A stretch of DNA of 64,000 bases from Chiloscyllium plagiosum (lineage: Eukaryota). The stretch is taken from contig NC_057746.1 of the NCBI RefSeq assembly GCF_004010195.1, positions 27,188,392-27,252,391 of the forward strand. The letters run 5' to 3'. Shown one piece after another: positions 1 to 64,000 of this stretch (the first letter of the stretch is position 1; every line of letters starts with the position of its first letter). The notes under the pieces were generated by a model. It saw nothing but the letters and a program-made list of their open reading frames with translations. It was not told the origin of the DNA and searched no databases. Both the position numbers and the translations under genes were made by a program.

Positions 1-120
1 CACTTAAGAACAGATTCTTGCTGTTATCAGACTTATGAACGGACTTCTCATATATTAGAGTTGATGTTTCTCTGCACCTTCTCTGCAGCTGTACCACTAT
101 ATTCTGCACTCTGATCTATT

Positions 121-265
121 AGGAGAAAGTGAGGACTACAGATGCTGGAGATCAGAGCTTAAAAATGTGTTGCTGGAAAAGCGCAGCAGGTCAGGCAGCA
201 TCAAAGGAGAAGGAGAATCGAGAAGGAAACCTGAAGAAGGGCTTATGCCCGAAATGTCGATTCTG
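121..265. mobile_element. Penelope-terminus fragment
   Basis: aggagaaagtgaggact.cagatgctgg start (also at 44896 and, inverted, at 60310); ends in cctgaagaagggcttatgcccgaaatgtcga. Confidence 0.65.
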
Positions 266-540
266 ATCTATTACCCTGATGTACTTACGGAAGTATGATT
301 TGTCTGAATAGCACAGAAAACAACAGTTTTCACTGTATCTCAGTACGTGACAATAATAAATCAAATCAAAACAATTGCATGCTGTTTGCTGGTTACAGTA
401 TATCCACATCACAAGTTACCTCCACAAAGAATGATGATAAATTGATTAAACTTGGTTTAACAAAATCATATTGACTTTTCCTGATCACCTTGAATTTATT
501 GAAGTGTCCCATTCTTAGTTCCTTAATAATAGTGTCTAAA

Positions 541-872
541 GGGCAGCACTGGGCACAGTGATTAGCACTGCTGCTTCACAGTGCCAGGGACCCAGGTTCA
601 ATTCCAGCTTTGGGTCTGTAGGGAGACTGTCTATTTGTGTGGAGTTTGCATGTTGTCTCCATGTCTGCGCGGGTTTCCAAAGATGTGCAGGTTGGGGGAT
701 TGAACATGCTTAATTGTCTGTAGTGTCCAGGAATGCAGGCTAGGTGGACGAGCCATGGTAAATGTGGGGTTACAGGGCAAGACGAGGGGACTGGGTTTGG
801 GTAGGACACTGGAAGGAGGATCAGTACAGAATTGAGGAGCCAAATGGCCTCTAGCTGCACTGTAGGGATTCT
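541..872 (+). mobile_element. HE1-type SINE, older copy
   Basis: tRNA-like head, V-domain and CR1-like tail. Confidence 0.8.
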
Positions 873-1040
873 ATTACTGCAGTCCTTATTACTCCTCTAT
901 ATTGAGTGGTTTTCTGTGCAATGATGCCATGGTCACTTAGCTCATCCAGTCTGCAGCCTTCATTTTCACCTAGATAAACTGAAAGAACCTTGATTACCAT
1001 AGCTCTCCAGCTCAGTCTGAGAGAGCTCTGTGCACCGTAC

Positions 1041-1193
1041 CTGACTAAAGCCACCTTTCAGTATTGATTTCCTCGCTCTGTGCACCTCCTGATTCTCATC
1101 TTGACCCAGTACTGCAAGGTCTGGCTCCGTCGTCACACCAGGGATCTGGCCTGCCTGTTCCATGTGCAAGGTCCCCAGCTCCATAGACAACCT
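1041..1193 (-). CDS. EHMT2: EHMT2 candidate coding exon 5 with second VHRARKS motif; gene continues beyond the window
   Basis: Acceptor ctgtttttacgcag, donor CAG|GTACGG, 153 nt, phase 0-0, open frame RLSMELG...EVHRARKSILKGGFSQ. Confidence 0.75.
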
Positions 1194-1314
1194 CTGCGTA
1201 AAAACAGCAGGATTATTTTAGTTTTGAGGTGATTGAGAGTGTGCGAATCACAATACTGTGATAGTGAAGATATTTCAACCAAATGTCCGCAGAGTTTGAA
1301 ACTCAAATCTTTTT

Positions 1315-1620
1315 ACAGTCATGGAGTCAGACAGCACGGGAACCGACCTTTCGGTTGAACCACTCCATGCCACCCATAATCCCAAACTAAACTAGCCCTA
1401 CGTACCTGCACTTAGTCTACATTTCTCCAAACATTTCTTATTCATGTACTTATCCAAATGCCTTTTAAATGTTGTAGCTATACCCACATCCACCACTTTC
1501 TCTGGAAGTTCATTCCACACATGACCCACCCTCTCTTCTAAAAAAAATGTGCCGCTCATGTCTTTTTTAAAATCTTTCTCCTCTCACCTTTAAAACACAC
1601 TCCATATTCTTGAAACCACC
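1315..1620 (-). mobile_element. CR1 LINE 3' end fragment
   Basis: Same 3' UTR pattern as the copies at 5500 and 59630. Confidence 0.7.
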
Positions 1621-2887
1621 CCCTCTCCCCCCCACAAATGTCAGTCTACATCTTCCTGAACTTATCCCTCCCCTCCTCATGTAACTCAAGTGTTTTCACT
1701 GAAGTCTTCTCCTTGTGGAGGACCTTTTACCACCTCTTTAAGCTAATGAAGCATTTTCCAAAGTACTGTCAACATCCTATTGTTGGACGCACAGCGGCCA
1801 AAGTGCCCACAGCCAGTCTCCACAAAAAAACAATGCAATAATGACCATCTAATCAGTTTCTGAGATATCGACTAAGGATAACTCTCTCGGCTTTTCTATC
1901 AAACTGGTTCTGCCGGATTTTTCGTATATAACATACACTGGCACAGCAAGATAGAGCCTCGATAGAATGGCTCGTCTGACAGAAACCACCTCCTTCAGTA
2001 CTGTACCAGAAGTGTCACACAAGATCCTGTGCTCCAAATGTAGCACTTTTGCCTCTGAGTCGCAAGGTCCCAGGTTTAACTTCCCATTCCTGGAGGTGAC
2101 CATTACTGAAACCCATTACTGAAACGGTTTGTGGAGGGACCAGTGACCTCCCAGCTCCCAATTCTTCCCTTGTTGTAGCCCAGCCGAGATAAGAGTCGCA
2201 GAGGTCTACAGCACATAAAGAGGCCATTTGGCCCACTGAGCTAACTATTCTAATCCCATCTGTCAGCATTCAGTCTGCCGCATTGAGATGTGCACTTGCC
2301 ATTGCAAGTGCATATCTCAATAATTCTTAAATGTTAAGAGGATTCCTGCCTCTACTATCCTTACAGGCAGTGATTTCCAAATTCCCACCACCCTCTGGGT
2401 GAAAAAGGTTTTCTCAAATCCTCTCTAAACCTCATGCCACTCACTTTACCTTAAATCAGCCTCTCACCCCTGCACTCCATCTTTCCTGGCTCCCCACCCC
2501 TCCCACTATCACTTTAATGCTGACCCCCTCAACACTTCACACCAGCTCTGATGAAGTCATCTAGACTCAAACTTTAGTTTGTTCTCTCTCCATGGATGCT
2601 GTCTGCAACACTGATTTCCAGCATTCTTTTGTTTTCAGTTCAGATTCCAACATCTGCAGTAAATTGCTCTTATATCTATGTCCCCTGGTCATTGATCCCT
2701 CCAGCAAGGGGGAAAAAGTTCCTTCTTTTACGCATCATTTTACACATCTCCATCATGTCCCCCGCTCAGTCTCCTCCAGACACAGCATTCAAGGCCATTA
2801 TGTTTGCATACTCTCAGCCACTACGTGGCAACGGACTGAGCTCCGTGCCACTGCACAGGGAGTCAAGCCTCCCTGATCAGTACCTAC

Positions 2888-3147
2888 CTGACTGGCACTG
2901 GATCTGGATATCGACTTTCTTGCTTTGTGGACCTTGGGTTTCTCATCCGGAGTGGAGGTTGGTCTCTGCACCTCGACAGGAACTGGCGCCACCTCGTTCC
3001 CCGCCCGCCCCGTTGGCACGCTGAGCAGCTTCATTGCAAGGCTCTGAATGGAGTTCGGCGACTTGTTGATTCCGGTTAGTGTCATCTTCGCTCTGTTTGC
3101 ACCCAAAGCCTTGGTGGGGGAGGTGGGGAATGTCTTAGCAGCGTGGC
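2888..3147 (-). CDS. EHMT2: EHMT2 coding exon 4 with automethylation/histone-mimic motif
   Basis: Acceptor ttccttcctcag, donor CAG|GTAGGT. Encodes GHAAKTFPTSP..RAKMTLTG..KSPNSIQSLAMKLLS..PKVHKARKS, matching G9a GHATKSFPSSP..RAKMSMTG..KSPPSVQSLAMRLLS..PKVHRARKT as recalled. Confidence 0.92.
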
Positions 3148-3679
3148 CTGAGGAAGGAAATAAATCATCACAATATCGGAACAGCATGGGTGCAGGTCAC
3201 TCAGCCAATCGTTTTTGTGCTGGCTCGTCCGAAGAGCTGTCCTGTTCGTCCCTATCCCCTGCTCTTTCCCTTATCCAAACAATTTCATTTGTCACACATC
3301 AAAGCATTATCCCAAATCTCTTTCGAAAGGTACTAGTCACTTTACCTCCACCACCCTTTCAACCACAACATCTTGCATTTGCCCAGAGCCATCAATGCAG
3401 TGAAACATCCCAAGGTGCTTACAAAGTAAAATTTTACGCTGAAGATGTAATGTAGCAGCTTGGTCAGAGAATGGTTTTAAGAGGTGTCTTGAAAAAGGAG
3501 AGATTTAGGGGCCAGGGAGCAAATGCCATGGTCACCGATGGTAAAGTGGCTAAAGACTGTACAACTGAAGGGCAGCATTGAAGATCACAAGTTCTTCTAA
3601 ACCATGACAACCTGCTCCATAAAAGAAACATGGTTTCCCTCCGTCTGTCTTGTCCCTTTGCCAATAATCTTAAATCAGT

Positions 3680-4190
3680 TGCCTTTAGGTGTTCAGGTAC
3701 ATAGCTCTTTGAAAGTTGCAGCACAGGCAGACAGAGCGATTAACAAGACATTTAGCACACTAGCCTTCATTACTCAAAATATTTACCAGGATGTTTCTGG
3801 GTTTGGAGGGTTTATGTTTTAAGGATAGGCTGGAACCTTTTTTCACTGGAGCAGAAGAGGTTGGGGGGGTGGGGGTCCTGAAATAAAATCATAAGAAGCA
3901 TGGATAAGATGAATAGCCAAGGTTTTTTCCTCCAAGAGTGGGTGACTTCAAAACTAGGGTGCATATTTTTAAAAGGTGAGAGGAGAAAGACTAAAAGGGA
4001 CCTGAGGAGCAAGTTTTTCAGAGAGGGTGGCTCATGTGTGGAATGAACTGCCAGAGGAAGTAGAAGGTGCCTGTACAGTCACATCATTTAAAAGATATTC
4101 AATAGGTACATGAATTGGAAAGGTTTAGAAGGACATGGGCCAAATGCAGGCAAGTGGGACGGGTTTAGTTTAGGAAACTGGTTAGCATGG
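3680..4190 (+). mobile_element. CR1 LINE 3' fragment
   Basis: Similar to the ORF2 C-terminus and 3' UTR of other copies (gtgtggaatgaactgccagagg). Confidence 0.75.
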
Positions 4191-4194
4191 CCTA

Positions 4195-5310
4195 AAATCA
4201 TAGAACTGTACATCATGGAAACCAACCCTTCAGTCTAACACATCCATACCGACCAGATATCCTAAATTAATCGTCTCCTTTGCCCACATTTAATTCATAT
4301 CCCTCTAAACCTTCCTTTTCATATACCCATCCAGATGTCTCTCTTGCCCCCCTTTCTATCCTTCCTATACAATCCATACCCTAGAACATTAAGCTGCCAG
4401 TCTTGTCCATCCCTGAGCCACGTCTCTGTAACTGCGATGATATCCCAGTGTTATCCGAGTTCATCTGACTTCCCTATTAGGCCTCTTGCATTGAAATAAA
4501 TGCAGTTTAAATTTATTAATCCTACCTTGTTCTCTGTTTTGTTCCTGCATGCCCATCAGTCTCAGGCTGATCTTTTTTCTCATTAGGTCCCATTGATTCT
4601 CCTCTTACTCATTTAAATCCTCCAGAGAATCTCTAGCAAATCTCCTCATTAATATATTCGTCCCCTTCCAAATCAGGTACAATCTGTCATTTTTACCATA
4701 GAAAGGATTCCAATTATCCAAAAATGTGAATCCTTCTCCCGTGCACCAGCTTCTCAGCCACACATTCATCTGTTCTTTCTTCCTATGCCTACTCTCACTA
4801 GCTTGTGGCATTGGGAGTAACCCAGATATTACTACTCTCGAGGACCTGCCTTACTCGTATGTTCTTGCCACAGAAACTTTTCTCTTCCTACGTCATTAGT
4901 TTTAGTGTGTACAATGAGATCCTGCTTGTCCGTCTCCCCTTTAAGATTATTTTGTACCCTCTCTGAGACATCCTTGATCCTGGAATTAGGGAAGCAACAC
5001 ACCATTCTGCCGTCTTGTTGTCAGCTGTGTTCTCATTTGTCTGTGCCTCTGACGAGAGTCGCCTATCATCGCTTAGAACCTGACAAACCCCTTGTTACAT
5101 TACCCCTTGTTACAAAACTGACTGTTAGTGCTACATTTCCCCTGACAGTCTATCAGCCCCCATATTTTCCAAAACAGCGTACTTGCTTGAAATGGGAATA
5201 GCACCACCTGCCTATCGCTCCTGCAACTGCCACCTATCACACTGCCAGCTCCTCTACATTCCTCACTGCCTCTAGCTGTCACTTCAACCTATCCATGTGA
5301 TCCAAGAGGA
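4195..5310 (-). mobile_element. CR1 fragment joining the 3' end to the endonuclease/ORF1 region
   Basis: 4195-4340 resembles the CR1 3' end at 5510-5655. 4340-5310 resembles 8150-9290 and includes the ORF1 esterase-like WLRSWCTGEGFTFLDNW. Confidence 0.75.
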
Positions 5311-5499
5311 CTTGCAAGTTTCTTACTATTTAGTGCAACAAAACGTGCACCCTCTGACACGTTCCATCCCTACCAAAGATCTGCTGTCCAACATGTAACT
5401 CAGCTAAAAAGTGATCGTGCTAGCGCTGAAGTGTAGTGCTAGCTGGCCAGAGACAGGTGCTAACAAGGGAGTAGGAGTGGAAGAGGTGAGAGGCTGTTA

Positions 5500-8400
5500 G
5501 AGTTTAGAGTCATGGAGATGTATAGCACGGAAACAGACCCTTCGGTCCAACTTGTCCATGCCAACCAGATATCCTAACCTAATCTAGTCCCATTTGCCAG
5601 CACCTGGCCCATATCCCTCTAAACCCTTCCTATTCATATACCCATCCAGATGCCTTTTAAATGCTATCATTGTACCAGTCTCCACCACTGCCTCTGGTAG
5701 CTTATTCTATACACGCACCATACTCTGTGAGAAAAAGTTGCGACTTAGGTCCCTTTTAAATTTTTCTGCGCTCACCCTAAACCTATGCCCTCTGGTTCTG
5801 GACTCCTCCTCCCCACGGAAAAGACCTTGTCTACTTATCTTATCCGTGCCTCTCATGATTTTGTAAACCTCTATAAGGTCAACCCTCAGCCTCTGACTCT
5901 CCAGGGAAAATAGCACCAGCCTATTCAGCCTCTCCCTATAGCTCAAATCCGCCAACCCTGGCAACATCCTTGTAAATCTTTTCTGAACCCTTTCAAGTTT
6001 CACAACATCTTTCCGATAGGAAGGAGACCAGAATTGCACACAATATTCCAAAAGTGGCCTAACCAATGTCCTGTATCTCTGCAACATGACCTCGCAACTC
6101 CAATAAAGGAAAACATACCAAACACCTCCTTCACTATACTATCTACCTGCGATTATGAACCTGCACTCCAAGGTCTCTGTTCAGCAACACTCCACAGGAC
6201 CTTACCGTTAAGCGTACAAGTCCTGCTAAGATTTGGTTTTCCAAAATGCACCACCTCGCATGTATCTAAATTAAATTCCATCTGCCACTCCTCAGCCCAT
6301 TGGCCCATCTGATCAAGATCCCATTGTACTCTGAGGTAACGTTCTTCGCTGTTGGCTTCACCTCCAATTTTGGTGTCACCTGGAAACTTATTAAACTATA
6401 CCTCCTATGTTCATAACTAAACTATTTATATAAATGACGAAAAGCAGAGGACTGAGCACCAATCCTTGTGGCGCACCACCGGTCACAGAGCTCCAGTCGG
6501 AAAAAACAACCCTCCATCATCATCCTCTGTCTTCTACCTTCAAGACAGTTCTGTACCCAAACGGCTAGTTCGCCCTATATTCCATGTTATCTAACCTTGC
6601 TCCCATGAGGAACCTTGTCAAACACCTTATTGAAGTCCATACAGATCACGTCTACTGCTCTGCCTTCATCAATTCTCTTTGCTACTTCTTCTAAAAACTC
6701 AATCAAGGTCGTGAGACATAATTTCCCATGTACAAAGCCATGTTGACTATCCCTGATCAACCCTTACCTTTCCAAATACATATAAATCCTGTCCTTCAGG
6801 ATTCCCTCCAACAACTTGACCACCACTGATGTCAGGCTCACCAGTCTATAGTTCCTTGGCTTGTCCTTACCATCTTCCTTAAATAGTGCCACCATGCTCG
6901 CCAACCTCCAGTCTTCCGGCACCTCATCTGTGATTATCGATTACACAAATATCCAAGCAAGGGGCCAGCAATTACTTCTCTAGCTTCCCACAGAGTTCTA
7001 GGGTATACCTGATCACGTCCTGGGGACTTCTCCACTTTTATGCATTTCAAGCACCTCCTCCTCTGTAATACAGGCATTTTTCAAGATGTCACCATTTACC
7101 TCCCACATTCTATAATCTTCCATGTTCTTCTCCACAGTAAACATGGATGCAAAATACTTGCTTAGTATCTCCCCCATTTCCTGCAGCTCTACACATAGGC
7201 TGCCTTGCTGATCTTTGAGGGGCCCTATTCTATCCGTACTTACCCTCTTGTCTTTAGGGTATTTATGAAATCCATTTGGATTCTCCTTAATCCTATTTGC
7301 CAAAGCTATCTCATTCTCTTTTTGCCTTCCTAATTTCCTTCTTCAGTATATTTCTACTGTCTTTATACTCTAAGGATTCACTCGATCTCTGCTGTCTATA
7401 CCTGACAAATGCTTCCTCCTTTTTCTTAACCAAACCCCCAATTTCTCTCATCATCCAGCATTCCCTATATCTACCAGCCTTTCCTTTCACCCTCACTGGA
7501 ATATACTGTCTCTGGATTCTCATTATCTCAGTTCTGAAGGCTTCCCATTTTCCAGCCATCCCTTTACCTGCTAACATCTGTCCCCAATCAGCTTTCGAAA
7601 GTTCTTGCTGAATACCATCAAAATTGGCCTTTCTCCAATTTCGAACTTCAACTTTTAGATCTGGTCTATCCTTTTCTATCCTTTTCCATCACTATTTTAA
7701 ATCTCATAGAATTATGGTCGCTGGCCCCAAAGTGCTCCCCCAATGACATCTCAGTCACCTGTCCTGCCTTATTTCCCAAGAGTAGGTCAAGTTTTGCACC
7801 TTCTCTCGTAGGTACATCCACATACCAAATCAGAACATTTTCTTATACACATTTAACAAATTCCTCCCCATCTAAACCCTTAACATTAATGGCAGTCCTA
7901 GTCTATGTTTGAAAAGTTAAAATCCCGTACCATAACCACCCTATTATTCTTACAGATAATTGAAATCTCCTTACAAATTTGTTTCTCAATTTCCAGCCAT
8001 CTATTAGGGGTCTATAATACAATCCCAATTAGGTGATCATCCCTTTCTTATTTCTCAGTTCCAACCAAATATCTTCCCTGGATGCATTCCCAGGAATATC
8101 CTCCTTAAGAACAATAAAAATCCCTTATCAGAAACACCACTCGCCCTCCTTTCTTGCCCCACATTCTATCATTCCTGTAGCATTTGTATCCTGGAACATT
8201 AAGCTGCCAGTCCTGTCATTCCCTGAACCACAAATCTGTAATTGCTATGATATCCCAGTTGCATGTTCCTAACCGTGTCCTGGGTTCATTTGCCTTCCCT
8301 GTTAGGCATCTTGCACTGAAATAAATGCAGATTAATTTATCAGTCCTACCTTGTTCTCTGCTTTGTTACTATCTGCCCTGACTGTTTCACTTGTTCCTTT

Positions 8401-9400
8401 TCCCAACTGTACCAGTCTCAGATTGCTCTCTTTCCTCACCATCTCCCTGGGTCCCATCCCCTCCACCTTACCAGTTTAAAATCCTCCCGAGCAGCTTGAG
8501 CAAATCTCCCATGTCAGTATATTAGTCCCCTTCTAAATTCAGGTGCAATCTGTCCTTCTTATATAGGTCACTTCTACCCCAGAAGAAATTCCAATGATCT
8601 ACAAATTTGAACCTTTCTTCCCTGCACCAGCTCCTATGCCATGCATTCAACTGCTCTATCCTCTTATTTCTACCTTCACTATCTCGTAACACCAGGAGTA
8701 ATCAGATAGTACTACCCTTGAGGACCTCCTTTTTAAATTCCTGCCTAACTTTCTATATTCTCCCTTCAGAATGTCATCCTTGTCCTTCCTAAATTGCTAA
8801 TTCCAATGTGTACAATGACCTCATGCTGGTCCCTCTCCCCTTCGAGAACATATTGCACGGTCTCCTGGCTATCCTTGATTCTGGCACCAGGGAGGCAACA
8901 CATATTTCTGATTTTTTTGTTGCTGGTCGCAGAAACGTCTGTCTGTGCCTCTGACTACAGAGCCCTCTATCACAATTGATCGCTTGGAATGCAATGTACT
9001 CTCATTACGTTAGAGCCAGTCTTGATAAGAGAAACTTCACTGTTCGTGCTACTTGCCCCCGAGAATCCTACATTTTCCAAAAACAGCATACTTGTTTGAA
9101 ATGGGGATAGTCACAGAAGATTCCTGCACTACCTGCCTACCCCTCCCACCTTTCCTGGAGTTCAGCTTTATCTGCAGCTTTCCCCCCCTTCCTATAACTG
9201 CCATGCATCACACCCCCTGGCTCTTGTAAATTCCTCATTGCCTGTAACTGCTGTTCCAACCAATTGGTGCGATCTGCTAGGATTTGCAACCAAAGACACT
9301 TCCTGCTGACATAATCATCAGTAACATGGAAACTCTACCTAAACTCCCATATCCGACATATCACTCTACTAAAGGCCATCTTTGCTACTTCACAATCTAC
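5500..9400 (-). mobile_element. Long decayed CR1 LINE (ORF2 RT/endonuclease and ORF1 remnants)
   Basis: ORF fragments YRTLVRPLLEYCVQFWSP..LERVQKRFTRMLPG and IKENPNGF..RIGPLKD; CR1 3' end at about 5500; many frameshifts. Confidence 0.9.
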
Positions 9401-10090
9401 ACACCCAGAAAATAGAGTGGTCTTTTTACTCCAAACAACAGAGTCCCAGGCTAACTTAGTACTTAGGGTATTTATTTTTAAAATTTAACCAAGGCACAGA
9501 TCTCAGTAAAACATATAATAAAAAAGAACCCATTCTACTCACTACTGTGGACTTGCAGCAAAGTTTACATGTTTAAAAAAAAATGCACTTTTCTGTTCCT
9601 GTGCTGTCAGCTCTCCTACACAGGATCCTGCAAGGTCAGCTATGAATTTTGTTGTTTGTTATTTTTTCTGGATGCACTCCAATGTCCACAGATACATGAA
9701 CTCAAACAGCAAAAGCCGTAACTGTGCAGATTCTCTGCTGTGTCAGTTAGCAGTGTCGGTTTCTTTCTCTCTCTCTCCCTCACTGACCATGTGGTCGCTG
9801 CCTTTTGTCTGTCTTCGTCCTTTCAAAAGCGTCGTTGTTTTAATCTATTTTCTCCCAAAGTTCCAAAACAATGCAACAGCACATAAAACAGTAATTGCTG
9901 CTCCTGGAATTTGAGGAAATCCCTCCAATACCTAAAATACTTCAAAAATGGATCAGCTCTGACAGCTACAGTTTCTTTTTCTCATCCGCCAACTTGGATT
10001 ACCCAGAATTCTCAGGTAGGACCAAAGGGTCTGTTTTCGTGCTCTATGACTCACCATCAGGGAGGGAGGGCAAATGTGTACGGGGTTTAC

Positions 10091-10420
10091 CTGCAAGACC
10101 TTTGGCAGAAGGAGCTCCAGTTTGAGAAACTGGGCGACTAGCAGCCACAGCATCAGGTGAAGGGCACTCTGAGGCCAGGAAGGGCTCGCTCGATTTGCAC
10201 TGCTGCTCACTGCTTCCCGACTCTTCCCCTAACAGGCCCGGCACCACCACAGTCTCAGGATCGGGGGTCTTCACCACAATCTCTTGGCTGGTCCCAGGGC
10301 CTGGCAGCTCCCTGCTGTTGTTCTGCAAAGTGATGTTACCCATTGTGTTTCCGCTGCCTGCCACAGGATTTGGCACCTGCCCCGTTTTCTCAGTGGACAA
10401 CCCTGGCTCGTCGTCGATCC
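10091..10420 (-). CDS. EHMT2: EHMT2 coding exon 3 (low-complexity N-terminal region)
   Basis: Acceptor ttttattttgcag, donor CAG|GTAAAC, 330 nt open frame (IDDEPGLSTEK...SAKGLA), phase 1 to 1. Confidence 0.75.
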
Positions 10421-11838
10421 CTGCAAAATAAAAACCACATGATGTCTATTTCCCAGGGTACATTCCTCTCATCGCATGCTCAACTGTGTCACAGAGCTTG
10501 AGAACATCCAAGGTGTACATCCTGGTTCTACAGACAATCCCCAAGTCATGAATGACTTCCGTTCTGGAGTATGCTCATAAGTCAATTTGTACGCAAGTCT
10601 GAACACAATACAAGATAAAATAACCCTTCATAAGTATGAGAAAATCTTTGTGCATTGGCTTTTTAAAATTAATATTAATATCGGATCTCGTTCACAACTA
10701 TGAGCATTCATTAATCGGGGAACGTCTGGATAAGAAAGCACTGCTGATCAGCTAAATGCACATCAACAAGTTTCGTGATCTTCTTTCAATTTCAGATTTA
10801 TTAATGGTTGGTATTTCAACCACTGTTCCTAGGGTACCTTCCTGGGCAGTTGGATTGCCAGCCTGCACTGACACAGCACCATTACTGAATTGTTCAAAAG
10901 TGCAAAAGGTGTCAAAGGGTATGGGGAGAAAGCAGAAACAGGGCACTGATTTGGACAATTAGCCATGAGTATAGTCAATGGCAGAGCAGACTCGAAGGGC
11001 CAAATGGCCTACTCCTATTCCTATTTTCTTCTAATTACAAAACATTAGAAAGCATTTACAAGTCAAAGAGGCTGGTCAGCCTAACTGGTTTGTGCAGCTG
11101 TTCATGTTCCACACAAGATTCCTTCCACACTAATTAATCTCATTCCATCAATATATCTATCAATTCCTTTCTCCCTCAAGTGTTTATCCCACTTCTCTTT
11201 AAATGCATACTATGCACCTCAACCAATCCCTACAGTTGTGCGTTGCACACTCAGCCCACGCTGTAGGTTCTCCTGAATTGACTAGTGGATTTATTAGTGA
11301 CTAGCTTACACTTATGTCTCCTAGTTTTCGTCTTCTCCGTACGTGGAAACTATCTTCCCAAATCTACCCAGATGAACATTTCCATAGTTTTAAAGCCCTC
11401 CATCAGGTCATTCTTCCCTTTCTGTCCTGGACAACAGGCTTGTTCAATCCTTCCCAACCTTTCCATAGTATAACATCTCAGTTTATGTGTATGCTTGTCT
11501 ATTCATGAGTGACAGAAACATGGTTCCACAGCTTTTCAACAATATATAAAATAAAGATGACAAAAATGATCACAAAATACAAGGCCAGATGACAAAAAGC
11601 TTGGTAAATGATGCAGGCTTAAAGAATAAAAGACAAGGAGAAAGGAAATTTGAGTGTGTTAGGAGGGCAGTTCCAGAGCTCAGGCCTGGGCAGCTAAAGG
11701 CATAACCACTAATAATGCAGCAATTATAATTAGAGGAGGCAGAGATGGAGCAGCCAGTTTGAACTTCTGGCTGAAGATGAGTGCAAATGCTTCAGCTTTA
11801 TCTTTTGCACTGATGCACTTTCCCAACACTGAACACAT

Positions 11839-12168
11839 AGGCAGCATAGCGGTTCAGCAATTCGCACCAATGCTGCACAGTGCCAGGATCCGGGTTCGAT
11901 TCCAACTTCGGGCAACTGCCTGCGTGGAGTTTGCACATTCTCCCGGTGTCTGTATGGGTTTCCTCCGGGTGCTCTGGTTTCTTGCCATAGTCCAGAGATG
12001 TGTAGGTTAGGTGGACTGGCCATGCAAATTGCTCAGTGTCCAAGAATGTGCAGGCTAGGGATCAGCCATGGGAATTGTGGGGTTACAGGGATAGAGTAGG
12101 GTCTGGGTGGGTTGGGACTCGGTGGGCTGAATAGCATGCTTCCACACTATCAGGATCCTATGATTCTA
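11839..12168 (+). mobile_element. HE1-type SINE
   Basis: B box GGTTCGATTCC, V-domain, tail. Confidence 0.8.
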
Positions 12169-12891
12169 AGGTGGGGATATTTGTGGAACTTCCTCATCCT
12201 GAAAGTCATTAATTGTCTGCTACAATTCTTAACGAGATATGGCAGGACTGGAGATTTCAGATCTGATTCCATTTGTTGTAGGTTCACTTAGCTGCCTTTC
12301 ACATGTTGCTTCTGCTTTTTAGCAGTCCCTTGCTCCTGCCTTTGAATCTCCCCACTTCCTTTCTCACTAGACCTCATCCCTTCCACAGACCTCCCACCTT
12401 CATTCTCTCCTCAGACTGACCAGAGCACCACTCGCTACTCTCACCACATTCCTTAGACCTCACTCCTACCTCAGATCCCTGCCCCCAAAGCCTGTCATCC
12501 CAACCTTATCTGAAAAGGCACAGCTACTGACTGAAGAAACCACATCAACAGCATGACCCAAACCTAGGTCTCTCTCCTGCTACTTGACATTAGATAGGTT
12601 GCCGCCGCATGCAGAGTCACCCAGCTTCCATCCAATCTCACTGACTTTTCATTTTCCCATATTAAATCACATCCGCTATCTATCTCTCAGCCCTTTGACC
12701 TGACTAGGAAGAGAACAAAAGGTCCCAAGACATCACTCAGAAAGGAGTTCTCTCCTTACCATTGTACTGGCCAGCGACCCTAACCACCATGAGGACCCCC
12801 AAAAGCAAATTATTGTGTCCTCCCTCTCTCTGCCGTATTGCTGTGTCCTTTGCTGACAGAACAACAGTTCGTTTTGAATCCATAATCTTAC

Positions 12892-12976
12892 CTTGGACGA
12901 GTTCACAGCTGGGGCTTGTGTCCAGCACCAGGAGCTCTGGTTCTACTGCAGCTTCAACCGGGCTGTTAGCCACAAC
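12892..12976 (-). CDS. EHMT2: EHMT2 coding exon 2 (VVANSPVEAAVEPELLVLDTSPSCELVQ-G)
   Basis: Acceptor tttccttttcacag, donor G|GTAAGA, 85 nt, phase 0 to 1, which fits exons 1 and 3. The peptide is divergent, so the assignment rests on splice phase. Confidence 0.7.
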
Positions 12977-13864
12977 CTGTGAAAAGGAAAGCAAAACAAC
13001 TCAGGACGTTCCAAGAGAAATACATCGATTCGATGGTCCTACCTCAACATGTCCGACAGATCCCTACCACCACGTCTCACAGCAAAACAGGAAGCGTCCT
13101 ATGGAGTTGAGGAGTTGGCACTTTAGAAGAATGCCAACCCTCTCTCTTTCTCCGAGGCTTTTTTATTTTCGCCCCAAAAAGAAATCTCCATCCTTTTGCA
13201 TTTCACACTTCCCTGCTTTCCATCGGAAGAGTGTCACAGAGTGCTGAGACTGAGGCACAAGGCAAGGAACAGTACGGAGAGGGAAGCCATCAAAGCTGTT
13301 GATCCGACTCACCATACCGTCAAGGAGAAACAGCGCCTTCTGTTTTGAGCTAAGGCCTGTCGTAGACCATCAGACACGGTGAAAAGTTTACAACACAAGC
13401 TGAGGAGCAGCAGGTGCTCGACCATTAGCTTCACTGACAATAAAAAAGTGTTGCTTTCAATCGATTTCTCAATTGTGGGATTGTAACAAAAGGGGTATTT
13501 ACAGCACAGGAAAAGATCGATCAGTCCATCTAGTTGAGAGTCCACATGACCCTCTTCAACCCATCCTATCACTGCATCTGTTACAAAGTCAAAAACACGT
13601 ACGTTTGTTTTAAAATACAAAGTATTTTCTGAATTTTGAAGTAAACTTAAAAGTGCAGGCTCAAGGAAAGGCTGGGAGACGAGCTGTTCCAAAATAAATA
13701 CATGCAGCAAATAGCTGTTAAATGGATACTTGAGTTTTGGTTGCTGTTTTGACAACAATTTGAATTTAACTACTCAGTTTAAATTATGGCCAGAATACTA
13801 AACCCAATCGTGTTTGAATTTATTATCTTAACACCTGGAAATCAATCAAATTATAGGAATTTAA

Positions 13865-14633
13865 TGTGTCATGGGGGACATTAAACATGCGGGTATTTAG
13901 AAAATTGGTCAGACACCAGCTGCCATTGGAGAGAGAACAGTCATTGGTAAAAAACAATGACTGCAGATGCTGGAAACCAGATTCTGGATTAGTGGTGCTG
14001 GAAAAGCACAGCAGTTCAGGCAGCATCCGAGAAGCAGCAAAATCGATGTTTCGGGCAATATTCCTGATGAAGGGCTTTTGCCCGAAACATCGATTTTGCT
14101 GCTTCTCGGATGCTGCCTGAACTGCTGTGCTTTTCCAGCACCAATAATCCAACAACTGCCATTGATCAAAGCAGGAGAGCTAACTGCCCATCTAACATCC
14201 TGCTTTCAAAGAAATTAGAAAACACTTTCTATCAAAAGGTGCCTTTGCATGTCAACCCTACTCACAGTAAAAAAAATTAGACCCAGGGAGATCAGCAGCC
14301 AGAAGACTTAAGACAGCAGAAAATCAGAGACTGTGTGGTCTTGAGATTAAGTTACTGTAATGTTTAATATGTGTGTAATTGGAACAGCATACTTTGTTTT
14401 ACAAAGTGGGGTCAGATAGTAAGTAATTAAGAAAAGTGGGGGGGGGCTTGAATTTGTGAATAGTTGTTGTTTAGTGTTCACTAAAAGCATTAAGAAAATA
14501 AATTGCTATTTTTATTTAAATAGTGGAATTTAGGAGTTCTCTGTCACTCATTTTAACAGATTACAAGGCAAGGCCAGCTTTTTTGGGTGTTTGGTTTAAT
14601 TAAACAGAGGGATTCGACTTCCGTATAGTAACA
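13865..14633 (+). mobile_element. Possible solo LTR containing the 13948 palindrome
   Basis: TG..CA ends (tgtgtca...gtaaca) and internal AATAAA at 14497; no convincing TSD. Confidence 0.25.
13948..14150. mobile_element. Palindromic Penelope-terminus element
   Basis: Arms 13986-14058 and 14078-14150 are reverse complements with 1 mismatch; same family as the termini of the 47270 element. Confidence 0.8.
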
Positions 14634-15314
14634 CATCCTTCTTTTCCTTCGTCATGCGGTCATCCAGTTTTCCCTTAAAAGGCAGCTACGATAGTTCTCA
14701 ATTGCTCTCCAGGGTAGTGAGTCCCACATTCTACCACATACTGCTCAAAAAACCTGCTTCCTGAATTCACAATTGGAATTTTTAAATGTGTAGGTGCTGG
14801 TGTTGGACTGGGGTAGACAAAGTCAAAAGTCATACAACACCAGGTTATCAACAACAGGCTGATTTAAAATCACAAGCTTGCGAAGCACTGCTCTTTCATC
14901 AGTTTCCTGATGAAGGAGAAATGCTCCAAAAGCTTGTGGTTTTGAATAAACCTGGTTGGATTATAACCTGTGTCATTTGACTTCTGGATGTATTAGTAAC
15001 TGTCTTATATGTATGGCCCCTAGTTCTGAACTGAAAAGATAAGTTATGCTAAACAAGTATCGAACCCTGGTTACACCACACTTAAGAGTACTATATGCAG
15101 TTCTGGTACTTTATCATAAAAAGAGTGTAGTAAGTACTGGAGAAAAGGCAGAGATTATTAAAGAATGGAAACAGAATTGTGTGGGCACATGTCAGGAAAG
15201 GATATGCTAGAGGGTGACCCAACAGAAGCCTTTGAAAGGATGATTAGTTTTGATTGAGTCAACAAGGATACTGGCAGATTTGGTTTCACTTAACCAACAC
15301 CATCTGGCTGGACA

Positions 15315-16560
15315 TAGAATTAAAGTTTTGCAGAATGGAAAGAAGGCCCTTTGGCTCACGATGTCAGTGCTAGTAATCAAACATCCATCTACTCTAATCC
15401 CATTTTTGAACGTATTGCCTGCGGACTTGTGTGTTATGGCATTTCTAGTATTCATATAAGTACTTCTAAAATGTCTTAACACATCTTGCCTCTACCATAC
15501 TTTTAAGCAGCGAGTTCCAGATACCCACAATCCTGTGAGTAAAGAAGGATTTCCTCAAATCCCCTTTAAATGTCTTGCTTTTATTGCCCCTTGGTTTTTA
15601 GCCCCTCAAAAGGGGCAACATTTCTCCCCATCTACTGCATGTCTCTCATAACTTTGTTTACCTCAATCAAATTCCTTCTCAGCTTTCTCTGCCTTAGGAG
15701 AATTTGAGGACTGCAGATGCTGGAGAGTCAGAGTCGAAAACCGTGGCACTGAAAAAAAGCACAGCAGGTCAGGCACCATCTGAGGAGCAAGAGAGTCGAC
15801 ATTTTGGGCATTAGCCCTTCATTGGGAATTAGCCTTCATCATTCCTGATGAAGGGCTAATGCCCAAAATGTTTACTCTCCTGCTCCTTGGATGATGTCTA
15901 ACCTGCTGTGTTTTTCCAGCACTATACGTTTTGACTATTTTGCTGCTTTAAGGAAAACAAGCCCAGCTTATCTCTTCATAGCTGAATCACACAATCCAAG
16001 CAACTTCCTGCACCCTCTCTAGGGCAATAACATCCTTCCTTTGGTGCGACAACAGAACTAAAAACTGAAAAAAAGCTGTGGCCGAACAAACAGTCCCATC
16101 ATAACCTCCTTGCTCTTGTATTCAATACCACTTTAATCGCCCTACACTGCTACCTTTATGGATTATGGACATGCACACCAAGGTCCTTCTGATCTGCTGT
16201 ACTTCCCAGGCTCCTACCATCCAATGTGAACACCCTTATTTGTTAGTACTCTCAAATGCATTACCTCATGCCTTTCAGGATTAAATTTGGCCCACCTGTA
16301 ATCATGTAGTCCATGGACTTCCTCCTGGCTATTTCCCAAACCCAATTTTTTGCGTAAAATGGGACTTACTGTTCATATGTCGTCCATTCATGTCTAGATC
16401 ATTAGATCATCAAAACAAACAGCAAGGGAGTGAGCACCGAACCCTATGATAAGTTTCCGGACACAGGCTTTCAGTCACAAAACAGCCTTCAATCACCACC
16501 CTCTGCTTCCTGCCAGAAAGCCAATTTTGGAAACAATTTGTCAAATTGCCCTTCAATATA
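15315..16560 (-). mobile_element. Old CR1 fragment interrupted by a palindromic Penelope-derived insert
   Basis: Degenerate CR1 ORF2/3' UTR motifs on both sides of the 15705-15935 palindrome. Confidence 0.6.
15705..15935. mobile_element. Palindromic Penelope-terminus element
   Basis: gaggactgcagatgctgg start; inverted arms around attcctgatgaagggc. Confidence 0.7.
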
Positions 16561-18599
16561 AGCTGCACCAATTTGTCACCTAGTAACCATTTAACCTAGT
16601 AATCAACACAAGTCCTTCATCCCACTGCTTAACAACATGGGCAAAAGCCTTCAGATGATATGCTTGGGAACTGATTTGGTCTTTGCAACACCTTACACTT
16701 CCAGCATCAGCACCAGGACTTGGCATGCAGAATACAATCTACAGCTAAGCAACACATTTGGGAAATAAAAGATGAAGGAATACACAATAGATGTCAGGAT
16801 ACTGAGAAGTGTGGAGGAACAGAAAGAACAGATCCTTGACAGTGGTAGGATAGGTCCCTAAGATGGAAAAACACTTTTTTTTTTAAAATCAGTTCCTCGC
16901 ATGGTCAAGGATTAAGCTGGGGAAGAAGGAATTTTGCACTTTTAAAAAAATTAATTAGGAAAAAGGGTGCACCAGAGGACTAATAAATAGCTAATGTAAT
17001 GTGACAATGAATTGGAAAGTAATGATATGTCAGCATTGATTCCAAAAGCAAAGATCTTGCTTGACCAACATTATTGTGCTTTTTGAGGAGGTAGCAAAGT
17101 AGATGGTGGTGTTGTAGCAATGTAAATTATCTGTATTTCCAAAAAGCCTTTGAGAGCACTAAAGATGGCACAGAGGAAGTTCACAGAAGTTGCTGGGAGT
17201 GGCAAAGTTTAGCAATGAGGAAAGGTCAGACAGTCTGGCGGCTATATTCTTTCTAATTCTGTTTATTTTTGTGCAAGCCTTTGAAACCGAAAGTTAACAT
17301 TGGAAACGGCATCAGAGCAGTTGTACGGTTTAGTGGGAATGTTGGCGGAGAGTGTTTTCTCTGCGACAAAGGAGGTTGAATGGAAATTTGATTGAAATGC
17401 AAACAATGATGAGGAGCATAGATAGTATGGATAGGAAGGATCCATTTCCTTCAGAGAAAATCAACAACCAAACACTATGCTTCTAAACAAATAACTAGAA
17501 AGGTAAGAGGGGATTTGAAGTGTACTTTTTCACCAAGGGGGCATCAGGTGGGAAAGGGCCCTGCAACTTATTGTCTGAAAAGAATGATTGGCAGAAACAT
17601 ATCTCCATACAGAAACACCTTCTGTGCTGCAAATTAGTTAAGTGCTCTGATAACATGACATGTATCACCTATTGAAAGTGTTCATTCCTCACTGGGCTCA
17701 AATCTCCAACTTGACACATGTAGGAAGCAGTCTATTTGGCATGAGAATGCATTACAGCTGGGATGGCCTTCTGTCAGTTCTCCTCTGACACCAAATCTTG
17801 CTACCTTTGCCAAACAACAGTGCTAAGTCAGACCTACTCCCCTCCCTCCTTCCTTCAGCCGCTCAGAAAAAGGCTATTTGCCCACATAACTTTGTATTTA
17901 ACTTAACCATTTGACTCAATACATAATTGAAAGGCAGATTAAAATGCAGCATTTCCTCTGAACGATCTTCAAGGTTGATAAAGAGAACTGAAAAGGGGTA
18001 TGCATTATCCGGACAAGTAAATATGGCAAATTTTCGAGCATTTTAACATCGCTACAAAAATGACAATACACCATCTACAACATAAAATTTGCACTTTTAT
18101 TGAGCTAAAGAGAAAGCTAAAGAGAAAGAGCTAAAGAGAAAGAATCCCAGGTTTGCAAATTAATCAAACAAACCCTGCCGAGAAAAAAAAATTGCACAGC
18201 AACAAGGCAGCATGTCTACCCATAGAGTCGGCCAGATTCGCACCCCAGACCTTGGATAACGGACATCCTGCAACGTTATCAAGTAGCAGTTTATTTACTC
18301 TGCAGGATATGGGGATCGGAAACCAATCATACAGACCATCAAGGCCCAGCCGAAGCCTGTATAATGCATACCTCCCAGCTGCCAACCACGGGAGGTCACT
18401 GCATTACACAGATTACAGGGTTCGCACCTTGCTCTCCGCCCCAACCTCTGTGCAGCGCATGTCCAAACACTCCAGGGGGCGGGGATACATATATTACACA
18501 GGACGCAGGGTTCTACAATCAATCATCGCAGGCCAACCCTAACCCTGTGTAATGCATTCCGTAGCTAGCCCACAACAGATAGCCAATACGCAACACAGG

Positions 18600-19090
18600 T
18601 TACGGGGTGACGCGATCGATCGCCCGCAAACCTAAGCCCTGGATCGCGCATAACGCATTCCACTCAATCCAACGCCAGGGGGAGCAGATGCGTTGCCCAG
18701 GTTCCCTGGTCCCAGCTGTCAATCAGCCGTCTCCTTCCCCCTCTCCGCCTCACAAAGCGCCTCAGACCCATGGCCGCCGTGGACTCGGAGCCGACGGAGC
18801 AGCAAAGAGCGGGGGAGGGGAAAAGGAAAAAGCCTCGGTTTTAAATGTAAGCCGGGATGGGATTTGAGCGGGGTTGGGCGAAGAGCAGCCTAAGCGTCCC
18901 CGGCGTTAAGTGGGGGGTCGCGGCGATTTTTTAAATCGGAAAGAGGAATTCCCTTCCCTCAGCGGCTGTCTCACCTCAGCATCCAGGGAAGCCATGGCTC
19001 CCGGCCCGTGACGTCATTGCGCAGCGGAGGGGGCGGGGCCTAACCTGCACGGGGGCGGGGCCTGACCAGATGAAGGGGCAGGACCAGCCT
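18600..19090. promoter_or_regulatory. CpG-rich promoter of EHMT2
   Basis: High GC and CpG content; perfect CRE TGACGTCA at 19009-19016; two GC boxes GGGGGCGGGGC at 19029-19039 and 19051-19061; YY1-like ATGGCCGCC at 18770-18778. Confidence 0.8.
18975..18995 (-). CDS. EHMT2: EHMT2 (G9a) coding exon 1, MASLDAE
   Basis: Minus strand reads GGAGCC-ATG-GCT-TCC-CTG-GAT-GCT-GAG|GTGAGA: strong Kozak context, canonical phase-0 donor, inside a CpG-rich promoter. Resembles the EHMT1 first exon MAAADAE as recalled. Confidence 0.8.
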
Positions 19091-19139
19091 TTAAAGGGCC
19101 AGTGCTTCTTAAAAGAGGGAGTGGGAAGTGCTCAAAGCA

Positions 19140-20290
19140 CGTCGGAGCAAATTACTGCAGATGCTGGAAACCATTCTGAGAACAACAAAAGCTGGAGATC
19201 ACAGTGAATTCGACAGAACCCGTGGAGGGAGAGAAATAGCGCAAGCTAACGTTTCGAGTCCAGATGACTTTTTGCCATGTAGAGGTTTATAAAATCATGA
19301 GGGGCACGGGTAGGATAAAGAGACGAGGACTTTTCCTGGGGTTGGGGAGACTAGAATTAGAATTAGAAAGATATAAAAGGGACCTAAGGAGCAACGTTTT
19401 CCACACAGAGGGTGGTGTGTGTATGAAGTGAGCTGCCAGAGAAAGTAGTGGAGGCTGGTACAATTACAGCATTTAAAATTAGGATATAATTAGGAAGGGT
19501 TTAGAGGGATATGGGCCAAGTGCTGGCAAATGCTCGCAAGACAAAGCTCTTCACTGTGCCTCTGTACATATGACAATAAATTCAATTCAATTCAATTCAA
19601 ATGGGACTAGATTAATTTAGGATATCTGGACAGCATGGATGAGTTGGACAGAAGGGTCTGTTTCCATGCTGTACATCTCTATGACTCTTCATCAGAACTG
19701 AAATGAAATGGGGAAGGGATAGTATCTATGTTAATGTTGGGGAGGGGTAGGTGGAGAGTGTAGAACGCTGAGGGAGAAAGGATGTTGATAGTTCAGATTA
19801 AGTGCTGGGAATGTGAGAATGCAGAACAATGATATCTCTAACTGCCAGACTTGAAAGAACAAACAGTCCCACTGGTGTTGGGCAAGGGGAGAGAAAACAT
19901 TGTGACGGAGAATGTAACAAGTGAAGCTAATAAAAAGGCAAAGAATGGGGGGTTGGTTCACAATTTGAAGGTGTTGAACTCAGTACAGTATTAAATCCAG
20001 AAGGCCGTAAAGTGCCTAGTCTGAAGGTGAGGCTGGAGGTATTCTGCAAAGGGGTCACTCAGTCTGTGTTTGGTTTCTGCAGTATGAACAGTCTGGCTGA
20101 CAGCTTTTCAGAACGCCTTCAGTATGTGTGCAAGCACAACCCTGTCTGGCCTGCAGCCAGTCATTTTAACATAGTGGCCTGCTTGCATGCCCACTTGTCT
20201 GACCTTGGCACCTAGAGTCAATCATAGTGCAAATTGAAGGAATAACATCTGATCTTCAGACTAGGCACTTCACAGATCTCCAGCATTTGT
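19140..20290. mobile_element. Penelope-like element remnant with a nested CR1 3' fragment (about 19275-19690, plus strand)
   Basis: ctgcagatgctgg terminus; GIY-YIG C-terminal FRLGT-coding segments in opposite orientations (about 20000-20030 minus, 20250-20275 plus); CR1 3' UTR inserted in between. Confidence 0.65.
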
Positions 20291-20639
20291 TATGCTCAGC
20301 CCATGGTTGGTTATATCAGAGAATGGTTACTAGAAGTTACTAGCCTATAGAAGGAGTTCTTTTGACCTGTCGTATTCGTACACAGAACAGGTGTCTAAAT
20401 GAAAACAGAAAGGCGGCATACAGGTAATTGGGAATGCTCATGAAATCTTGGAAAACCCAAGAACTATGGATGCTGAGTATCAGAAACGAAAACAGAAATA
20501 TAGGAAAACCTCAGGTTTTGCAGCATCTGTGGAGAGAAAGCAGAGTTAACTTTTCAGATTCAATAACCCTTCAGAACTGTCCAGAACAAGCTGCTACACC
20601 TGCTGAGTTTTTGTAACTATTTCAGTTTTTTGTGTGTTA

Positions 20640-23600
20640 TGGAAGTCAGGATGTGATTTATTTCAAGGGGGTTGCAGTATGAGAGTTGGGACATCTTACT
20701 GTAACTGAACAAGGTAATGGTGAGACCATATCTAGTTTACTGTGATATTTTTGTCCCTTTTATTTAAGCAAAGGTATCAAGCAGAGGCAGAGAAGATTCG
20801 GGAGGATTATCTCTGGTATAGAGACATTGTCCTCTGTGCAAGGGCTTAAGAGGCTGGGACTCTACTCAAAGGTGTTTAGAAGAATGAGAGGTGATAGCAT
20901 TGAAATATATAGGATGCTTAAGGGACTTGACAGGATAAATGCTGAGAGGATGTTTCCTATCATGGGAGAGTCCAGGATAGAAGGCAAAGTCTCAGAATAA
21001 AACACCACCAATTTTAAGACAATGAAGAAGTGTCTTTGTAATTCCTTGCCACAGATAGCTATGAGAGTAGAATCCTTATGTATATTTAAGGTTTAGGTAA
21101 ATACATTCCTGATCGTTAGAGTAATGAATGATTATAGGGAAAATACAGCAAAGTAGACATTAGGAATGTCAGAATATTGGAGCAGGCTTGAGGGACCTAC
21201 CCTTGTTCCTATATCAATGGTCTTAATACACACATCCAGAGACACTCCTAGTACCTCTGCACTCAATTCCTTTTTCAACCTAACTCCCTCTTGAATGCCT
21301 TGATTGAAACTGCCTCCATGCATTCTCAGGCAGCACATGCATGCGATATTTACTGCTTGCTACATGAAGATGTATCTCTGTTGTTTCTTTTTTCAATTTC
21401 CTTAACTCTGGACCTTCTCAATGAGCAATGGGAACAATCTTTTATCTATGTTGTCCAAATTCCTCATAATTTGAATACTGCTGTCAAATCTCCTCTCTTC
21501 TGCAAGAAAAACAGTCTCAACTTCTCCAATCAATCCAAATAACTGAGGTTCCTCATACTTGGACCTATTCTTGCTAATCTTTTCTGTACTTCAATGCTTT
21601 CTTGTATTTCCAAGAACTGGATTCAATACTTTAGTAGCAGCTGAAGCACTGTCTTTCACAAATTTAGCACAACCCCCTCTTGTAGTCCATGCTCCAATTA
21701 ATAATGCCTCGGATATAGTGTGCTTTATCAACAATGCTGTTCCCCTCTCCAATGTCTTATTCACATGTACATCAAATTCCGTCTGCTCCTGTACACTCTT
21801 TATTTTATATTGCCTGTCTGTATGCTTTCTACCAAACTCAATTTCCTCAGGGATATCTACACTGAAATTAATCTGCCACTTGTCTGTCCATATCACCAAC
21901 TTGTTTACATTCAAAATGCTTCCAAGTTTTGTGTGATCTGCAAATTTTGTAATTGTGCCCTGTGCATCAAGGTCTAGATAATTAAAATATGTCTTAAAGA
22001 GCAAGGCTACCAGCACTGATCTCTGGGGAGCTACACTCCTTCCAACCCAAACGTACCCATTCACAAGTATTTTTTGCATCCTGTCACTCAGACAATTTGA
22101 AATCCATGATAACATTGTCTTTTTATTCTATCAACCATAACTTTGCTCACAAGTATGTAGTGTGGCACTGTGTCAAACTATTGTATGTCCGAGCACATCA
22201 TATCTATAGCATTACTTCCATCAATCCTTTCTGCTACCTCATTAAAAATCTCCAGCAAGTTAGTAAAACAGCATATTCCCTTAACAAATCTGTGTTGGCC
22301 TTCCTTAATTAAATCTGCATTTGCCCAAATGGCTATTAATTTTGTCCTGAGTTCTTTTTTTCCCCAGATGCTTCCTCACCAAAGTTAAATTGACTGGCCT
22401 AAACTTCACACCTTTGTTTTGAACAAGAATCTGACATTTGCAGTTCTGCGGTCCTCTGGCACCACCTTGAGGAGAAGTTCTTTATACTTTCTCAAAACAC
22501 TTTCCCTGTTGTGCCCTTCACATTCTACAGGTCTACAGCCCCACATTGTGACAACTCCATGATTCTCGTGTGGCTTTGTAAATTCCTTGCAAATTTCCTT
22601 TCCTCTGCAGCCTTCCCACTGGGTGGGCCTATGCTAACAGCCTATGGGCTACACAAAGCAATTGAATTGCTCCTTTTCTGTTCTCTTGGCTCGAGCAAAA
22701 TCGATTGTCTTTGATCTCTCTGGGATACCCTTTTTTCTCCTGCACCTTTTTAACTCGTATTGCCACTTCTTGCCTTTTTATTCTTCCCTTTCCTGAGCAC
22801 CTTGTATGTTGGAATATTTAACATCTCGTCCTGCCCTTCTTTGAGCCACAACATTACATTTCCACATGACAATACCAAATTGTGAGGAGGGATAGTTTGG
22901 CCTTTATTGCAAGGGAGTTGGGAAGACAAGAATAAAAGAAGTCCAGCTGCAGCTGTACAGAGCTTTCAACGGACCACATCTTGTGTGCAATTTTGGTCTC
23001 CATATTTAAGAGACTTGGATTTGGTACAGAAAAGATTCATGAGATTGCTCCCTGGGATGTGCAGGTTGACCTATATCACAAGGCTGAATAAACTGGACCT
23101 ATATTCTCTGGTGTTTAGAAGACTCAGGGGTGATCTCAATCAAACATACAGCATTTTAAAGTGGCCTTTACAAGATTGATACTGAATGGTTGTTTGCCCC
23201 TGGATGGGGAATCTAGAACAAAGGGCAGTGTTTCAAATAAGAAGTCATTCGTCTAGAATCAAGATTAGGAGAATTGCTTCACTAGAGGTTGTGAGTCATG
23301 AATTACTTGACCCGAGATGAATATGGATGCTCCATCATTGAGTATATTTAAGGCTGAAATGGACAGCTGGTTTGATCACACAGGAATCAAAGGGTTGTGA
23401 GGAGTTGTGAAGAAGGGGATTTGAAGCCCAAGGTAATCCATGCTTGTACTAAGTGGTGGAGCAGGTGCTGGGAACTATATAGATTCCTGCTGTTAGGTTT
23501 GTTGTTTCACTGCGAAGGAAAGCAATCAATTCGAGCAAGATGCTAGTAAATTTACAGAAGGGTCAAATATTTGACAAATGATGCTTAATATGTAAATATG

Positions 23601-25050
23601 AAATAATGCATTTTGTAGAAGATAGGAAGGGCACTTACTGTGTGCAAATCCAGGTAGGTTAGAGGGACAAATTAATCATGGAATACAAATACATCAGTCA
23701 TTACAGATTGAACCACTTTTTAGCAAAACCATTTTTTAAAAAAAAACAAAATAAACACTAGGCTTTGTATCTGGTTGAACAGGATTGCAAAGTAGAAAAG
23801 CTACACAAAACCCACTTCAGATGTTGGCTAGACCACATTTAGAGGTCGACATATTACAAATAGGATTTACAGACAGTGAAAAGTGTGCAGAGTAGATTCA
23901 TAAGGACAATCAGAAAGAATTGACAGGCTGGCACAGTCCTCTTTATTTTTCCTGAAAAATGTGGCAGAGAGGTGGCCTAATGTATTTACAAGTAGGAAAA
24001 TTTTGACAGTGTGGATTCTGAGAGCATGTTTAATCTTTTGGCAAAGACCATAAACCTTCAAAAAAGGCCCGGCATGGGAAACTAAAAATGTTAAAGATCC
24101 TGGGTAACTTGGCAAGCTGGATCCAAAGTTAGCTTGGTGGTAGGAGACACAGGGTGGTGTATGACTCAAAGTTGTTTTGCAGTACTGTACCACAGGAATC
24201 TTGCTGGGTCCATTATTGTTTGTGACATATAAATTGTATAGATGAGATTGTGGGTGTATGATAAATCAGTTTACAGATAACACAAAGATTGGCCAGGTGA
24301 TTGCCAGTGATACGGGAAGTCTTAGGTTACAGGAGGCAATAGATGAGTTGGGCAGATGGATTTTAACTCTTAAAAATGTGAGGTGATGCAATTTGGAAGA
24401 AGTAACAAGGGAGTACTCAATGAATGAAAGGACAGGAGGAACAGAGAAATCTTGAGGTGTTTGTCCATAGATCTCTGTAGGTTGTAGGGCAGGTTATTTG
24501 GGTAGTTATGAAGGCACACAGGACACTTGCCTTTATGAGTTGTAGCAGAGATTACAAGAACAGGGAGGTTATGTTGGAGATGTACAGGGCTTTGGTTAAG
24601 ACACACCTAGACTTTTGTGTGCACTTCTGGTCACCACACTTTAGGGGGTGCAGAGGAGATTCATCAGGATGTTACCTGGGATGGGGCATATTTACTATGA
24701 AGAGAAACTGGATAAGTGAAGTTGCTTACTTTAGAATAGAAAAGACTGAGAGGCAACCTGATTGAGGTATATCAGATTGTGAGGGCATGGACAGGTTGGA
24801 TAGAAAACAGCTGTTTCCCCCTTGTTTGAATAAGGGGGCAACATTCTAAGATGGGAAGCAAGATGATTAGAAGGGATTTGAGGAAAATAGTTTTCACCCA
24901 GTTGTGGTGGGAATCTGGAGTGCACTGCTTGGGAGGTAGTTGAAGTGGGAAATCTCACAACCTTCAAAAAAAAAACTTGGGTGAGCACATAAAATGCTAT
25001 AACATTCAAGGATATGGACCAAGTGCTGGAAAGTGGAACTAGTATAGATT
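20640..25050. mobile_element. Cluster of decayed CR1 fragments in both orientations
   Basis: RT-like remnants WISNCLSDRMQ..TKFADHTKL (21591-22115 minus), CVQFWSPY (22907-23179 plus) and YRALVKTHLDFCVHFWSPH (24508-24765 plus). Confidence 0.8.
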
Positions 25051-25063
25051 TACAGACAGTTTG

Positions 25064-25385
25064 TCATAGAATCCCTAGTGTGGAAACAGGCCATTTGGCC
25101 CAACATGTCTATACAGAACTTCTGTAATGTATCCCACTCAGACCAATTTCCCTATCACTCTACATTTCCCATGACTAATGTACCTAACCAATACATTCTC
25201 AAACACTATGGGCAATTTAGCATGGTCAATTCACCTAACTTGCACATCTTTGGACTGTGAAATGAAACTAGAGCACCCAGAGGAAACACAGGGAAAATAT
25301 GCAAACTCCAGACAGTCACCTGAGGCTAGAATTTAACCCAGGTCCCTCGTACTGTGGGGCAGCAGTGCTAGCCACTGTGCTACCC
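25064..25385 (-). mobile_element. HE1-type SINE (a second partial copy lies at about 25598-25810)
   Basis: Reverse-complement V-SINE motifs gcaaactcca and gcagcagtgcta. Confidence 0.75.
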
Positions 25386-26069
25386 TACTTGATGGGCAGA
25401 TAGGACTCTTCTGTCCTGTATTCTTGGTTCTATAACTAAAGATCCAATAAGAAATTCAGGAGAAACGTCTTTTTCTTGAAGGATGTGAAACTCACTCCCA
25501 CAGACACAGATTGAAACTAATGCTGCACATTGCACAGAAGAGGAAGTTAGTGAGCACAAGAGGAAGAAGGGATTGAAGGGTAACAATGATAGGTTTGTCA
25601 TAGAATCACGAAAGTGTGGAAGCAGGCCATTCGATCCATTGAGTCCTCACCAACCCTCTGAAGCCCACAATCCTGCATTTCTCATGGCTATTCCGCTTAG
25701 CCTGCACATCCGTGGACACAGCATAGCTAATTCACTTAACAGGAACATCTTTGGACTGTGGGACGAAACCAACAGACAGGCAGAGAATGTGCAAACTCCA
25801 CACTGACAGTTGTTCAAGTGTGGAGGTTTGGATGATTTGATTTTTTTATTGTCACATGTACCCAAGTACAGTGAAAAGTCTTGTTTCAGGTGCAGTACAG
25901 CAGATCATAACAGTACAATGACACAAAGATCTCAGAGTGATTGAACAGCATGAGGAATACAAAGTTACGGCTGCAAAGAAGGTGCACAAAAAGCAAAATC
26001 AACAGTAGATTTGAAATTTGAGAGGTCCTTTCAGAAGTCTAAAAACAGCTGGAAAGATGTGGGTAGACT

Positions 26070-26110
26070 CCATTGGCGCATTACACGTGACACCGACCGG
26101 TTGGGCGGAA
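26070..26110. promoter_or_regulatory. Motif cluster upstream of ZBTB12-like A
   Basis: ATTGG (CCAAT box) at 26072-26076, E-box CACGTG at 26084-26089 and GC box GGGCGG at 26103-26108, all within 40 bp. Confidence 0.4.
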
Positions 26111-26231
26111 TTGTTTTTGTTTCCATGTCCCCCTTGGTGGTTATTTCTCAGGCGCAGTTTCACCAGGGCCTTTGACATTTTTTTTGTGTCTGTCTCCCTC
26201 TCTCTCTTCATTTCGAACAGTTCGAGAGGCC

Positions 26232-27308
26232 ATGGCGCCGAGAGAGGTCCTTCAGTTCCAGTTCCTCCACCACGAGTCGACGACCCTGAACAGGATGAAC
26301 CAACTCCGCGTGGAGGAACGTTTCTGCGATGTGACCGTGGTGACAGGCCAGCTGCGGTTCGCGGGGCACCGCGTGGTGCTGGCCGCGTGCTCGCCGTTCC
26401 TGCGCGACCAGTTCCTGCTGCAGCCGTCGCCAGAGGTGCGCGTGGCGCTGAGCGAGGGCACCGAGATGCTCTCCCGCCTGCTGCTCTCATGCTACACGGG
26501 CTCGCTCGACGTGCCCTGCGGGGAGGTGCTCAGCTACCTGACGGTGGCCAGCTACCTGCAGATGGACCACGTGGTGGAGGAGTGCAGGCGCGCACTCTCC
26601 ACGTGCATCGACCCCCGCATCAAGCTCGAGGACGACAGGGTGACCGTTGGGCCTCACGCTCGGGCCCAGGAGGCGTCCGAGACAACCGACGACGATGACG
26701 TTTACGTGGTCATCGAGGTGGACGGCCCGGCGGCGGCGGCGGAACCTTCTCGAAGCCAACCCAGCGACCCCCGGCAGGAGGCCCACCCCGAGCTCTCCGA
26801 GGCTGCCGAGGAGGAGGACGGCTCTGTGCTGATCGGTGGCAGGGGCTCCTCCTCCGATGAGGACAGCTCAGCGGCCGAGGAGAGCGGGCCCCCCCTGGGC
26901 CGCCCCGCCTGCCCTCGGCCCATTCACTGCAGCGTGTGTGCGCAGGCCTTCCAGCACCCGGAGCATCTGGTGGCCCACATGAAGGCCCACAAGCTCTTCA
27001 TGTGCCCCAGATGCGGCAAGGTGTTCCACCAGCGGGTCAACCTGGCCCGCCACATCCACGTGCACACCGGCATCAAGCCCTACCTCTGCACCGTCTGCGG
27101 CCGCACCTTCACCCAGAACCGATCGCTCAAGGACCACATGAACCTGCACAGCGGAGCCAGGCCTCACTGTTGCCACTACTGCCACATGAGCTTCGCCCAC
27201 AAGCCCGCCCTCCGCCGGCATCTCAAAGAGCAGCACAGCAAAACTACAGCTGACAACTGTAGGTTGGCCCTACTCGGCACGGCCAGCACCTACGCGGAGC
27301 CAGTGTAG
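26232..27308 (+). CDS. ZBTB12: ZBTB12-like protein A (BTB/POZ + 4 C2H2 zinc fingers), 358 aa
   Basis: Kozak ATG (GAGGCCATGG) 11 nt after a pyrimidine tract and CAG acceptor ending at 26220. BTB motifs [33 protein letters not shown]. Fingers FMCPRCGK...FAHKPALRRHLKEQHSKTT, typical of ZBTB12. Confidence 0.9.
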   Translation: MAPREVLQFQFLHHESTTLNRMNQLRVEERFCDVTVVTGQLRFAGHRVVLAACSPFLRDQFLLQPSPEVRVALSEGTEMLSRLLLSCYTGSLDVPCGEVLSYLTVASYLQMDHVVEECRRALSTCIDPRIKLEDDRVTVGPHARAQEASETTDDDDVYVVIEVDGPAAAAEPSRSQPSDPRQEAHPELSEAAEEEDGSVLIGGRGSSSDEDSSAAEESGPPLGRPACPRPIHCSVCAQAFQHPEHLVAHMKAHKLFMCPRCGKVFHQRVNLARHIHVHTGIKPYLCTVCGRTFTQNRSLKDHMNLHSGARPHCCHYCHMSFAHKPALRRHLKEQHSKTTADNCRLALLGTASTYAEPV

Positions 27309-27310
27309 AG

Positions 27311-27825
27311 GGACCCTTAATTCTGTACAGACCTGTCAGGTCCTTGCTGTGCACAGATCCATAAGGGTCTCCCTTGCTCTGTGCAGTCCCATCAGAATCT
27401 GCTTCACTCTGCACAGTCTCATCATGGTCTCCCTCGTTCTGCACAATCCCATCAGGGTATCCCTCACTCTGCACAGTCTCATCAGGGTCTCCTTCGCTCT
27501 GCATAGTCCCATCGGGACCTCCCTTGCTCTGCGCAGTCCCATCGATATCTCCCTCACTGTTTACTGCTGTTGAGATCTCCCTTGCTCATGCTGTCAGGTT
27601 CTCTCTCACTGGGTCTGGTGTCAAGGGCTCTCTCTGCAGATTCCCATTGGTTTCGCACTTGCTCTGTGGTTTCCATTGGTTTCTCTCTCACTGTGTGGTT
27701 CCCATTGGACTATCCCTCACTTTGTGTCATGGCCTTCATCACTGTGCAGGCTCCTTTAATCTGTGGTCACCCATTGGGGCCTCCCTCACTCTGTGGTCTC
27801 CTATTGGGGCTTCTGTCACTCTGAA
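27311..27825 (+). repeat. 30-bp minisatellite in the ZBTB-A 3' UTR
   Basis: About 8 clear units like ccctcactctgcacagtctcatcagggtct (27341-27560), decaying to about 27825. Confidence 0.9.
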
Positions 27826-29117
27826 TCTGGTGTTAGAACATAGAACATTACAGCGCAGTACAGGCCCTTTGGCCCTCGATGTTGCGCCGATCCAAGCCCA
27901 CCTAACCTATACTAACCCCACTATCCTCCATATACCTATCCAATGCCCGCTTAAATGCCCATAAAGAGGGAGAGGGAGAGTCCACCACTGTTGGGCTGTC
28001 CCTCACTGTAGGGGCTACTCTCAAGTTGTTCTCATGCGTAGAAAGCAGAAGACCAGAGAAAAGCTTTCCTTTCTACCTCCTTCCACAATCTTAGAATATG
28101 CCAAAGAGCTTTATAGCCAATGTTGAAATGTGGAAAAGCAGCAGACAATTCTGTGCATCACATGAGAATGAATGGACCATCTGTGTCTCATAATGGGATG
28201 TTTACTCACGCTTATATATTTTTGCCCAGGACACTGAGGATAGGTCCCCTGCTCTTTATCCTAACGGTCCAACAGAGTGGAATGATGTGGTTTTGGCTTA
28301 ACACCTCACGCAAAAGTTGGCATGAGCTCCTACAATGATTGTCCTTAAATGTAGAATAGTGTTTCAAAGTTTAGAAGTTCTTCTTAAGATGCCTGTTACA
28401 GTAGGAGCTACTTATGGGTGTGAATTTAATCCGTATATCTGTATATTAATTAACAATTGATTGTTGAATTGGTACTTTGTTAAATTACATTTTTTTAATT
28501 GTTGTAATCCTGGATGAGTATTTATGTCTTCCAAATTTGGGCTGTTTCCTTTTAGCACAGTTCAATACTTTTAATACAGATTCCCTCCATTTTGTTTTTC
28601 CCAATGTCCACAGGTTTTTCATGTTTTGCTCTTGGCTACTAATCCAAAGAGCTTGCATTCCAATTCAAGTGTGATATTTTCAGAATTTAACCTCCTGGTG
28701 TTTTAATTGTTTTATCATTAAAATTGAATGGGAATTGCCATCTGAAACCCACCCAGTTCGCTTATGTCTCCTCAGGGAAGAATTATAGAATCATGGAATG
28801 TTTACAACGCAGGAGCTCATTCAACCTATCATGTATGTAACAGCTTAAGGGATTCGCCTTCTGCCACTCTCCCTGCAACCCTGTATATTTTATTTCCTTT
28901 TTCAGATTATAATCCAATTGCTCTTTGAAAGCTACGACTCACCTTCTGTCTAACACAGTCTTGGTCATTCCTAATCCAAAACACTCACTTTATAAGTCTT
29001 TTTCTCTCCTGTCTCTGTTGTTCCTTTTACCAATTTCCTTAAACCAGTGCCCTCTTTTGTGATTATTTCAAAAGTGGGAACAGTTTCTTCCCCATCTGCT
29101 CTGTCCAGACATCTTAC

Positions 29118-29451
29118 AGATTAGATTAGATTAGATTAGATTAGATTACTTAGTGTGGAAACAGGCCCTTCGGCCCAACAAGTCCACACCGACCCGCCGA
29201 AGCGCAACCCACCCATACCCCTACATTTACCCCTTTAACCTAACACTACGGGCAATTTAGCATGGCCAATTCACCTGACCTGCACATCTTTGGACTGTGG
29301 GAGGAAACCGGAGCACCCGGAGGAAACCCACGCAGACACGGGGAGAATGTGCAAACTCCACACAGTCAGTCGCCTGAGTCGGGAATTGAACCCGGGTCTC
29401 TGGCGCTGTGAGGCAGCAGTGCTAACCACTGTGCCACCGTGCCGCCCACTA
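29118..29451 (-). mobile_element. HE1-type (V-SINE) tRNA-derived SINE, young full-length copy
   Basis: A box TGGCACAGTGG, B box GGTTCAATTCC, V-domain GTGTGGAGTTTGCACATTCTCCCCGTGTCTGCGTGGG, (TAATC)n tail; highly similar to the 53297 copy. Confidence 0.9.
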
Positions 29452-30809
29452 TTTTAATTTGCTCAATCAAATCTCCTCTCAACTTTGTCTTCATTGTAGA
29501 AACCTGTCTCAATTTACTAATCTACCTAGCTGAAATTGCCTATCCCAGGAACCATTCGGCGAATTTTACCTGCATCTTCTCAAATGCCTTCATATCTTTT
29601 TAAAAGTGTGGTCCTCAGAATTGGATGCAGTACACAGTTGAGGCCAAATAAGAGCTTTGTAAAGATTTATCAGTGCCCCTGTTATGACACCCATGACTTT
29701 GATTTCTTAACTACTTATGCCCAACTTTTCTGCCATGTGAAATTACATATGCACAAATATATCTAGGTCCCTATGCTACAGCAGCTACTTTAGTGTTGTA
29801 CCATTTTGTTCAATATAGTATCGCTATTTACCAAAATGGATCACTTCAGAATTCTCTACATAAAATTGCAAATGTCCCCATTGGTCTATTCTACCAATTT
29901 GTCTCTGGATTGTCACTTGACTCACAATCCAAAGGCCCAGACTCTAGTGTCAGCCATGAGTTCAAACCCACGCAGCACCTGGTGGAATGTTAATTCGGTC
30001 AATAATTCTTAAAAGTAAAGCTAATCTCAGTAACAGTGTCTTGAAACTACCATCATTTGTTGTAAAAACCCATCTGGTTCACTCATGCCATATAGAGAAG
30101 GACATGTAACACCCTGACCTTGACTGGCCCACATGTGACTCCAGATACATAATGTGGCTGAAGCTTAATTGCCCTCTAAAATGGCCCATCACGCTAATCA
30201 ATTTCAGGTTAGGGTAGGGGGGAACAAATGCCGGCCTTGCCACTGATAACCATTAAAAGAATAAAATATGTAACTGTCTGAGGGTTTTGTGGCACTGGAA
30301 GTGTCCCTATGTCTGAGAAAGAAGGCGTTGGTTCAAGTCTCGCCTACTCTAGAGGTGAATAATAACATCTCTTAACAAGTTAATTAGGAGATATCTATGA
30401 TCATCCATGTTCTTTTGAAATTCTACTCTGTCTTCAACATGTGCTATATTTCCAAGTTTCTCACAATCCAGAAATTTTGTAAGCATGCTATCCTTGCCCA
30501 ATTTGCATCTATATTTGACTTCAGGCTTATAACAAGGTGACCTCTTTCACTGCCCTATTAATTCACTTATCAAAAAGGCAGCCCACCAGCAATTTTCTCC
30601 AGGCTGGTAAATGGGAAAAGGGCTCTAAACACTGCCCTTGCAAGTCACACTTACATCTCAAGATGATATTTTTCTTTTATATGTATAGGATGTAGGCCCA
30701 GGTTACTCAGCATGTCATCATAGGACAATCCTCTCAACCCAAAGATCGATTTAGTGAATCTTCACTACTGTACCAATGCAAATATATCCTTCTTTAAATA
30801 GAGAGACCG

Positions 30810-31480
30810 AAACATAGAAAGTAGAAGCAGAAGAAGACCATTTTGGTCTTCAAGCCTGTCCAATACAATCAAGATTTGAAGGTGCTGGTGTTACACTGGG
30901 GTGAACAAAGTTAAAAATAACATAACACCAGGTTATAGTGCAACAGGTTTATTTGAAAGTATTTCAGACACCATCTCAAAGCCATATTCCCAATTTCTCA
31001 AATACCCCCGATGCCTTTAAAATCAAGAAATGTATCTCTTTCTTGAATTTATTCAGTAACTTGGCCTCCACAGCCTTTTGTGGTAAATCACTCCACAGAT
31101 TCACTACCAATGCAGTGAAGAAATCTTTCCTCCACTCAGTACTAAATGATATACCCTGTATCTTGAGGCTGTGTTCCCTGGTTCTAGACTCCACAACTGG
31201 GGGAACATCCTCCTGCATCTAGTTTCTCCAGCTCTGTTAGAATTGCAGACATTTCGATCAGATTCCTCCTCTTATCCTTCTAAACTTCAGTGAATAAAGG
31301 TCCCATCAAAGCAATCTCTCCTCAAAGAAGAATCCTACCATCTCCAGTATCAATCAAGTGAACCTACCCTGCACGCTCTATGGCTAGTATATCCTCTCTT
31401 TAGCAAGGAGACCAAAATTACATGCAATATTCCAGATTGTTCCAGCATAGCCTTTCAAATTAGCAGTAAGACATTCTTAC
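30810..31480 (-). mobile_element. CR1 3' fragment
   Basis: ORF remnant SRTREHSLKI..RKDFFT..VVNLWSDLPQKAVEA. Confidence 0.8.
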
Positions 31481-31659
31481 TTTAATGGGTACACAGAGTT
31501 GTACTCCAACTCATTGTTAGGTGCCTGCACCAACAAATCTGTTTGTTCATAAATTAATTATTAACTTCATAACCTGACAAAAGTCTTATGGTGTTATTCC
31601 TGCCTCTTAGTTAAAATATTAACATTGAGTTAAAAATCCCTCCCTAGAACTTGATTAGA

Positions 31660-31870
31660 GACAAAAACAACTGCAGATACTGGAATCCAAGGTGGACAAG
31701 CAGGAGGCTGAAAGAACACAGCAAGCCAGTCAGAATCAGGAGGTGGAAAAGTCGACTTTTCAGGTGTAACTCGTCTTCAGTCCTGAAGAAGGGTTATACC
31801 TGAAATGTCGACTTCTCCATCTCCTGATGCTGCCTGGCTTGCTGTGTTCTTCCACCCTGCTGCTTGATTA
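31660..31870. mobile_element. Palindromic Penelope-terminus element (different subfamily)
   Basis: Inverted arms gaacacagcaagccag / ctggcttgctgtgttc centred on cttcagtcctgaag. Confidence 0.7.
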
Positions 31871-32379
31871 CCCAAGAACTTGATACCTGATGGCCAAGGA
31901 GGGTGTGTTGATAGAATAGTTTAACTACCAGTCTGCAAATCTTGCCAGCTTTTACAATCTGGTGGTAAGAGTTGGAGAGTCTTCTGGTCAGCTTGATGCA
32001 TTTTACTTGTGCTTGAGGCTTCCTGCAAGTTATAGTCTCCTATGCCAGGTCATAAACATAATGACAAGGAGTAATAGTTTTTAACAATGGGGAAAGAGGA
32101 CCTTCAGTCAATTGTATCAATGCTAGTCATCAAACTCCATGTATTCTAAACCCATTATCCAATCGGCCTGTAGCCTTTTATCATAGGATATTTCAAGTGC
32201 TCATTTAATAGTTCTTAAGTGCCTCAAGGGTTCTTGCATCCACCATCCAAACAGGCAAAATATTTGGATACCCACAACCCTTGAAGTGAAAGAATTTCCT
32301 TCAAATCCCTTCTCAACCTCCTACTCTTTACCATAAAACTGTGCCCTCTGGTTTATGACCCCTCTATTCACAGAGTGGA

Positions 32380-32700
32380 CCCCCTACAGTGTGCAATCAA
32401 GCCATTCAGCCCATTAGGTCTACACCAACTCTCCAAAGAGCATCCCAGTCAGACCCATCCTTCTACCCTATCCCTGTAACCCTGCATTTTCAATGGCTAA
32501 TCCACCTAGCCTGCACATCTCTAGACGATGGGTAATTTAGCACGGACAATCCAACTGCATATTTTTGGATGGTGATGGTGAGAGGAAACATGCAAACGTG
32601 GAGAAAATGTGCAAACTCCACACAGCCCAAAGCTGGAATCGAACCCTGGTCCCTGGTGCTATAAGGCAGCAGTGCTAACCACTGAGCCACCATACTGCCC
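32380..32700 (-). mobile_element. HE1-type SINE
   Basis: Reverse V-SINE head and body. Confidence 0.75.
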
Positions 32701-33029
32701 TGGGCAAGGTTTGTCCCTGTCTACACCCCTCAGATCTTTGTCCACCTCAATTGGTTCTCAGTCAGACTTCTTTCCCCTCAGGAAAACAAGCCTATCCAAT
32801 CTCTCAGCCTGGAAGATTACGGAAGGTTGAAAGAGCATGGAGGCAGTGGACAGAATTAGTGTGCAGGGGATTCAAGAGTGGGAGGAGAGGAGATGGGCGG
32901 GAACACAGTGGAGGCAGATGGGTGAGAGTGGGGAAGTGTGGGAAGAAGGAATTAGGGGGTAGGAGGGCAGATGGAATGGGCAGAGAGGTGGAAAGAAGGA
33001 ATGGAGGCAGAGGAGAGGGAAGAAGGAAA

Positions 33030-33385
33030 ATGGATGGGAACAAGGAGTGGTGACAGGTGGGAACAAGGAATGGGACAGAGAGGTGGGAACAAGGAATGGG
33101 GCGGAGAGATGGGAACAAGGAATGGGGCGGAGAGATGGGAACAAGGAATGGGGCTGAGAAGGAGAAATGGGAACAAGAAATAGGGTCAGAGGAGCAGAAA
33201 AAAAGGAATGGGGTGGGAACAAGAAATGGGGTCAGAAGGGTGGGAACAAGGAATGGGGTCAGAAGGGCGGGAACAAAAAATAGGGTCAGAGGAGTGGGAA
33301 CAAGGAATGGGCAGAGGGGTAGGAAAAATCAATCGGGGTGGGAACAAGGAATGGGGTCAGAGGGGTGGGAAGAAGGAATGGATCG
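33030..33385 (+). repeat. About 26-bp purine-rich minisatellite upstream of ZBTB-B
   Basis: Repeated gggaacaaggaatgggg core. Confidence 0.9.
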
Positions 33386-33644
33386 GCAGGGTGGCAACGC
33401 AAGAGTGAACAGAGAGTAGGGAGGATTCCCTTTGAAAGACGCAGCGGTTGTTCGTCAGGGGGAAGATGCAAGTTCCTTGATCCCTGGGCAGCACAGAGCC
33501 CTCCCTCTCCGCGTGTGGAGTGTGAGTGGGGAGAACACGCTGAGGCTCCTCGGCCAACACCAGCCCCCACACCCCCGAAAGGCCATCACCAAAGCGGACT
33601 TCTCTGTCGAGTTGTCGCTGCTGCAGGCGGTGAAGCTGGAGGCG

Positions 33645-35114
33645 ATGGCCGACGGCGGGGGGAAGCTGCTGCGCTTCAGGTTCCCGGAGCACGACTCGAC
33701 GGCGCTGCGGAACATGGACGAGCTGCGGCGGGGCGAGTGGTTCTGCGACGTGACGGTGCTGGCGGGCGGCCTGCGGTTCCCGGGCCACCGGGTGGTGCTG
33801 GCCGCCTGCTCGCCGTTCCTGCGCGACCGCTTCCGCATGGAGCCGGCCCGCGAGGTCACCGTGCTGCCCGCCACCGCCGCCCCGCAGGCCGTGCTCCGCC
33901 TGCTGCTCGCCTGCTACACCGGCCGCCTCGAGTTCCCCTTCGCCGACATCCTCGACTACCTGACCGCCGCCAGCTGCCTGCAGATGGAGGACGTGGTCGA
34001 GCAGTGCCGCCGCTCGCTCTCGCCCTGCGTGGTGGCCGCCTCGCTGCTGCGGCTCGCCCAGGACGGGGGCGGCGGCGAGGCCGAGGACGGAGCGGGGCCT
34101 GCGGCCGCTGGAGGAGGCCTCCGCCCGGGCCGCTCCTCCGGAAACCCGCGCGTCGGAGCGGCTGCGAACCGGGCGGCGGAGAGACTCGAGGCCGAGGCCT
34201 CCCCCCTTCCTCCTCCCACCCAACCCCCTGGGACGACGGGGGCGGTGCGAGGCGTCGAACCGGTCAAACTCGAGGCCCAGGCTTCTCCACCACCACCTCC
34301 TCTCCTAGGCCCCGGTGACCGGGAGGCTCTCGCCGCCCCTCACCCGCCTCCTCCGCCCGCCGCCGATTACCTGGAGACGGAGGGCCGCGTCCACCGGAGG
34401 CCGGGGCTGGAGGTGGGCCAGGGGGAGGGAGGGGAGGAGGGGGGCGATGGCGGAGATGGGGAGGAGGACCGGGCCAAGGCCGAAGGGATGGTGGCCGAGG
34501 CCTACCCGCCGGGCACCGGGGCGGAGGAAGGAGGGGAGGAAGAGCCCGAGGACGACTACGAGAGCTCGGCCAGCGAGGAGTGCCGGGCCTCGGGGGGTTT
34601 CTACGGCGGAGGGGCGGCAGGGGGTTTCTACCAGCGGCCCGGGCTGGGAGAGGAACCGCAGGCCTCGGGCCTGGAGGAGGGCCCCGGGCCCGGTCCTGCT
34701 CCCGGAGCCGGGGGCTTGGCCGAGCCGCCCCTCCTGTGCTCGGAGTGCGGGGCCCCGTTCGAGCAGCGCAGCGGCCTGGCGGCCCACCTGCTGCTCCACA
34801 AGCTGTACATGTGCCCGCTCTGCGGCAAGCTCTTCAAGAAGAACGCGCGGCTGGCCCAGCACCTCAACGTGCACACCGGCTTCAAGCCGTACGGCTGCGC
34901 CGTCTGCGGCCGGGCCTTCACCCAGAACCGCTCGCTCAAGGACCACATGAACGTCCACAGCGGAGACTCGCCGCACAGCTGCGGCTACTGCGACATGCGC
35001 TTCACCCACTACAACACCCTGCGGGTCCACCTCCGGGACCAGCACGGCAAGACCACCAGCGGCAAGAACTCCGGGGAGCCCAGGCTGGCCGAGATCAACG
35101 TGGTAGTGCCCTAG
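33645..35114 (+). CDS. ZBTB12: ZBTB12-like protein B (BTB + 4 C2H2), 489 aa
   Basis: First ATG (GCGATGG) after a ctgctgcag acceptor ending at 33626. Intact BTB, acidic Gly/Pro linker, 4 fingers, C-terminus HGKTT..AEINVVVP. Confidence 0.88.
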   Translation: MADGGGKLLRFRFPEHDSTALRNMDELRRGEWFCDVTVLAGGLRFPGHRVVLAACSPFLRDRFRMEPAREVTVLPATAAPQAVLRLLLACYTGRLEFPFADILDYLTAASCLQMEDVVEQCRRSLSPCVVAASLLRLAQDGGGGEAEDGAGPAAAGGGLRPGRSSGNPRVGAAANRAAERLEAEASPLPPPTQPPGTTGAVRGVEPVKLEAQASPPPPPLLGPGDREALAAPHPPPPPAADYLETEGRVHRRPGLEVGQGEGGEEGGDGGDGEEDRAKAEGMVAEAYPPGTGAEEGGEEEPEDDYESSASEECRASGGFYGGGAAGGFYQRPGLGEEPQASGLEEGPGPGPAPGAGGLAEPPLLCSECGAPFEQRSGLAAHLLLHKLYMCPLCGKLFKKNARLAQHLNVHTGFKPYGCAVCGRAFTQNRSLKDHMNVHSGDSPHSCGYCDMRFTHYNTLRVHLRDQHGKTTSGKNSGEPRLAEINVVVP

Positions 35115-37199
35115 GTGGACGGGGGGTTCAGGGTGGCCCTGGGGTGATGGGAGCGAGGGAGGTGTGCTGTATGGGGCTGGGGGGTGCCCTCCCACGTAAG
35201 TGGGTGGGCAAGGCGTAGGGAGGGACGCGCAGGCATTGGAGTGGAGCACACGGTGGTGGGGTGGGCGGTGTATCCCTAGGGGTTGGGTTGGCATTAAGCA
35301 GAATAGGAGAAATGTAAATCTCTGGGGTGGTACGTCTGTTGGGCTTGATCCCTTGGGGAATGGGGAGGGTGTGTGTATGTAATCGGATCCCCAGAGGTGA
35401 ATGAGGTACTGTCTCTGGATCGTGAGTGAAAGGATCCTTCCAGAAGAATTGAGAGTGTTTGAAGAGTTCCCTATTATGTTGTTGGGGGAGTGGCAGGGTA
35501 ATAAGTAGAACAATTTGTGGGATGGCTGGGGTAAGGTAACACATTCTGATGATGGGTACTCCATACCAACCTTAAAACCTCAGCCCCTGCACACACGTGC
35601 AAATTCCACTCCAGATAACACACAGTTCCTCCTCCTTTTTGTAGTGCCCCTCGCGCCTGCCTCCTCCTCTCTCCATCTCAGAAGAGCTGCTGCTCTTCTC
35701 CCTCCCTCCACATTATATTCAACCTCACCTACAGTCTCTATCATATTCTCTGACCCCTATCCAATAAGATGTGGGAGCAAAGTAGGTCAATACTCCCCTT
35801 GCATCCACTCCACCATTCAATAAGATCATGGCCGATCTGACCTCACTTTCTCCATGGCCGATCTGATCATTCTTTCTGCATCTAGGTCAAGTTCTCAATT
35901 TTGTCAAGATCAAAGGAGCTACATCACCAGCAAACATGCCCTTGCAACTGGTTCCCTGGGGCTCTGAGGATAGAACCTCCATTTTACTGACTGTCCTTGA
36001 GGTCTTTGCCCTGGTCACTGAGGCTTTGCGACAAGATGATCAGCCAAATTCCAAATTGTACTACAGTCTGAGACATCAGACTGCAGAGCAGGAAGCCATT
36101 CACCTTTCATGGCTCTGCAGGTTCCTTGGTAATATGATTCAATTAATCAAACTCCCATCACTTTGTAAATATCATTTTCCCCTTCTGCTATTTGTCGAAT
36201 TTACAAAGATCATAGATCTCACATCATGGATGATGGTTCTTCAGCCAACTGTGTCAGCTGCTGTCTATCTAACATAATTCTACTCTCCAGCCTGGGGGCT
36301 ATAGCCCTGTAAGTTACAGCATGTTAAATGCAGATTGAAGTGCTTGTTAAATTTGATAGTCAAAATCTGTTATTGAATCTCTTTCCACTGCCCATCTGGG
36401 TAGTGTCTTGCAGATTGCTACCTGTAGTAATATTTCTCCTTGTCACCTCTGGGTTCTTCTGCTGATTAACTTGCTCCTATGCCCTCTAGTTTCCAACTCT
36501 TGTAACCAATGGAAACAGTTTCTCTGTGTTTGCTTTGATGAAACTATTAATGATTTTGAGCATCTCTCAATTTTGCACCTAATCTCCTTCCCCTACACCA
36601 AACCACCACCACCAAGAACAGTCCCAAGCGCTCCATATCCTTTAGCCCGGAACAATTTTTGGAGACCTGCACCTACCCCAACCCTAATGTCCTTTCTAAA
36701 GTGCTCCAAGGGTCCTGAACAGGACAAAGTATCCCAGCTGAGGCCTTGCCTATATTTTGTCCAGGTTTAGTTTAACCTCTGCTTTGTATTCTGCCAGTAT
36801 TTACGAAACTACGATTACTAAGTATTTGTAACACCAGTCATGGCTAGTTTTATATGCTGCTAAATCAATTCCCAATGAGAGCAGAATGATTAAAGGACCA
36901 GTGTAGCTTTCAAACCTTCTTGACTGTTCCCATCCCTGCTGAGAATGAGCTGTGACCTACCAAGCCACCCTTTAAGTCCATTAGAGAGCTTGTCTTTTCC
37001 ATCTCAGTAGAGTTTTATTACATGTAAAAAATAGAATGTATAGTTTTTAGATTGTGTTGTGGTTCATTTCAACTCTAAGGATAATATTGGTGTCAATCTT
37101 CAGCTGCTTGACAAATAAATATAAATTTCATAAATTCTCTCGTCTGATAAATTTGACATCAAGCATGCTTGCTAAACTCCTACATGGTGTTGAGGATGG

Positions 37200-37600
37200 T
37201 GTAGAAAATTAAGGGAATAAAATTATTAATCCCATAGACAGTGGTAACACAATTGTTACTGATCTCAAACATAAGGGCATAAATATTACTAATCTCAGGC
37301 ATGGTGGAAACAGGCTTGTTACTAATCTTTGACATTGATAACAATCCTGCACAATCTGAAACAGCAGGGAAGAACAGGATTATTACTAATCTTAGATAGA
37401 GCAGAATTGTTACAAATCCCCAAAAATAGAGAAGATAGCAATGTTGGTTAATTTAATTCATGGTGGAAATCTGATTTTTACACATCTCTAGACAATGAGG
37501 GCAAGATTGTGACTAATGCCAAAAATGGTGGGAACAAGATTGTAACTAATCTCAAATGGGGAGAGGGGCAGAATTACTATTCTCATAAATATTATTCATT
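37200..37600 (+). repeat. Degenerate about 31-bp repeat (attgttactaatctc core)
   Basis: Recurrent ttactaatct motif. Confidence 0.6.
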
Positions 37601-37849
37601 CTGCAAAGACATGAACTGAATCTAGTTTGAGTCCATAAATGGCAATTTTAACTTAACACTGACAAGCAAATGAGACAGCTATTATGACAGCTAAGACTTG
37701 CCATTTTACCAATGAAAGGAAGTTTATCAATTAATAATTACTAAAACACTGATTCGTGTGGGGATGTATAAAACATAGCTGGTAGGTTTGTTAGCTAAGA
37801 GTTTGTGAATCTGTGTGACTGTGGTATTTGTCAGCAGAAAACGGTTCGA

Positions 37850-39600
37850 GATTCAGAGAAAGATCCAGTTTCAAATGTGCCGACCTTTGGAGTGATCCTA
37901 TAGCAATTGCTGGAACCATGCAATATCAAAACATTAGAAAGTGCTGAATCTGATGCCAACTGACTGTCAGAATGATTCACAACCAGACGGATTCTGTGTC
38001 AGAACTACCAGATTATAGAGCCAAAAGCATCTTATGATTAACGCACTCAGTCCCAGTTTGACAGAGGATTATGTCAAATGGATCCTGTTCTAGATCCATC
38101 CAGTGCTAGAGTACTGAGTGCAAAGTCTGACATCTAATAGCAAACAGATCTAGTGACATAGAATTCTAATACCAGAGCTCAAGTGACAGAAACCGTGGTC
38201 GATTCATTGCTAGGGAAATCGAGTGACAGTATTAGAGAAAGGATTCATTGGCAGATGTCAAATGACAGATCCAGTGATTAAATGAAAGAGTGCTGAAGCA
38301 GGTGTATCTGGTGAATGGTACATTGAGTGTTGGGAGATCCAGTTACAGAGATTGAATGAAGAGTTCTACAAAGATTGATCAATAGAGATAAATAGTGATA
38401 ATTAGACTGAGTGACAGTGATCTAGCAATTAGGGTTCTACTATGCTATTTCAGAAAAAGTGACAGATCTGTGGCAAAAAGATCAAGTATCGGGAAGATCC
38501 AGTGATGAATCATATGAATGGGCGTGGGCAGAGATTCTAATGGAACAGAAATAAAGTGATGGTGAAGGTTCTATTTATGGACTGACTGACAGGTAGGAGA
38601 GATACAGTGACAGATGAAGTCATGATGAGAGCCTATTCACAGATTGTGCGGCAAGGAGATCCTATGCCAGTGAGATCAGGTACGAGAGGGTTCTAATGAC
38701 TGATAAATTGAGCTGAAGTAAGATGGGAGTGCCTAGGAGATCAAGTCAGAGATCTTATGAGATAGGGTTCCAGTGATGGATCGAGTAAATAAACAAGAGT
38801 GTGATTGGGGAGATCTAGTGGAAGAGAGTAAGCAATAGAGATGCAAATACATTGATTAGTGATCTAGTACTAGGAAGTTTGAAATCTGGGGATTAGTGAT
38901 AGTTTTCTATTCCAGTTAGTGAGCTATAAAGTGTCAGTATGATCAATCGATTGATTGGCCGATCCAATGTTAGGGAGGTTGAGCGATATCAGTGACAATG
39001 CTAAGAGGTCGAGTGCTAGGGATTCAGTGGCATGCACCAACAGTGCCAATGTTATTGGGTGCTACAGGGATTCAGTTGCGGGTTCAACATCGGGGAAATC
39101 TATTTACCGAGAGATCGAATGACCCAGTGGAAGGTACCAGCGTCGGAGACATCAAATGAGGATCCCCCCTCCGCCCCGGCAGAAAGACTTGAGTGCAACA
39201 GAGATCCATTGACGGGGGAGAAGAATAACAGAAAGAACGAGTTTATGGTGAGACCCAATGAGCGCGGGATCGAGTGATGGAGAGACCATGTGCCGAGTAG
39301 GTTTCCAGTGGCAGACATCGAGCGATATCAGGGGCCGGGGGGGATCCAGTGCGGCTCGGAGATTGCGCAACGGGAGATCTGGTGAGAGAGATCGAGCGAC
39401 GCTGGAATCGGCGACGGGTATACGTCCGATCGAGGGGGGAGAGATCCAGTGACACAGACCTACAGGGAAGGGGGGAGAGATCCAGTGGCCAAGAGATCGA
39501 GCGACATCCGGGGGACGGGGAGACCGAGCGGCGGGGGCGATCCAGTGAGGAGGGATCAAGTGACCGGGAGATCCTGGAGGGGGGGGAAGGCTGGTGGAAA
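37850..39600 (+). repeat. Degenerate tandem repeat (gagatc(c/g)agtga core)
   Basis: Recurrent gatccagtg/gatcgagtg motifs with GC content rising toward the gap. Confidence 0.65.
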
Positions 39601-39625
39601 CTCCGCGGCTGCGGCTGGTCGGCCC

Positions 39626-40261
39626 NNNNNNNNNNNNNNNNNNNNNNNNNNNNNNNNNNNNNNNNNNNNNNNNNNNNNNNNNNNNNNNNNNNNNNNNNNN
39701 NNNNNNNNNNNNNNNNNNNNNNNNNNNNNNNNNNNNNNNNNNNNNNNNNNNNNNNNNNNNNNNNNNNNNNNNNNNNNNNNNNNNNNNNNNNNNNNNNNNN
39801 NNNNNNNNNNNNNNNNNNNNNNNNNNNNNNNNNNNNNNNNNNNNNNNNNNNNNNNNNNNNNNNNNNNNNNNNNNNNNNNNNNNNNNNNNNNNNNNNNNNN
39901 NNNNNNNNNNNNNNNNNNNNNNNNNNNNNNNNNNNNNNNNNNNNNNNNNNNNNNNNNNNNNNNNNNNNNNNNNNNNNNNNNNNNNNNNNNNNNNNNNNNN
40001 NNNNNNNNNNNNNNNNNNNNNNNNNNNNNNNNNNNNNNNNNNNNNNNNNNNNNNNNNNNNNNNNNNNNNNNNNNNNNNNNNNNNNNNNNNNNNNNNNNNN
40101 NNNNNNNNNNNNNNNNNNNNNNNNNNNNNNNNNNNNNNNNNNNNNNNNNNNNNNNNNNNNNNNNNNNNNNNNNNNNNNNNNNNNNNNNNNNNNNNNNNNN
40201 NNNNNNNNNNNNNNNNNNNNNNNNNNNNNNNNNNNNNNNNNNNNNNNNNNNNNNNNNNNNN
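39626..40261. other. Assembly gap (636 N)
   Basis: Run of N flanked by GC-rich sequence. Confidence 1.
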
Positions 40262-42374
40262 CCCTCAAATCCCCATCTCCACACCCCCCCCCCCCCCATC
40301 GTTCTGTAAGGTATGGAGTTAATGTTTCTCACAGTTTCCTCCCACCATCTTCAACACCCCATATCATCTTCAACTCCCCAATCTCAGTCCATACCCCCAC
40401 CTTCAAACCACTTCCAGCCCCTTCTAAACCCCACCTCCAATCCTCTGGAAGCCTCATATCCAACCTGTCTTCAAAGCCCCAACTCCACACCCTACCTCCA
40501 AGACTGCAACTCCAGCCCTCTCTAACCTTGCAACCAAAAGCCCTCTTCAAAACCTGGACCAAAAGACCCCCCATCTCCAAAATAGTGTTTCTAACAATCA
40601 CAACACCATTTCCAAATATTATCCTCTTCCCTCCAAACAATGTGAAAGCAAAAGTAAGCCTTCGGATCTGCTCAGACATTCAGTGAGATCATGAATAATC
40701 TGATAATCGTCAATTTTCCCTTATGACTGTTAATTCCCATAATTAGAAATCTGTTTGTATCAACATTCCATACTTGGCAGCAAACTCCAAACCCTCCATC
40801 CAAATGTCATTTTAATCCCACACCTCCAAACATGATACTGAATACTATGTCTCCAGCCATTCTTTAAACTGACATCTAAGCCCCTTCCTCATCTCCAACC
40901 GCCCTTACAAACCTTTTATCCAAAACCTCACCACCAACACTCTTTAAATTCAACATCTAAATTTCATCTCAAACCTTATCCAAATACCCATTTTCAACCC
41001 TCCTCAAATTCAAAACTCAATTTCCAAATCATGTATAGAAAACCATAACCTGAATAGCCTAAAACCCTTAACACCCTCAAAACCATAACCTCCAGAACCC
41101 TAACCACCAAACCCCAAAATAACCTAACAACCAAAAAGTTTCAGCCCCAAAAACCCTAACTCCTTCTCACCAAAAAACTTCATCCTTACCTAACCATTCA
41201 GAACATTATCAAAGGCATAACCCAAAACCCACAACACACTCCACCTCCCCCCAGAATCTTAACCGCTCAGGAAAATCCTAACCAGACCAGTCTTAAATCT
41301 GGAACAAAAACAAACCAAAGAAATAAAAATGGAAGATGGTGAAAAAACTCAGTAGGTCTAGCAGCATGCAGGGAGAGAAAATAGAGTTAACACTTCTATT
41401 CCAGTAACCTGTCTTCAGAACTGATTGTAGTGGGGAAAAGGTTGGTATATATGATGTTGGTATTTTCCAGCTCCCGCCCCATCTTCAGTGTATATACCAA
41501 TCTTAAAAGCTACAATCAGTTCTGGATTGTATCAAAATGTTAACTCTCCTTTCTCTCTGCAGATACTGCCAGACCTGCTGACTTTATCCAGCAATTTGTT
41601 TCAGCCTAAAACATTAACCTCTCAAACCTCAACTCTAACACAACCATGGAAAATCCTTAACCGTCCCCTCAAACCCTGACCCAAAAATATTAACTTCTCA
41701 AAACCTTAACCATATCCCAAAATGCTTTGCACCAAAACCCTAAACTGACCATCACAAAGTAATTTCCTCTCGACATCACTCCACCTCCCTGCTGTGCGCT
41801 TCTCCCTCATTGAGAAAGCTTTCTGTAAATTGATTGAAGGCTATGAAATTACTTTTAGCCAATAGCATACGGGAAGATCATAGAGTTGAGCTGAGTTGAG
41901 GAATGTCTTGGGACTGTATCACTATCACTGGGTCAAATTGCTGGTATTCCCTCACTGCAAACACTGTTAGACATAGAGCTAATGTGTTAGGAAACTGCAC
42001 AGGAGGAATGGGCTTAGTTTTGAAGAAACATCGTACTGCATTCAAAACATTGACCCTGTTGCTGCCAGGTCTGAGTTTCTCCACCATTTAGTTTTTATTT
42101 CAGGTGGGATGAATCAGACTTGTACGGTCATAGGTCCAATCTAAGGGGGGGGGGGGGGGGGGGAGAATGAGGGTTAATGGTGATGTGGAAGTGGGACAGA
42201 GTTTGGAATGGGAATGTTGCAGAGTGGTAGAAAGGAAAATGGCAAATTTGTTGGGCGATGCAGGTAGGAGGTAGACAGAAATTGGCTTGTTCAAGCTTGG
42301 GTCGAAAGTGATTTTCAAGTTGTGCGCGCTGATGGGGAGAGTGACTCATTACTTGTGTTGCTTAATTGGAATGA

Positions 42375-42975
42375 CTGGATTAGAGCATGGTAACAGACCC
42401 TTCGGTTCAACCAGTCCATGCTGACCACAATCCCAAATTAAACTAGTCCCACCTACCTATCCAGCCTCTCCTTATAACTTAAACCCTCCAATCCCAGCAA
42501 CATCCTGGTAAATCTCTTCTGAAACCTCTCTAGGCTTCTTCCTATAACAGGGCGATCAGAACCGGACACATTACTCCCGAAGAGGCCTCACCAACGTCAT
42601 ATACAGGCTGAACATGATGTTCCAACTCCTATACTTTGAAGGTCTGAGCAATGAAGGCAAGCGTGCTAAACATCGTCTTTATCACCACGTTTACATGTGA
42701 TGCAAACTTGAATTATGAAGCTGAACACCTAGGTCTCTCTGTTTTACAACATTACCCAAGGCCCTGCTTTTAATTGCGGAAGTCATACCCTTGTTTGTTT
42801 TACCAAATGCAATACCTAACATGTATCCAAATTAAACTCCATCTGCCACTCTTTGGCCCATTGACTCAATTGATCAAGATCTCTTCGTAATCTGAGACAA
42901 CCTTCTTCTCTGTCTACTATATCACCAATATTGATGTCATCTGCAACTTTACTAAGCATACCTTCTATATTCTCA
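42375..42975 (-). mobile_element. CR1 fragment
   Basis: Similar to 5510-6420. Confidence 0.7.
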
Positions 42976-44479
42976 TGATTGAATTAAATACCTCAATGCA
43001 ACTTAATTGCGTCATGCATGGAATTCAACAGTAAAGGAGGAGGCCGTACAACCAATCGTTTTGGCATGTGACAGTTCACTTGGATAGTCACTTCTGTATG
43101 CAGAGGTTTAGAGCTATGGATAGTGATGGTAGAGACTCCATTTTTCTTTCCACCACATCGTTGCACTCACACTTACTGTCTGACATTGAAACTTGAAGGG
43201 ATTTACTCAACTTGTGTTAGGACTGTTCCTTCCATGCCATTAGACCCTTATATGGGATTAAAAACTGGAGTTCAGATGCAGGGAGGCTGCTCATGTGCCA
43301 CAAGATCTGGGATCCGTTGGTAGAGCTATTCAATTAGCCACAATTTTCCTTTTTGAATTTTTTAATTGCTCATCTCTCCCTCTGATGATAAATGGTAAAT
43401 AATAAATCCATATCCTTTGGTTACTGACCCACTGCCACTGGAAGCAGTTTCTTTGTGTCTATTCTGTCAAAGCCTTTCGTAATTTTGAAAATCTCTGCTA
43501 AATCATTCCTTAACTTTCTTTGCCATGCTGAGAGCTGTCCCAGTTTCTCTGGTCTCAGAAATCCCTCATCCCTGGTGAGACAGAGAATATAGGAGCAGGA
43601 GTAGGCCATTCGGCCCTTCAAGCCTGCTACATTATTCTAGATCATGGCTGACCATCTAACCGTATGTTACTGACCAGTTTAGACCCACACCTCGCTCCCC
43701 CCTCAAAGTGTACAATGGAAATATCCTAGACTCTAACTTTTATACTTTTTAAAAGGCAAGTATAAAGTGCTGTGTTCCACACATGATTAGATTGGTCCAT
43801 CATTAAGCTTAAACCAAAACTTACTTTATTCTTACAACATAGTTAAAATACAACAAAGAAGAATTAGCATAACTTTATTGAAATACATAACAAGATAATA
43901 TATTATTTAACAACTAATCATGAAATGTTCCAACATAGGCAGCATCCCAAAAACACATGCTTGGTAAACACAATTCAGCAACACAATTATCATTCTCACA
44001 CACTGTCTCTGTTCAGTCCAGAAGAAAGAAACACTGAAAAAAACAATTTGCCCCTTTTGATTTTTTTTTTAAGAGGAAGGCTTCAGAACTAGGGGGAGGA
44101 AAAGCAAAGTCTCATGGATGTTGGGAGATGTCAAATAAAAACAGAAAGTGTGAGAGAAACTCAGGTCTGGCAGCATTTGTGGAGAAATAGTGTTAACACT
44201 TTGCCTCCAATTTGATTCTTCCTCAGAACTCGGGAGCCCTACTTTAAAATTCAGTATTGTCATTTTAGGGAAGTTTTTCTCTCAGAATGTGTGCGACTTT
44301 GCCTCCGAAGGCTATGTGAAGGATACTTTAACACTGGTTAACACACTATAAAAAGGATGAGATTGCACCAGAGAGGATGCAGATGTTGCCTGGTTGCAGT
44401 GAATCAGCTGTGAAGAGAGACCAGATAGGCTGGGGATGTTTGCCTTTGAGCAGAGAAGGCGGAGGAGGGATCCGATTAG

Positions 44480-45450
44480 AACGTAGAATGGTACAGCAGA
44501 GGAACAGGCTCTTGGGCCAACCATGTTTGTGCTGACCATGATGCCATTCTAAATGAACCTACCTGCCTGCACACGATCCATTTTCTTCAATTCACTGCCT
44601 GTTTATATGTCTGTCTAAAAGCCCGTTAAACATTACGATTTTATCTGCTTCTACCACCTCCCCTGTCAGCATGTTACGGGCACCCGCCATCCTCTGCATA
44701 AAAAAAACTTGCTTCGGACATCTCCTTTAAACTTTCCCCCTCTCACCTTAAATCTATGCCCCGTAGATTTCCACCTTGGCAAAAAGACTCTGACTATCTG
44801 CGATTCCCAATTTAATGCATTTCTGTGGTCACATCTTAGCTTCTGACTCGTCAGCAAAAACAATCCTCTCCTTATAGCTAATACACTCCAACTCAGGAGG
44901 AGAAAGTGAGGACTGCAGATGCTGGAAACCAGAGTTGAAAAGTGTGGTGCTGGAAAACCACAGCAGGCCAGGCAGCATCTGAGGAGCAGGAGAATCGACA
45001 TTTCAGGCATAAGGGCTTATGCCCAAAACATCGATTCTCCTGTTCCTCGGATGTTGTCTGGCCTGCTGTGTTTTTCCAGCACCATACTTTTCAACACTAC
45101 ACTCCAATTCAGACAACAGCCTGGCAAACCTCTTTTGCACCCTCTCTAATACCTCTATATCCTCCTATGGTGTAGTGACTAGAACCATACACAATATTCC
45201 AAATGTGGCCTAACTAAAGTTATATACACCTGCAACATGACTCATCAATTTTATACTCAGTGATCTGTCTGATGAATGCAAGCATGCCTAACACCTTTTC
45301 CTGCCTTATCCATCTGTATTGCCATTTTCAAGGAGCTATGGACATGCACCTCAAGGTCCCTCTGTTATTTAGTGCTCCTCATGGTGTTACCATGTACTGT
45401 ATAGTCTCCTCTTGCATTTGATCTCTCAAAACTGCATCACTTCACACTTA
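44480..45450 (-). mobile_element. CR1 3' fragment with a palindromic insert at about 44895-45095
   Basis: GHRFKVRGGKFKGDVRSKFF remnant plus CR1 3' UTR. Confidence 0.7.
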
Positions 45451-46547
45451 AGGGGAGGTGATGGCTTAATGCTATTAATTGCTGGACTGCTAATCCAGAC
45501 ACTCAGGTTGCATCCCAGGAAAACAGATTTGAACCCTGCCATTGTAGATGGTGGAATTTGAATTCATTTTTTTCAAAATCTGGAATTAATAGTCTAAAGA
45601 TATCCATGAATCCAGTGTTGGAAAAACCCATCTGGTTCATTAATGTCCTTTAGGGCAGGAAACTGCTATCCCTACCCGGTCTGGTCTACATGGGACTCCA
45701 GAACCACAGCAATGTGGCTGACTGTTAACAGCACTCTGTGCATTGAGGGCTGGGCAATTAATGCTCAACTAGCTGGCAACGCCTACCTCCTATGAATGAA
45801 TTTAAAAATGCACTTGTCTGGATTAAAATTTCACATGCCATTTCTCCACCCACACTCCCACTTGAGGTGTACAACATTCTGAGATAAGGAAAAAAATTTC
45901 CCCTTAGTTGAGCGGTTAGTAACCAGGGGCACAATTTTAAGATAAAAAGCAGAAGGTTTAGAGGGAATTTGAGGAAATTATTTCTCATCCAGAGGACTGT
46001 GTTTATCTGGAACTCACTGTTTAAAAGGGTGGTAGAGGCAGGAACCCTCAGGGCATTTTGGAACTATTTAAATGAACAGATGAAATGCATACAAAGGTAA
46101 CAGATCAAGTGCTTGAAAATAGGATTAGATTAGATGGACTGTGGGATGAAGGGCCTCGTTCCATGCTGTAAATATGCTCTGATTCTAAGGTGAGGGAGGG
46201 GGGGGGTCATTTAATATTTTTAAGATAGACAAGGGAATCAAAAAGCTTTTGGATAATTGGGAATGTGGAATTTAAAAAACTTACAAATTGGCCAAGATCT
46301 TATTGAGTGGCAGAGACTGAACGGCTTGAAGGGCTGATCAGCCTTCTGCTGCCCTTGATTTGTGCATCTGCAGGTTAGGCCTATACTCATTGGAATTAGG
46401 AAAAATGAGAGGTAATCTTATTGAAACATATAATATTCTGAGTAACCTTGAAAGGCAAGATGCTGAAATACTTCTCTTTTGGGCGAAATATAAGTGAGGA
46501 GCCACAGTTTAATAATAAAGTGTCTCTAATTTAAGGTGGGGAGAAGG

Positions 46548-46892
46548 AAGGAGGCGATGGCGTAGTAGTATTATCACTGAACTGTTAATCCAGAATCCCA
46601 GGTAATGTTCAGGGGACCTAAGTTTGATCCCTGCTATGGTGGAATTTGAATTCAATAAAAATCTGGAATTAAGAGTCTTAAGGATGACCATGAGTCCATT
46701 GTCAGGAAAAACCCATCTGGTTCACTGATGCCCTTTACGGAAGGAAACTGCAATCCTTACTTGGTCTGGTCTCCATGTGACTCTAGAACTACAGCAATAC
46801 AGTTGACTCTCAACTGGCCTCTGAAACTAGGGATGCGCAATAAATGATGGCCTGGCCAGTGATACCCATATCCTATGAATGAATTAATAAAA
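46548..46892 (+). mobile_element. Second tRNA-headed SINE family (related copies at about 45453-45805 and 29900-30265)
   Basis: Shared core aaaaacccatctggttca.t.atg.ccttta..g.aggaaactgc and tail gggatg.gcaataaatg.tggcct.gccag...atgaatgaat. Confidence 0.7.
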
Positions 46893-47269
46893 GGAAGATG
46901 GGTAATGTTTAGAATTCACTTCCCCAGCATGTCTGGGAGATTGGTTCAGGGTATATACTCAAGGCTGAGTTGAGTAGGATTTAAAAAAATTTACTCGTGG
47001 GATATAGGTGTTGCTGGCTGGCCAGGATTTTATTACCCGTCCTAACTGCCCTTGAGAAGTGAGCAGCAACCTTGATCCACTGCAGTCTACATGCTGTAGA
47101 TTGACCCCCAATGGCCTAAGGGAAGGAATTCCAGGATTTGACCCAGTGAAGGAACGGCAATATATTTCCAAGTCAGGATGGTGAGTGGCTTGGAGGGAAC
47201 CTTGCAGGTGGCAGCTTAATCTGTATGAGGGAGTTGAGGATTATTGTTGGCAAACAGGAAAGAGCAAAA

Positions 47270-48725
47270 TTCTAGATTAGTGGTGCTGGAAGAGCACAGC
47301 AGTTCAGGCAGCACCCAAGGAGCTTCGAAATCGACGTTTCGGACAAAAGCCCTTCATCAGGAATAAAGGCAGTGAGCCTGAAGCGTGGAGAGATAAGCTA
47401 GAGGAGGATGGGGAGAAAGTAACATAGAGCACAATGGGTGAGTGGGGGAGGGGATGAAGGTGATAGGTCAGGGAGGAGAGGGTGGAGTGGATAGGTGGAA
47501 AAGGAGATAGAGGTGGGGAGTGGTGCCGGTGTAATTACGGAAGATCAACTGCTCTACGTCGCCAACAAAGAGACAGGCATAGCACACCGGCACTACTCCC
47601 CACCTCTTCCTCCACTGCATTGATGACTGCATTGGCGCCACCTCGTGCTCCCGCGAGGAGGTTGAGCAATTCATCAACTTCACCAACACAATCCACCCTG
47701 ACCTTAAATTCACCTGGACCATCTCTGACACCTCCCTCCCCTTCCTGGACCTCTCCATCTCCATTAATGACAACCGACTTGACACTGACATTTTTTACAA
47801 ACCCACCGACTCCCACAGCTACTTGGATTACACCTCTTCCCAACCTACCTCTTGCAAAAATGCCATCCCGTATTCCCAATTCCTCCGCCTCCGTCGTATC
47901 TGCTCCCAGGAGGACCAGTTCCACCACAGAACACACCAGATGGCCTCCTTCTTTAGAGACCACAATTTCCCTTCCCACGTGGTTAAAGATGCCCTCCAAC
48001 GCGTCTTGTCCACAACACGCACCTCCGCCCTCAGACTCCACCCCTCTAACCGTAACAAGGACAGAACGGCCCTGGTGCTCACCTTCCACCCGATGCGGTC
48101 TCCTCTACATTGGGGAGACTGGACGCCTCCTAGCAGAGCACTTTAGGGAACATCTCCGGGACACCCGCACCAATCAACCACACCGCCCTGTGGCCCAACA
48201 TTTCAACTCCCCCTCCCACTCTGCCAAGGACATGGAGGTCCTGGGCCTCTTTCACCGCCGTTCCCTCACCACCAGACGCCTGGAGGAAGAATGCCTCATC
48301 TTCCGCCTCGAACACTTCAATCCCAGGGCATCAATGTGGACTTCAACAGTTTCCTCATTTCCCCTTCCCCCACCTCACCCCAGTTCCAAACTTCCAGCTC
48401 AGCACTGTCCCTATGACTTGTCCGGACTTGTCCTACCTGCCTATCTCCTTTTCCACCTATCCACTCCACCCTCTCCTCCCTGACCTATCACCTTCATCCC
48501 TTCCCCCACTCACCCATTGTACTCTATGCTACTTTCTCCCCACCCCCACCCTCCTCTAGCTTATCTCTCCACGCTTCAGGCTCACTGCCTTTATTCCTGA
48601 TGAAGGGCTTTTGCCCGAAATGTCGATTTCGAAGCTTCTTGGATGCTGCCTGTACTGCTGTGCTCTTCCCGCACCACTAATCCAGAATCTGGTTTCCAGC
48701 ATCTGCAGTCATTGTTTTTACCCAT
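47270..48725 (+). mobile_element. Penelope-like retroelement, truncated, with long inverted termini and 14-bp target-site duplication
   Basis: RT remnant (IDDCIG, FYKPTDSHSYLDY) and GIY-YIG remnant (LYIGETGR..EH). About 240-bp inverted repeats at 47270-47510 and 48441-48690. Flanking direct repeat AGGAAAGAGCAAAA at 47256-47269 and 48726-48739. Confidence 0.88.
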
Positions 48726-48919
48726 AGGAAAGAGCAAAAGCTACAATCATAATCTGGCAGAGGAGAGGAGCCAAATGGGCTCACCTTCCTCCTATTTCCT
48801 GGAGGAAAGGAATGATTCGCCCTGCGTCTTTAGATTAGATTAGATTAGATTACTTACAGTGTGGAAACAGGCCCTTCGGCCCAAGTGTTAGCAACACTGG
48901 GTATATTGTGGTCCATCTG

Positions 48920-49110
48920 AAGATGTCTGATGCATCGTTCCCTGTTATTTCTCCTTCTTGTCCACCTCCTCAGATAAGCAATTGGAGAATGCCATCCTAA
49001 GCACCTTTCCCTGTTATTTCTTCTTCTCCCGCACCCACCCCAGATAAGCAATTAGAGGATATTGTCTAATGCATCTATTCCTGTTATTTCTCTTTATCCC
49101 TCCCCAGATT
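48920..49110 (+). repeat. Three about 70-bp units, each a 3' splice-site module
   Basis: cctgttatttc at 48941, 49010 and 49080, each followed by pyrimidines and CAGAT (48971, 49041, 49105). Confidence 0.85.
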
Positions 49111-49123
49111 CCTCTGCCCAGCT

Positions 49124-50473
49124 ATGGCGTCTGACGACGTAGTGAGGTTTCAGTTCCCGAGCCACGAGGTGACCATCCTGAAGAAGATGAACCAACTGCG
49201 GTTGGAGGAGCGTTTCTGTGATGTGACCATCGTGGCGGACCAGCTGCGGTTCCCGGGCCACAGGGTGGTATTGGCCGCATGCTCGCCGTTCCTGCGTGAT
49301 CAGTTCCACATGAACCCATCACAGGAGGTGCAGGTCTTCCCCATGACCGGCGCCCAGATTGTGCTGCGCCTGCTGCTCTCATGCTATACCGGCTGCCTAG
49401 AGTTCCCCTTCAATGACATCCTTGACTACCTGACAGCCGCGAGCTGCCTGCAGATGGAGCATGTGGTGGAGAAGTGCCGCCAATCGCTGTCACCACGCAT
49501 CGGGCCCCGCGTGCCCCCATCCGAGGGAGTCGATGAGGGGCCTGGCACGCCGCAGATCGCCAGCTCGTCAGAGCGAGTGCCGGACACCGAGAGGCCAGCT
49601 CCTTGGGAAGCTGGAGCAGCACCACCAGCACCAGAGGAGAAAATACCGAAACGGGCGCCAGCTGACGATGTGGTGAAGCTGGAGTCAGAACAACACTCAG
49701 ATTTCAGCGGGACCGAGGATATCTGCATCCACAAGGTGGAGTCGCTAGCCGACTGCATGGAGGGTTGCCCGGAGCCGGTGGGCAAAGTGCGGGGTCCTGA
49801 GGCCGCCAACGGCTTGGAGCCCGATCCGGGCATCCATTCGACAGCGGGTGGCTACCCAGATGCCGGTGGCCCTCCCTATGACATGTCAGAGGTGATGATC
49901 TCAGATGAGTTCCAGGAGGAGGACTATGAGAGCTCAGCTAGTGAGGAGTGCCGCAGCAGCGGCTTCACTGGTAGTTACTACCGGCCCGGAGAGGAGCACC
50001 CGCCGCTGGCACCTCAACAGCAACAGCCGCCGCCCCCTTCTGCCAGTGCCCTGGCGGGACTGGGCGCTAAGGAAGGGGAGTCGGCGCGCAGCCCTGGCCT
50101 GTGCTCGGAATGCGGCGCACCGTTCGAACACCGCGAGCACCTGGCTGCGCACATGGTAGTCCATAAGCTCTACATGTGCCTGCTGTGTGGCAAAGTGTTC
50201 AAGAAAAATGCACGGCTGGCGCAGCACATCAATGTGCACACCGGCTTCAAGCCATACTGCTGCGCTATCTGCGGTCGCACCTTCACGCAGAAGCGCTCGC
50301 TCAAGGACCACATGAACGTGCACAACGGTGACTCGCCGCATTGCTGCAGTTACTGCGACATGCGCTTCACCCACTACAGCACCCTGCGGGTCCACCTCCG
50401 GGACCAGCACGGCAAGACCACTACACGCAACATGGAGAACAAGCCCGCTGAAATCAGCCTGGTGGTGCCTTAG
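49124..50473 (+). CDS. ZBTB12: ZBTB12-like protein C (BTB + 4 C2H2), 449 aa
   Basis: [30 protein letters not shown]; linker motifs VKLE and DICIHKVES as in ZBTB12; 4 fingers; C-terminus AEISLVVP; acceptor just upstream. Confidence 0.92.
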
Positions 50474-51267
50474 CAGTTGGTTTACCCACCAACCCAATCT
50501 ACCCCTTCCATCCTATCCTTCCCTTCTCTCCACTTTATCATCTCAGAATCTTCATCCTTCTTCACCCCAGATCCATTCCAACTTGACCCCTCCCATATCT
50601 CACACAGAATCGCCTCCTGTCAAAGAAGCACCCCATTTTTTAGACGACTTCACAGTGCAGCCACCCCAATTAACAGCACAGTTTTAATCTGATCAAACAA
50701 TGGACTCTTCCAAATTCTCGGTCCACCTTCTGCTCTTGTCTGTTTGAGTTTTTTTAACCAAGGGCCTATCCTCACCATCGCCTGGTTTATTTTATTTTGT
50801 ATGTCTCCACAACAGGAAACGTCTCTTTTGTGTAATCTATATTTTTATTGCAAAAAATAATAATTTGTGATTTTAAAAATATACAAGCGAAAATCATTTC
50901 TTTTTATAACCTTCTGTTGCGTGAATTGTTAATTTGTCAGGCGCCGGGAAGGTAGAGCATTGTCCCTCGGACTGTTTTTTATTTCACTGAGTGCTTTTAT
51001 GGTGGTTGTTTCAGTTGTAAGGCAAGTAGTTGCCATGCAGTCTAACACTCAAACACAGCCTGCTCATGAAGCTTTAGGGGTTTAGTAGCCCCTCACAGCT
51101 TTTACAATCAGATTTTGTTCACAACATTGTAATCAACATTGAAGAGCCACTGACTGCCCTTTGAGTTTTTAAAGGGGAAAAGGACTACAGCAGATTTAAG
51201 GTCACCACTCCCCTGGCCTTCATGGAACGGATGGAGACCATTCAGCTCTAGAACCTGTCCTGTCATT

Positions 51268-51615
51268 TCATAGAATCCTTACAGTCCAGATAGGGCCATT
51301 CAGCCCATGGTGTCTGCTCTGCCCATCTGAAGGAGATCCCATCCAGAACCACCCCTACCCCATCTTTGTAACCATGCATGGGGTTTTTAAACCTCATGGC
51401 TAAACCATGTAACCTGCACATCCTTGGACAATTACAGGGCAATTTTACTAAGTCCAAGCATTTAGTCTGCACATCTTCGGACTGTGGGAGGAAACTGGAA
51501 ACTCCGAAGAAACCCACGCAGAGACTGGGGAGAACGTACTAATTCCACATAGTCTCCCCAATGCTGGCATTGAACCCATGTCCCTGGCTCTCAGGCAGCA
51601 TTGTGCTACCATGCT
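51268..51615 (-). mobile_element. HE1-type SINE
   Basis: Reverse V-SINE head and body. Confidence 0.75.
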
Positions 51616-53077
51616 GATCTTATTTGATAAGATTGTGACTGATCTTACACCTAACTCCAATGCCCTTTGTTCCTTAATATCTACTGAAACATATCATTCT
51701 CAGATTTAAAATGAGCAATTGATCGAGCATCAATTGCCATTTATGGTCACGATTACAAACTGTCTCCCACTGCAACCTATGTAGATAGAAGTGTTTCTAA
51801 ATTTCACTCCTAAAAGGAGTAACTCTAATTTTTAAATTTAAAAATCACACAACACCGCGTTATAGTCCAACAGGTTTAATTGGAAGCACACTAGCTTTCG
51901 GAGCGATGCTCCTTCATCAGGTCCTGTGTTCTCTGTCTATGACCTGATGTTTAGATTGATTCCAATCTAAAAAGTGAGATAACAGAGTTTTACATAAATT
52001 CATGCAGTTTTTGAGCTCAGAGTTCTACATGAATGTATGTGGTTTTTGAGCAAAGTGCAATGTAACTCTGAAAGTACATTGTCCGAATCATAATTTTTTA
52101 AATGGTGGTCTTAGTTCTTGATTTCCCACCCAGCAGAAACAGTTCTTCTCTATCTACCTGACCTGTTCCCCTTAACATTGAGAAAACTTCAATCAACTCA
52201 GCTGTATCCCTCTGAATTCCAGGGAATGCATCCCTAGTTGTTTTAAAATCTGCTGATAATTCAACTTTCAGAGACCGGCTATCATTCTTGTGAATCTACC
52301 TGCACTTCCTTTGAGGTTAGTGTAAACGTCCAAAAGTATAATGTCCAAAACTCATCACTGTTACTCTGAGTGTGCTGTAACCTGGGTGTTATATACCATA
52401 AGTTTGACTTCTACTTTTTTGTATTCTTGTCCCCCATATGTAAAAGGCCTGCCTTCTGTTAGCTTTTGGTTTGATTTTTTTTCTGTACCTGTTCATGACA
52501 TAGTAATGAGTCATAGTCATACAGCCATAAAGCACAGAAACAGATCCTTGGTTCACCTCATCCATGCCGACCAGATAGCCTCCTAGGCTTTCAAGTCTCA
52601 TTAGACCCACACTGTTTCCAGCTTTTCATTGTCATAGACAGGGAAATAAACCAGTGGTGTCCACATTCAGGTACTGTAGGTGGGTATCTGACCAAGGCTG
52701 AAATAGCATTTCTTTCCATTTGATGCCATCAGCTTTTGATTTGTTCTGATCATTTATTGTCCTTTCTTAGTCTATAACTGGTGAGAATGGAGCATGTACA
52801 ATCTCTCCGAACCTGTTGTCTTTAAACCAGAGTTTTCCAAATATTGGACTTCTTCGAATGTGGCATTTTAAAAAAAAAGTTCGCTCAATTAAAGTTAGTT
52901 AATGCAACAATTTGGCTAGAAACTACAGCAGGATATGCAGAGATGGTTAATGGATTGGTACCTTGAATGAGCGGGTTATCTCATGAGGAACCGTTGAGCA
53001 GGGTGGGCTTGATTTCATCTGAGTTTAGAAGAGTGAGGGGTCACTTGATTGAAGTGTGTAAGATTCTGAACTGTTTT

Positions 53078-54340
53078 AGAACATAGAACATTACAGCGCA
53101 GTACAGGACCTTTGACCCTCGATGGTTTCACAGGTTGGTGGAACAATCTGAAGCCCATCTAACCTATACTATTCCATTTTCATGCATATGTTTATCCAAT
53201 GACAACTTAAATGCCCTTAAAGTTGGCAAGTCTACTACTGTTGCAATCAATGCGTTCCACGCCCCTACTACTGTGAGTAAAGAAACTAGCTCTGACTAGT
53301 GGGCGGCACGGTGGCACAGTGGTTAGCACTGCTGCCTCATAGCGCCAGAGACCCGGGTTCAATTCCCGCCTCAGGCGACTGACTGTGTGGAGTTTGCACG
53401 TTCTTCCCGTGTCTGCGTGGGTTTTCTCCGGGTGCTCCGGTTTCCTCCCACAGTCCAAAAGATGTGCAGGTAAGGTGAATTGGCCATGCTAAATTGCCCG
53501 TAGTGTTAGGTAAGGGGTAAATGTAGGGGCATGGGTGGGTTGCGCTTCGGTGGGGCGGTGTGGACTTGTTGGGCTGAAGGGCCTGTTTCCATACTGTAAG
53601 TAATCTAATCTAATCTGTCCGATATCGATCACCCCTCAATTTAAAGCTATGCCCCCTCATGCTAGCCATCACCATCTGAGGAAAAAGGCTCTCACTCTTT
53701 ACCCTATCGAACCCACTGATTATATTAAATGTCTCAATTAAGTCACCTCTCAACCTTCTTCTCTCCAACAAAAACAGCCTCAAATCCCTTAAGCCTTTCT
53801 TCCATACCAGGCAACATCCTAATAAATCTCCTCTGAACCCTTTCTAAAAGCTTCCACATCCTTCCTATAATACGGTGACCAGAACTGTACACAATACTTT
53901 CAAGTTGGGCCACACCAGAGTTCTGTACAGTTGCAGCATGACCTCATCGTTTTGAAACTCAATCCCTCTACTAATAAAAGCTAACATGCAGTATGCCTTC
54001 TTAACACCCTATCAACCTGGATGGCAATTTTCAGGGATCTATGTACATGAACACTGAGATCCCTCTGCTCATCTACACTACCAAGAATTTTACCATTAGT
54101 CCAGTACTCTGCATTCCTGTTGCTCTCTCCAAAGTGAATCACCCCTCACTTTTCTGCATTAAACTCCATTCGCCACCTCTCAGCCCAGCTGTGCAGTTTA
54201 TCTATGTCCCTCTGTGACCTACAACATCCTTCTGCACTGTTCACAACACTACCGATCTTAGTGTCACTCGCAAATTTACTAACCTATCCTTCTACGGTCT
54301 CATCCAGGTTGTTTATAAAAATGACAAGCAGCAGTGGACT
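53078..54340 (-). mobile_element. CR1 3' fragment hosting an HE1 SINE
   Basis: Tail agaacatagaacattacagcgcag (also at 27836); ORF2 C-terminal region continues on both sides of the SINE. Confidence 0.8.
53297..53616 (+). mobile_element. HE1-type SINE, young full-length copy
   Basis: Same structure as 29118-29451; nested in CR1. Confidence 0.9.
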
Positions 54341-57284
54341 TTAACAAGGTGGACATAAAAGAAGATGTTTCCTTTTGTGGGTGAGTTCAGAATCAGCAGG
54401 CTCCGTTTTAACATTAGGTTTGCCCATCAAGGCAGAGATAAGAAGAAATCCCTTCTTTTAGAGGGCTTTGTAACTTCAGAATTCTCTGCCTCATGAGGTG
54501 GGTGTCATCGTTTTAAAAATATTCGGAGGTGGATAGATTATTTTACAGCAAGACAAGAGTTGCCAGGTAGATGGGAATGTTGGATTAGAAACACAAACAT
54601 CAGCCAAAATCTTGTCAAATTATGGGAAAGGCTGAATGGACTACTACTACTTTGTATCATCATTCCTGTGCAAGTGACCCTTGACCCCACTGGATACAGG
54701 TTGACCACTGCTCAAAGTAACTGACCTGAAATACAGCCAATCCAACCCTGAAGCTGACCGGTTTTGAGTGTTAACAGTACACTGATATAGCTTCCTTTGG
54801 TCTGAAGTAGGTGACTACCCACTGTACCATCTTGAGTTCCACATATGTCCTTGCTCTCTTGGTCTTCTTGTGTCCCTTTGGGGATTTCTCACCCCACATG
54901 CACTGCTGACTGTTGTTTCCAAATTACTGTCATCCGCTAACCAGGATGTGCAGAAAAAGAAGCACTGTCTCAAGCTCTTGGCCAATGCCCTTTTTTTCAG
55001 GTTGTTGAGCTATCAGAGAGGATAACATTCGTAATAGTTTCAGGGATGAGAGACTTCAATTATGTCGAAAGGTTGTGATTATTTTTCTTAGGGGAGAGAA
55101 GGTTGAGGGGAGATTTGACAGAGGTGTTCAAAATCATAAAGGATCTGGACAAAGTATTTGAAGAAACTATTAATGAACAGATATAGAACCAGAGGGCACA
55201 GATATAAGGTAATAAACAAAAGAACTACAGTGACACGAAGAACAACTCTTTATGCACAGCAAATTATTAGGATCCGGAATGCAAGAGAAGTGTGGTGAAG
55301 GCAGATTCAATGATAAGCTTTTAAAATAATTAAATAGGAAAGCAAAATGCAAGTTTGGTGGAAAAAGATAGAGGAGAGGGGCTAAGTGGTTTTCTCTTGC
55401 AGAGAGCCAGCACAGGCACAATGGTATGAATGTGCTGTAACCCTTCCCATCTACTCCTTTTCCCATCTATTATTAAGTATGGCGATATGATTTGGGTCCC
55501 AATACAAAACGCTAAGCACACCCAACTGCCACATTCTGTCGATTGTTCTCAGACATCCTGTAATTGTCCCAAATGATCCCAGAGTGATATGTTGGTAAAT
55601 GCACTCTGGAAGTCAACCATAACATCCATGGGCACTCCCTTACCTACCTTGTTATTGACCTGATTAGGGAACCTGAGCTTATATTTAGAAGAATGAGAGA
55701 TGGTCACATTAACACATGTACAAGTTTTATTGTGTGGATCCAGCAAAGATGTCTCTCTTGGCCGGGAGGTCAGGAACCATTGGAGGACAGTCTCATTAGA
55801 ATTTAGAAAAATGAGAGATGACCTCTTTGAAAAATATAGGATTCTTAAGGCTTGAAAGGGTTAATACTGAGGGGATGTTTCCTCTCAAGGGAGAGTAGAT
55901 CAAGAAAGCATAGTCTTCGAATAAAGGGGTGAAAATTTAAGACTGAGAAGAATTTTTTTCTTTCTGTCAGCAAGTTGAGAGTCTTTGGAACGCCTTGCCA
56001 CATTCAAGTATGGATATCCTTGTCGATATGTAAGGCTGAGATATATAGATTCCCTTTCCTTCAGGATATGGGGAAGCAAGGGTTATGGGGAAAAGCCAGA
56101 AAAGTGAACATGAGGAATATTGGATCAGCCATTATCCTATTGAATAGAGGAGCAGACTCAAAAGGGCAAAAAAACATACCCCTGTTCTTGTTTTATAGTC
56201 TAATAGGACTGAGTTGAGGAATTCCTTCACTCAGGGTGGTGAACTTCAGAGGACCGTGAATGCTTAATCATTGAGTGTTTTAAAGATGGCAATGGACAGA
56301 TTGCAAAAGATAGAGACTATGGAGATAGTGCAGAAAATTCATTGAGGCTGAAGATCAGCCCTGATCTGTTTGAACAGAGGATCAGACTCAAGGAGTGGAA
56401 TGAACCACGCCTTATCCTATGTTTCTATTTTCCTATCAACTCTTAAATTCAACTTGATTAGAAGGACATGACCACTGTTAAAAATGCTGACTGTCAATCC
56501 ACCCCTTATCAACCAAATATTTAAGCACTTTATATTTGTAATGAATGGGAGCAGAAAATGTAAATTTCAGATTGCAACAAAAGGAGAAGTGGTAATAATT
56601 TGAGAGATTGTAATGGAAAAAGTGTAATCAAATGAGAGGTTGTAATGATGAAATTGTAATAGGTGTTGTTACAAGAAGGTTGTATTGCAAGCCTGACAAC
56701 ATCTATGATGGTTATGATACTGGTTTAGTAATCAAGATTGAGTCATGAGTTGAGGTTTCAAGTACATCCCATCAGGACAGTTGGAAAGGTTAATTAAATA
56801 AATATCAAATGAAAAACTGGTCTCAACAGAGATGATCACCAACCAACTTTTAAAAAAAATACTTTCCATTTGCCAATGTCCTGAAAGAAAGGGAATCTCA
56901 TCTTGTTCTAGGCTGGCCAACACAACTCCAGACAGACATGGGCTCTCACTTTAATGTTGCAAAAAGCAACTCAGTTTGCTACTTTATCAGGATTCCCACA
57001 AATGCCAGCACTGTCAGCAATTCCCAAATCCTGAAAGCAAACATCAAGAAAGAGAATTGGCATCCATTGCCTGCTTTGTGCAATCAATGGTTGGGCAATG
57101 CACACTTTCCTGTAACTCCAATTCTTTTTGCTTTGTGTACACTGGGTAAATCAATGGACAAAACAATGATCCTTACACCAGGGGACATTTACCTCATGAA
57201 TCAATTAATGTCAAACAGTGAATGTTCACTAACACTGATGATGTGATGGGAAATCAGCAGGGTAGATATTACGAAGGAAGATAA

Positions 57285-57450
57285 AGAATGAACTTTAGCT
57301 CAGAAACTCATCCTCAAAAAAAAAAGGGCATGGCATCTCCAGTTTTGTTTTGATTCCCTGTTTACCCTGCAGTTAATGAACAGCCTAGAACTTCAATAGT
57401 TGATCACCAGTACCTATGCTTGGAATCAGGATTCAGTGTCATATAGATCC
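57285..57450 (+). promoter_or_regulatory. Putative liver-type promoter motifs upstream of the signal-peptide exon
   Basis: HNF4-like TGAACTTTAG at 57289-57298, forkhead TGTTTAC at 57359-57365, HNF1 half-site GTTAAT at 57372-57377. Short motifs, not tested statistically. Confidence 0.35.
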
Positions 57451-57492
57451 ACGGAAGCTTGAGAGCATTTTCAAATTCCTCAGGATTCGGGA

Positions 57493-57547
57493 ATGAAACT
57501 GTATCGATTCCTCATCTTCTGCCTTCCTTTTCTGGCAGGTGCAAAAG
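57493..57547 (+). CDS. First coding exon (signal peptide) of a secreted protein, possibly complement factor B/C2
   Basis: ATG AAA CTG TAT CGA...GCA AAA G|GTAAGT encodes MKLYRFLIFCLPFLAGAK (basic n-region, hydrophobic core, A-G-A) with a perfect phase-1 donor. Identity is inferred from synteny only; no CCP-domain exon was found downstream in the window. Confidence 0.6.
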
Positions 57548-57719
57548 GTAAGTGATGGACTAACAGAGTCAGGCTGCGATTAGCAACTTGGGGGTTTCAT
57601 CTTTCCTGATTTCAGAATGCATTAAGACTGTAGAGGGGTGACCATTTATCTTTGGAATCAACCTGCCAGGGCATATTCCAGTCCTAAGCCATCACTGAAT
57701 CATTCTATGATTCACTTTT

Positions 57720-58310
57720 TCATCAGAAAGAGGGGCTTGCATTTATCCAACTCCTTCAGTGACCTCAAGAGACCTTCACAGTTACTTCAAATGTCAACTG
57801 GTTAATAATGTGCACAGCAAGCTCCCATAAACAGAAATTAGGTGAATGACTACATCGCCTATCTTAATGATTGAAGAGAACAAATAAAACAAAAGTGCTG
57901 GAGAAACTCTGCAGGTCTAGCATGTCTTTGAACAGAGAAACCGAGTTAACTTCTTGAGTCTAATATGGCAGAAAAAGACATACTGGCCTCCAAACGTTAA
58001 CTCTTTTTCCTCTCACCACATATACTGCCACACTGTTGAATTTCTCAAGCACTTTCTGATCTTATTTCAGACTTCCAGCATACACAGTAGTTTGCAGTTA
58101 TTTGGTTAAGGAGAAGTGTGACGACTGGGAGAGCTCCCCTGCTCCTATTTGAAACAGAGCCATGGCACCTTTCAGGCCCATTTGAGGAGGTAGCTGGTGC
58201 ATTGGTTTAACTTGTAATAACTTATTTGACAGTGTAGCGCTCTCAGCATTGCTTTGGAGTGTCAGCCTTGATTATGCACTCATATTTTTAAAGGTAGACT
58301 GGCACACCCA
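57720..58310 (-). mobile_element. Deu-domain SINE (SacSINE1/AmnSINE-like), interrupted; related remnants at about 1850-2100, 28100-28330 and 61880-61970
   Basis: ctcccctgctc..gaaacagagccatgg...gacagtgtagcgctctcagcattgc..ggagtgtcagcc resembles the reverse Deu domain as recalled. Confidence 0.5.
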
Positions 58311-58869
58311 GCCTTTTGATCTCTACAAAGCCAAGATGTAGGAATAGGAGCAGGCCATTCAGCCCATTAAGCCTGCTCCACCATTTAATAATATCATGGC
58401 TGATCTGATAATCTTCAACTCCACTTTCTTACCTTTTTCTTATAATTCTTGATTCCCTTACTGATTAAAAATGCCTATCTCAGCTTGAATGTATTTATCA
58501 AGTCAACCTCAACAACCCTCCGGTAAATAATTCCACAGATTCACTACCCTCAGAAGAAATTCTGGAAGTGACAGTGCTACCCAATGAATTACACAGGATT
58601 AAGGAGGGATCTGAATAAAGTGTTTAGCCAGACATTCCTTTACCCAGAGTCCGATCCTATTAAATGAAAGTAGTTCGGACCTACACCGAATTCACAGAAT
58701 GAGAGAGAGAGAGAGATGTCTTCTCTTCCAGCGATTTGGAGATATTAAGGATGGCAGTAGCTGAACTCAGAATCGGTAAGAAGTGGAGCTAGAAAGGCAC
58801 TGCAGCTCGGGCAGCATCAGTGGAGCAGGAAAGTCGACATTTCGGGTCAGGACTCTTCAACATCTCTTT

Positions 58870-59125
58870 AACATGGTCTCCTCCTCCCTTGTCCTTTATA
58901 TTTCACCCATTCTCCTTCACCTTGTCGTCTTCTCTCTCTTCTCACTCATTCTCTCACATTCAGTCGCCCTAGTCCTCATTCCCCTTCCTCTATCCTTGTT
59001 CCCTTTTCCCTCCTTCTCTCCCCCTCTGTTTTTGACCCTTCCCTTCTTCCTATTCGTCTCCTCTCCATTCAGCTCCTCCCCTCTTTCACTCTCTGCCCTT
59101 CATTTTTCTCTCTTCCCCCTCATAC
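58870..59125 (+). repeat. CT-rich low-complexity tract
   Basis: Nearly pure pyrimidine sequence. Confidence 0.8.
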
Positions 59126-59624
59126 TGTCACACTTGGGCCAGGTAATCTGCTAGAAAAGAAATACAGAAATTTCACTCCAGTGACTGCCAACAGTCAGCA
59201 GATCATGTGCTTTCACTGAAAAGCCAGTTGATCTTGAAGACTTTCTTGAAGAAAGTCAGAACTCATCACATCAGTGGGCAAGGACCGCCAGAGGCTAATA
59301 AGATGAATATGAGGAGCGGCCCTTGAATCTGTTTCACCATTTAATAAGATCCTAGCTGATCTGATTTATTCCTTACCTCCACTTTCCTGCCGTTCCCACG
59401 TAAGCCATGACATCTCACTCATCAAAAAACCTGTCCAACTCGGAATTCAATGGAATTCAAAGACTCAGCATCCATTGCTCATTGCAGGAAAAGAATTCCA
59501 AATCTGACATCACTCAGAGAATCTCTTCATCCCTTGATCTCAGTCTTATTTTGAAACAGCACCTCCTTGGTTCTACATTTCCCCATGACAGAAAATGCCT
59601 CCTCAAAATCCACTCTGTCATAGA

Positions 59625-61520
59625 TGTCATACAGACATAGAGATGTACAGCACGGAAACAGACCCTTTGAGCCAACTCAACCATGTCGACCAGTTATCCT
59701 AATCTAGTCCCATTTGTCAGCACTTGGCCCATATTCCGCGAAACCTTTCCTATTCATATACCCATCCAGATGCCTTTTAAATGCTGTAATTGTACCCTCC
59801 TCCACCACTTCCTCTGGCCTGGCAGCTCATTCCATACATGTACCACCCTCTGCGTGAGAAAGTTGCCCCTTAGGTCCATTTTATGTCTTTCCCCTATCGC
59901 CCTAAAACTATGCCCTTGAATTCTGAAACCTTCCCCCAACTTCAGGGAAAACACTTTGTCTATTTATCTTATCCATGCCCCTCATGTTTTTATAAACCTC
60001 TATAAGGCCACCCCTCAGCCTCCGATGCTCCAGGGATAACAGCCCCAGCCTAGACAGCCTCTACCTCCAATCCTCAAACCCTAGCAACATCCTCGTAAAT
60101 CTTTTCTGAACCCTTTCAAGTTTCACAGCATCCCTCCAATAGTAATGAGACCAGAATTGCATGCAATATTCCAAAAGTGGCCTAACCAATATCCTGATGA
60201 AAGGCTTATGCTCGAAACATCAATTCTCCTGCTCCTCCGATGCTGCCTGTCCTGCTGTGCTTTTCCAGCACCACACTCTTGACTCTGATCTGTAGTCCTC
60301 ACTTTCTCCAATGTCCCCAACAGCCGTAACATGACCGCCCAACTCCTAAACTCAATGCTCTGACCACATCTGTGACTCTACTTTCAAGAACCTATGAACC
60401 TGCAATCCAAGATCTCTTTGTTCAGCAACACTCCCTAGGAGGTTACCATTAAATGTAGAACTTCTACTCTGATTTGCTTTTCCAAAATGCAGCACCTTCA
60501 ATTTATCTAAATTAAACTCAATCTGCCACTCCTCAGCCCATTGGCCCTCAAGATCCCATTGTAATCTAAGGTAACCTTCTTCGCTGTCCACTGCATCGTC
60601 GATGTGGGGTCATGTGCAAACTTACTAACTGTAGCTCCTATGTTCATATCCAAACCACTTAAGTAAAGGATGAAAACCCAGCACTGATTCTTGTGGCACA
60701 TCATTGGTCACAGGTTTCCAAACTGAAAAGCAGCCCTCCACCATCCCTTCTGTCTTCTACCTTTGAGCCAGTTCTGTATCCAAATGGCTAGTTCTCCTTG
60801 TATTCCATGAGATCTAACCTTGCTAACCAGTCTGCCATGGGGAACCTTGTCAAACACCTTGCTGAAGTCCATATAGATCACATCCACTACTCTGCCCTTA
60901 TCAATCCTCTCTGTTACTTCTTCAAAAAACTCAATCAAGTTTGTGAGACATAATTTCCCATGCACAACACCATGCTGACTATCCCTAATCAGTCCTTGCC
61001 TTTCCTAATACTTGTATATTCTGTTGCTCAGGATTCCCTCCAACAACTTGCCCACCACGAATGAAAGGCTCACCAGTATATAGTTCCCTGGCTTGTCCTT
61101 ACCACCTTTCTTAAATAGTTAGCCAACCTGCAGTCTTCCGGCACCTCACCTATGACTATCAATGATGTAAATATCTCAGTAAAGGGCCCAGCGATCACTT
61201 CCCTAGCTTCCCATAGATTCGAGGGCACACCTGATCAGGTCCTGGGGATTTATCCACTTAAATCCGTTTCAAGGCATCCAGTACCTCCTCCTCTGTAATA
61301 TGGACATTTTTCAAGATGTCATCATCTATTTCCACACATTCTATCTTCCATGTCCTTCTTCACAGTAAAAACTGATGCAAAATACCATTTAGTATCTCCA
61401 TCGTCTCCTGTGACTCCCCACATTAGCTGCCTTGCTGATCTTTGAGGGGCCCTCTTCTCTCCCTAGTTACTCTTTTGTCCTTAATGTATTTCTAAAAACC
61501 CTCTGAATTCTCCTTAACCC
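59625..61520 (-). mobile_element. CR1 LINE 3' 1.9 kb (RT domain)
   Basis: CLTNLIEFFEEVT..VDVIYMDFSKVFDKVPHGRL..WIQNWL; colinear with 5500-7300. Confidence 0.9.
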
Positions 61521-62539
61521 TGTCAAGTTCACTCAGAATCTTATATGTTTCAGTAAGATCACCTCACATTGTTCTCAACTGCAATGTGTATAGCCCAACG
61601 TATTCGACCTTTCCTCACCTCTTCCATCCCAGAAATCTGCTAAATGACCCTTCTTTGAATTCTGGTGAACATTTTACCCACAGCATCAAAGGCTGATTTT
61701 TTTCCCCCTAATTAACCTGTTCAGGGATGTTAATACATATAGTTATGGAGAAGGTGGGACTTGAACCCAGAACTTCCTAGTTCAGAGCAGGGACACTTAC
61801 TGTGCCACAAGAGCCCTGGGCTAATGTGTGATGTTATCACCACTGAGTCAGAACAACTGGGTACATACACCTAATCTAAGCCTAAATCAAGGCCCCATTG
61901 GCCTCTCAGGTGGACATAAGAAATGCAATGATTCTATTTGAAGAAGAACAGGGTGTAGTTGACTTGTTGAGGTTTTTTTCTTCATTTTTAGCTTTCTCCT
62001 TTTCACAAGATAAGAATTGCTTGTGAGGCCTGCATTTGTGGCCAATCTGCAATGCCCTTGAACTAACTGCACTGTTGGGCCTAAACAGAGGCACTGAAGA
62101 GTTAACCACATTAGTGTGGTTATGGAGTCACATGTCAGCCAGCCAAGTAAAGATGGCAGATTATCCTCCCTAAAGGACACCAGAAAAAATGGGCTTTTAC
62201 AACATTTGATAATTTTTTGTTGTTCTTGATTTCTGTGTAGACTTGATGGATGTACCATATGACTCAGAGTTCCATAGTCACTATTACTGCACTGAGTAGC
62301 TGCAGTTTTCTTCCCATTGAATTATCTTGTTGAAAAAGAGACTGTAACAACACACCAACTTGCAAAAACAATTCATAGTTTGGCAATGTACTTCAAAGCA
62401 TCTCCCACTAGTCACAAGCTTTGACACTGACACTGTACATGCAGGAATGGTGTTATACAGCACACACATGGCCTTGAAAAACAGAAAGCACTGGAGAAAC
62501 TTAGGAGAACTGACACTTTCTGGCTCCCAAAACAGTTAC

Positions 62540-64000
62540 CAAGCTGGTCCCATTCTCCATCCCTACATCCACAGCTCTCTAAATTTATTTTTTCTAAATA
62601 TCTATCCAGCCCTTCTTATGAAACCTTCTATGGAATCCGTCTCCACCATTCTCCCAGGCAGCGCATTCCAACTCCCAACAACTGAGTAAACAAGTTCCTC
62701 ATCTCACTCTTAGCTCTCTTGCTGACAATCTTGAAAGTATGACTGTCTAGTTATAAACTCAAGGATCCTACATGTCACCTTAACAACTGTTTCAATTTGC
62801 CTGGCCACCTTCAGAGATTCATGCTCATGAACCCCAAGGTCCCTGAGATCCTGTCCTACCCTCAAAATTGTACCTATGAGCCTAGATTGTCTCTCCAAAT
62901 TGCTTCTACCAAAATGCATTACTTCACATTTCCCTGCATCGAAATTCACCTGCCAGATGTCTGCCCATTTGGTCAACTTGTTGATTTCCCCCGACGTCAC
63001 TCAGCACCATCCCCACAACTCACTATTTTCCCTAGCTTCATCTGCAACTTCAGAGATTTTGCCTTCAACACCCATTTCCAAATCAGTTACATAAATCAGA
63101 AAGGGACAAAGATCACAACACTGATCCTTGGCAAGCACCATTTTAAACTTAACTTCAATCTGAGAAATGCCCATCTATACCTACTCTCTGTTTCCTATGT
63201 TTTAACCAACTTCTCGAATCCTTACAACATGGAACCAGGCCATTCAGTCTATCAAATTCACATTGCCCCTGTCAAGAGCATATACTACCCAGACCCATCC
63301 CTGCATATCCCATGGCTAATCCAGCCAAAATATACATCTCTGGACAATATGGGCAATTTAACATGGCTAATCCACCTAACCTGCATGTCTTTGTAGGAAA
63401 CCAGAGCACCTGGACTAAGCCCGCATAGAAATAGGGAAAATGTGCAAACTCCACACAGTCTCCCAAGAGTGAAATTGAACCAGAATCCCTGGTGCTGTGA
63501 GGCAGCAATGCTAACCACTGAGCCACCATGCTGCAAAATCAACCAGTCCCAAACCTTTCTAATTTGCTAACCAACTGTATCAAATGTTTTTTGAAATTCC
63601 ACATGTACAACATCCATTGTACCACCCTCACCACTGCCTGTGTCACCTGGTCAGACAGCTCAATTAAATTTGTCAGATATCACCTGCCTTGACAAAGCCA
63701 TGTTAACTGTCAAGTATTAACTTGTTTCTCTCCAAGTGTTTCTTTACCTTATCCTGTATTATGCACTCCATCAGCTTTCCCACTATTGATGTCAAGCTGA
63801 CAGGGTCTGTAGTTTCCTGGATTATATTTTAAACAGCACTGTCACATTTGCAATCCTCCAGCCACCTGGGACTAATCCTATGCTCAGAAAGGCCTGAAAC
63901 ATTTCTGCCAATGGCTCTACAATTTGCTCTCTTATCATTTTCCGCTTGTTAGACCAAACATGGATGTTGTCCAGGTCTTGTTGCATTTGAACACGGATAG
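62540..64000 (-). mobile_element. Old CR1 fragment with nested SINE
   Basis: KWADIWQVNFDAGKCEVMHFG remnant at 62710-63000. Confidence 0.7.
63215..63533 (-). mobile_element. HE1-type SINE
   Basis: Reverse V-SINE head and body. Confidence 0.75.

Follow-up and report, generated by a model that had tools for sequence, protein, structure and literature searches.

The bamboo shark (Chiloscyllium plagiosum) gene for G9a (EHMT2) encodes five tandem H[RK]ARKS modules, the first at the end of exon 4 and the others on four added symmetric exons of 153, 156, 135, and 156 nt. The switch that these modules repeat is homologous to the K185 switch of G9a, and the tandem five-exon array itself appears to be a new, previously undescribed part of the protein. 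We propose, with a probability of roughly two in three, that the arm bearing the five motifs acts as a multivalent dock for chromodomain readers, gated by methylation and switched by phosphorylation. The initial annotation of this DNA, a stretch of 64,000 nucleotides (the window; G000:C37:27188392-27252391), had described two ARKS modules. Both are real, but the edge of the window had cut the array short, and with the 200 kb downstream of the window added to the analysis the total is five.

EHMT2 occupies the minus strand of the window. Coding exon 1 (18972..18995) carries the start codon and matches residues 1-8 of the bamboo-shark EHMT2-like record P0026 exactly; coding exons 2 (12890..12973) and 3 (10089..10418), whose borders are placed to within 2 nt, lie upstream of the first motif-bearing exon as well, so that this exon had been numbered correctly as exon 4. 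Exon 4 (260 nt; 2888..3147) ends in module 1 at a phase-0 donor, CAG/GTAGGT. Module 1, the copied unit, comprises 52 codons (2888..3043) directly preceded by an in-frame CAG (Gln) codon (3044..3046), and the target lysine codon of its motif, HKARKS (2912..2929), is found at 2917-2915, corresponding to K223 of P0026. Module 2 is a 153-nt exon (1041..1193) of phase 0-0 with AG/GT borders, a CAG/GTACGG donor, and a single match in the genome; its motif, HRARKS (1065..1082), has its lysine codon at 1070-1068 (K274). The two ARKS sequences originally noticed (2923-2912 and 1076-1065) lie within these two motifs, and both exons do end in AGT CAG/GT, the motif serine being separated from the donor by eight residues.

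The 2254-nt intron after module 2, the first part of which fills window positions 1..1040, continues out of the window to modules 3 to 5, which are likewise phase 0-0 exons of the minus strand with AG/GT borders and lie 1.2 to 2.4 kb past window position 1. These are module 3 (156 nt; L002:8631-8786; G000:C37:27187022-27187177), with its lysine at K326; module 4 (135 nt; L002:7874-8008; G000:C37:27186265-27186399), with K371; and module 5 (156 nt; L002:7561-7716; G000:C37:27185952-27186107), with K423 and a retained, ancestral-like M-x-K-P flank. The five lysines are thus spaced 51, 52, 45, and 52 residues apart in P0026. A search for H[RK]ARK[ST] in the six-frame translation of 464 kb from the EHMT2 and EHMT1 regions gave six matches, namely, the five of the array and one in EHMT1, and we therefore do not regard the array as a chance occurrence.

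Judged by its sequence, the gene carrying the array is EHMT2, with the Cys-rich region, ankyrin repeats, pre-SET, and SET domain in that order, which bears out the identification made at the outset. P0026 maps exactly onto 32 exon segments and has EHMT1-2_CRR (the Cys-rich region), Ank, and SET matches above the cut-off and a partial pre-SET; the pre-SET is whole in a protein from a congener, P0005, which is 94% identical (259/275) to a human EHMT2 catalytic fragment. When exon 4 was used as the query, 12 of the 15 proteins returned were named EHMT2 or EHMT2-like. Among the 13 elasmobranch matches, 10 were so named, the other three had uninformative names, and none was named EHMT1; a separate EHMT1-like gene is present on contig C30 of the bamboo shark.

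The array is a constant feature of sharks and rays. All five motifs were found in 79 of 80 protein records from 19 species (12 sharks and 7 rays or skates), the remaining record having four; these records include nonindependent isoforms and are those listed from a cluster with three further members. Every one of the 399 motifs ends in Ser, and module 2 is present throughout. The linkers between motifs vary in length and sequence. Bony vertebrates were represented by 51 records (from coelacanth, lungfish, amphibians, reptiles, birds, mammals, bichir, sturgeons, paddlefish, and bowfin), with truncation not checked for each: 42 have one motif, always with Thr (ARKT), 9 short or partial records have none, and none has more than one. 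Seven further N-terminal fragments from a search of representative sequences have one ARKT each. With at most one motif in the bony-vertebrate records examined, the possibility that module 2 is a general vertebrate exon was ruled out.

The array motifs occupy a homologous position, since they sit at the same exon end and the repeated unit aligns to the single module of bony vertebrates. A Gln codon followed by a GT donor eight residues past the motif is found in bamboo-shark EHMT1, which has one ARKT and no N-run within 11 kb, and also in three mammal-like intron read-through records (P0133, P0134, and P0136). Because both bony vertebrates and shark EHMT1 have one ARKT, we infer that a single Thr site is the ancestral state. 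The homology and profile searches (1.84 billion representatives) returned no EHMT2 N-terminus from a chimaera, teleost, or jawless fish among their matches, and the 11 matches of the profile search were all EHMT2-like, with no unrelated protein carrying such an array. An assembly artefact or a recent duplication was also ruled out: the modules share only 35 to 47 of their last 66 nt, the adjoining introns are not clearly alike, and the five copies recur in 19 species.

Several individual records deserve mention. Module 4 is the most variable module (38 to 49 residues, with the motif intact); carpet sharks do not have four N-terminal residues that several other sharks have in it, and its C-terminal flank is shortened in Mobula. 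Two Rhinoraja records with neighbouring locus numbers, P0013 and P0116, both named “uncharacterized,” have near-identical EHMT2 N-termini with five motifs, and a Heptranchias fragment, P0003, named “nucleolar and coiled-body phosphoprotein 1-like,” is actually an EHMT2 N-terminus with five motifs.

Sequence comparison identifies exon 4 as the ancestral exon of the array. No gap is needed to align its last 52 codons with modules 3 and 5, eight columns are invariant in all five modules, the DNA end TCAG/GTA is common to exon 4 and the copies, and the unit begins right after the CAG at 3046-3044. The gap-free unit and the common end favor the earlier suggestion that module 2 is a partial duplicate of exon 4. 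A tandem duplication that began within exon 4 and ended in the following intron would have taken the 3' part of the exon together with its donor, turning the in-frame CAG into an acceptor and so creating a frame-neutral exon of 156 nt, and further whole-exon copying would then have produced the four added exons before sharks and rays separated; the Thr-to-Ser change would have preceded the copying of the modules. We infer that the CAG at 3046-3044 was the source of the acceptors of the new exons. The pyrimidine-poor acceptors of modules 3 and 5 agree with such an exonic origin. Resemblance of the flanks to the old exon body is weak: the flank of module 3 matches it at 8 of 15 positions (P = 0.017, uncorrected), and those of modules 2, 4, and 5 do so at 4, 2, and 6 of 15, which is chance level. 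If correct, this scenario would provide a clear example of a new exon derived from a piece of an older one.

To date the array, we relied on a tree of 62 module rows from 11 elasmobranch and 7 bony species (52 columns, motif included), from which six closely related elasmobranch species and three bony rows had been left out. The modules group by position, not by species: modules 2, 4, and 5 each form one well-supported group of sharks and rays, and module 1 shares an open fork with the single module of bony species. Module 3 was not recovered as one group, but its monophyly was not rejected (p-AU 0.087). A separate expansion in rays was rejected (p-AU 0.0001), and the tree places the array before the shark-ray split, which occurred more than 250 million years ago.

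What such an arm might do is suggested by the mammalian enzyme. G9a automethylates its own ARKT site, and the mark recruits HP1 without altering catalysis; ARKS and ARKT peptides are methylated by G9a with similar efficiency (PMC2175347). In the structure of human Cbx3 with G9aK185me3, the hexamer HRAR(Kme3)T is buried, the His bonds to Asp68, the Ala fills a methyl-sized pocket of HP1-gamma, and both residues make specific contacts; a single G9a mimic binds HP1-gamma weakly (Kd, 9 to 28 µM), and ARKS peptides bind alike (PMC3325965). The mark is read by HP1 and CDYL, binding is blocked when Aurora B phosphorylates the next residue (PMC8541646, PMC6180122, and PMC9768651), and the mimic is required for glucocorticoid-receptor coactivation (PMC6180122). 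All five shark motifs retain the His, Ala, Arg, and Lys contact residues described for that structure (PMC3325965), together with a phosphorylatable residue at +1, and it is this retention in every copy that makes a multivalent dock their likely function. Homology with human K185/T186 suggests that each array lysine would be di- or trimethylated by the SET domain of G9a or GLP and that each methyl-lysine would bind one chromodomain (HP1, CDYL, or MPP8). Sites that are weak singly would gain strength through avidity or allow several readers to be held together, and the readers would be released when Aurora B phosphorylated the neighbouring serines. The initial annotation had envisaged two docks, bivalent for one HP1 dimer. 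Docking remains the likeliest reading, but with five modules instead of two the number was understated, and that model is too small.

By their sequence, the motifs would largely suit G9a as substrates. Their -1 Arg, +1 Ser, and +2 residues (I, I, I, and F in modules 1 to 4) fit the G9a consensus quoted in one review (PMC4023394); the +2 Met of module 5 is absent from that quoted consensus but is the residue of the human site, and the -2 Ala and -3 Arg of the array likewise fall outside it but match the human site (PMC4023394). A looser G9a substrate pattern has also been given (PMC10611923). The flanks upstream of the motifs are acidic in modules 2 to 4 (net charge, -3, -3, and -4) and neutral or basic in modules 1 and 5, and as a consequence the five sites may be unequal as substrates or ligands. 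On the reader side, the bamboo-shark genome has 15 chromodomain matches, CDYL- and CDYL2-like proteins among them; no HP1 (CBX1/3/5) was identified among the 8 of these 15 loci that were examined. A bolder extension, which we put forward only tentatively, is that the self-methylated arm might be a chromatin-independent seed that gathers HP1, CDYL, or MPP8, possibly in condensates, at G9a targets, to be dissolved in a switch-like manner by multisite Aurora B phosphorylation. Were this so, H3K9 silencing or steroid-receptor coactivation would be wired differently in elasmobranchs and bony vertebrates.

We also considered that the array might be directed at the enzyme itself, the motifs serving as tethered substrates or, in their mono- or dimethylated state, as ligands of the ankyrin repeats of G9a or of its partner GLP, and so damping or timing H3K9 methylation without any outside reader. 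The change from Thr to Ser makes all five motifs match the ARKS core of H3, the ankyrin repeats of G9a/GLP bind methylated H3K9 (PMC8541646), and automethylation lifts autoinhibition in Clr4 (PMC9768651). However, automethylation left the catalytic activity of the mammalian enzyme unchanged (PMC2175347 and PMC8541646), and the invariant His(-4) is a chromodomain contact (PMC3325965) and not a residue of H3. We consider a self-directed role unlikely.

Alternative splicing of the symmetric exons could instead set the number of docks, as had been suggested for module 2, so that tissue-specific isoforms would display anything from one to five. We think this quite improbable. Four of 24 listed runs, guessed to be RNA, were used to read splicing from assembled contigs, which drop rare forms. 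In runs X1 and X4, one contig each joins exon 4, modules 2 to 5, and the next exon without a single differing letter, and two X2 contigs give the same array joints except that from module 4 to module 5; the predicted junction from 2888 to 1193, joining exon 4 to module 2, is present in the contigs of all three runs. A 213-nt X2 contig (L022:1402-1614) spans the 157-nt intron between modules 4 and 5, and no listed X2 contig joins those two modules; it can be read as pre-mRNA or intron retention. The raw single-cell run X16 was too shallow for inclusion rates, with a single read on each of two array joints. The contigs lack the introns at exact GT-AG borders, and a processed retrocopy as their origin was ruled out by the single genome match of the module 2 exon.

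It is true that the four added exons are all frame preserving, that a whale-shark isoform, P0017, is missing precisely module 3 (it is the only record of the 80 with four motifs), and that the acceptors of modules 3 and 5 are poor in pyrimidines (11/20, below all 26 others scored, which range from 12 to 18). However, the other 79 records have all five modules even though the same species have many isoforms that differ elsewhere, none of the 80 skips module 2, and no skip was seen among the 15 joints listed for the four runs, out of a set with 181 more. The symmetry of the exons, moreover, follows from the way in which they arose. The module 2 donor had been called weaker, but when donor strength was taken simply as the number of matches to a nine-position consensus, it scored 7/9, right at the median for the other 27 donors; its acceptor (13/20 pyrimidines) lies inside the range of the others, and on these measures neither end of the 153-nt exon is weak. 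Taken together, these data lend little support to tuning of the dock number by splicing. Five modules are the usual state, and splicing alters their number at most occasionally. As for module 2, it is spliced into transcripts, conserved among elasmobranchs, and absent from the bony-vertebrate EHMT2 records examined.

The copies could instead have been retained because they serve as kinase sites or as basic localisation signals of the form R-K-S-hydrophobic, with methylation of the added copies being incidental, but we regard this as very unlikely. The array serines follow Arg-Lys and mostly precede a hydrophobic residue, and this pattern fits an Aurora-type consensus. The human site is an Aurora B target (PMC6180122 and PMC8541646). 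Neither a kinase site nor a localisation signal, however, needs His(-4) or Ala(-2), and both are invariant in 85 of 85 module slots from 17 species. Both are reader contacts (PMC3325965).

Codon comparisons indicate that the motif is under purifying selection: its protein sequence is maintained while the sequence around it changes. Across 60 pairwise codon comparisons, the five motifs differ at 34 codons synonymously and at 4 nonsynonymously. The linkers of modules 2 to 5 have only 8/28 to 22/38 residues in common when the bamboo shark is compared with four rays, and 8/31 to 15/38 when modules are compared with one another. The N-terminal arm is likely disordered, as predicted from its composition (63% disorder-promoting residues; FoldIndex 0.001 versus 0.224 for the ankyrin region) and from an AlphaFold2 model of the Heptranchias arm, built on a shallow alignment of 17 sequences, with a mean pLDDT of 40.5 and one moderately confident helix (residues 178-189). 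Neutral expansion in such a region, with extra exons tolerated and without any function of their own, would suit the predicted disorder, the variable linkers, and the fact that bony vertebrates manage with one site, but it is largely refuted by the conservation of the motifs, which are intact in 19 of 19 species and number five in sharks and rays alike, and we give it hardly any credence.

Compared with the mammalian switch at G9a K185/T186 and GLP K205/T206, the array has the same gene, exon end, and H-x-A-R-K core (PMC3325965). The differences are five copies versus one, Ser versus Thr, the four added exons, and the acidic flanks of modules 2 to 4. Readers (HP1 and CDYL) and their blocking by Aurora B are reported for the mammalian switch (PMC8541646). 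For self-methylated mimics in more than one copy, the closest precedent is SETDB1, likewise an H3K9 methyltransferase, in which the H3K9-like motifs at K1170 and K1178 govern chromodomain partners (bioRxiv 10.1101/2025.10.22.683908). Those are two imperfect motifs, 8 residues apart in the catalytic domain (bioRxiv 10.1101/2025.10.22.683908); in shark G9a the motifs number five, are near-perfect, lie in the N-terminal arm at intervals of about 50 residues, and are each linked to an exon. ATF7IP (K16), WIZ, CDYL1, and DNMT3A also carry short mimics methylated by G9a/GLP, several of which dock MPP8 or HP1 (PMC9768651), but these are single or scattered among other proteins, whereas the shark array consists of tandem exons on the enzyme itself. 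Known skipping of G9a exon 10 (PMC8541646) is likewise a conserved variation in a cassette exon, but that exon is not the one bearing the mimic, and the array exons are almost always included. Our literature search on shark or elasmobranch G9a/EHMT2 and on tandem or multivalent histone mimics, with most subscription journals and supplements outside its scope, found no report of the array, although its exons are already present in public automatic annotations.

The array reveals no new chemistry or pathway. Its interest lies in valency, the effect of which is hard to study because histone mimics usually come singly. Elasmobranch G9a is a natural five-site version, old and fixed, on a catalytic domain 94% identical to that of humans, and its arm offers a direct test of avidity and multisite phosphorylation in reader recruitment. 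On the present analysis, it is likely that one elasmobranch G9a molecule docks several methyl-lysine readers at once.

The arm and its genomic surroundings offered some further observations. No Pfam family covers the array, and a comparison of module 2 with solved structures gave no match at E values up to 10. The segment that opens the unit (SLAMKLL-like; window 3011-3052, exon 4) is conserved from sharks to mammals, coincides with the only moderately confident helix of the arm, and can still be recognised, though decayed, where modules 3 to 5 begin; it is possibly a second short binding motif. Two N-runs lie about 51 to 55 kb beyond window position 1 on G000:C37, at the place where the pre-SET of P0026 is incomplete, which is most likely the result of an assembly gap and not of a broken gene. 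Finally, three single-ORF genes for BTB and C2H2 zinc-finger proteins stand in tandem on the plus strand of the window (26091-27305, 33420-35111, and 49070-50470), head to head with EHMT2. They resemble ZBTB12, the single neighbour of human EHMT2, and the three ZBTB12-like copies may be a local expansion.

Follow-up and report, generated by a model that had tools for sequence, protein, structure and literature searches.

Three ZBTB12-type genes beside EHMT2 in sharks and rays, two of them with altered zinc-finger helices

We find that the region next to a probable EHMT2 gene in the shark Chiloscyllium plagiosum holds three intact genes of the ZBTB12 lineage, here called copies A, B and C, that all three types occur in other sharks and in rays, and that B and C carry fixed new recognition helices in fingers 2 and 4. 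The scenario we favor, with moderate confidence, is that two tandem duplications and a recoding of B/C that was afterwards frozen left A with a code close to that of shark ZBTB26 and B and C with a common new motif, all three being predicted repressors.

Results

The window, by which we mean the whole 64,000-nucleotide stretch analysed, contains three open frames on the plus strand, each encoding a BTB domain followed by four C2H2 fingers. Helices are given from -2 to +6 and contacts at -1, 2, 3 and 6.

26232..27308, plus strand: copy A coding sequence, 358 aa, ending in TAG; BTB domain at aa 22-124; fingers at 26928-26990, 27003-27065, 27087-27149 and 27171-27236; helices QHPEHLVA, HQRVNLAR, TQNRSLKD and AHKPALRR; contacts of fingers 1-4 HEHA, QVNR, QRSD and HPAR
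33645..35114, plus strand: copy B coding sequence, 489 aa, ending in TAG; BTB domain at aa 24-125; fingers at 34737-34799, 34812-34874, 34896-34958 and 34980-35045; helices of fingers 1-3 EQRSGLAA, KKNARLAQ and TQNRSLKD; contacts of fingers 1-4 QSGA, KARQ, QRSD and HNTV
49124..50473, plus strand: copy C coding sequence, 449 aa, ending in TAG; BTB domain at aa 22-122; fingers at 50102-50164, 50177-50239, 50261-50323 and 50345-50410; helices of fingers 2-4 KKNARLAQ, TQKRSLKD and THYSTLRV; contacts of fingers 1-4 HEHA, KARQ, QRSD and HSTV

An earlier note, made from the letters alone, had described three intact paralogs with these helices, and both descriptions hold. Pfam detected BTB in all three (E 5e-20 to 4e-22) along with C2H2 matches, and PF00651 and PF00096 exceeded the cut-off in each copy, which places A, B and C in the ZBTB (BTB-zinc finger) family. 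No fourth copy or remnant was found when the window was searched by tblastn with seven queries. We rejected an assembly artefact because the copies have diverged from one another, with identities of 53-66% across the BTB domain and 56-79% across the fingers, and because orthologs of each are present in other species. Copy B has a GC3 of 0.90 and a long branch in the bamboo and epaulette sharks. The dN/dS values among the window paralogs range from 0.15 to 0.67; however, dS is unreliable at a GC3 of 0.75-0.90 and these ratios are therefore not used as evidence of selection.

The A, B and C types are represented by 14, 14 and 17 shark and ray sequences, respectively, one per species and type, in a set that includes some close relatives. 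An expansion peculiar to one species was thus rejected: the lineage-specific expansion claimed earlier is real, but the lineage is sharks plus rays and not C. plagiosum alone. The names given to these copies are inconsistent (ZBTB12-like, ZBTB26-like, uncharacterized), and two of the models are fusions. We found no description of a shark/ray ZBTB12 triplication in the literature searched.

Published synteny tables put these genes between EHMT2 and C2/CFB (C2/Bf), the slot of the ZBTB12 lineage, in catshark, sawfish, white shark and reedfish. Exactly three gene models occupy the slot in catshark, against two in sawfish and in white shark, where one of the two is a fused A+B model; the sawfish model adjoining EHMT2 is P0004. 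Reedfish has a single zbtb12 there in the same orientation. Within the window no C2 exon was recognised, and the probable EHMT2 there is named with the help of the synteny tables. The earlier note had mentioned the location next to an H3K9 methyltransferase gene; the position is correct, but it is ancestral synteny (also present in reedfish and zebrafish) and uninformative on function. In the chimaera sheet of the PMC10751288 supplement, look-ups of ehmt2, slc44a4, nelfe and skiv2l gave no entries.

The following features lie outside the three coding sequences.

within 969-1217: second ARKS exon
2801..3196, minus strand: open frame with a probable EHMT2 N-terminal exon (RAKMT...VHKARKS)
18735..18846, plus strand: upstream exon of copy A within a CpG island, with a GT donor at 18847 and an uncertain start
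18975..18995, minus strand: probable first coding exon of EHMT2 (MASLDAE, then GT)
ending at 26220, plus strand: splice acceptor of copy A
39001..39625, strand not assigned: CpG-rich segment in the B-C interval, continuing into undetermined sequence; promoter candidate for copy C
ending at 49107, plus strand: candidate splice acceptor of copy C

The N-terminal extensions of A models in relatives map to 18735..18846 (35 of 37 aa identical in P0020) and join the A acceptor in frame. This exon lies in antisense orientation within intron 1 of the minus-strand neighbour, and the 5' end of the putative EHMT2 first coding exon overlaps the first intron of A. The name EHMT2 for 18975..18995 is probable and is taken from the synteny tables, in which the first plus-strand gene and the start of EHMT2 overlap by 245 bases in white shark, 231 in sawfish and 362 in catshark. 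The 2801..3196 frame is one that we take to resemble EHMT2/G9a; an Atlas search with the EHMT2-like exon gave no usable match. CpG observed/expected is 0.89 in 39001-39500, and 39001..39625 is a candidate for the promoter of C. In two skates, A and B are annotated as isoforms of one gene.

Phylogenetic analysis gave the topology (bony ZBTB12, (A, (B, C))), with ZBTB26 on a separate branch. The trees were built without chimaera, cyclostome or ZBTB6 sequences, no ZBTB6 having been found among the fetched proteins in a screen by helix motifs. Bony ZBTB12 and A+B+C were separated from ZBTB26 with support of 100/99, so the earlier assignment to ZBTB12 stands on the tree as well as on synteny; a grouping of B and C with ZBTB26, which the note had named as the contrary outcome, was rejected in AU tests against bony ZBTB26 (p-AU 3.5e-5) and the ZBTB26-like group (1.2e-5). 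The clades of A (100/98), B (95/87) and C (98/95) each hold sharks and rays, and B+C is supported at 100/100. Support for A+B+C was 93/81 (94/77 in another run), and AU tests rejected neither A with bony ZBTB12 (p-AU 0.185) nor B/C with bony ZBTB12 (p-AU 0.165). The stems of bony ZBTB12 and of B/C measure 0.50 and 0.48.

Sequence motifs give further information on ancestry. The finger-3 string RSLKDH is present in 41/41 A/B/C sequences and an SSASE-type linker motif in 31/41, and both are absent from 86 bony ZBTB12 and 92 ZBTB26-type sequences; a tail of the HGKT(T/S) type occurs in all 41 A/B/C and all 86 bony ZBTB12 sequences but in 0/92 of ZBTB26 type. These common motifs favor A, B and C being a single clade of co-orthologs, a grouping that is tentative at a support of 93/81. 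Conversion among neighbours could also yield the sharing of RSLKDH and the SSASE-type motif. In rays, the B and C fingers group together and the BTB domains do not, which is possibly a sign of gene conversion. None of A, B or C groups with ZBTB26 or has its finger 2 (QKGNLHR or QKSNLTR).

Comparison of the fingers bears out the central claim of altered helices. Finger 2 has the contacts KARQ in 30/31 B/C sequences, finger 4 has HNTV in 14/14 B and HSTV in 17/17 C sequences, and seven of the eight contacts in these two fingers have been replaced; finger 3 is QRSD in 45/45 A/B/C sequences. That so many contacts were replaced and then kept makes it likely that B and C recognise a new motif. A single finger position, +2 of finger 4, consistently distinguishes B (N) from C (S), which suggests that the cluster probably has two DNA specificities rather than three. 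Finger 1 had been said to differ in all three copies; this is so for its letters, but A and C are identical at -1/2/3/6 (H,E,H,A), and the contacts Q,S,G,A of B are found only in bamboo and epaulette sharks (3/14 B sequences). Change was not enriched at contact positions (7/16 versus 23/63 other finger positions, p 0.77; 7/16 versus 32/63, p 0.78), and directional selection on the contacts is therefore unsupported.

Copy A is not a mammal-like ZBTB12. Finger 4 is indeed ancestral, with the same letters as finger 4 of shark and chimaera ZBTB26; however, fingers 1-3 lack the bony ZBTB12 helices and A differs from bony ZBTB12 at 7/16 contacts (C at 12/16) and from shark ZBTB26 at 4/16, making it nearer to the latter. 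The bony helices NHSSNLNR in finger 2 (84/86) and TQKSTL(H/Y)D in finger 3 (86/86) occur in 0/45 A/B/C sequences. The best 120 of 659 matches include 26 rows from cartilaginous fishes, and these likewise lack the bony helices, P0028 being counted by its A-type sequence. Six bony-type rows were nearest to tetrapod proteins. A search of 50%-identity representatives was dominated by multi-finger proteins and yielded nothing further. Since the finger-1 cysteines of A are lost in 3/4 rays and finger 2 is changed in both skates, A is not uniformly constrained. Outside the fingers, C retains the linker motif (DICIHKVES) and B and C the AEI-type tail described in the earlier note, A having no such tail.

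Discussion

Given that all three types occur in both sharks and rays, the tandem duplications, a first that separated A from B/C and a second that separated B from C, were both complete before the shark/ray split. The B/C ancestor retained finger 3 and the finger-1 contacts while replacing seven of eight contacts in fingers 2 and 4, which then became nearly fixed. With a code close to that of shark ZBTB26, A would be expected to read a C(C/T)AGAA-type core, as ZBTB12 does with CTAGAACC; under the zinc-finger recognition code, this sequence should fit fingers 3 and 2. It is the array 8-mer given for Zbtb12 in a table of PMC4341892. For B and C, the changes would retain the C(C/T)A triplet, turn GAA into approximately AG(G/T) and remove the finger-4 guanine contact, if the usual recognition rules apply. 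B/C differences lie mainly in the N-terminal segment of the BTB domain, the linker and the tail, and the two copies thus probably bind the same sites but differ in partners or expression. By family resemblance, A, B and C probably act as repressors of transcription that dimerise with themselves through the BTB domain.

A bolder scenario, which we entertain only tentatively, is that a bony-type ZBTB12 is missing altogether from sharks and rays, which would instead use an A with an older, ZBTB26-like code and new-motif B and C, that repeated conversion keeps the B/C finger arrays matched while BTB domain and linker diverge, and that A and B serve as alternative last exons of transcripts from one promoter overlapping that of EHMT2, such that splice choice would switch specificity.

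It is also conceivable, though unlikely, that the duplication separating A from B/C is older than the split of sharks from bony fishes, in which case A would be the ZBTB12 ortholog and B/C would have been lost in bony vertebrates. Consistent with this idea, the grouping of A with ZBTB12 survives the AU test, support for the A+B+C clade is unstarred, and the finger-4 contacts HPAR and an MCPRCGK motif are common to A and bony ZBTB12. However, HPAR is also present in shark ZBTB26 and is therefore ancestral, RSLKDH and the SSASE-type motif set A/B/C apart, and one relative search returned 0 bony-fish sequences among 16 matches.

The recoding that we favor could instead reflect lost contacts in fingers 2 and 4 of B/C, leaving weak binding through finger 3 or recruitment by a partner, with residues kept for a protein or RNA surface; we regard this as quite unlikely. 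Finger 4 did exchange Arg+6 for Val, finger 2 has neither Asn+3 nor Arg+6, and change at the contacts is not in excess. Against this, finger 2 of B/C acquired Lys-1, Arg+3 and Gln+6, which are common base-contact residues, the zinc ligands and linkers are all intact, and the helices are near-invariant across sharks and rays. Human ZBTB12 is reported to affect HERVH mostly without direct LTR7 binding (PMC9911396), as lost contacts would have it.

Heterodimers were another suggestion of the earlier note. A-B, A-C and B-C pairs reading composite sites are improbable in our judgement, even with BTB identities of 53-66% and with co-expression being possible if a 5' exon is common to A and B. Four of the eight fixed B/C differences in the BTB domain fall in its N-terminal six columns, which are presumably at or just before beta1. 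ZBTB proteins prefer homodimers, heterodimers being infrequent, and co-translational dimerisation and beta1-based quality control are cited in this connection (PMC9468604); the same study reports no energetic bar to ZBTB heterodimers. The suggestion finds no support. The nine solved-structure matches for the BTB domain of C include no ZBTB12, ZBTB26 or ZBTB6 chain.

An origin of B and C from relatives of ZBTB26 or ZBTB6 that moved to this locus is very improbable: several copies are auto-named 'ZBTB26-like', B/C and a reptile ZBTB26-like group have in common a TGFKP linker and 'TH' in finger 4, and the top Atlas match for C is ZBTB6 (0.99, in a ranking that does not separate ZBTB families, with ZBTB43 and ZBTB26 also at 0.99 and BCL6 at 0.98), but the AU test rejects both ZBTB26 groupings (ZBTB26-like and bony ZBTB26), the BTB domain of C matches ZBTB12 at 63-66% identity and ZBTB26 at 48-50%, sharks and chimaera have a ZBTB26 of their own (P0047, P0075), and lungfish ZBTB6 adjoins ZBTB26 on another chromosome.

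The cluster shares with bony ZBTB12 the BTB plus four C2H2 architecture, the EHMT2-C2/CFB slot, the head-to-head arrangement with EHMT2 (reedfish), the HGKT(T/S)-type tail, the DICIxKVES linker (C), the AEI tail (B, C) and finger-4 HPAR (A), and differs from it in having three copies. ZBTB26 of sharks, chimaera and bony vertebrates, like the reptile ZBTB26-like proteins, has the same architecture, and A matches shark ZBTB26 in finger 4; nevertheless ZBTB26 forms a separate branch (100/99) with a BTB identity of 40-54% and another locus. Tandem duplicates of ZBTB12 are not confined to sharks, as a fish protein is named 'tandem duplicate 2' and there are two axolotl proteins from contigs of equal length, although both axolotl copies retain bony-type helices in fingers 2-4, unlike A/B/C. 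There is also precedent in KRAB-ZFP clusters, where zinc fingers neofunctionalise after tandem duplication. As in those clusters, a duplicate has gained new -1/2/3/6 residues; in contrast to them, A/B/C lack fast turnover, having undergone one old change followed by near-fixation with no excess at contacts. Duplicates with changed fingers are well known, and the cluster is therefore not a new kind of system.

Our results correct the annotation of these genes, with its inconsistent names and two fused models. Human ZBTB12 is described as a highly conserved transcriptional repressor that restrains HERVH and dedifferentiation (PMC9911396), and in bony vertebrates, from bichir through to mammals, fingers 2 and 3 hardly vary. 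In sharks and rays, two of the four fingers underwent a single recoding and have stayed nearly fixed since, a natural series that tests how a conserved C2H2 factor acquires a new motif and which side is ancestral.

Three copies beside a probable EHMT2

The window holds three intact paralogs with the helices described in the earlier note, and all of them alike have the BTB domain and C2H2 fingers that define the ZBTB family.

Features of the window (coordinates, strand, description)
18735-18846, plus: upstream exon of A, overlapping head-to-head with the minus-strand exon starting at 18995
starts 18995, minus: probable EHMT2 exon, overlapping A's first-exon region
26232-27308, plus: copy A frame, intact; BTB domain and four C2H2 fingers
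33645-35114, plus: copy B frame, intact; BTB domain and four C2H2 fingers
49124-50473, plus: copy C frame, intact; BTB domain and four C2H2 fingers

A search with seven queries found no fourth copy in the 64 kb. Since the paralogs are only 53-66% identical in the BTB domain and 56-79% in the fingers, a collapsed haplotype is ruled out; the proteins most closely related to them come from bamboo and epaulette sharks. The A/B/C proteins are present in public annotation under mixed names, and we found no description of the shark and ray copies in the literature searched, mainly text of papers outside subscription journals. A single psi-K-x-E SUMO consensus lies in the linker of every copy (A, aa 130, IKLE; B, aa 207, VKLE; C, aa 184, VKLE), with nearby acidic-hydrophobic motifs that we take to resemble SUMO-interaction motifs. 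An imperfect tandem repeat (unit roughly 36 bases) lies 3' of A's stop codon at 27322-27694. The window also contains many SINE-like repeats, self-complementary elements (13985-14151, 15755-15915 and 31697-31866) and LINE-like fragments (47467-48480, and 5505-7700 with 59630-61521), presumably reverse-transcriptase and GIY-YIG-like frames.

From their likeness to EHMT2 and from synteny we take the minus-strand exons to be probable EHMT2; an Atlas search with the EHMT2-like exon gave no match. At 18735-18995 the first exon of A lies within the first intron of probable EHMT2 and vice versa, in line with the overlaps (231-362 bases) annotated for catshark, white shark and sawfish, whereas the reedfish zbtb12 and EHMT2 models are 8.6 kb apart. 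In the part of the PMC10751288 supplement that gives these four gene orders, three unnamed models lie between EHMT2 and C2/Bf in catshark, two each in white shark and sawfish, and a single zbtb12 occupies the same slot and orientation in reedfish; the main-text passages covered do not mention ZBTB. The sawfish model adjoining EHMT2 is a fused A+B protein (P0004), and white shark has one too (P0283); these models, of 762 or 862 aa with two BTB domains and unrelated junction peptides, are probably read-through or annotation artefacts. Zebrafish bat8 is presumably EHMT2. It shares a scaffold with zbtb12 (PMC1309616, in the part covered) and, because reedfish and zebrafish both show zbtb12 near this gene, the closeness is ancestral.

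Two skates have B annotated as isoform X1 and A as isoform X2, under consecutive accessions, which would imply a 5' exon common to both. No CpG island was found between A and the B coding exon in the window. Evidence against a common exon comes from catshark, where B's probable model is a separate 3.4-kb gene, and from the absence of such pairing in the other species' records examined.

Origin of the copies

The C finger region gave 16 matches among 39 candidates, every one shark or ray; A gave 659, of which the best 120 were used. Together with cluster look-ups, and with a single sequence of each type taken per species, these provided 14 A, 14 B and 17 C sequences. Two fused models, counted by their halves, and several closely related entries are among them, so the sequences are not independent. 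Since the A (100/98), B (95/87), C (98/95) and B+C (100/100) clades of a 46-row tree each hold sharks and rays, both duplications predate the shark-ray split. The proposed lineage-specific expansion is therefore real, but its lineage is sharks and rays, each with all three types, rather than one species. No chimaera copy was among the matches listed (best 120 of 659 for A; 16 for C), and the chimaera gene-order table, in the part of the PMC10751288 supplement covered, lacks the neighboring genes. Tandem zbtb12 duplicates are also documented outside sharks and rays.

A 39-row tree, with bony ZBTB26 added but no ZBTB6, placed bony ZBTB12 together with A, B and C (100/99), apart from both ZBTB26 and the ZBTB26-like group of reptiles; nesting B/C in either was rejected (p-AU 3.5e-5 and 1.2e-5), so that descent from ZBTB12 withstands the ZBTB26 alternative. 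Within this group a clade of A+B+C may exist (93/81), but A+ZBTB12 and B/C+ZBTB12 were not rejected either (p-AU 0.185 and 0.165). Excluding the two fused models, RSLKDH occurs in 41/41 A/B/C sequences and an SSASE-type linker motif in 31/41, versus 0/86 ZBTB12 and 0/92 ZBTB26-type proteins for both; on these common motifs we favor a single shark-ray origin. The ZBTB26-like group (finger 3 TQNATLQD-type; reptiles and others; public proteins P0114, P0116, P0118, P0124, P0126-P0128 and P0130) stands apart from true ZBTB26. Reedfish has two ZBTB26-like genes in tandem. In lungfish the starts of the ZBTB26 and ZBTB6 models are separated by 14 bases, which suggests a common first exon.

In BTB-only and finger-only trees (LG+G4, 34 rows), B and C were each a clade by the BTB domain (100/97 and 96/94), which rejected ray B+C (p 3e-6); in the fingers ray B joined ray C (90/98, unstarred), though a B clade was not rejected (p 0.116). 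This suggests gene conversion across fingers 1-3, sparing finger-4 +2; convergence in a few residues is a possible alternative. Copy B has a long branch in bamboo and epaulette sharks only (0.35-0.43), and in the window its GC is 0.73, its GC3 0.90 and its finger 1 altered, which may reflect relaxed constraint or GC-biased conversion.

Recognition code and predicted motifs

Contacts at helix positions -1, 2, 3 and 6, fingers 1-4 (16 per protein)
Bony ZBTB12: GEKF/HSNR/QSTD/HPAR
Shark ZBTB26: HENS/QSNR/QCSD/HPAR
A: HEHA/QVNR/QRSD/HPAR
C: HEHA/KARQ/QRSD/HSTV
B: as C except HNTV

Finger 1 had been read as different in all three copies; this holds for its letters, but A and C contacts are identical (H,E,H,A), and the variant contacts of the window's B occur in 3/14 B sequences, from bamboo or epaulette sharks only. 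The 86 bony ZBTB12 sequences were chosen by their finger-4 helix, so that finger 4 necessarily does not vary; the finger-2 helix NHSSNLNR is shared by 84 of them and the finger-3 helix TQKSTL(H/Y)D by all 86, and neither was found in any shark or ray copy among the A/B/C sequences compared. Because A differs from shark ZBTB26 at 4/16 contacts and from bony ZBTB12 at 7/16, and the stems of bony ZBTB12 and B/C are 0.50 versus 0.48 (39-row tree), A would be the least changed and bony ZBTB12 derived too, if ZBTB26 is a fair outgroup. In ray A proteins (P0049, P0280 and the N-terminal half of P0004) the finger-1 cysteines are gone in 3/4 species, and skate A has GPRAGLAR in finger 2.

Duplicated genes commonly have their fingers recoded. 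In B/C all four finger-2 contacts and three of those in finger 4 were replaced, and the new ones are retained (KARQ 30/31, HNTV 14/14, HSTV 17/17). A role for selection on the contacts is disfavored, as change is no denser there than elsewhere in the fingers (7/16 versus 23/63, p 0.77); paralog dN/dS is unreliable because GC3 is 0.75-0.90.

By general recognition rules, Arg at +6 specifies G, Asn at +3 A and Gln at -1 A. The array 8-mer tabulated for Zbtb12 is CTAGAACC (PMC4341892, in the part covered). By these rules it fits finger 3 on CTA and finger 2 on GAA. A is predicted to bind C(C/T)AGAA because it retains Q/N/R in finger 2. With finger 3 unchanged, finger 2 of B/C (K-1, R+3, Q+6) is predicted to read roughly AG(G/T), and their finger 4 has no Arg+6. 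As B and C consistently differ at a single finger position (finger-4 +2), two motifs rather than three would be expected.

ZBTB heterodimers are infrequent, and quality control via the beta1 strand is cited for ZBTB dimers (PMC9468604, in the part covered). Four of the eight fixed B versus C BTB differences fall in the first six columns, a position that would suit homodimers. Human ZBTB12 represses transcription, and most of its sites are intergenic or intronic (PMC9911396, in the part covered), and by analogy we assume this role for the shark and ray copies. The structure, age and fixation of A, B and C are the observed part of this mechanism. The shark and ray expansion of ZBTB12 is real, old and apparently undescribed, and on balance we lean towards the reading given here, in which B and C probably acquired a new DNA motif.
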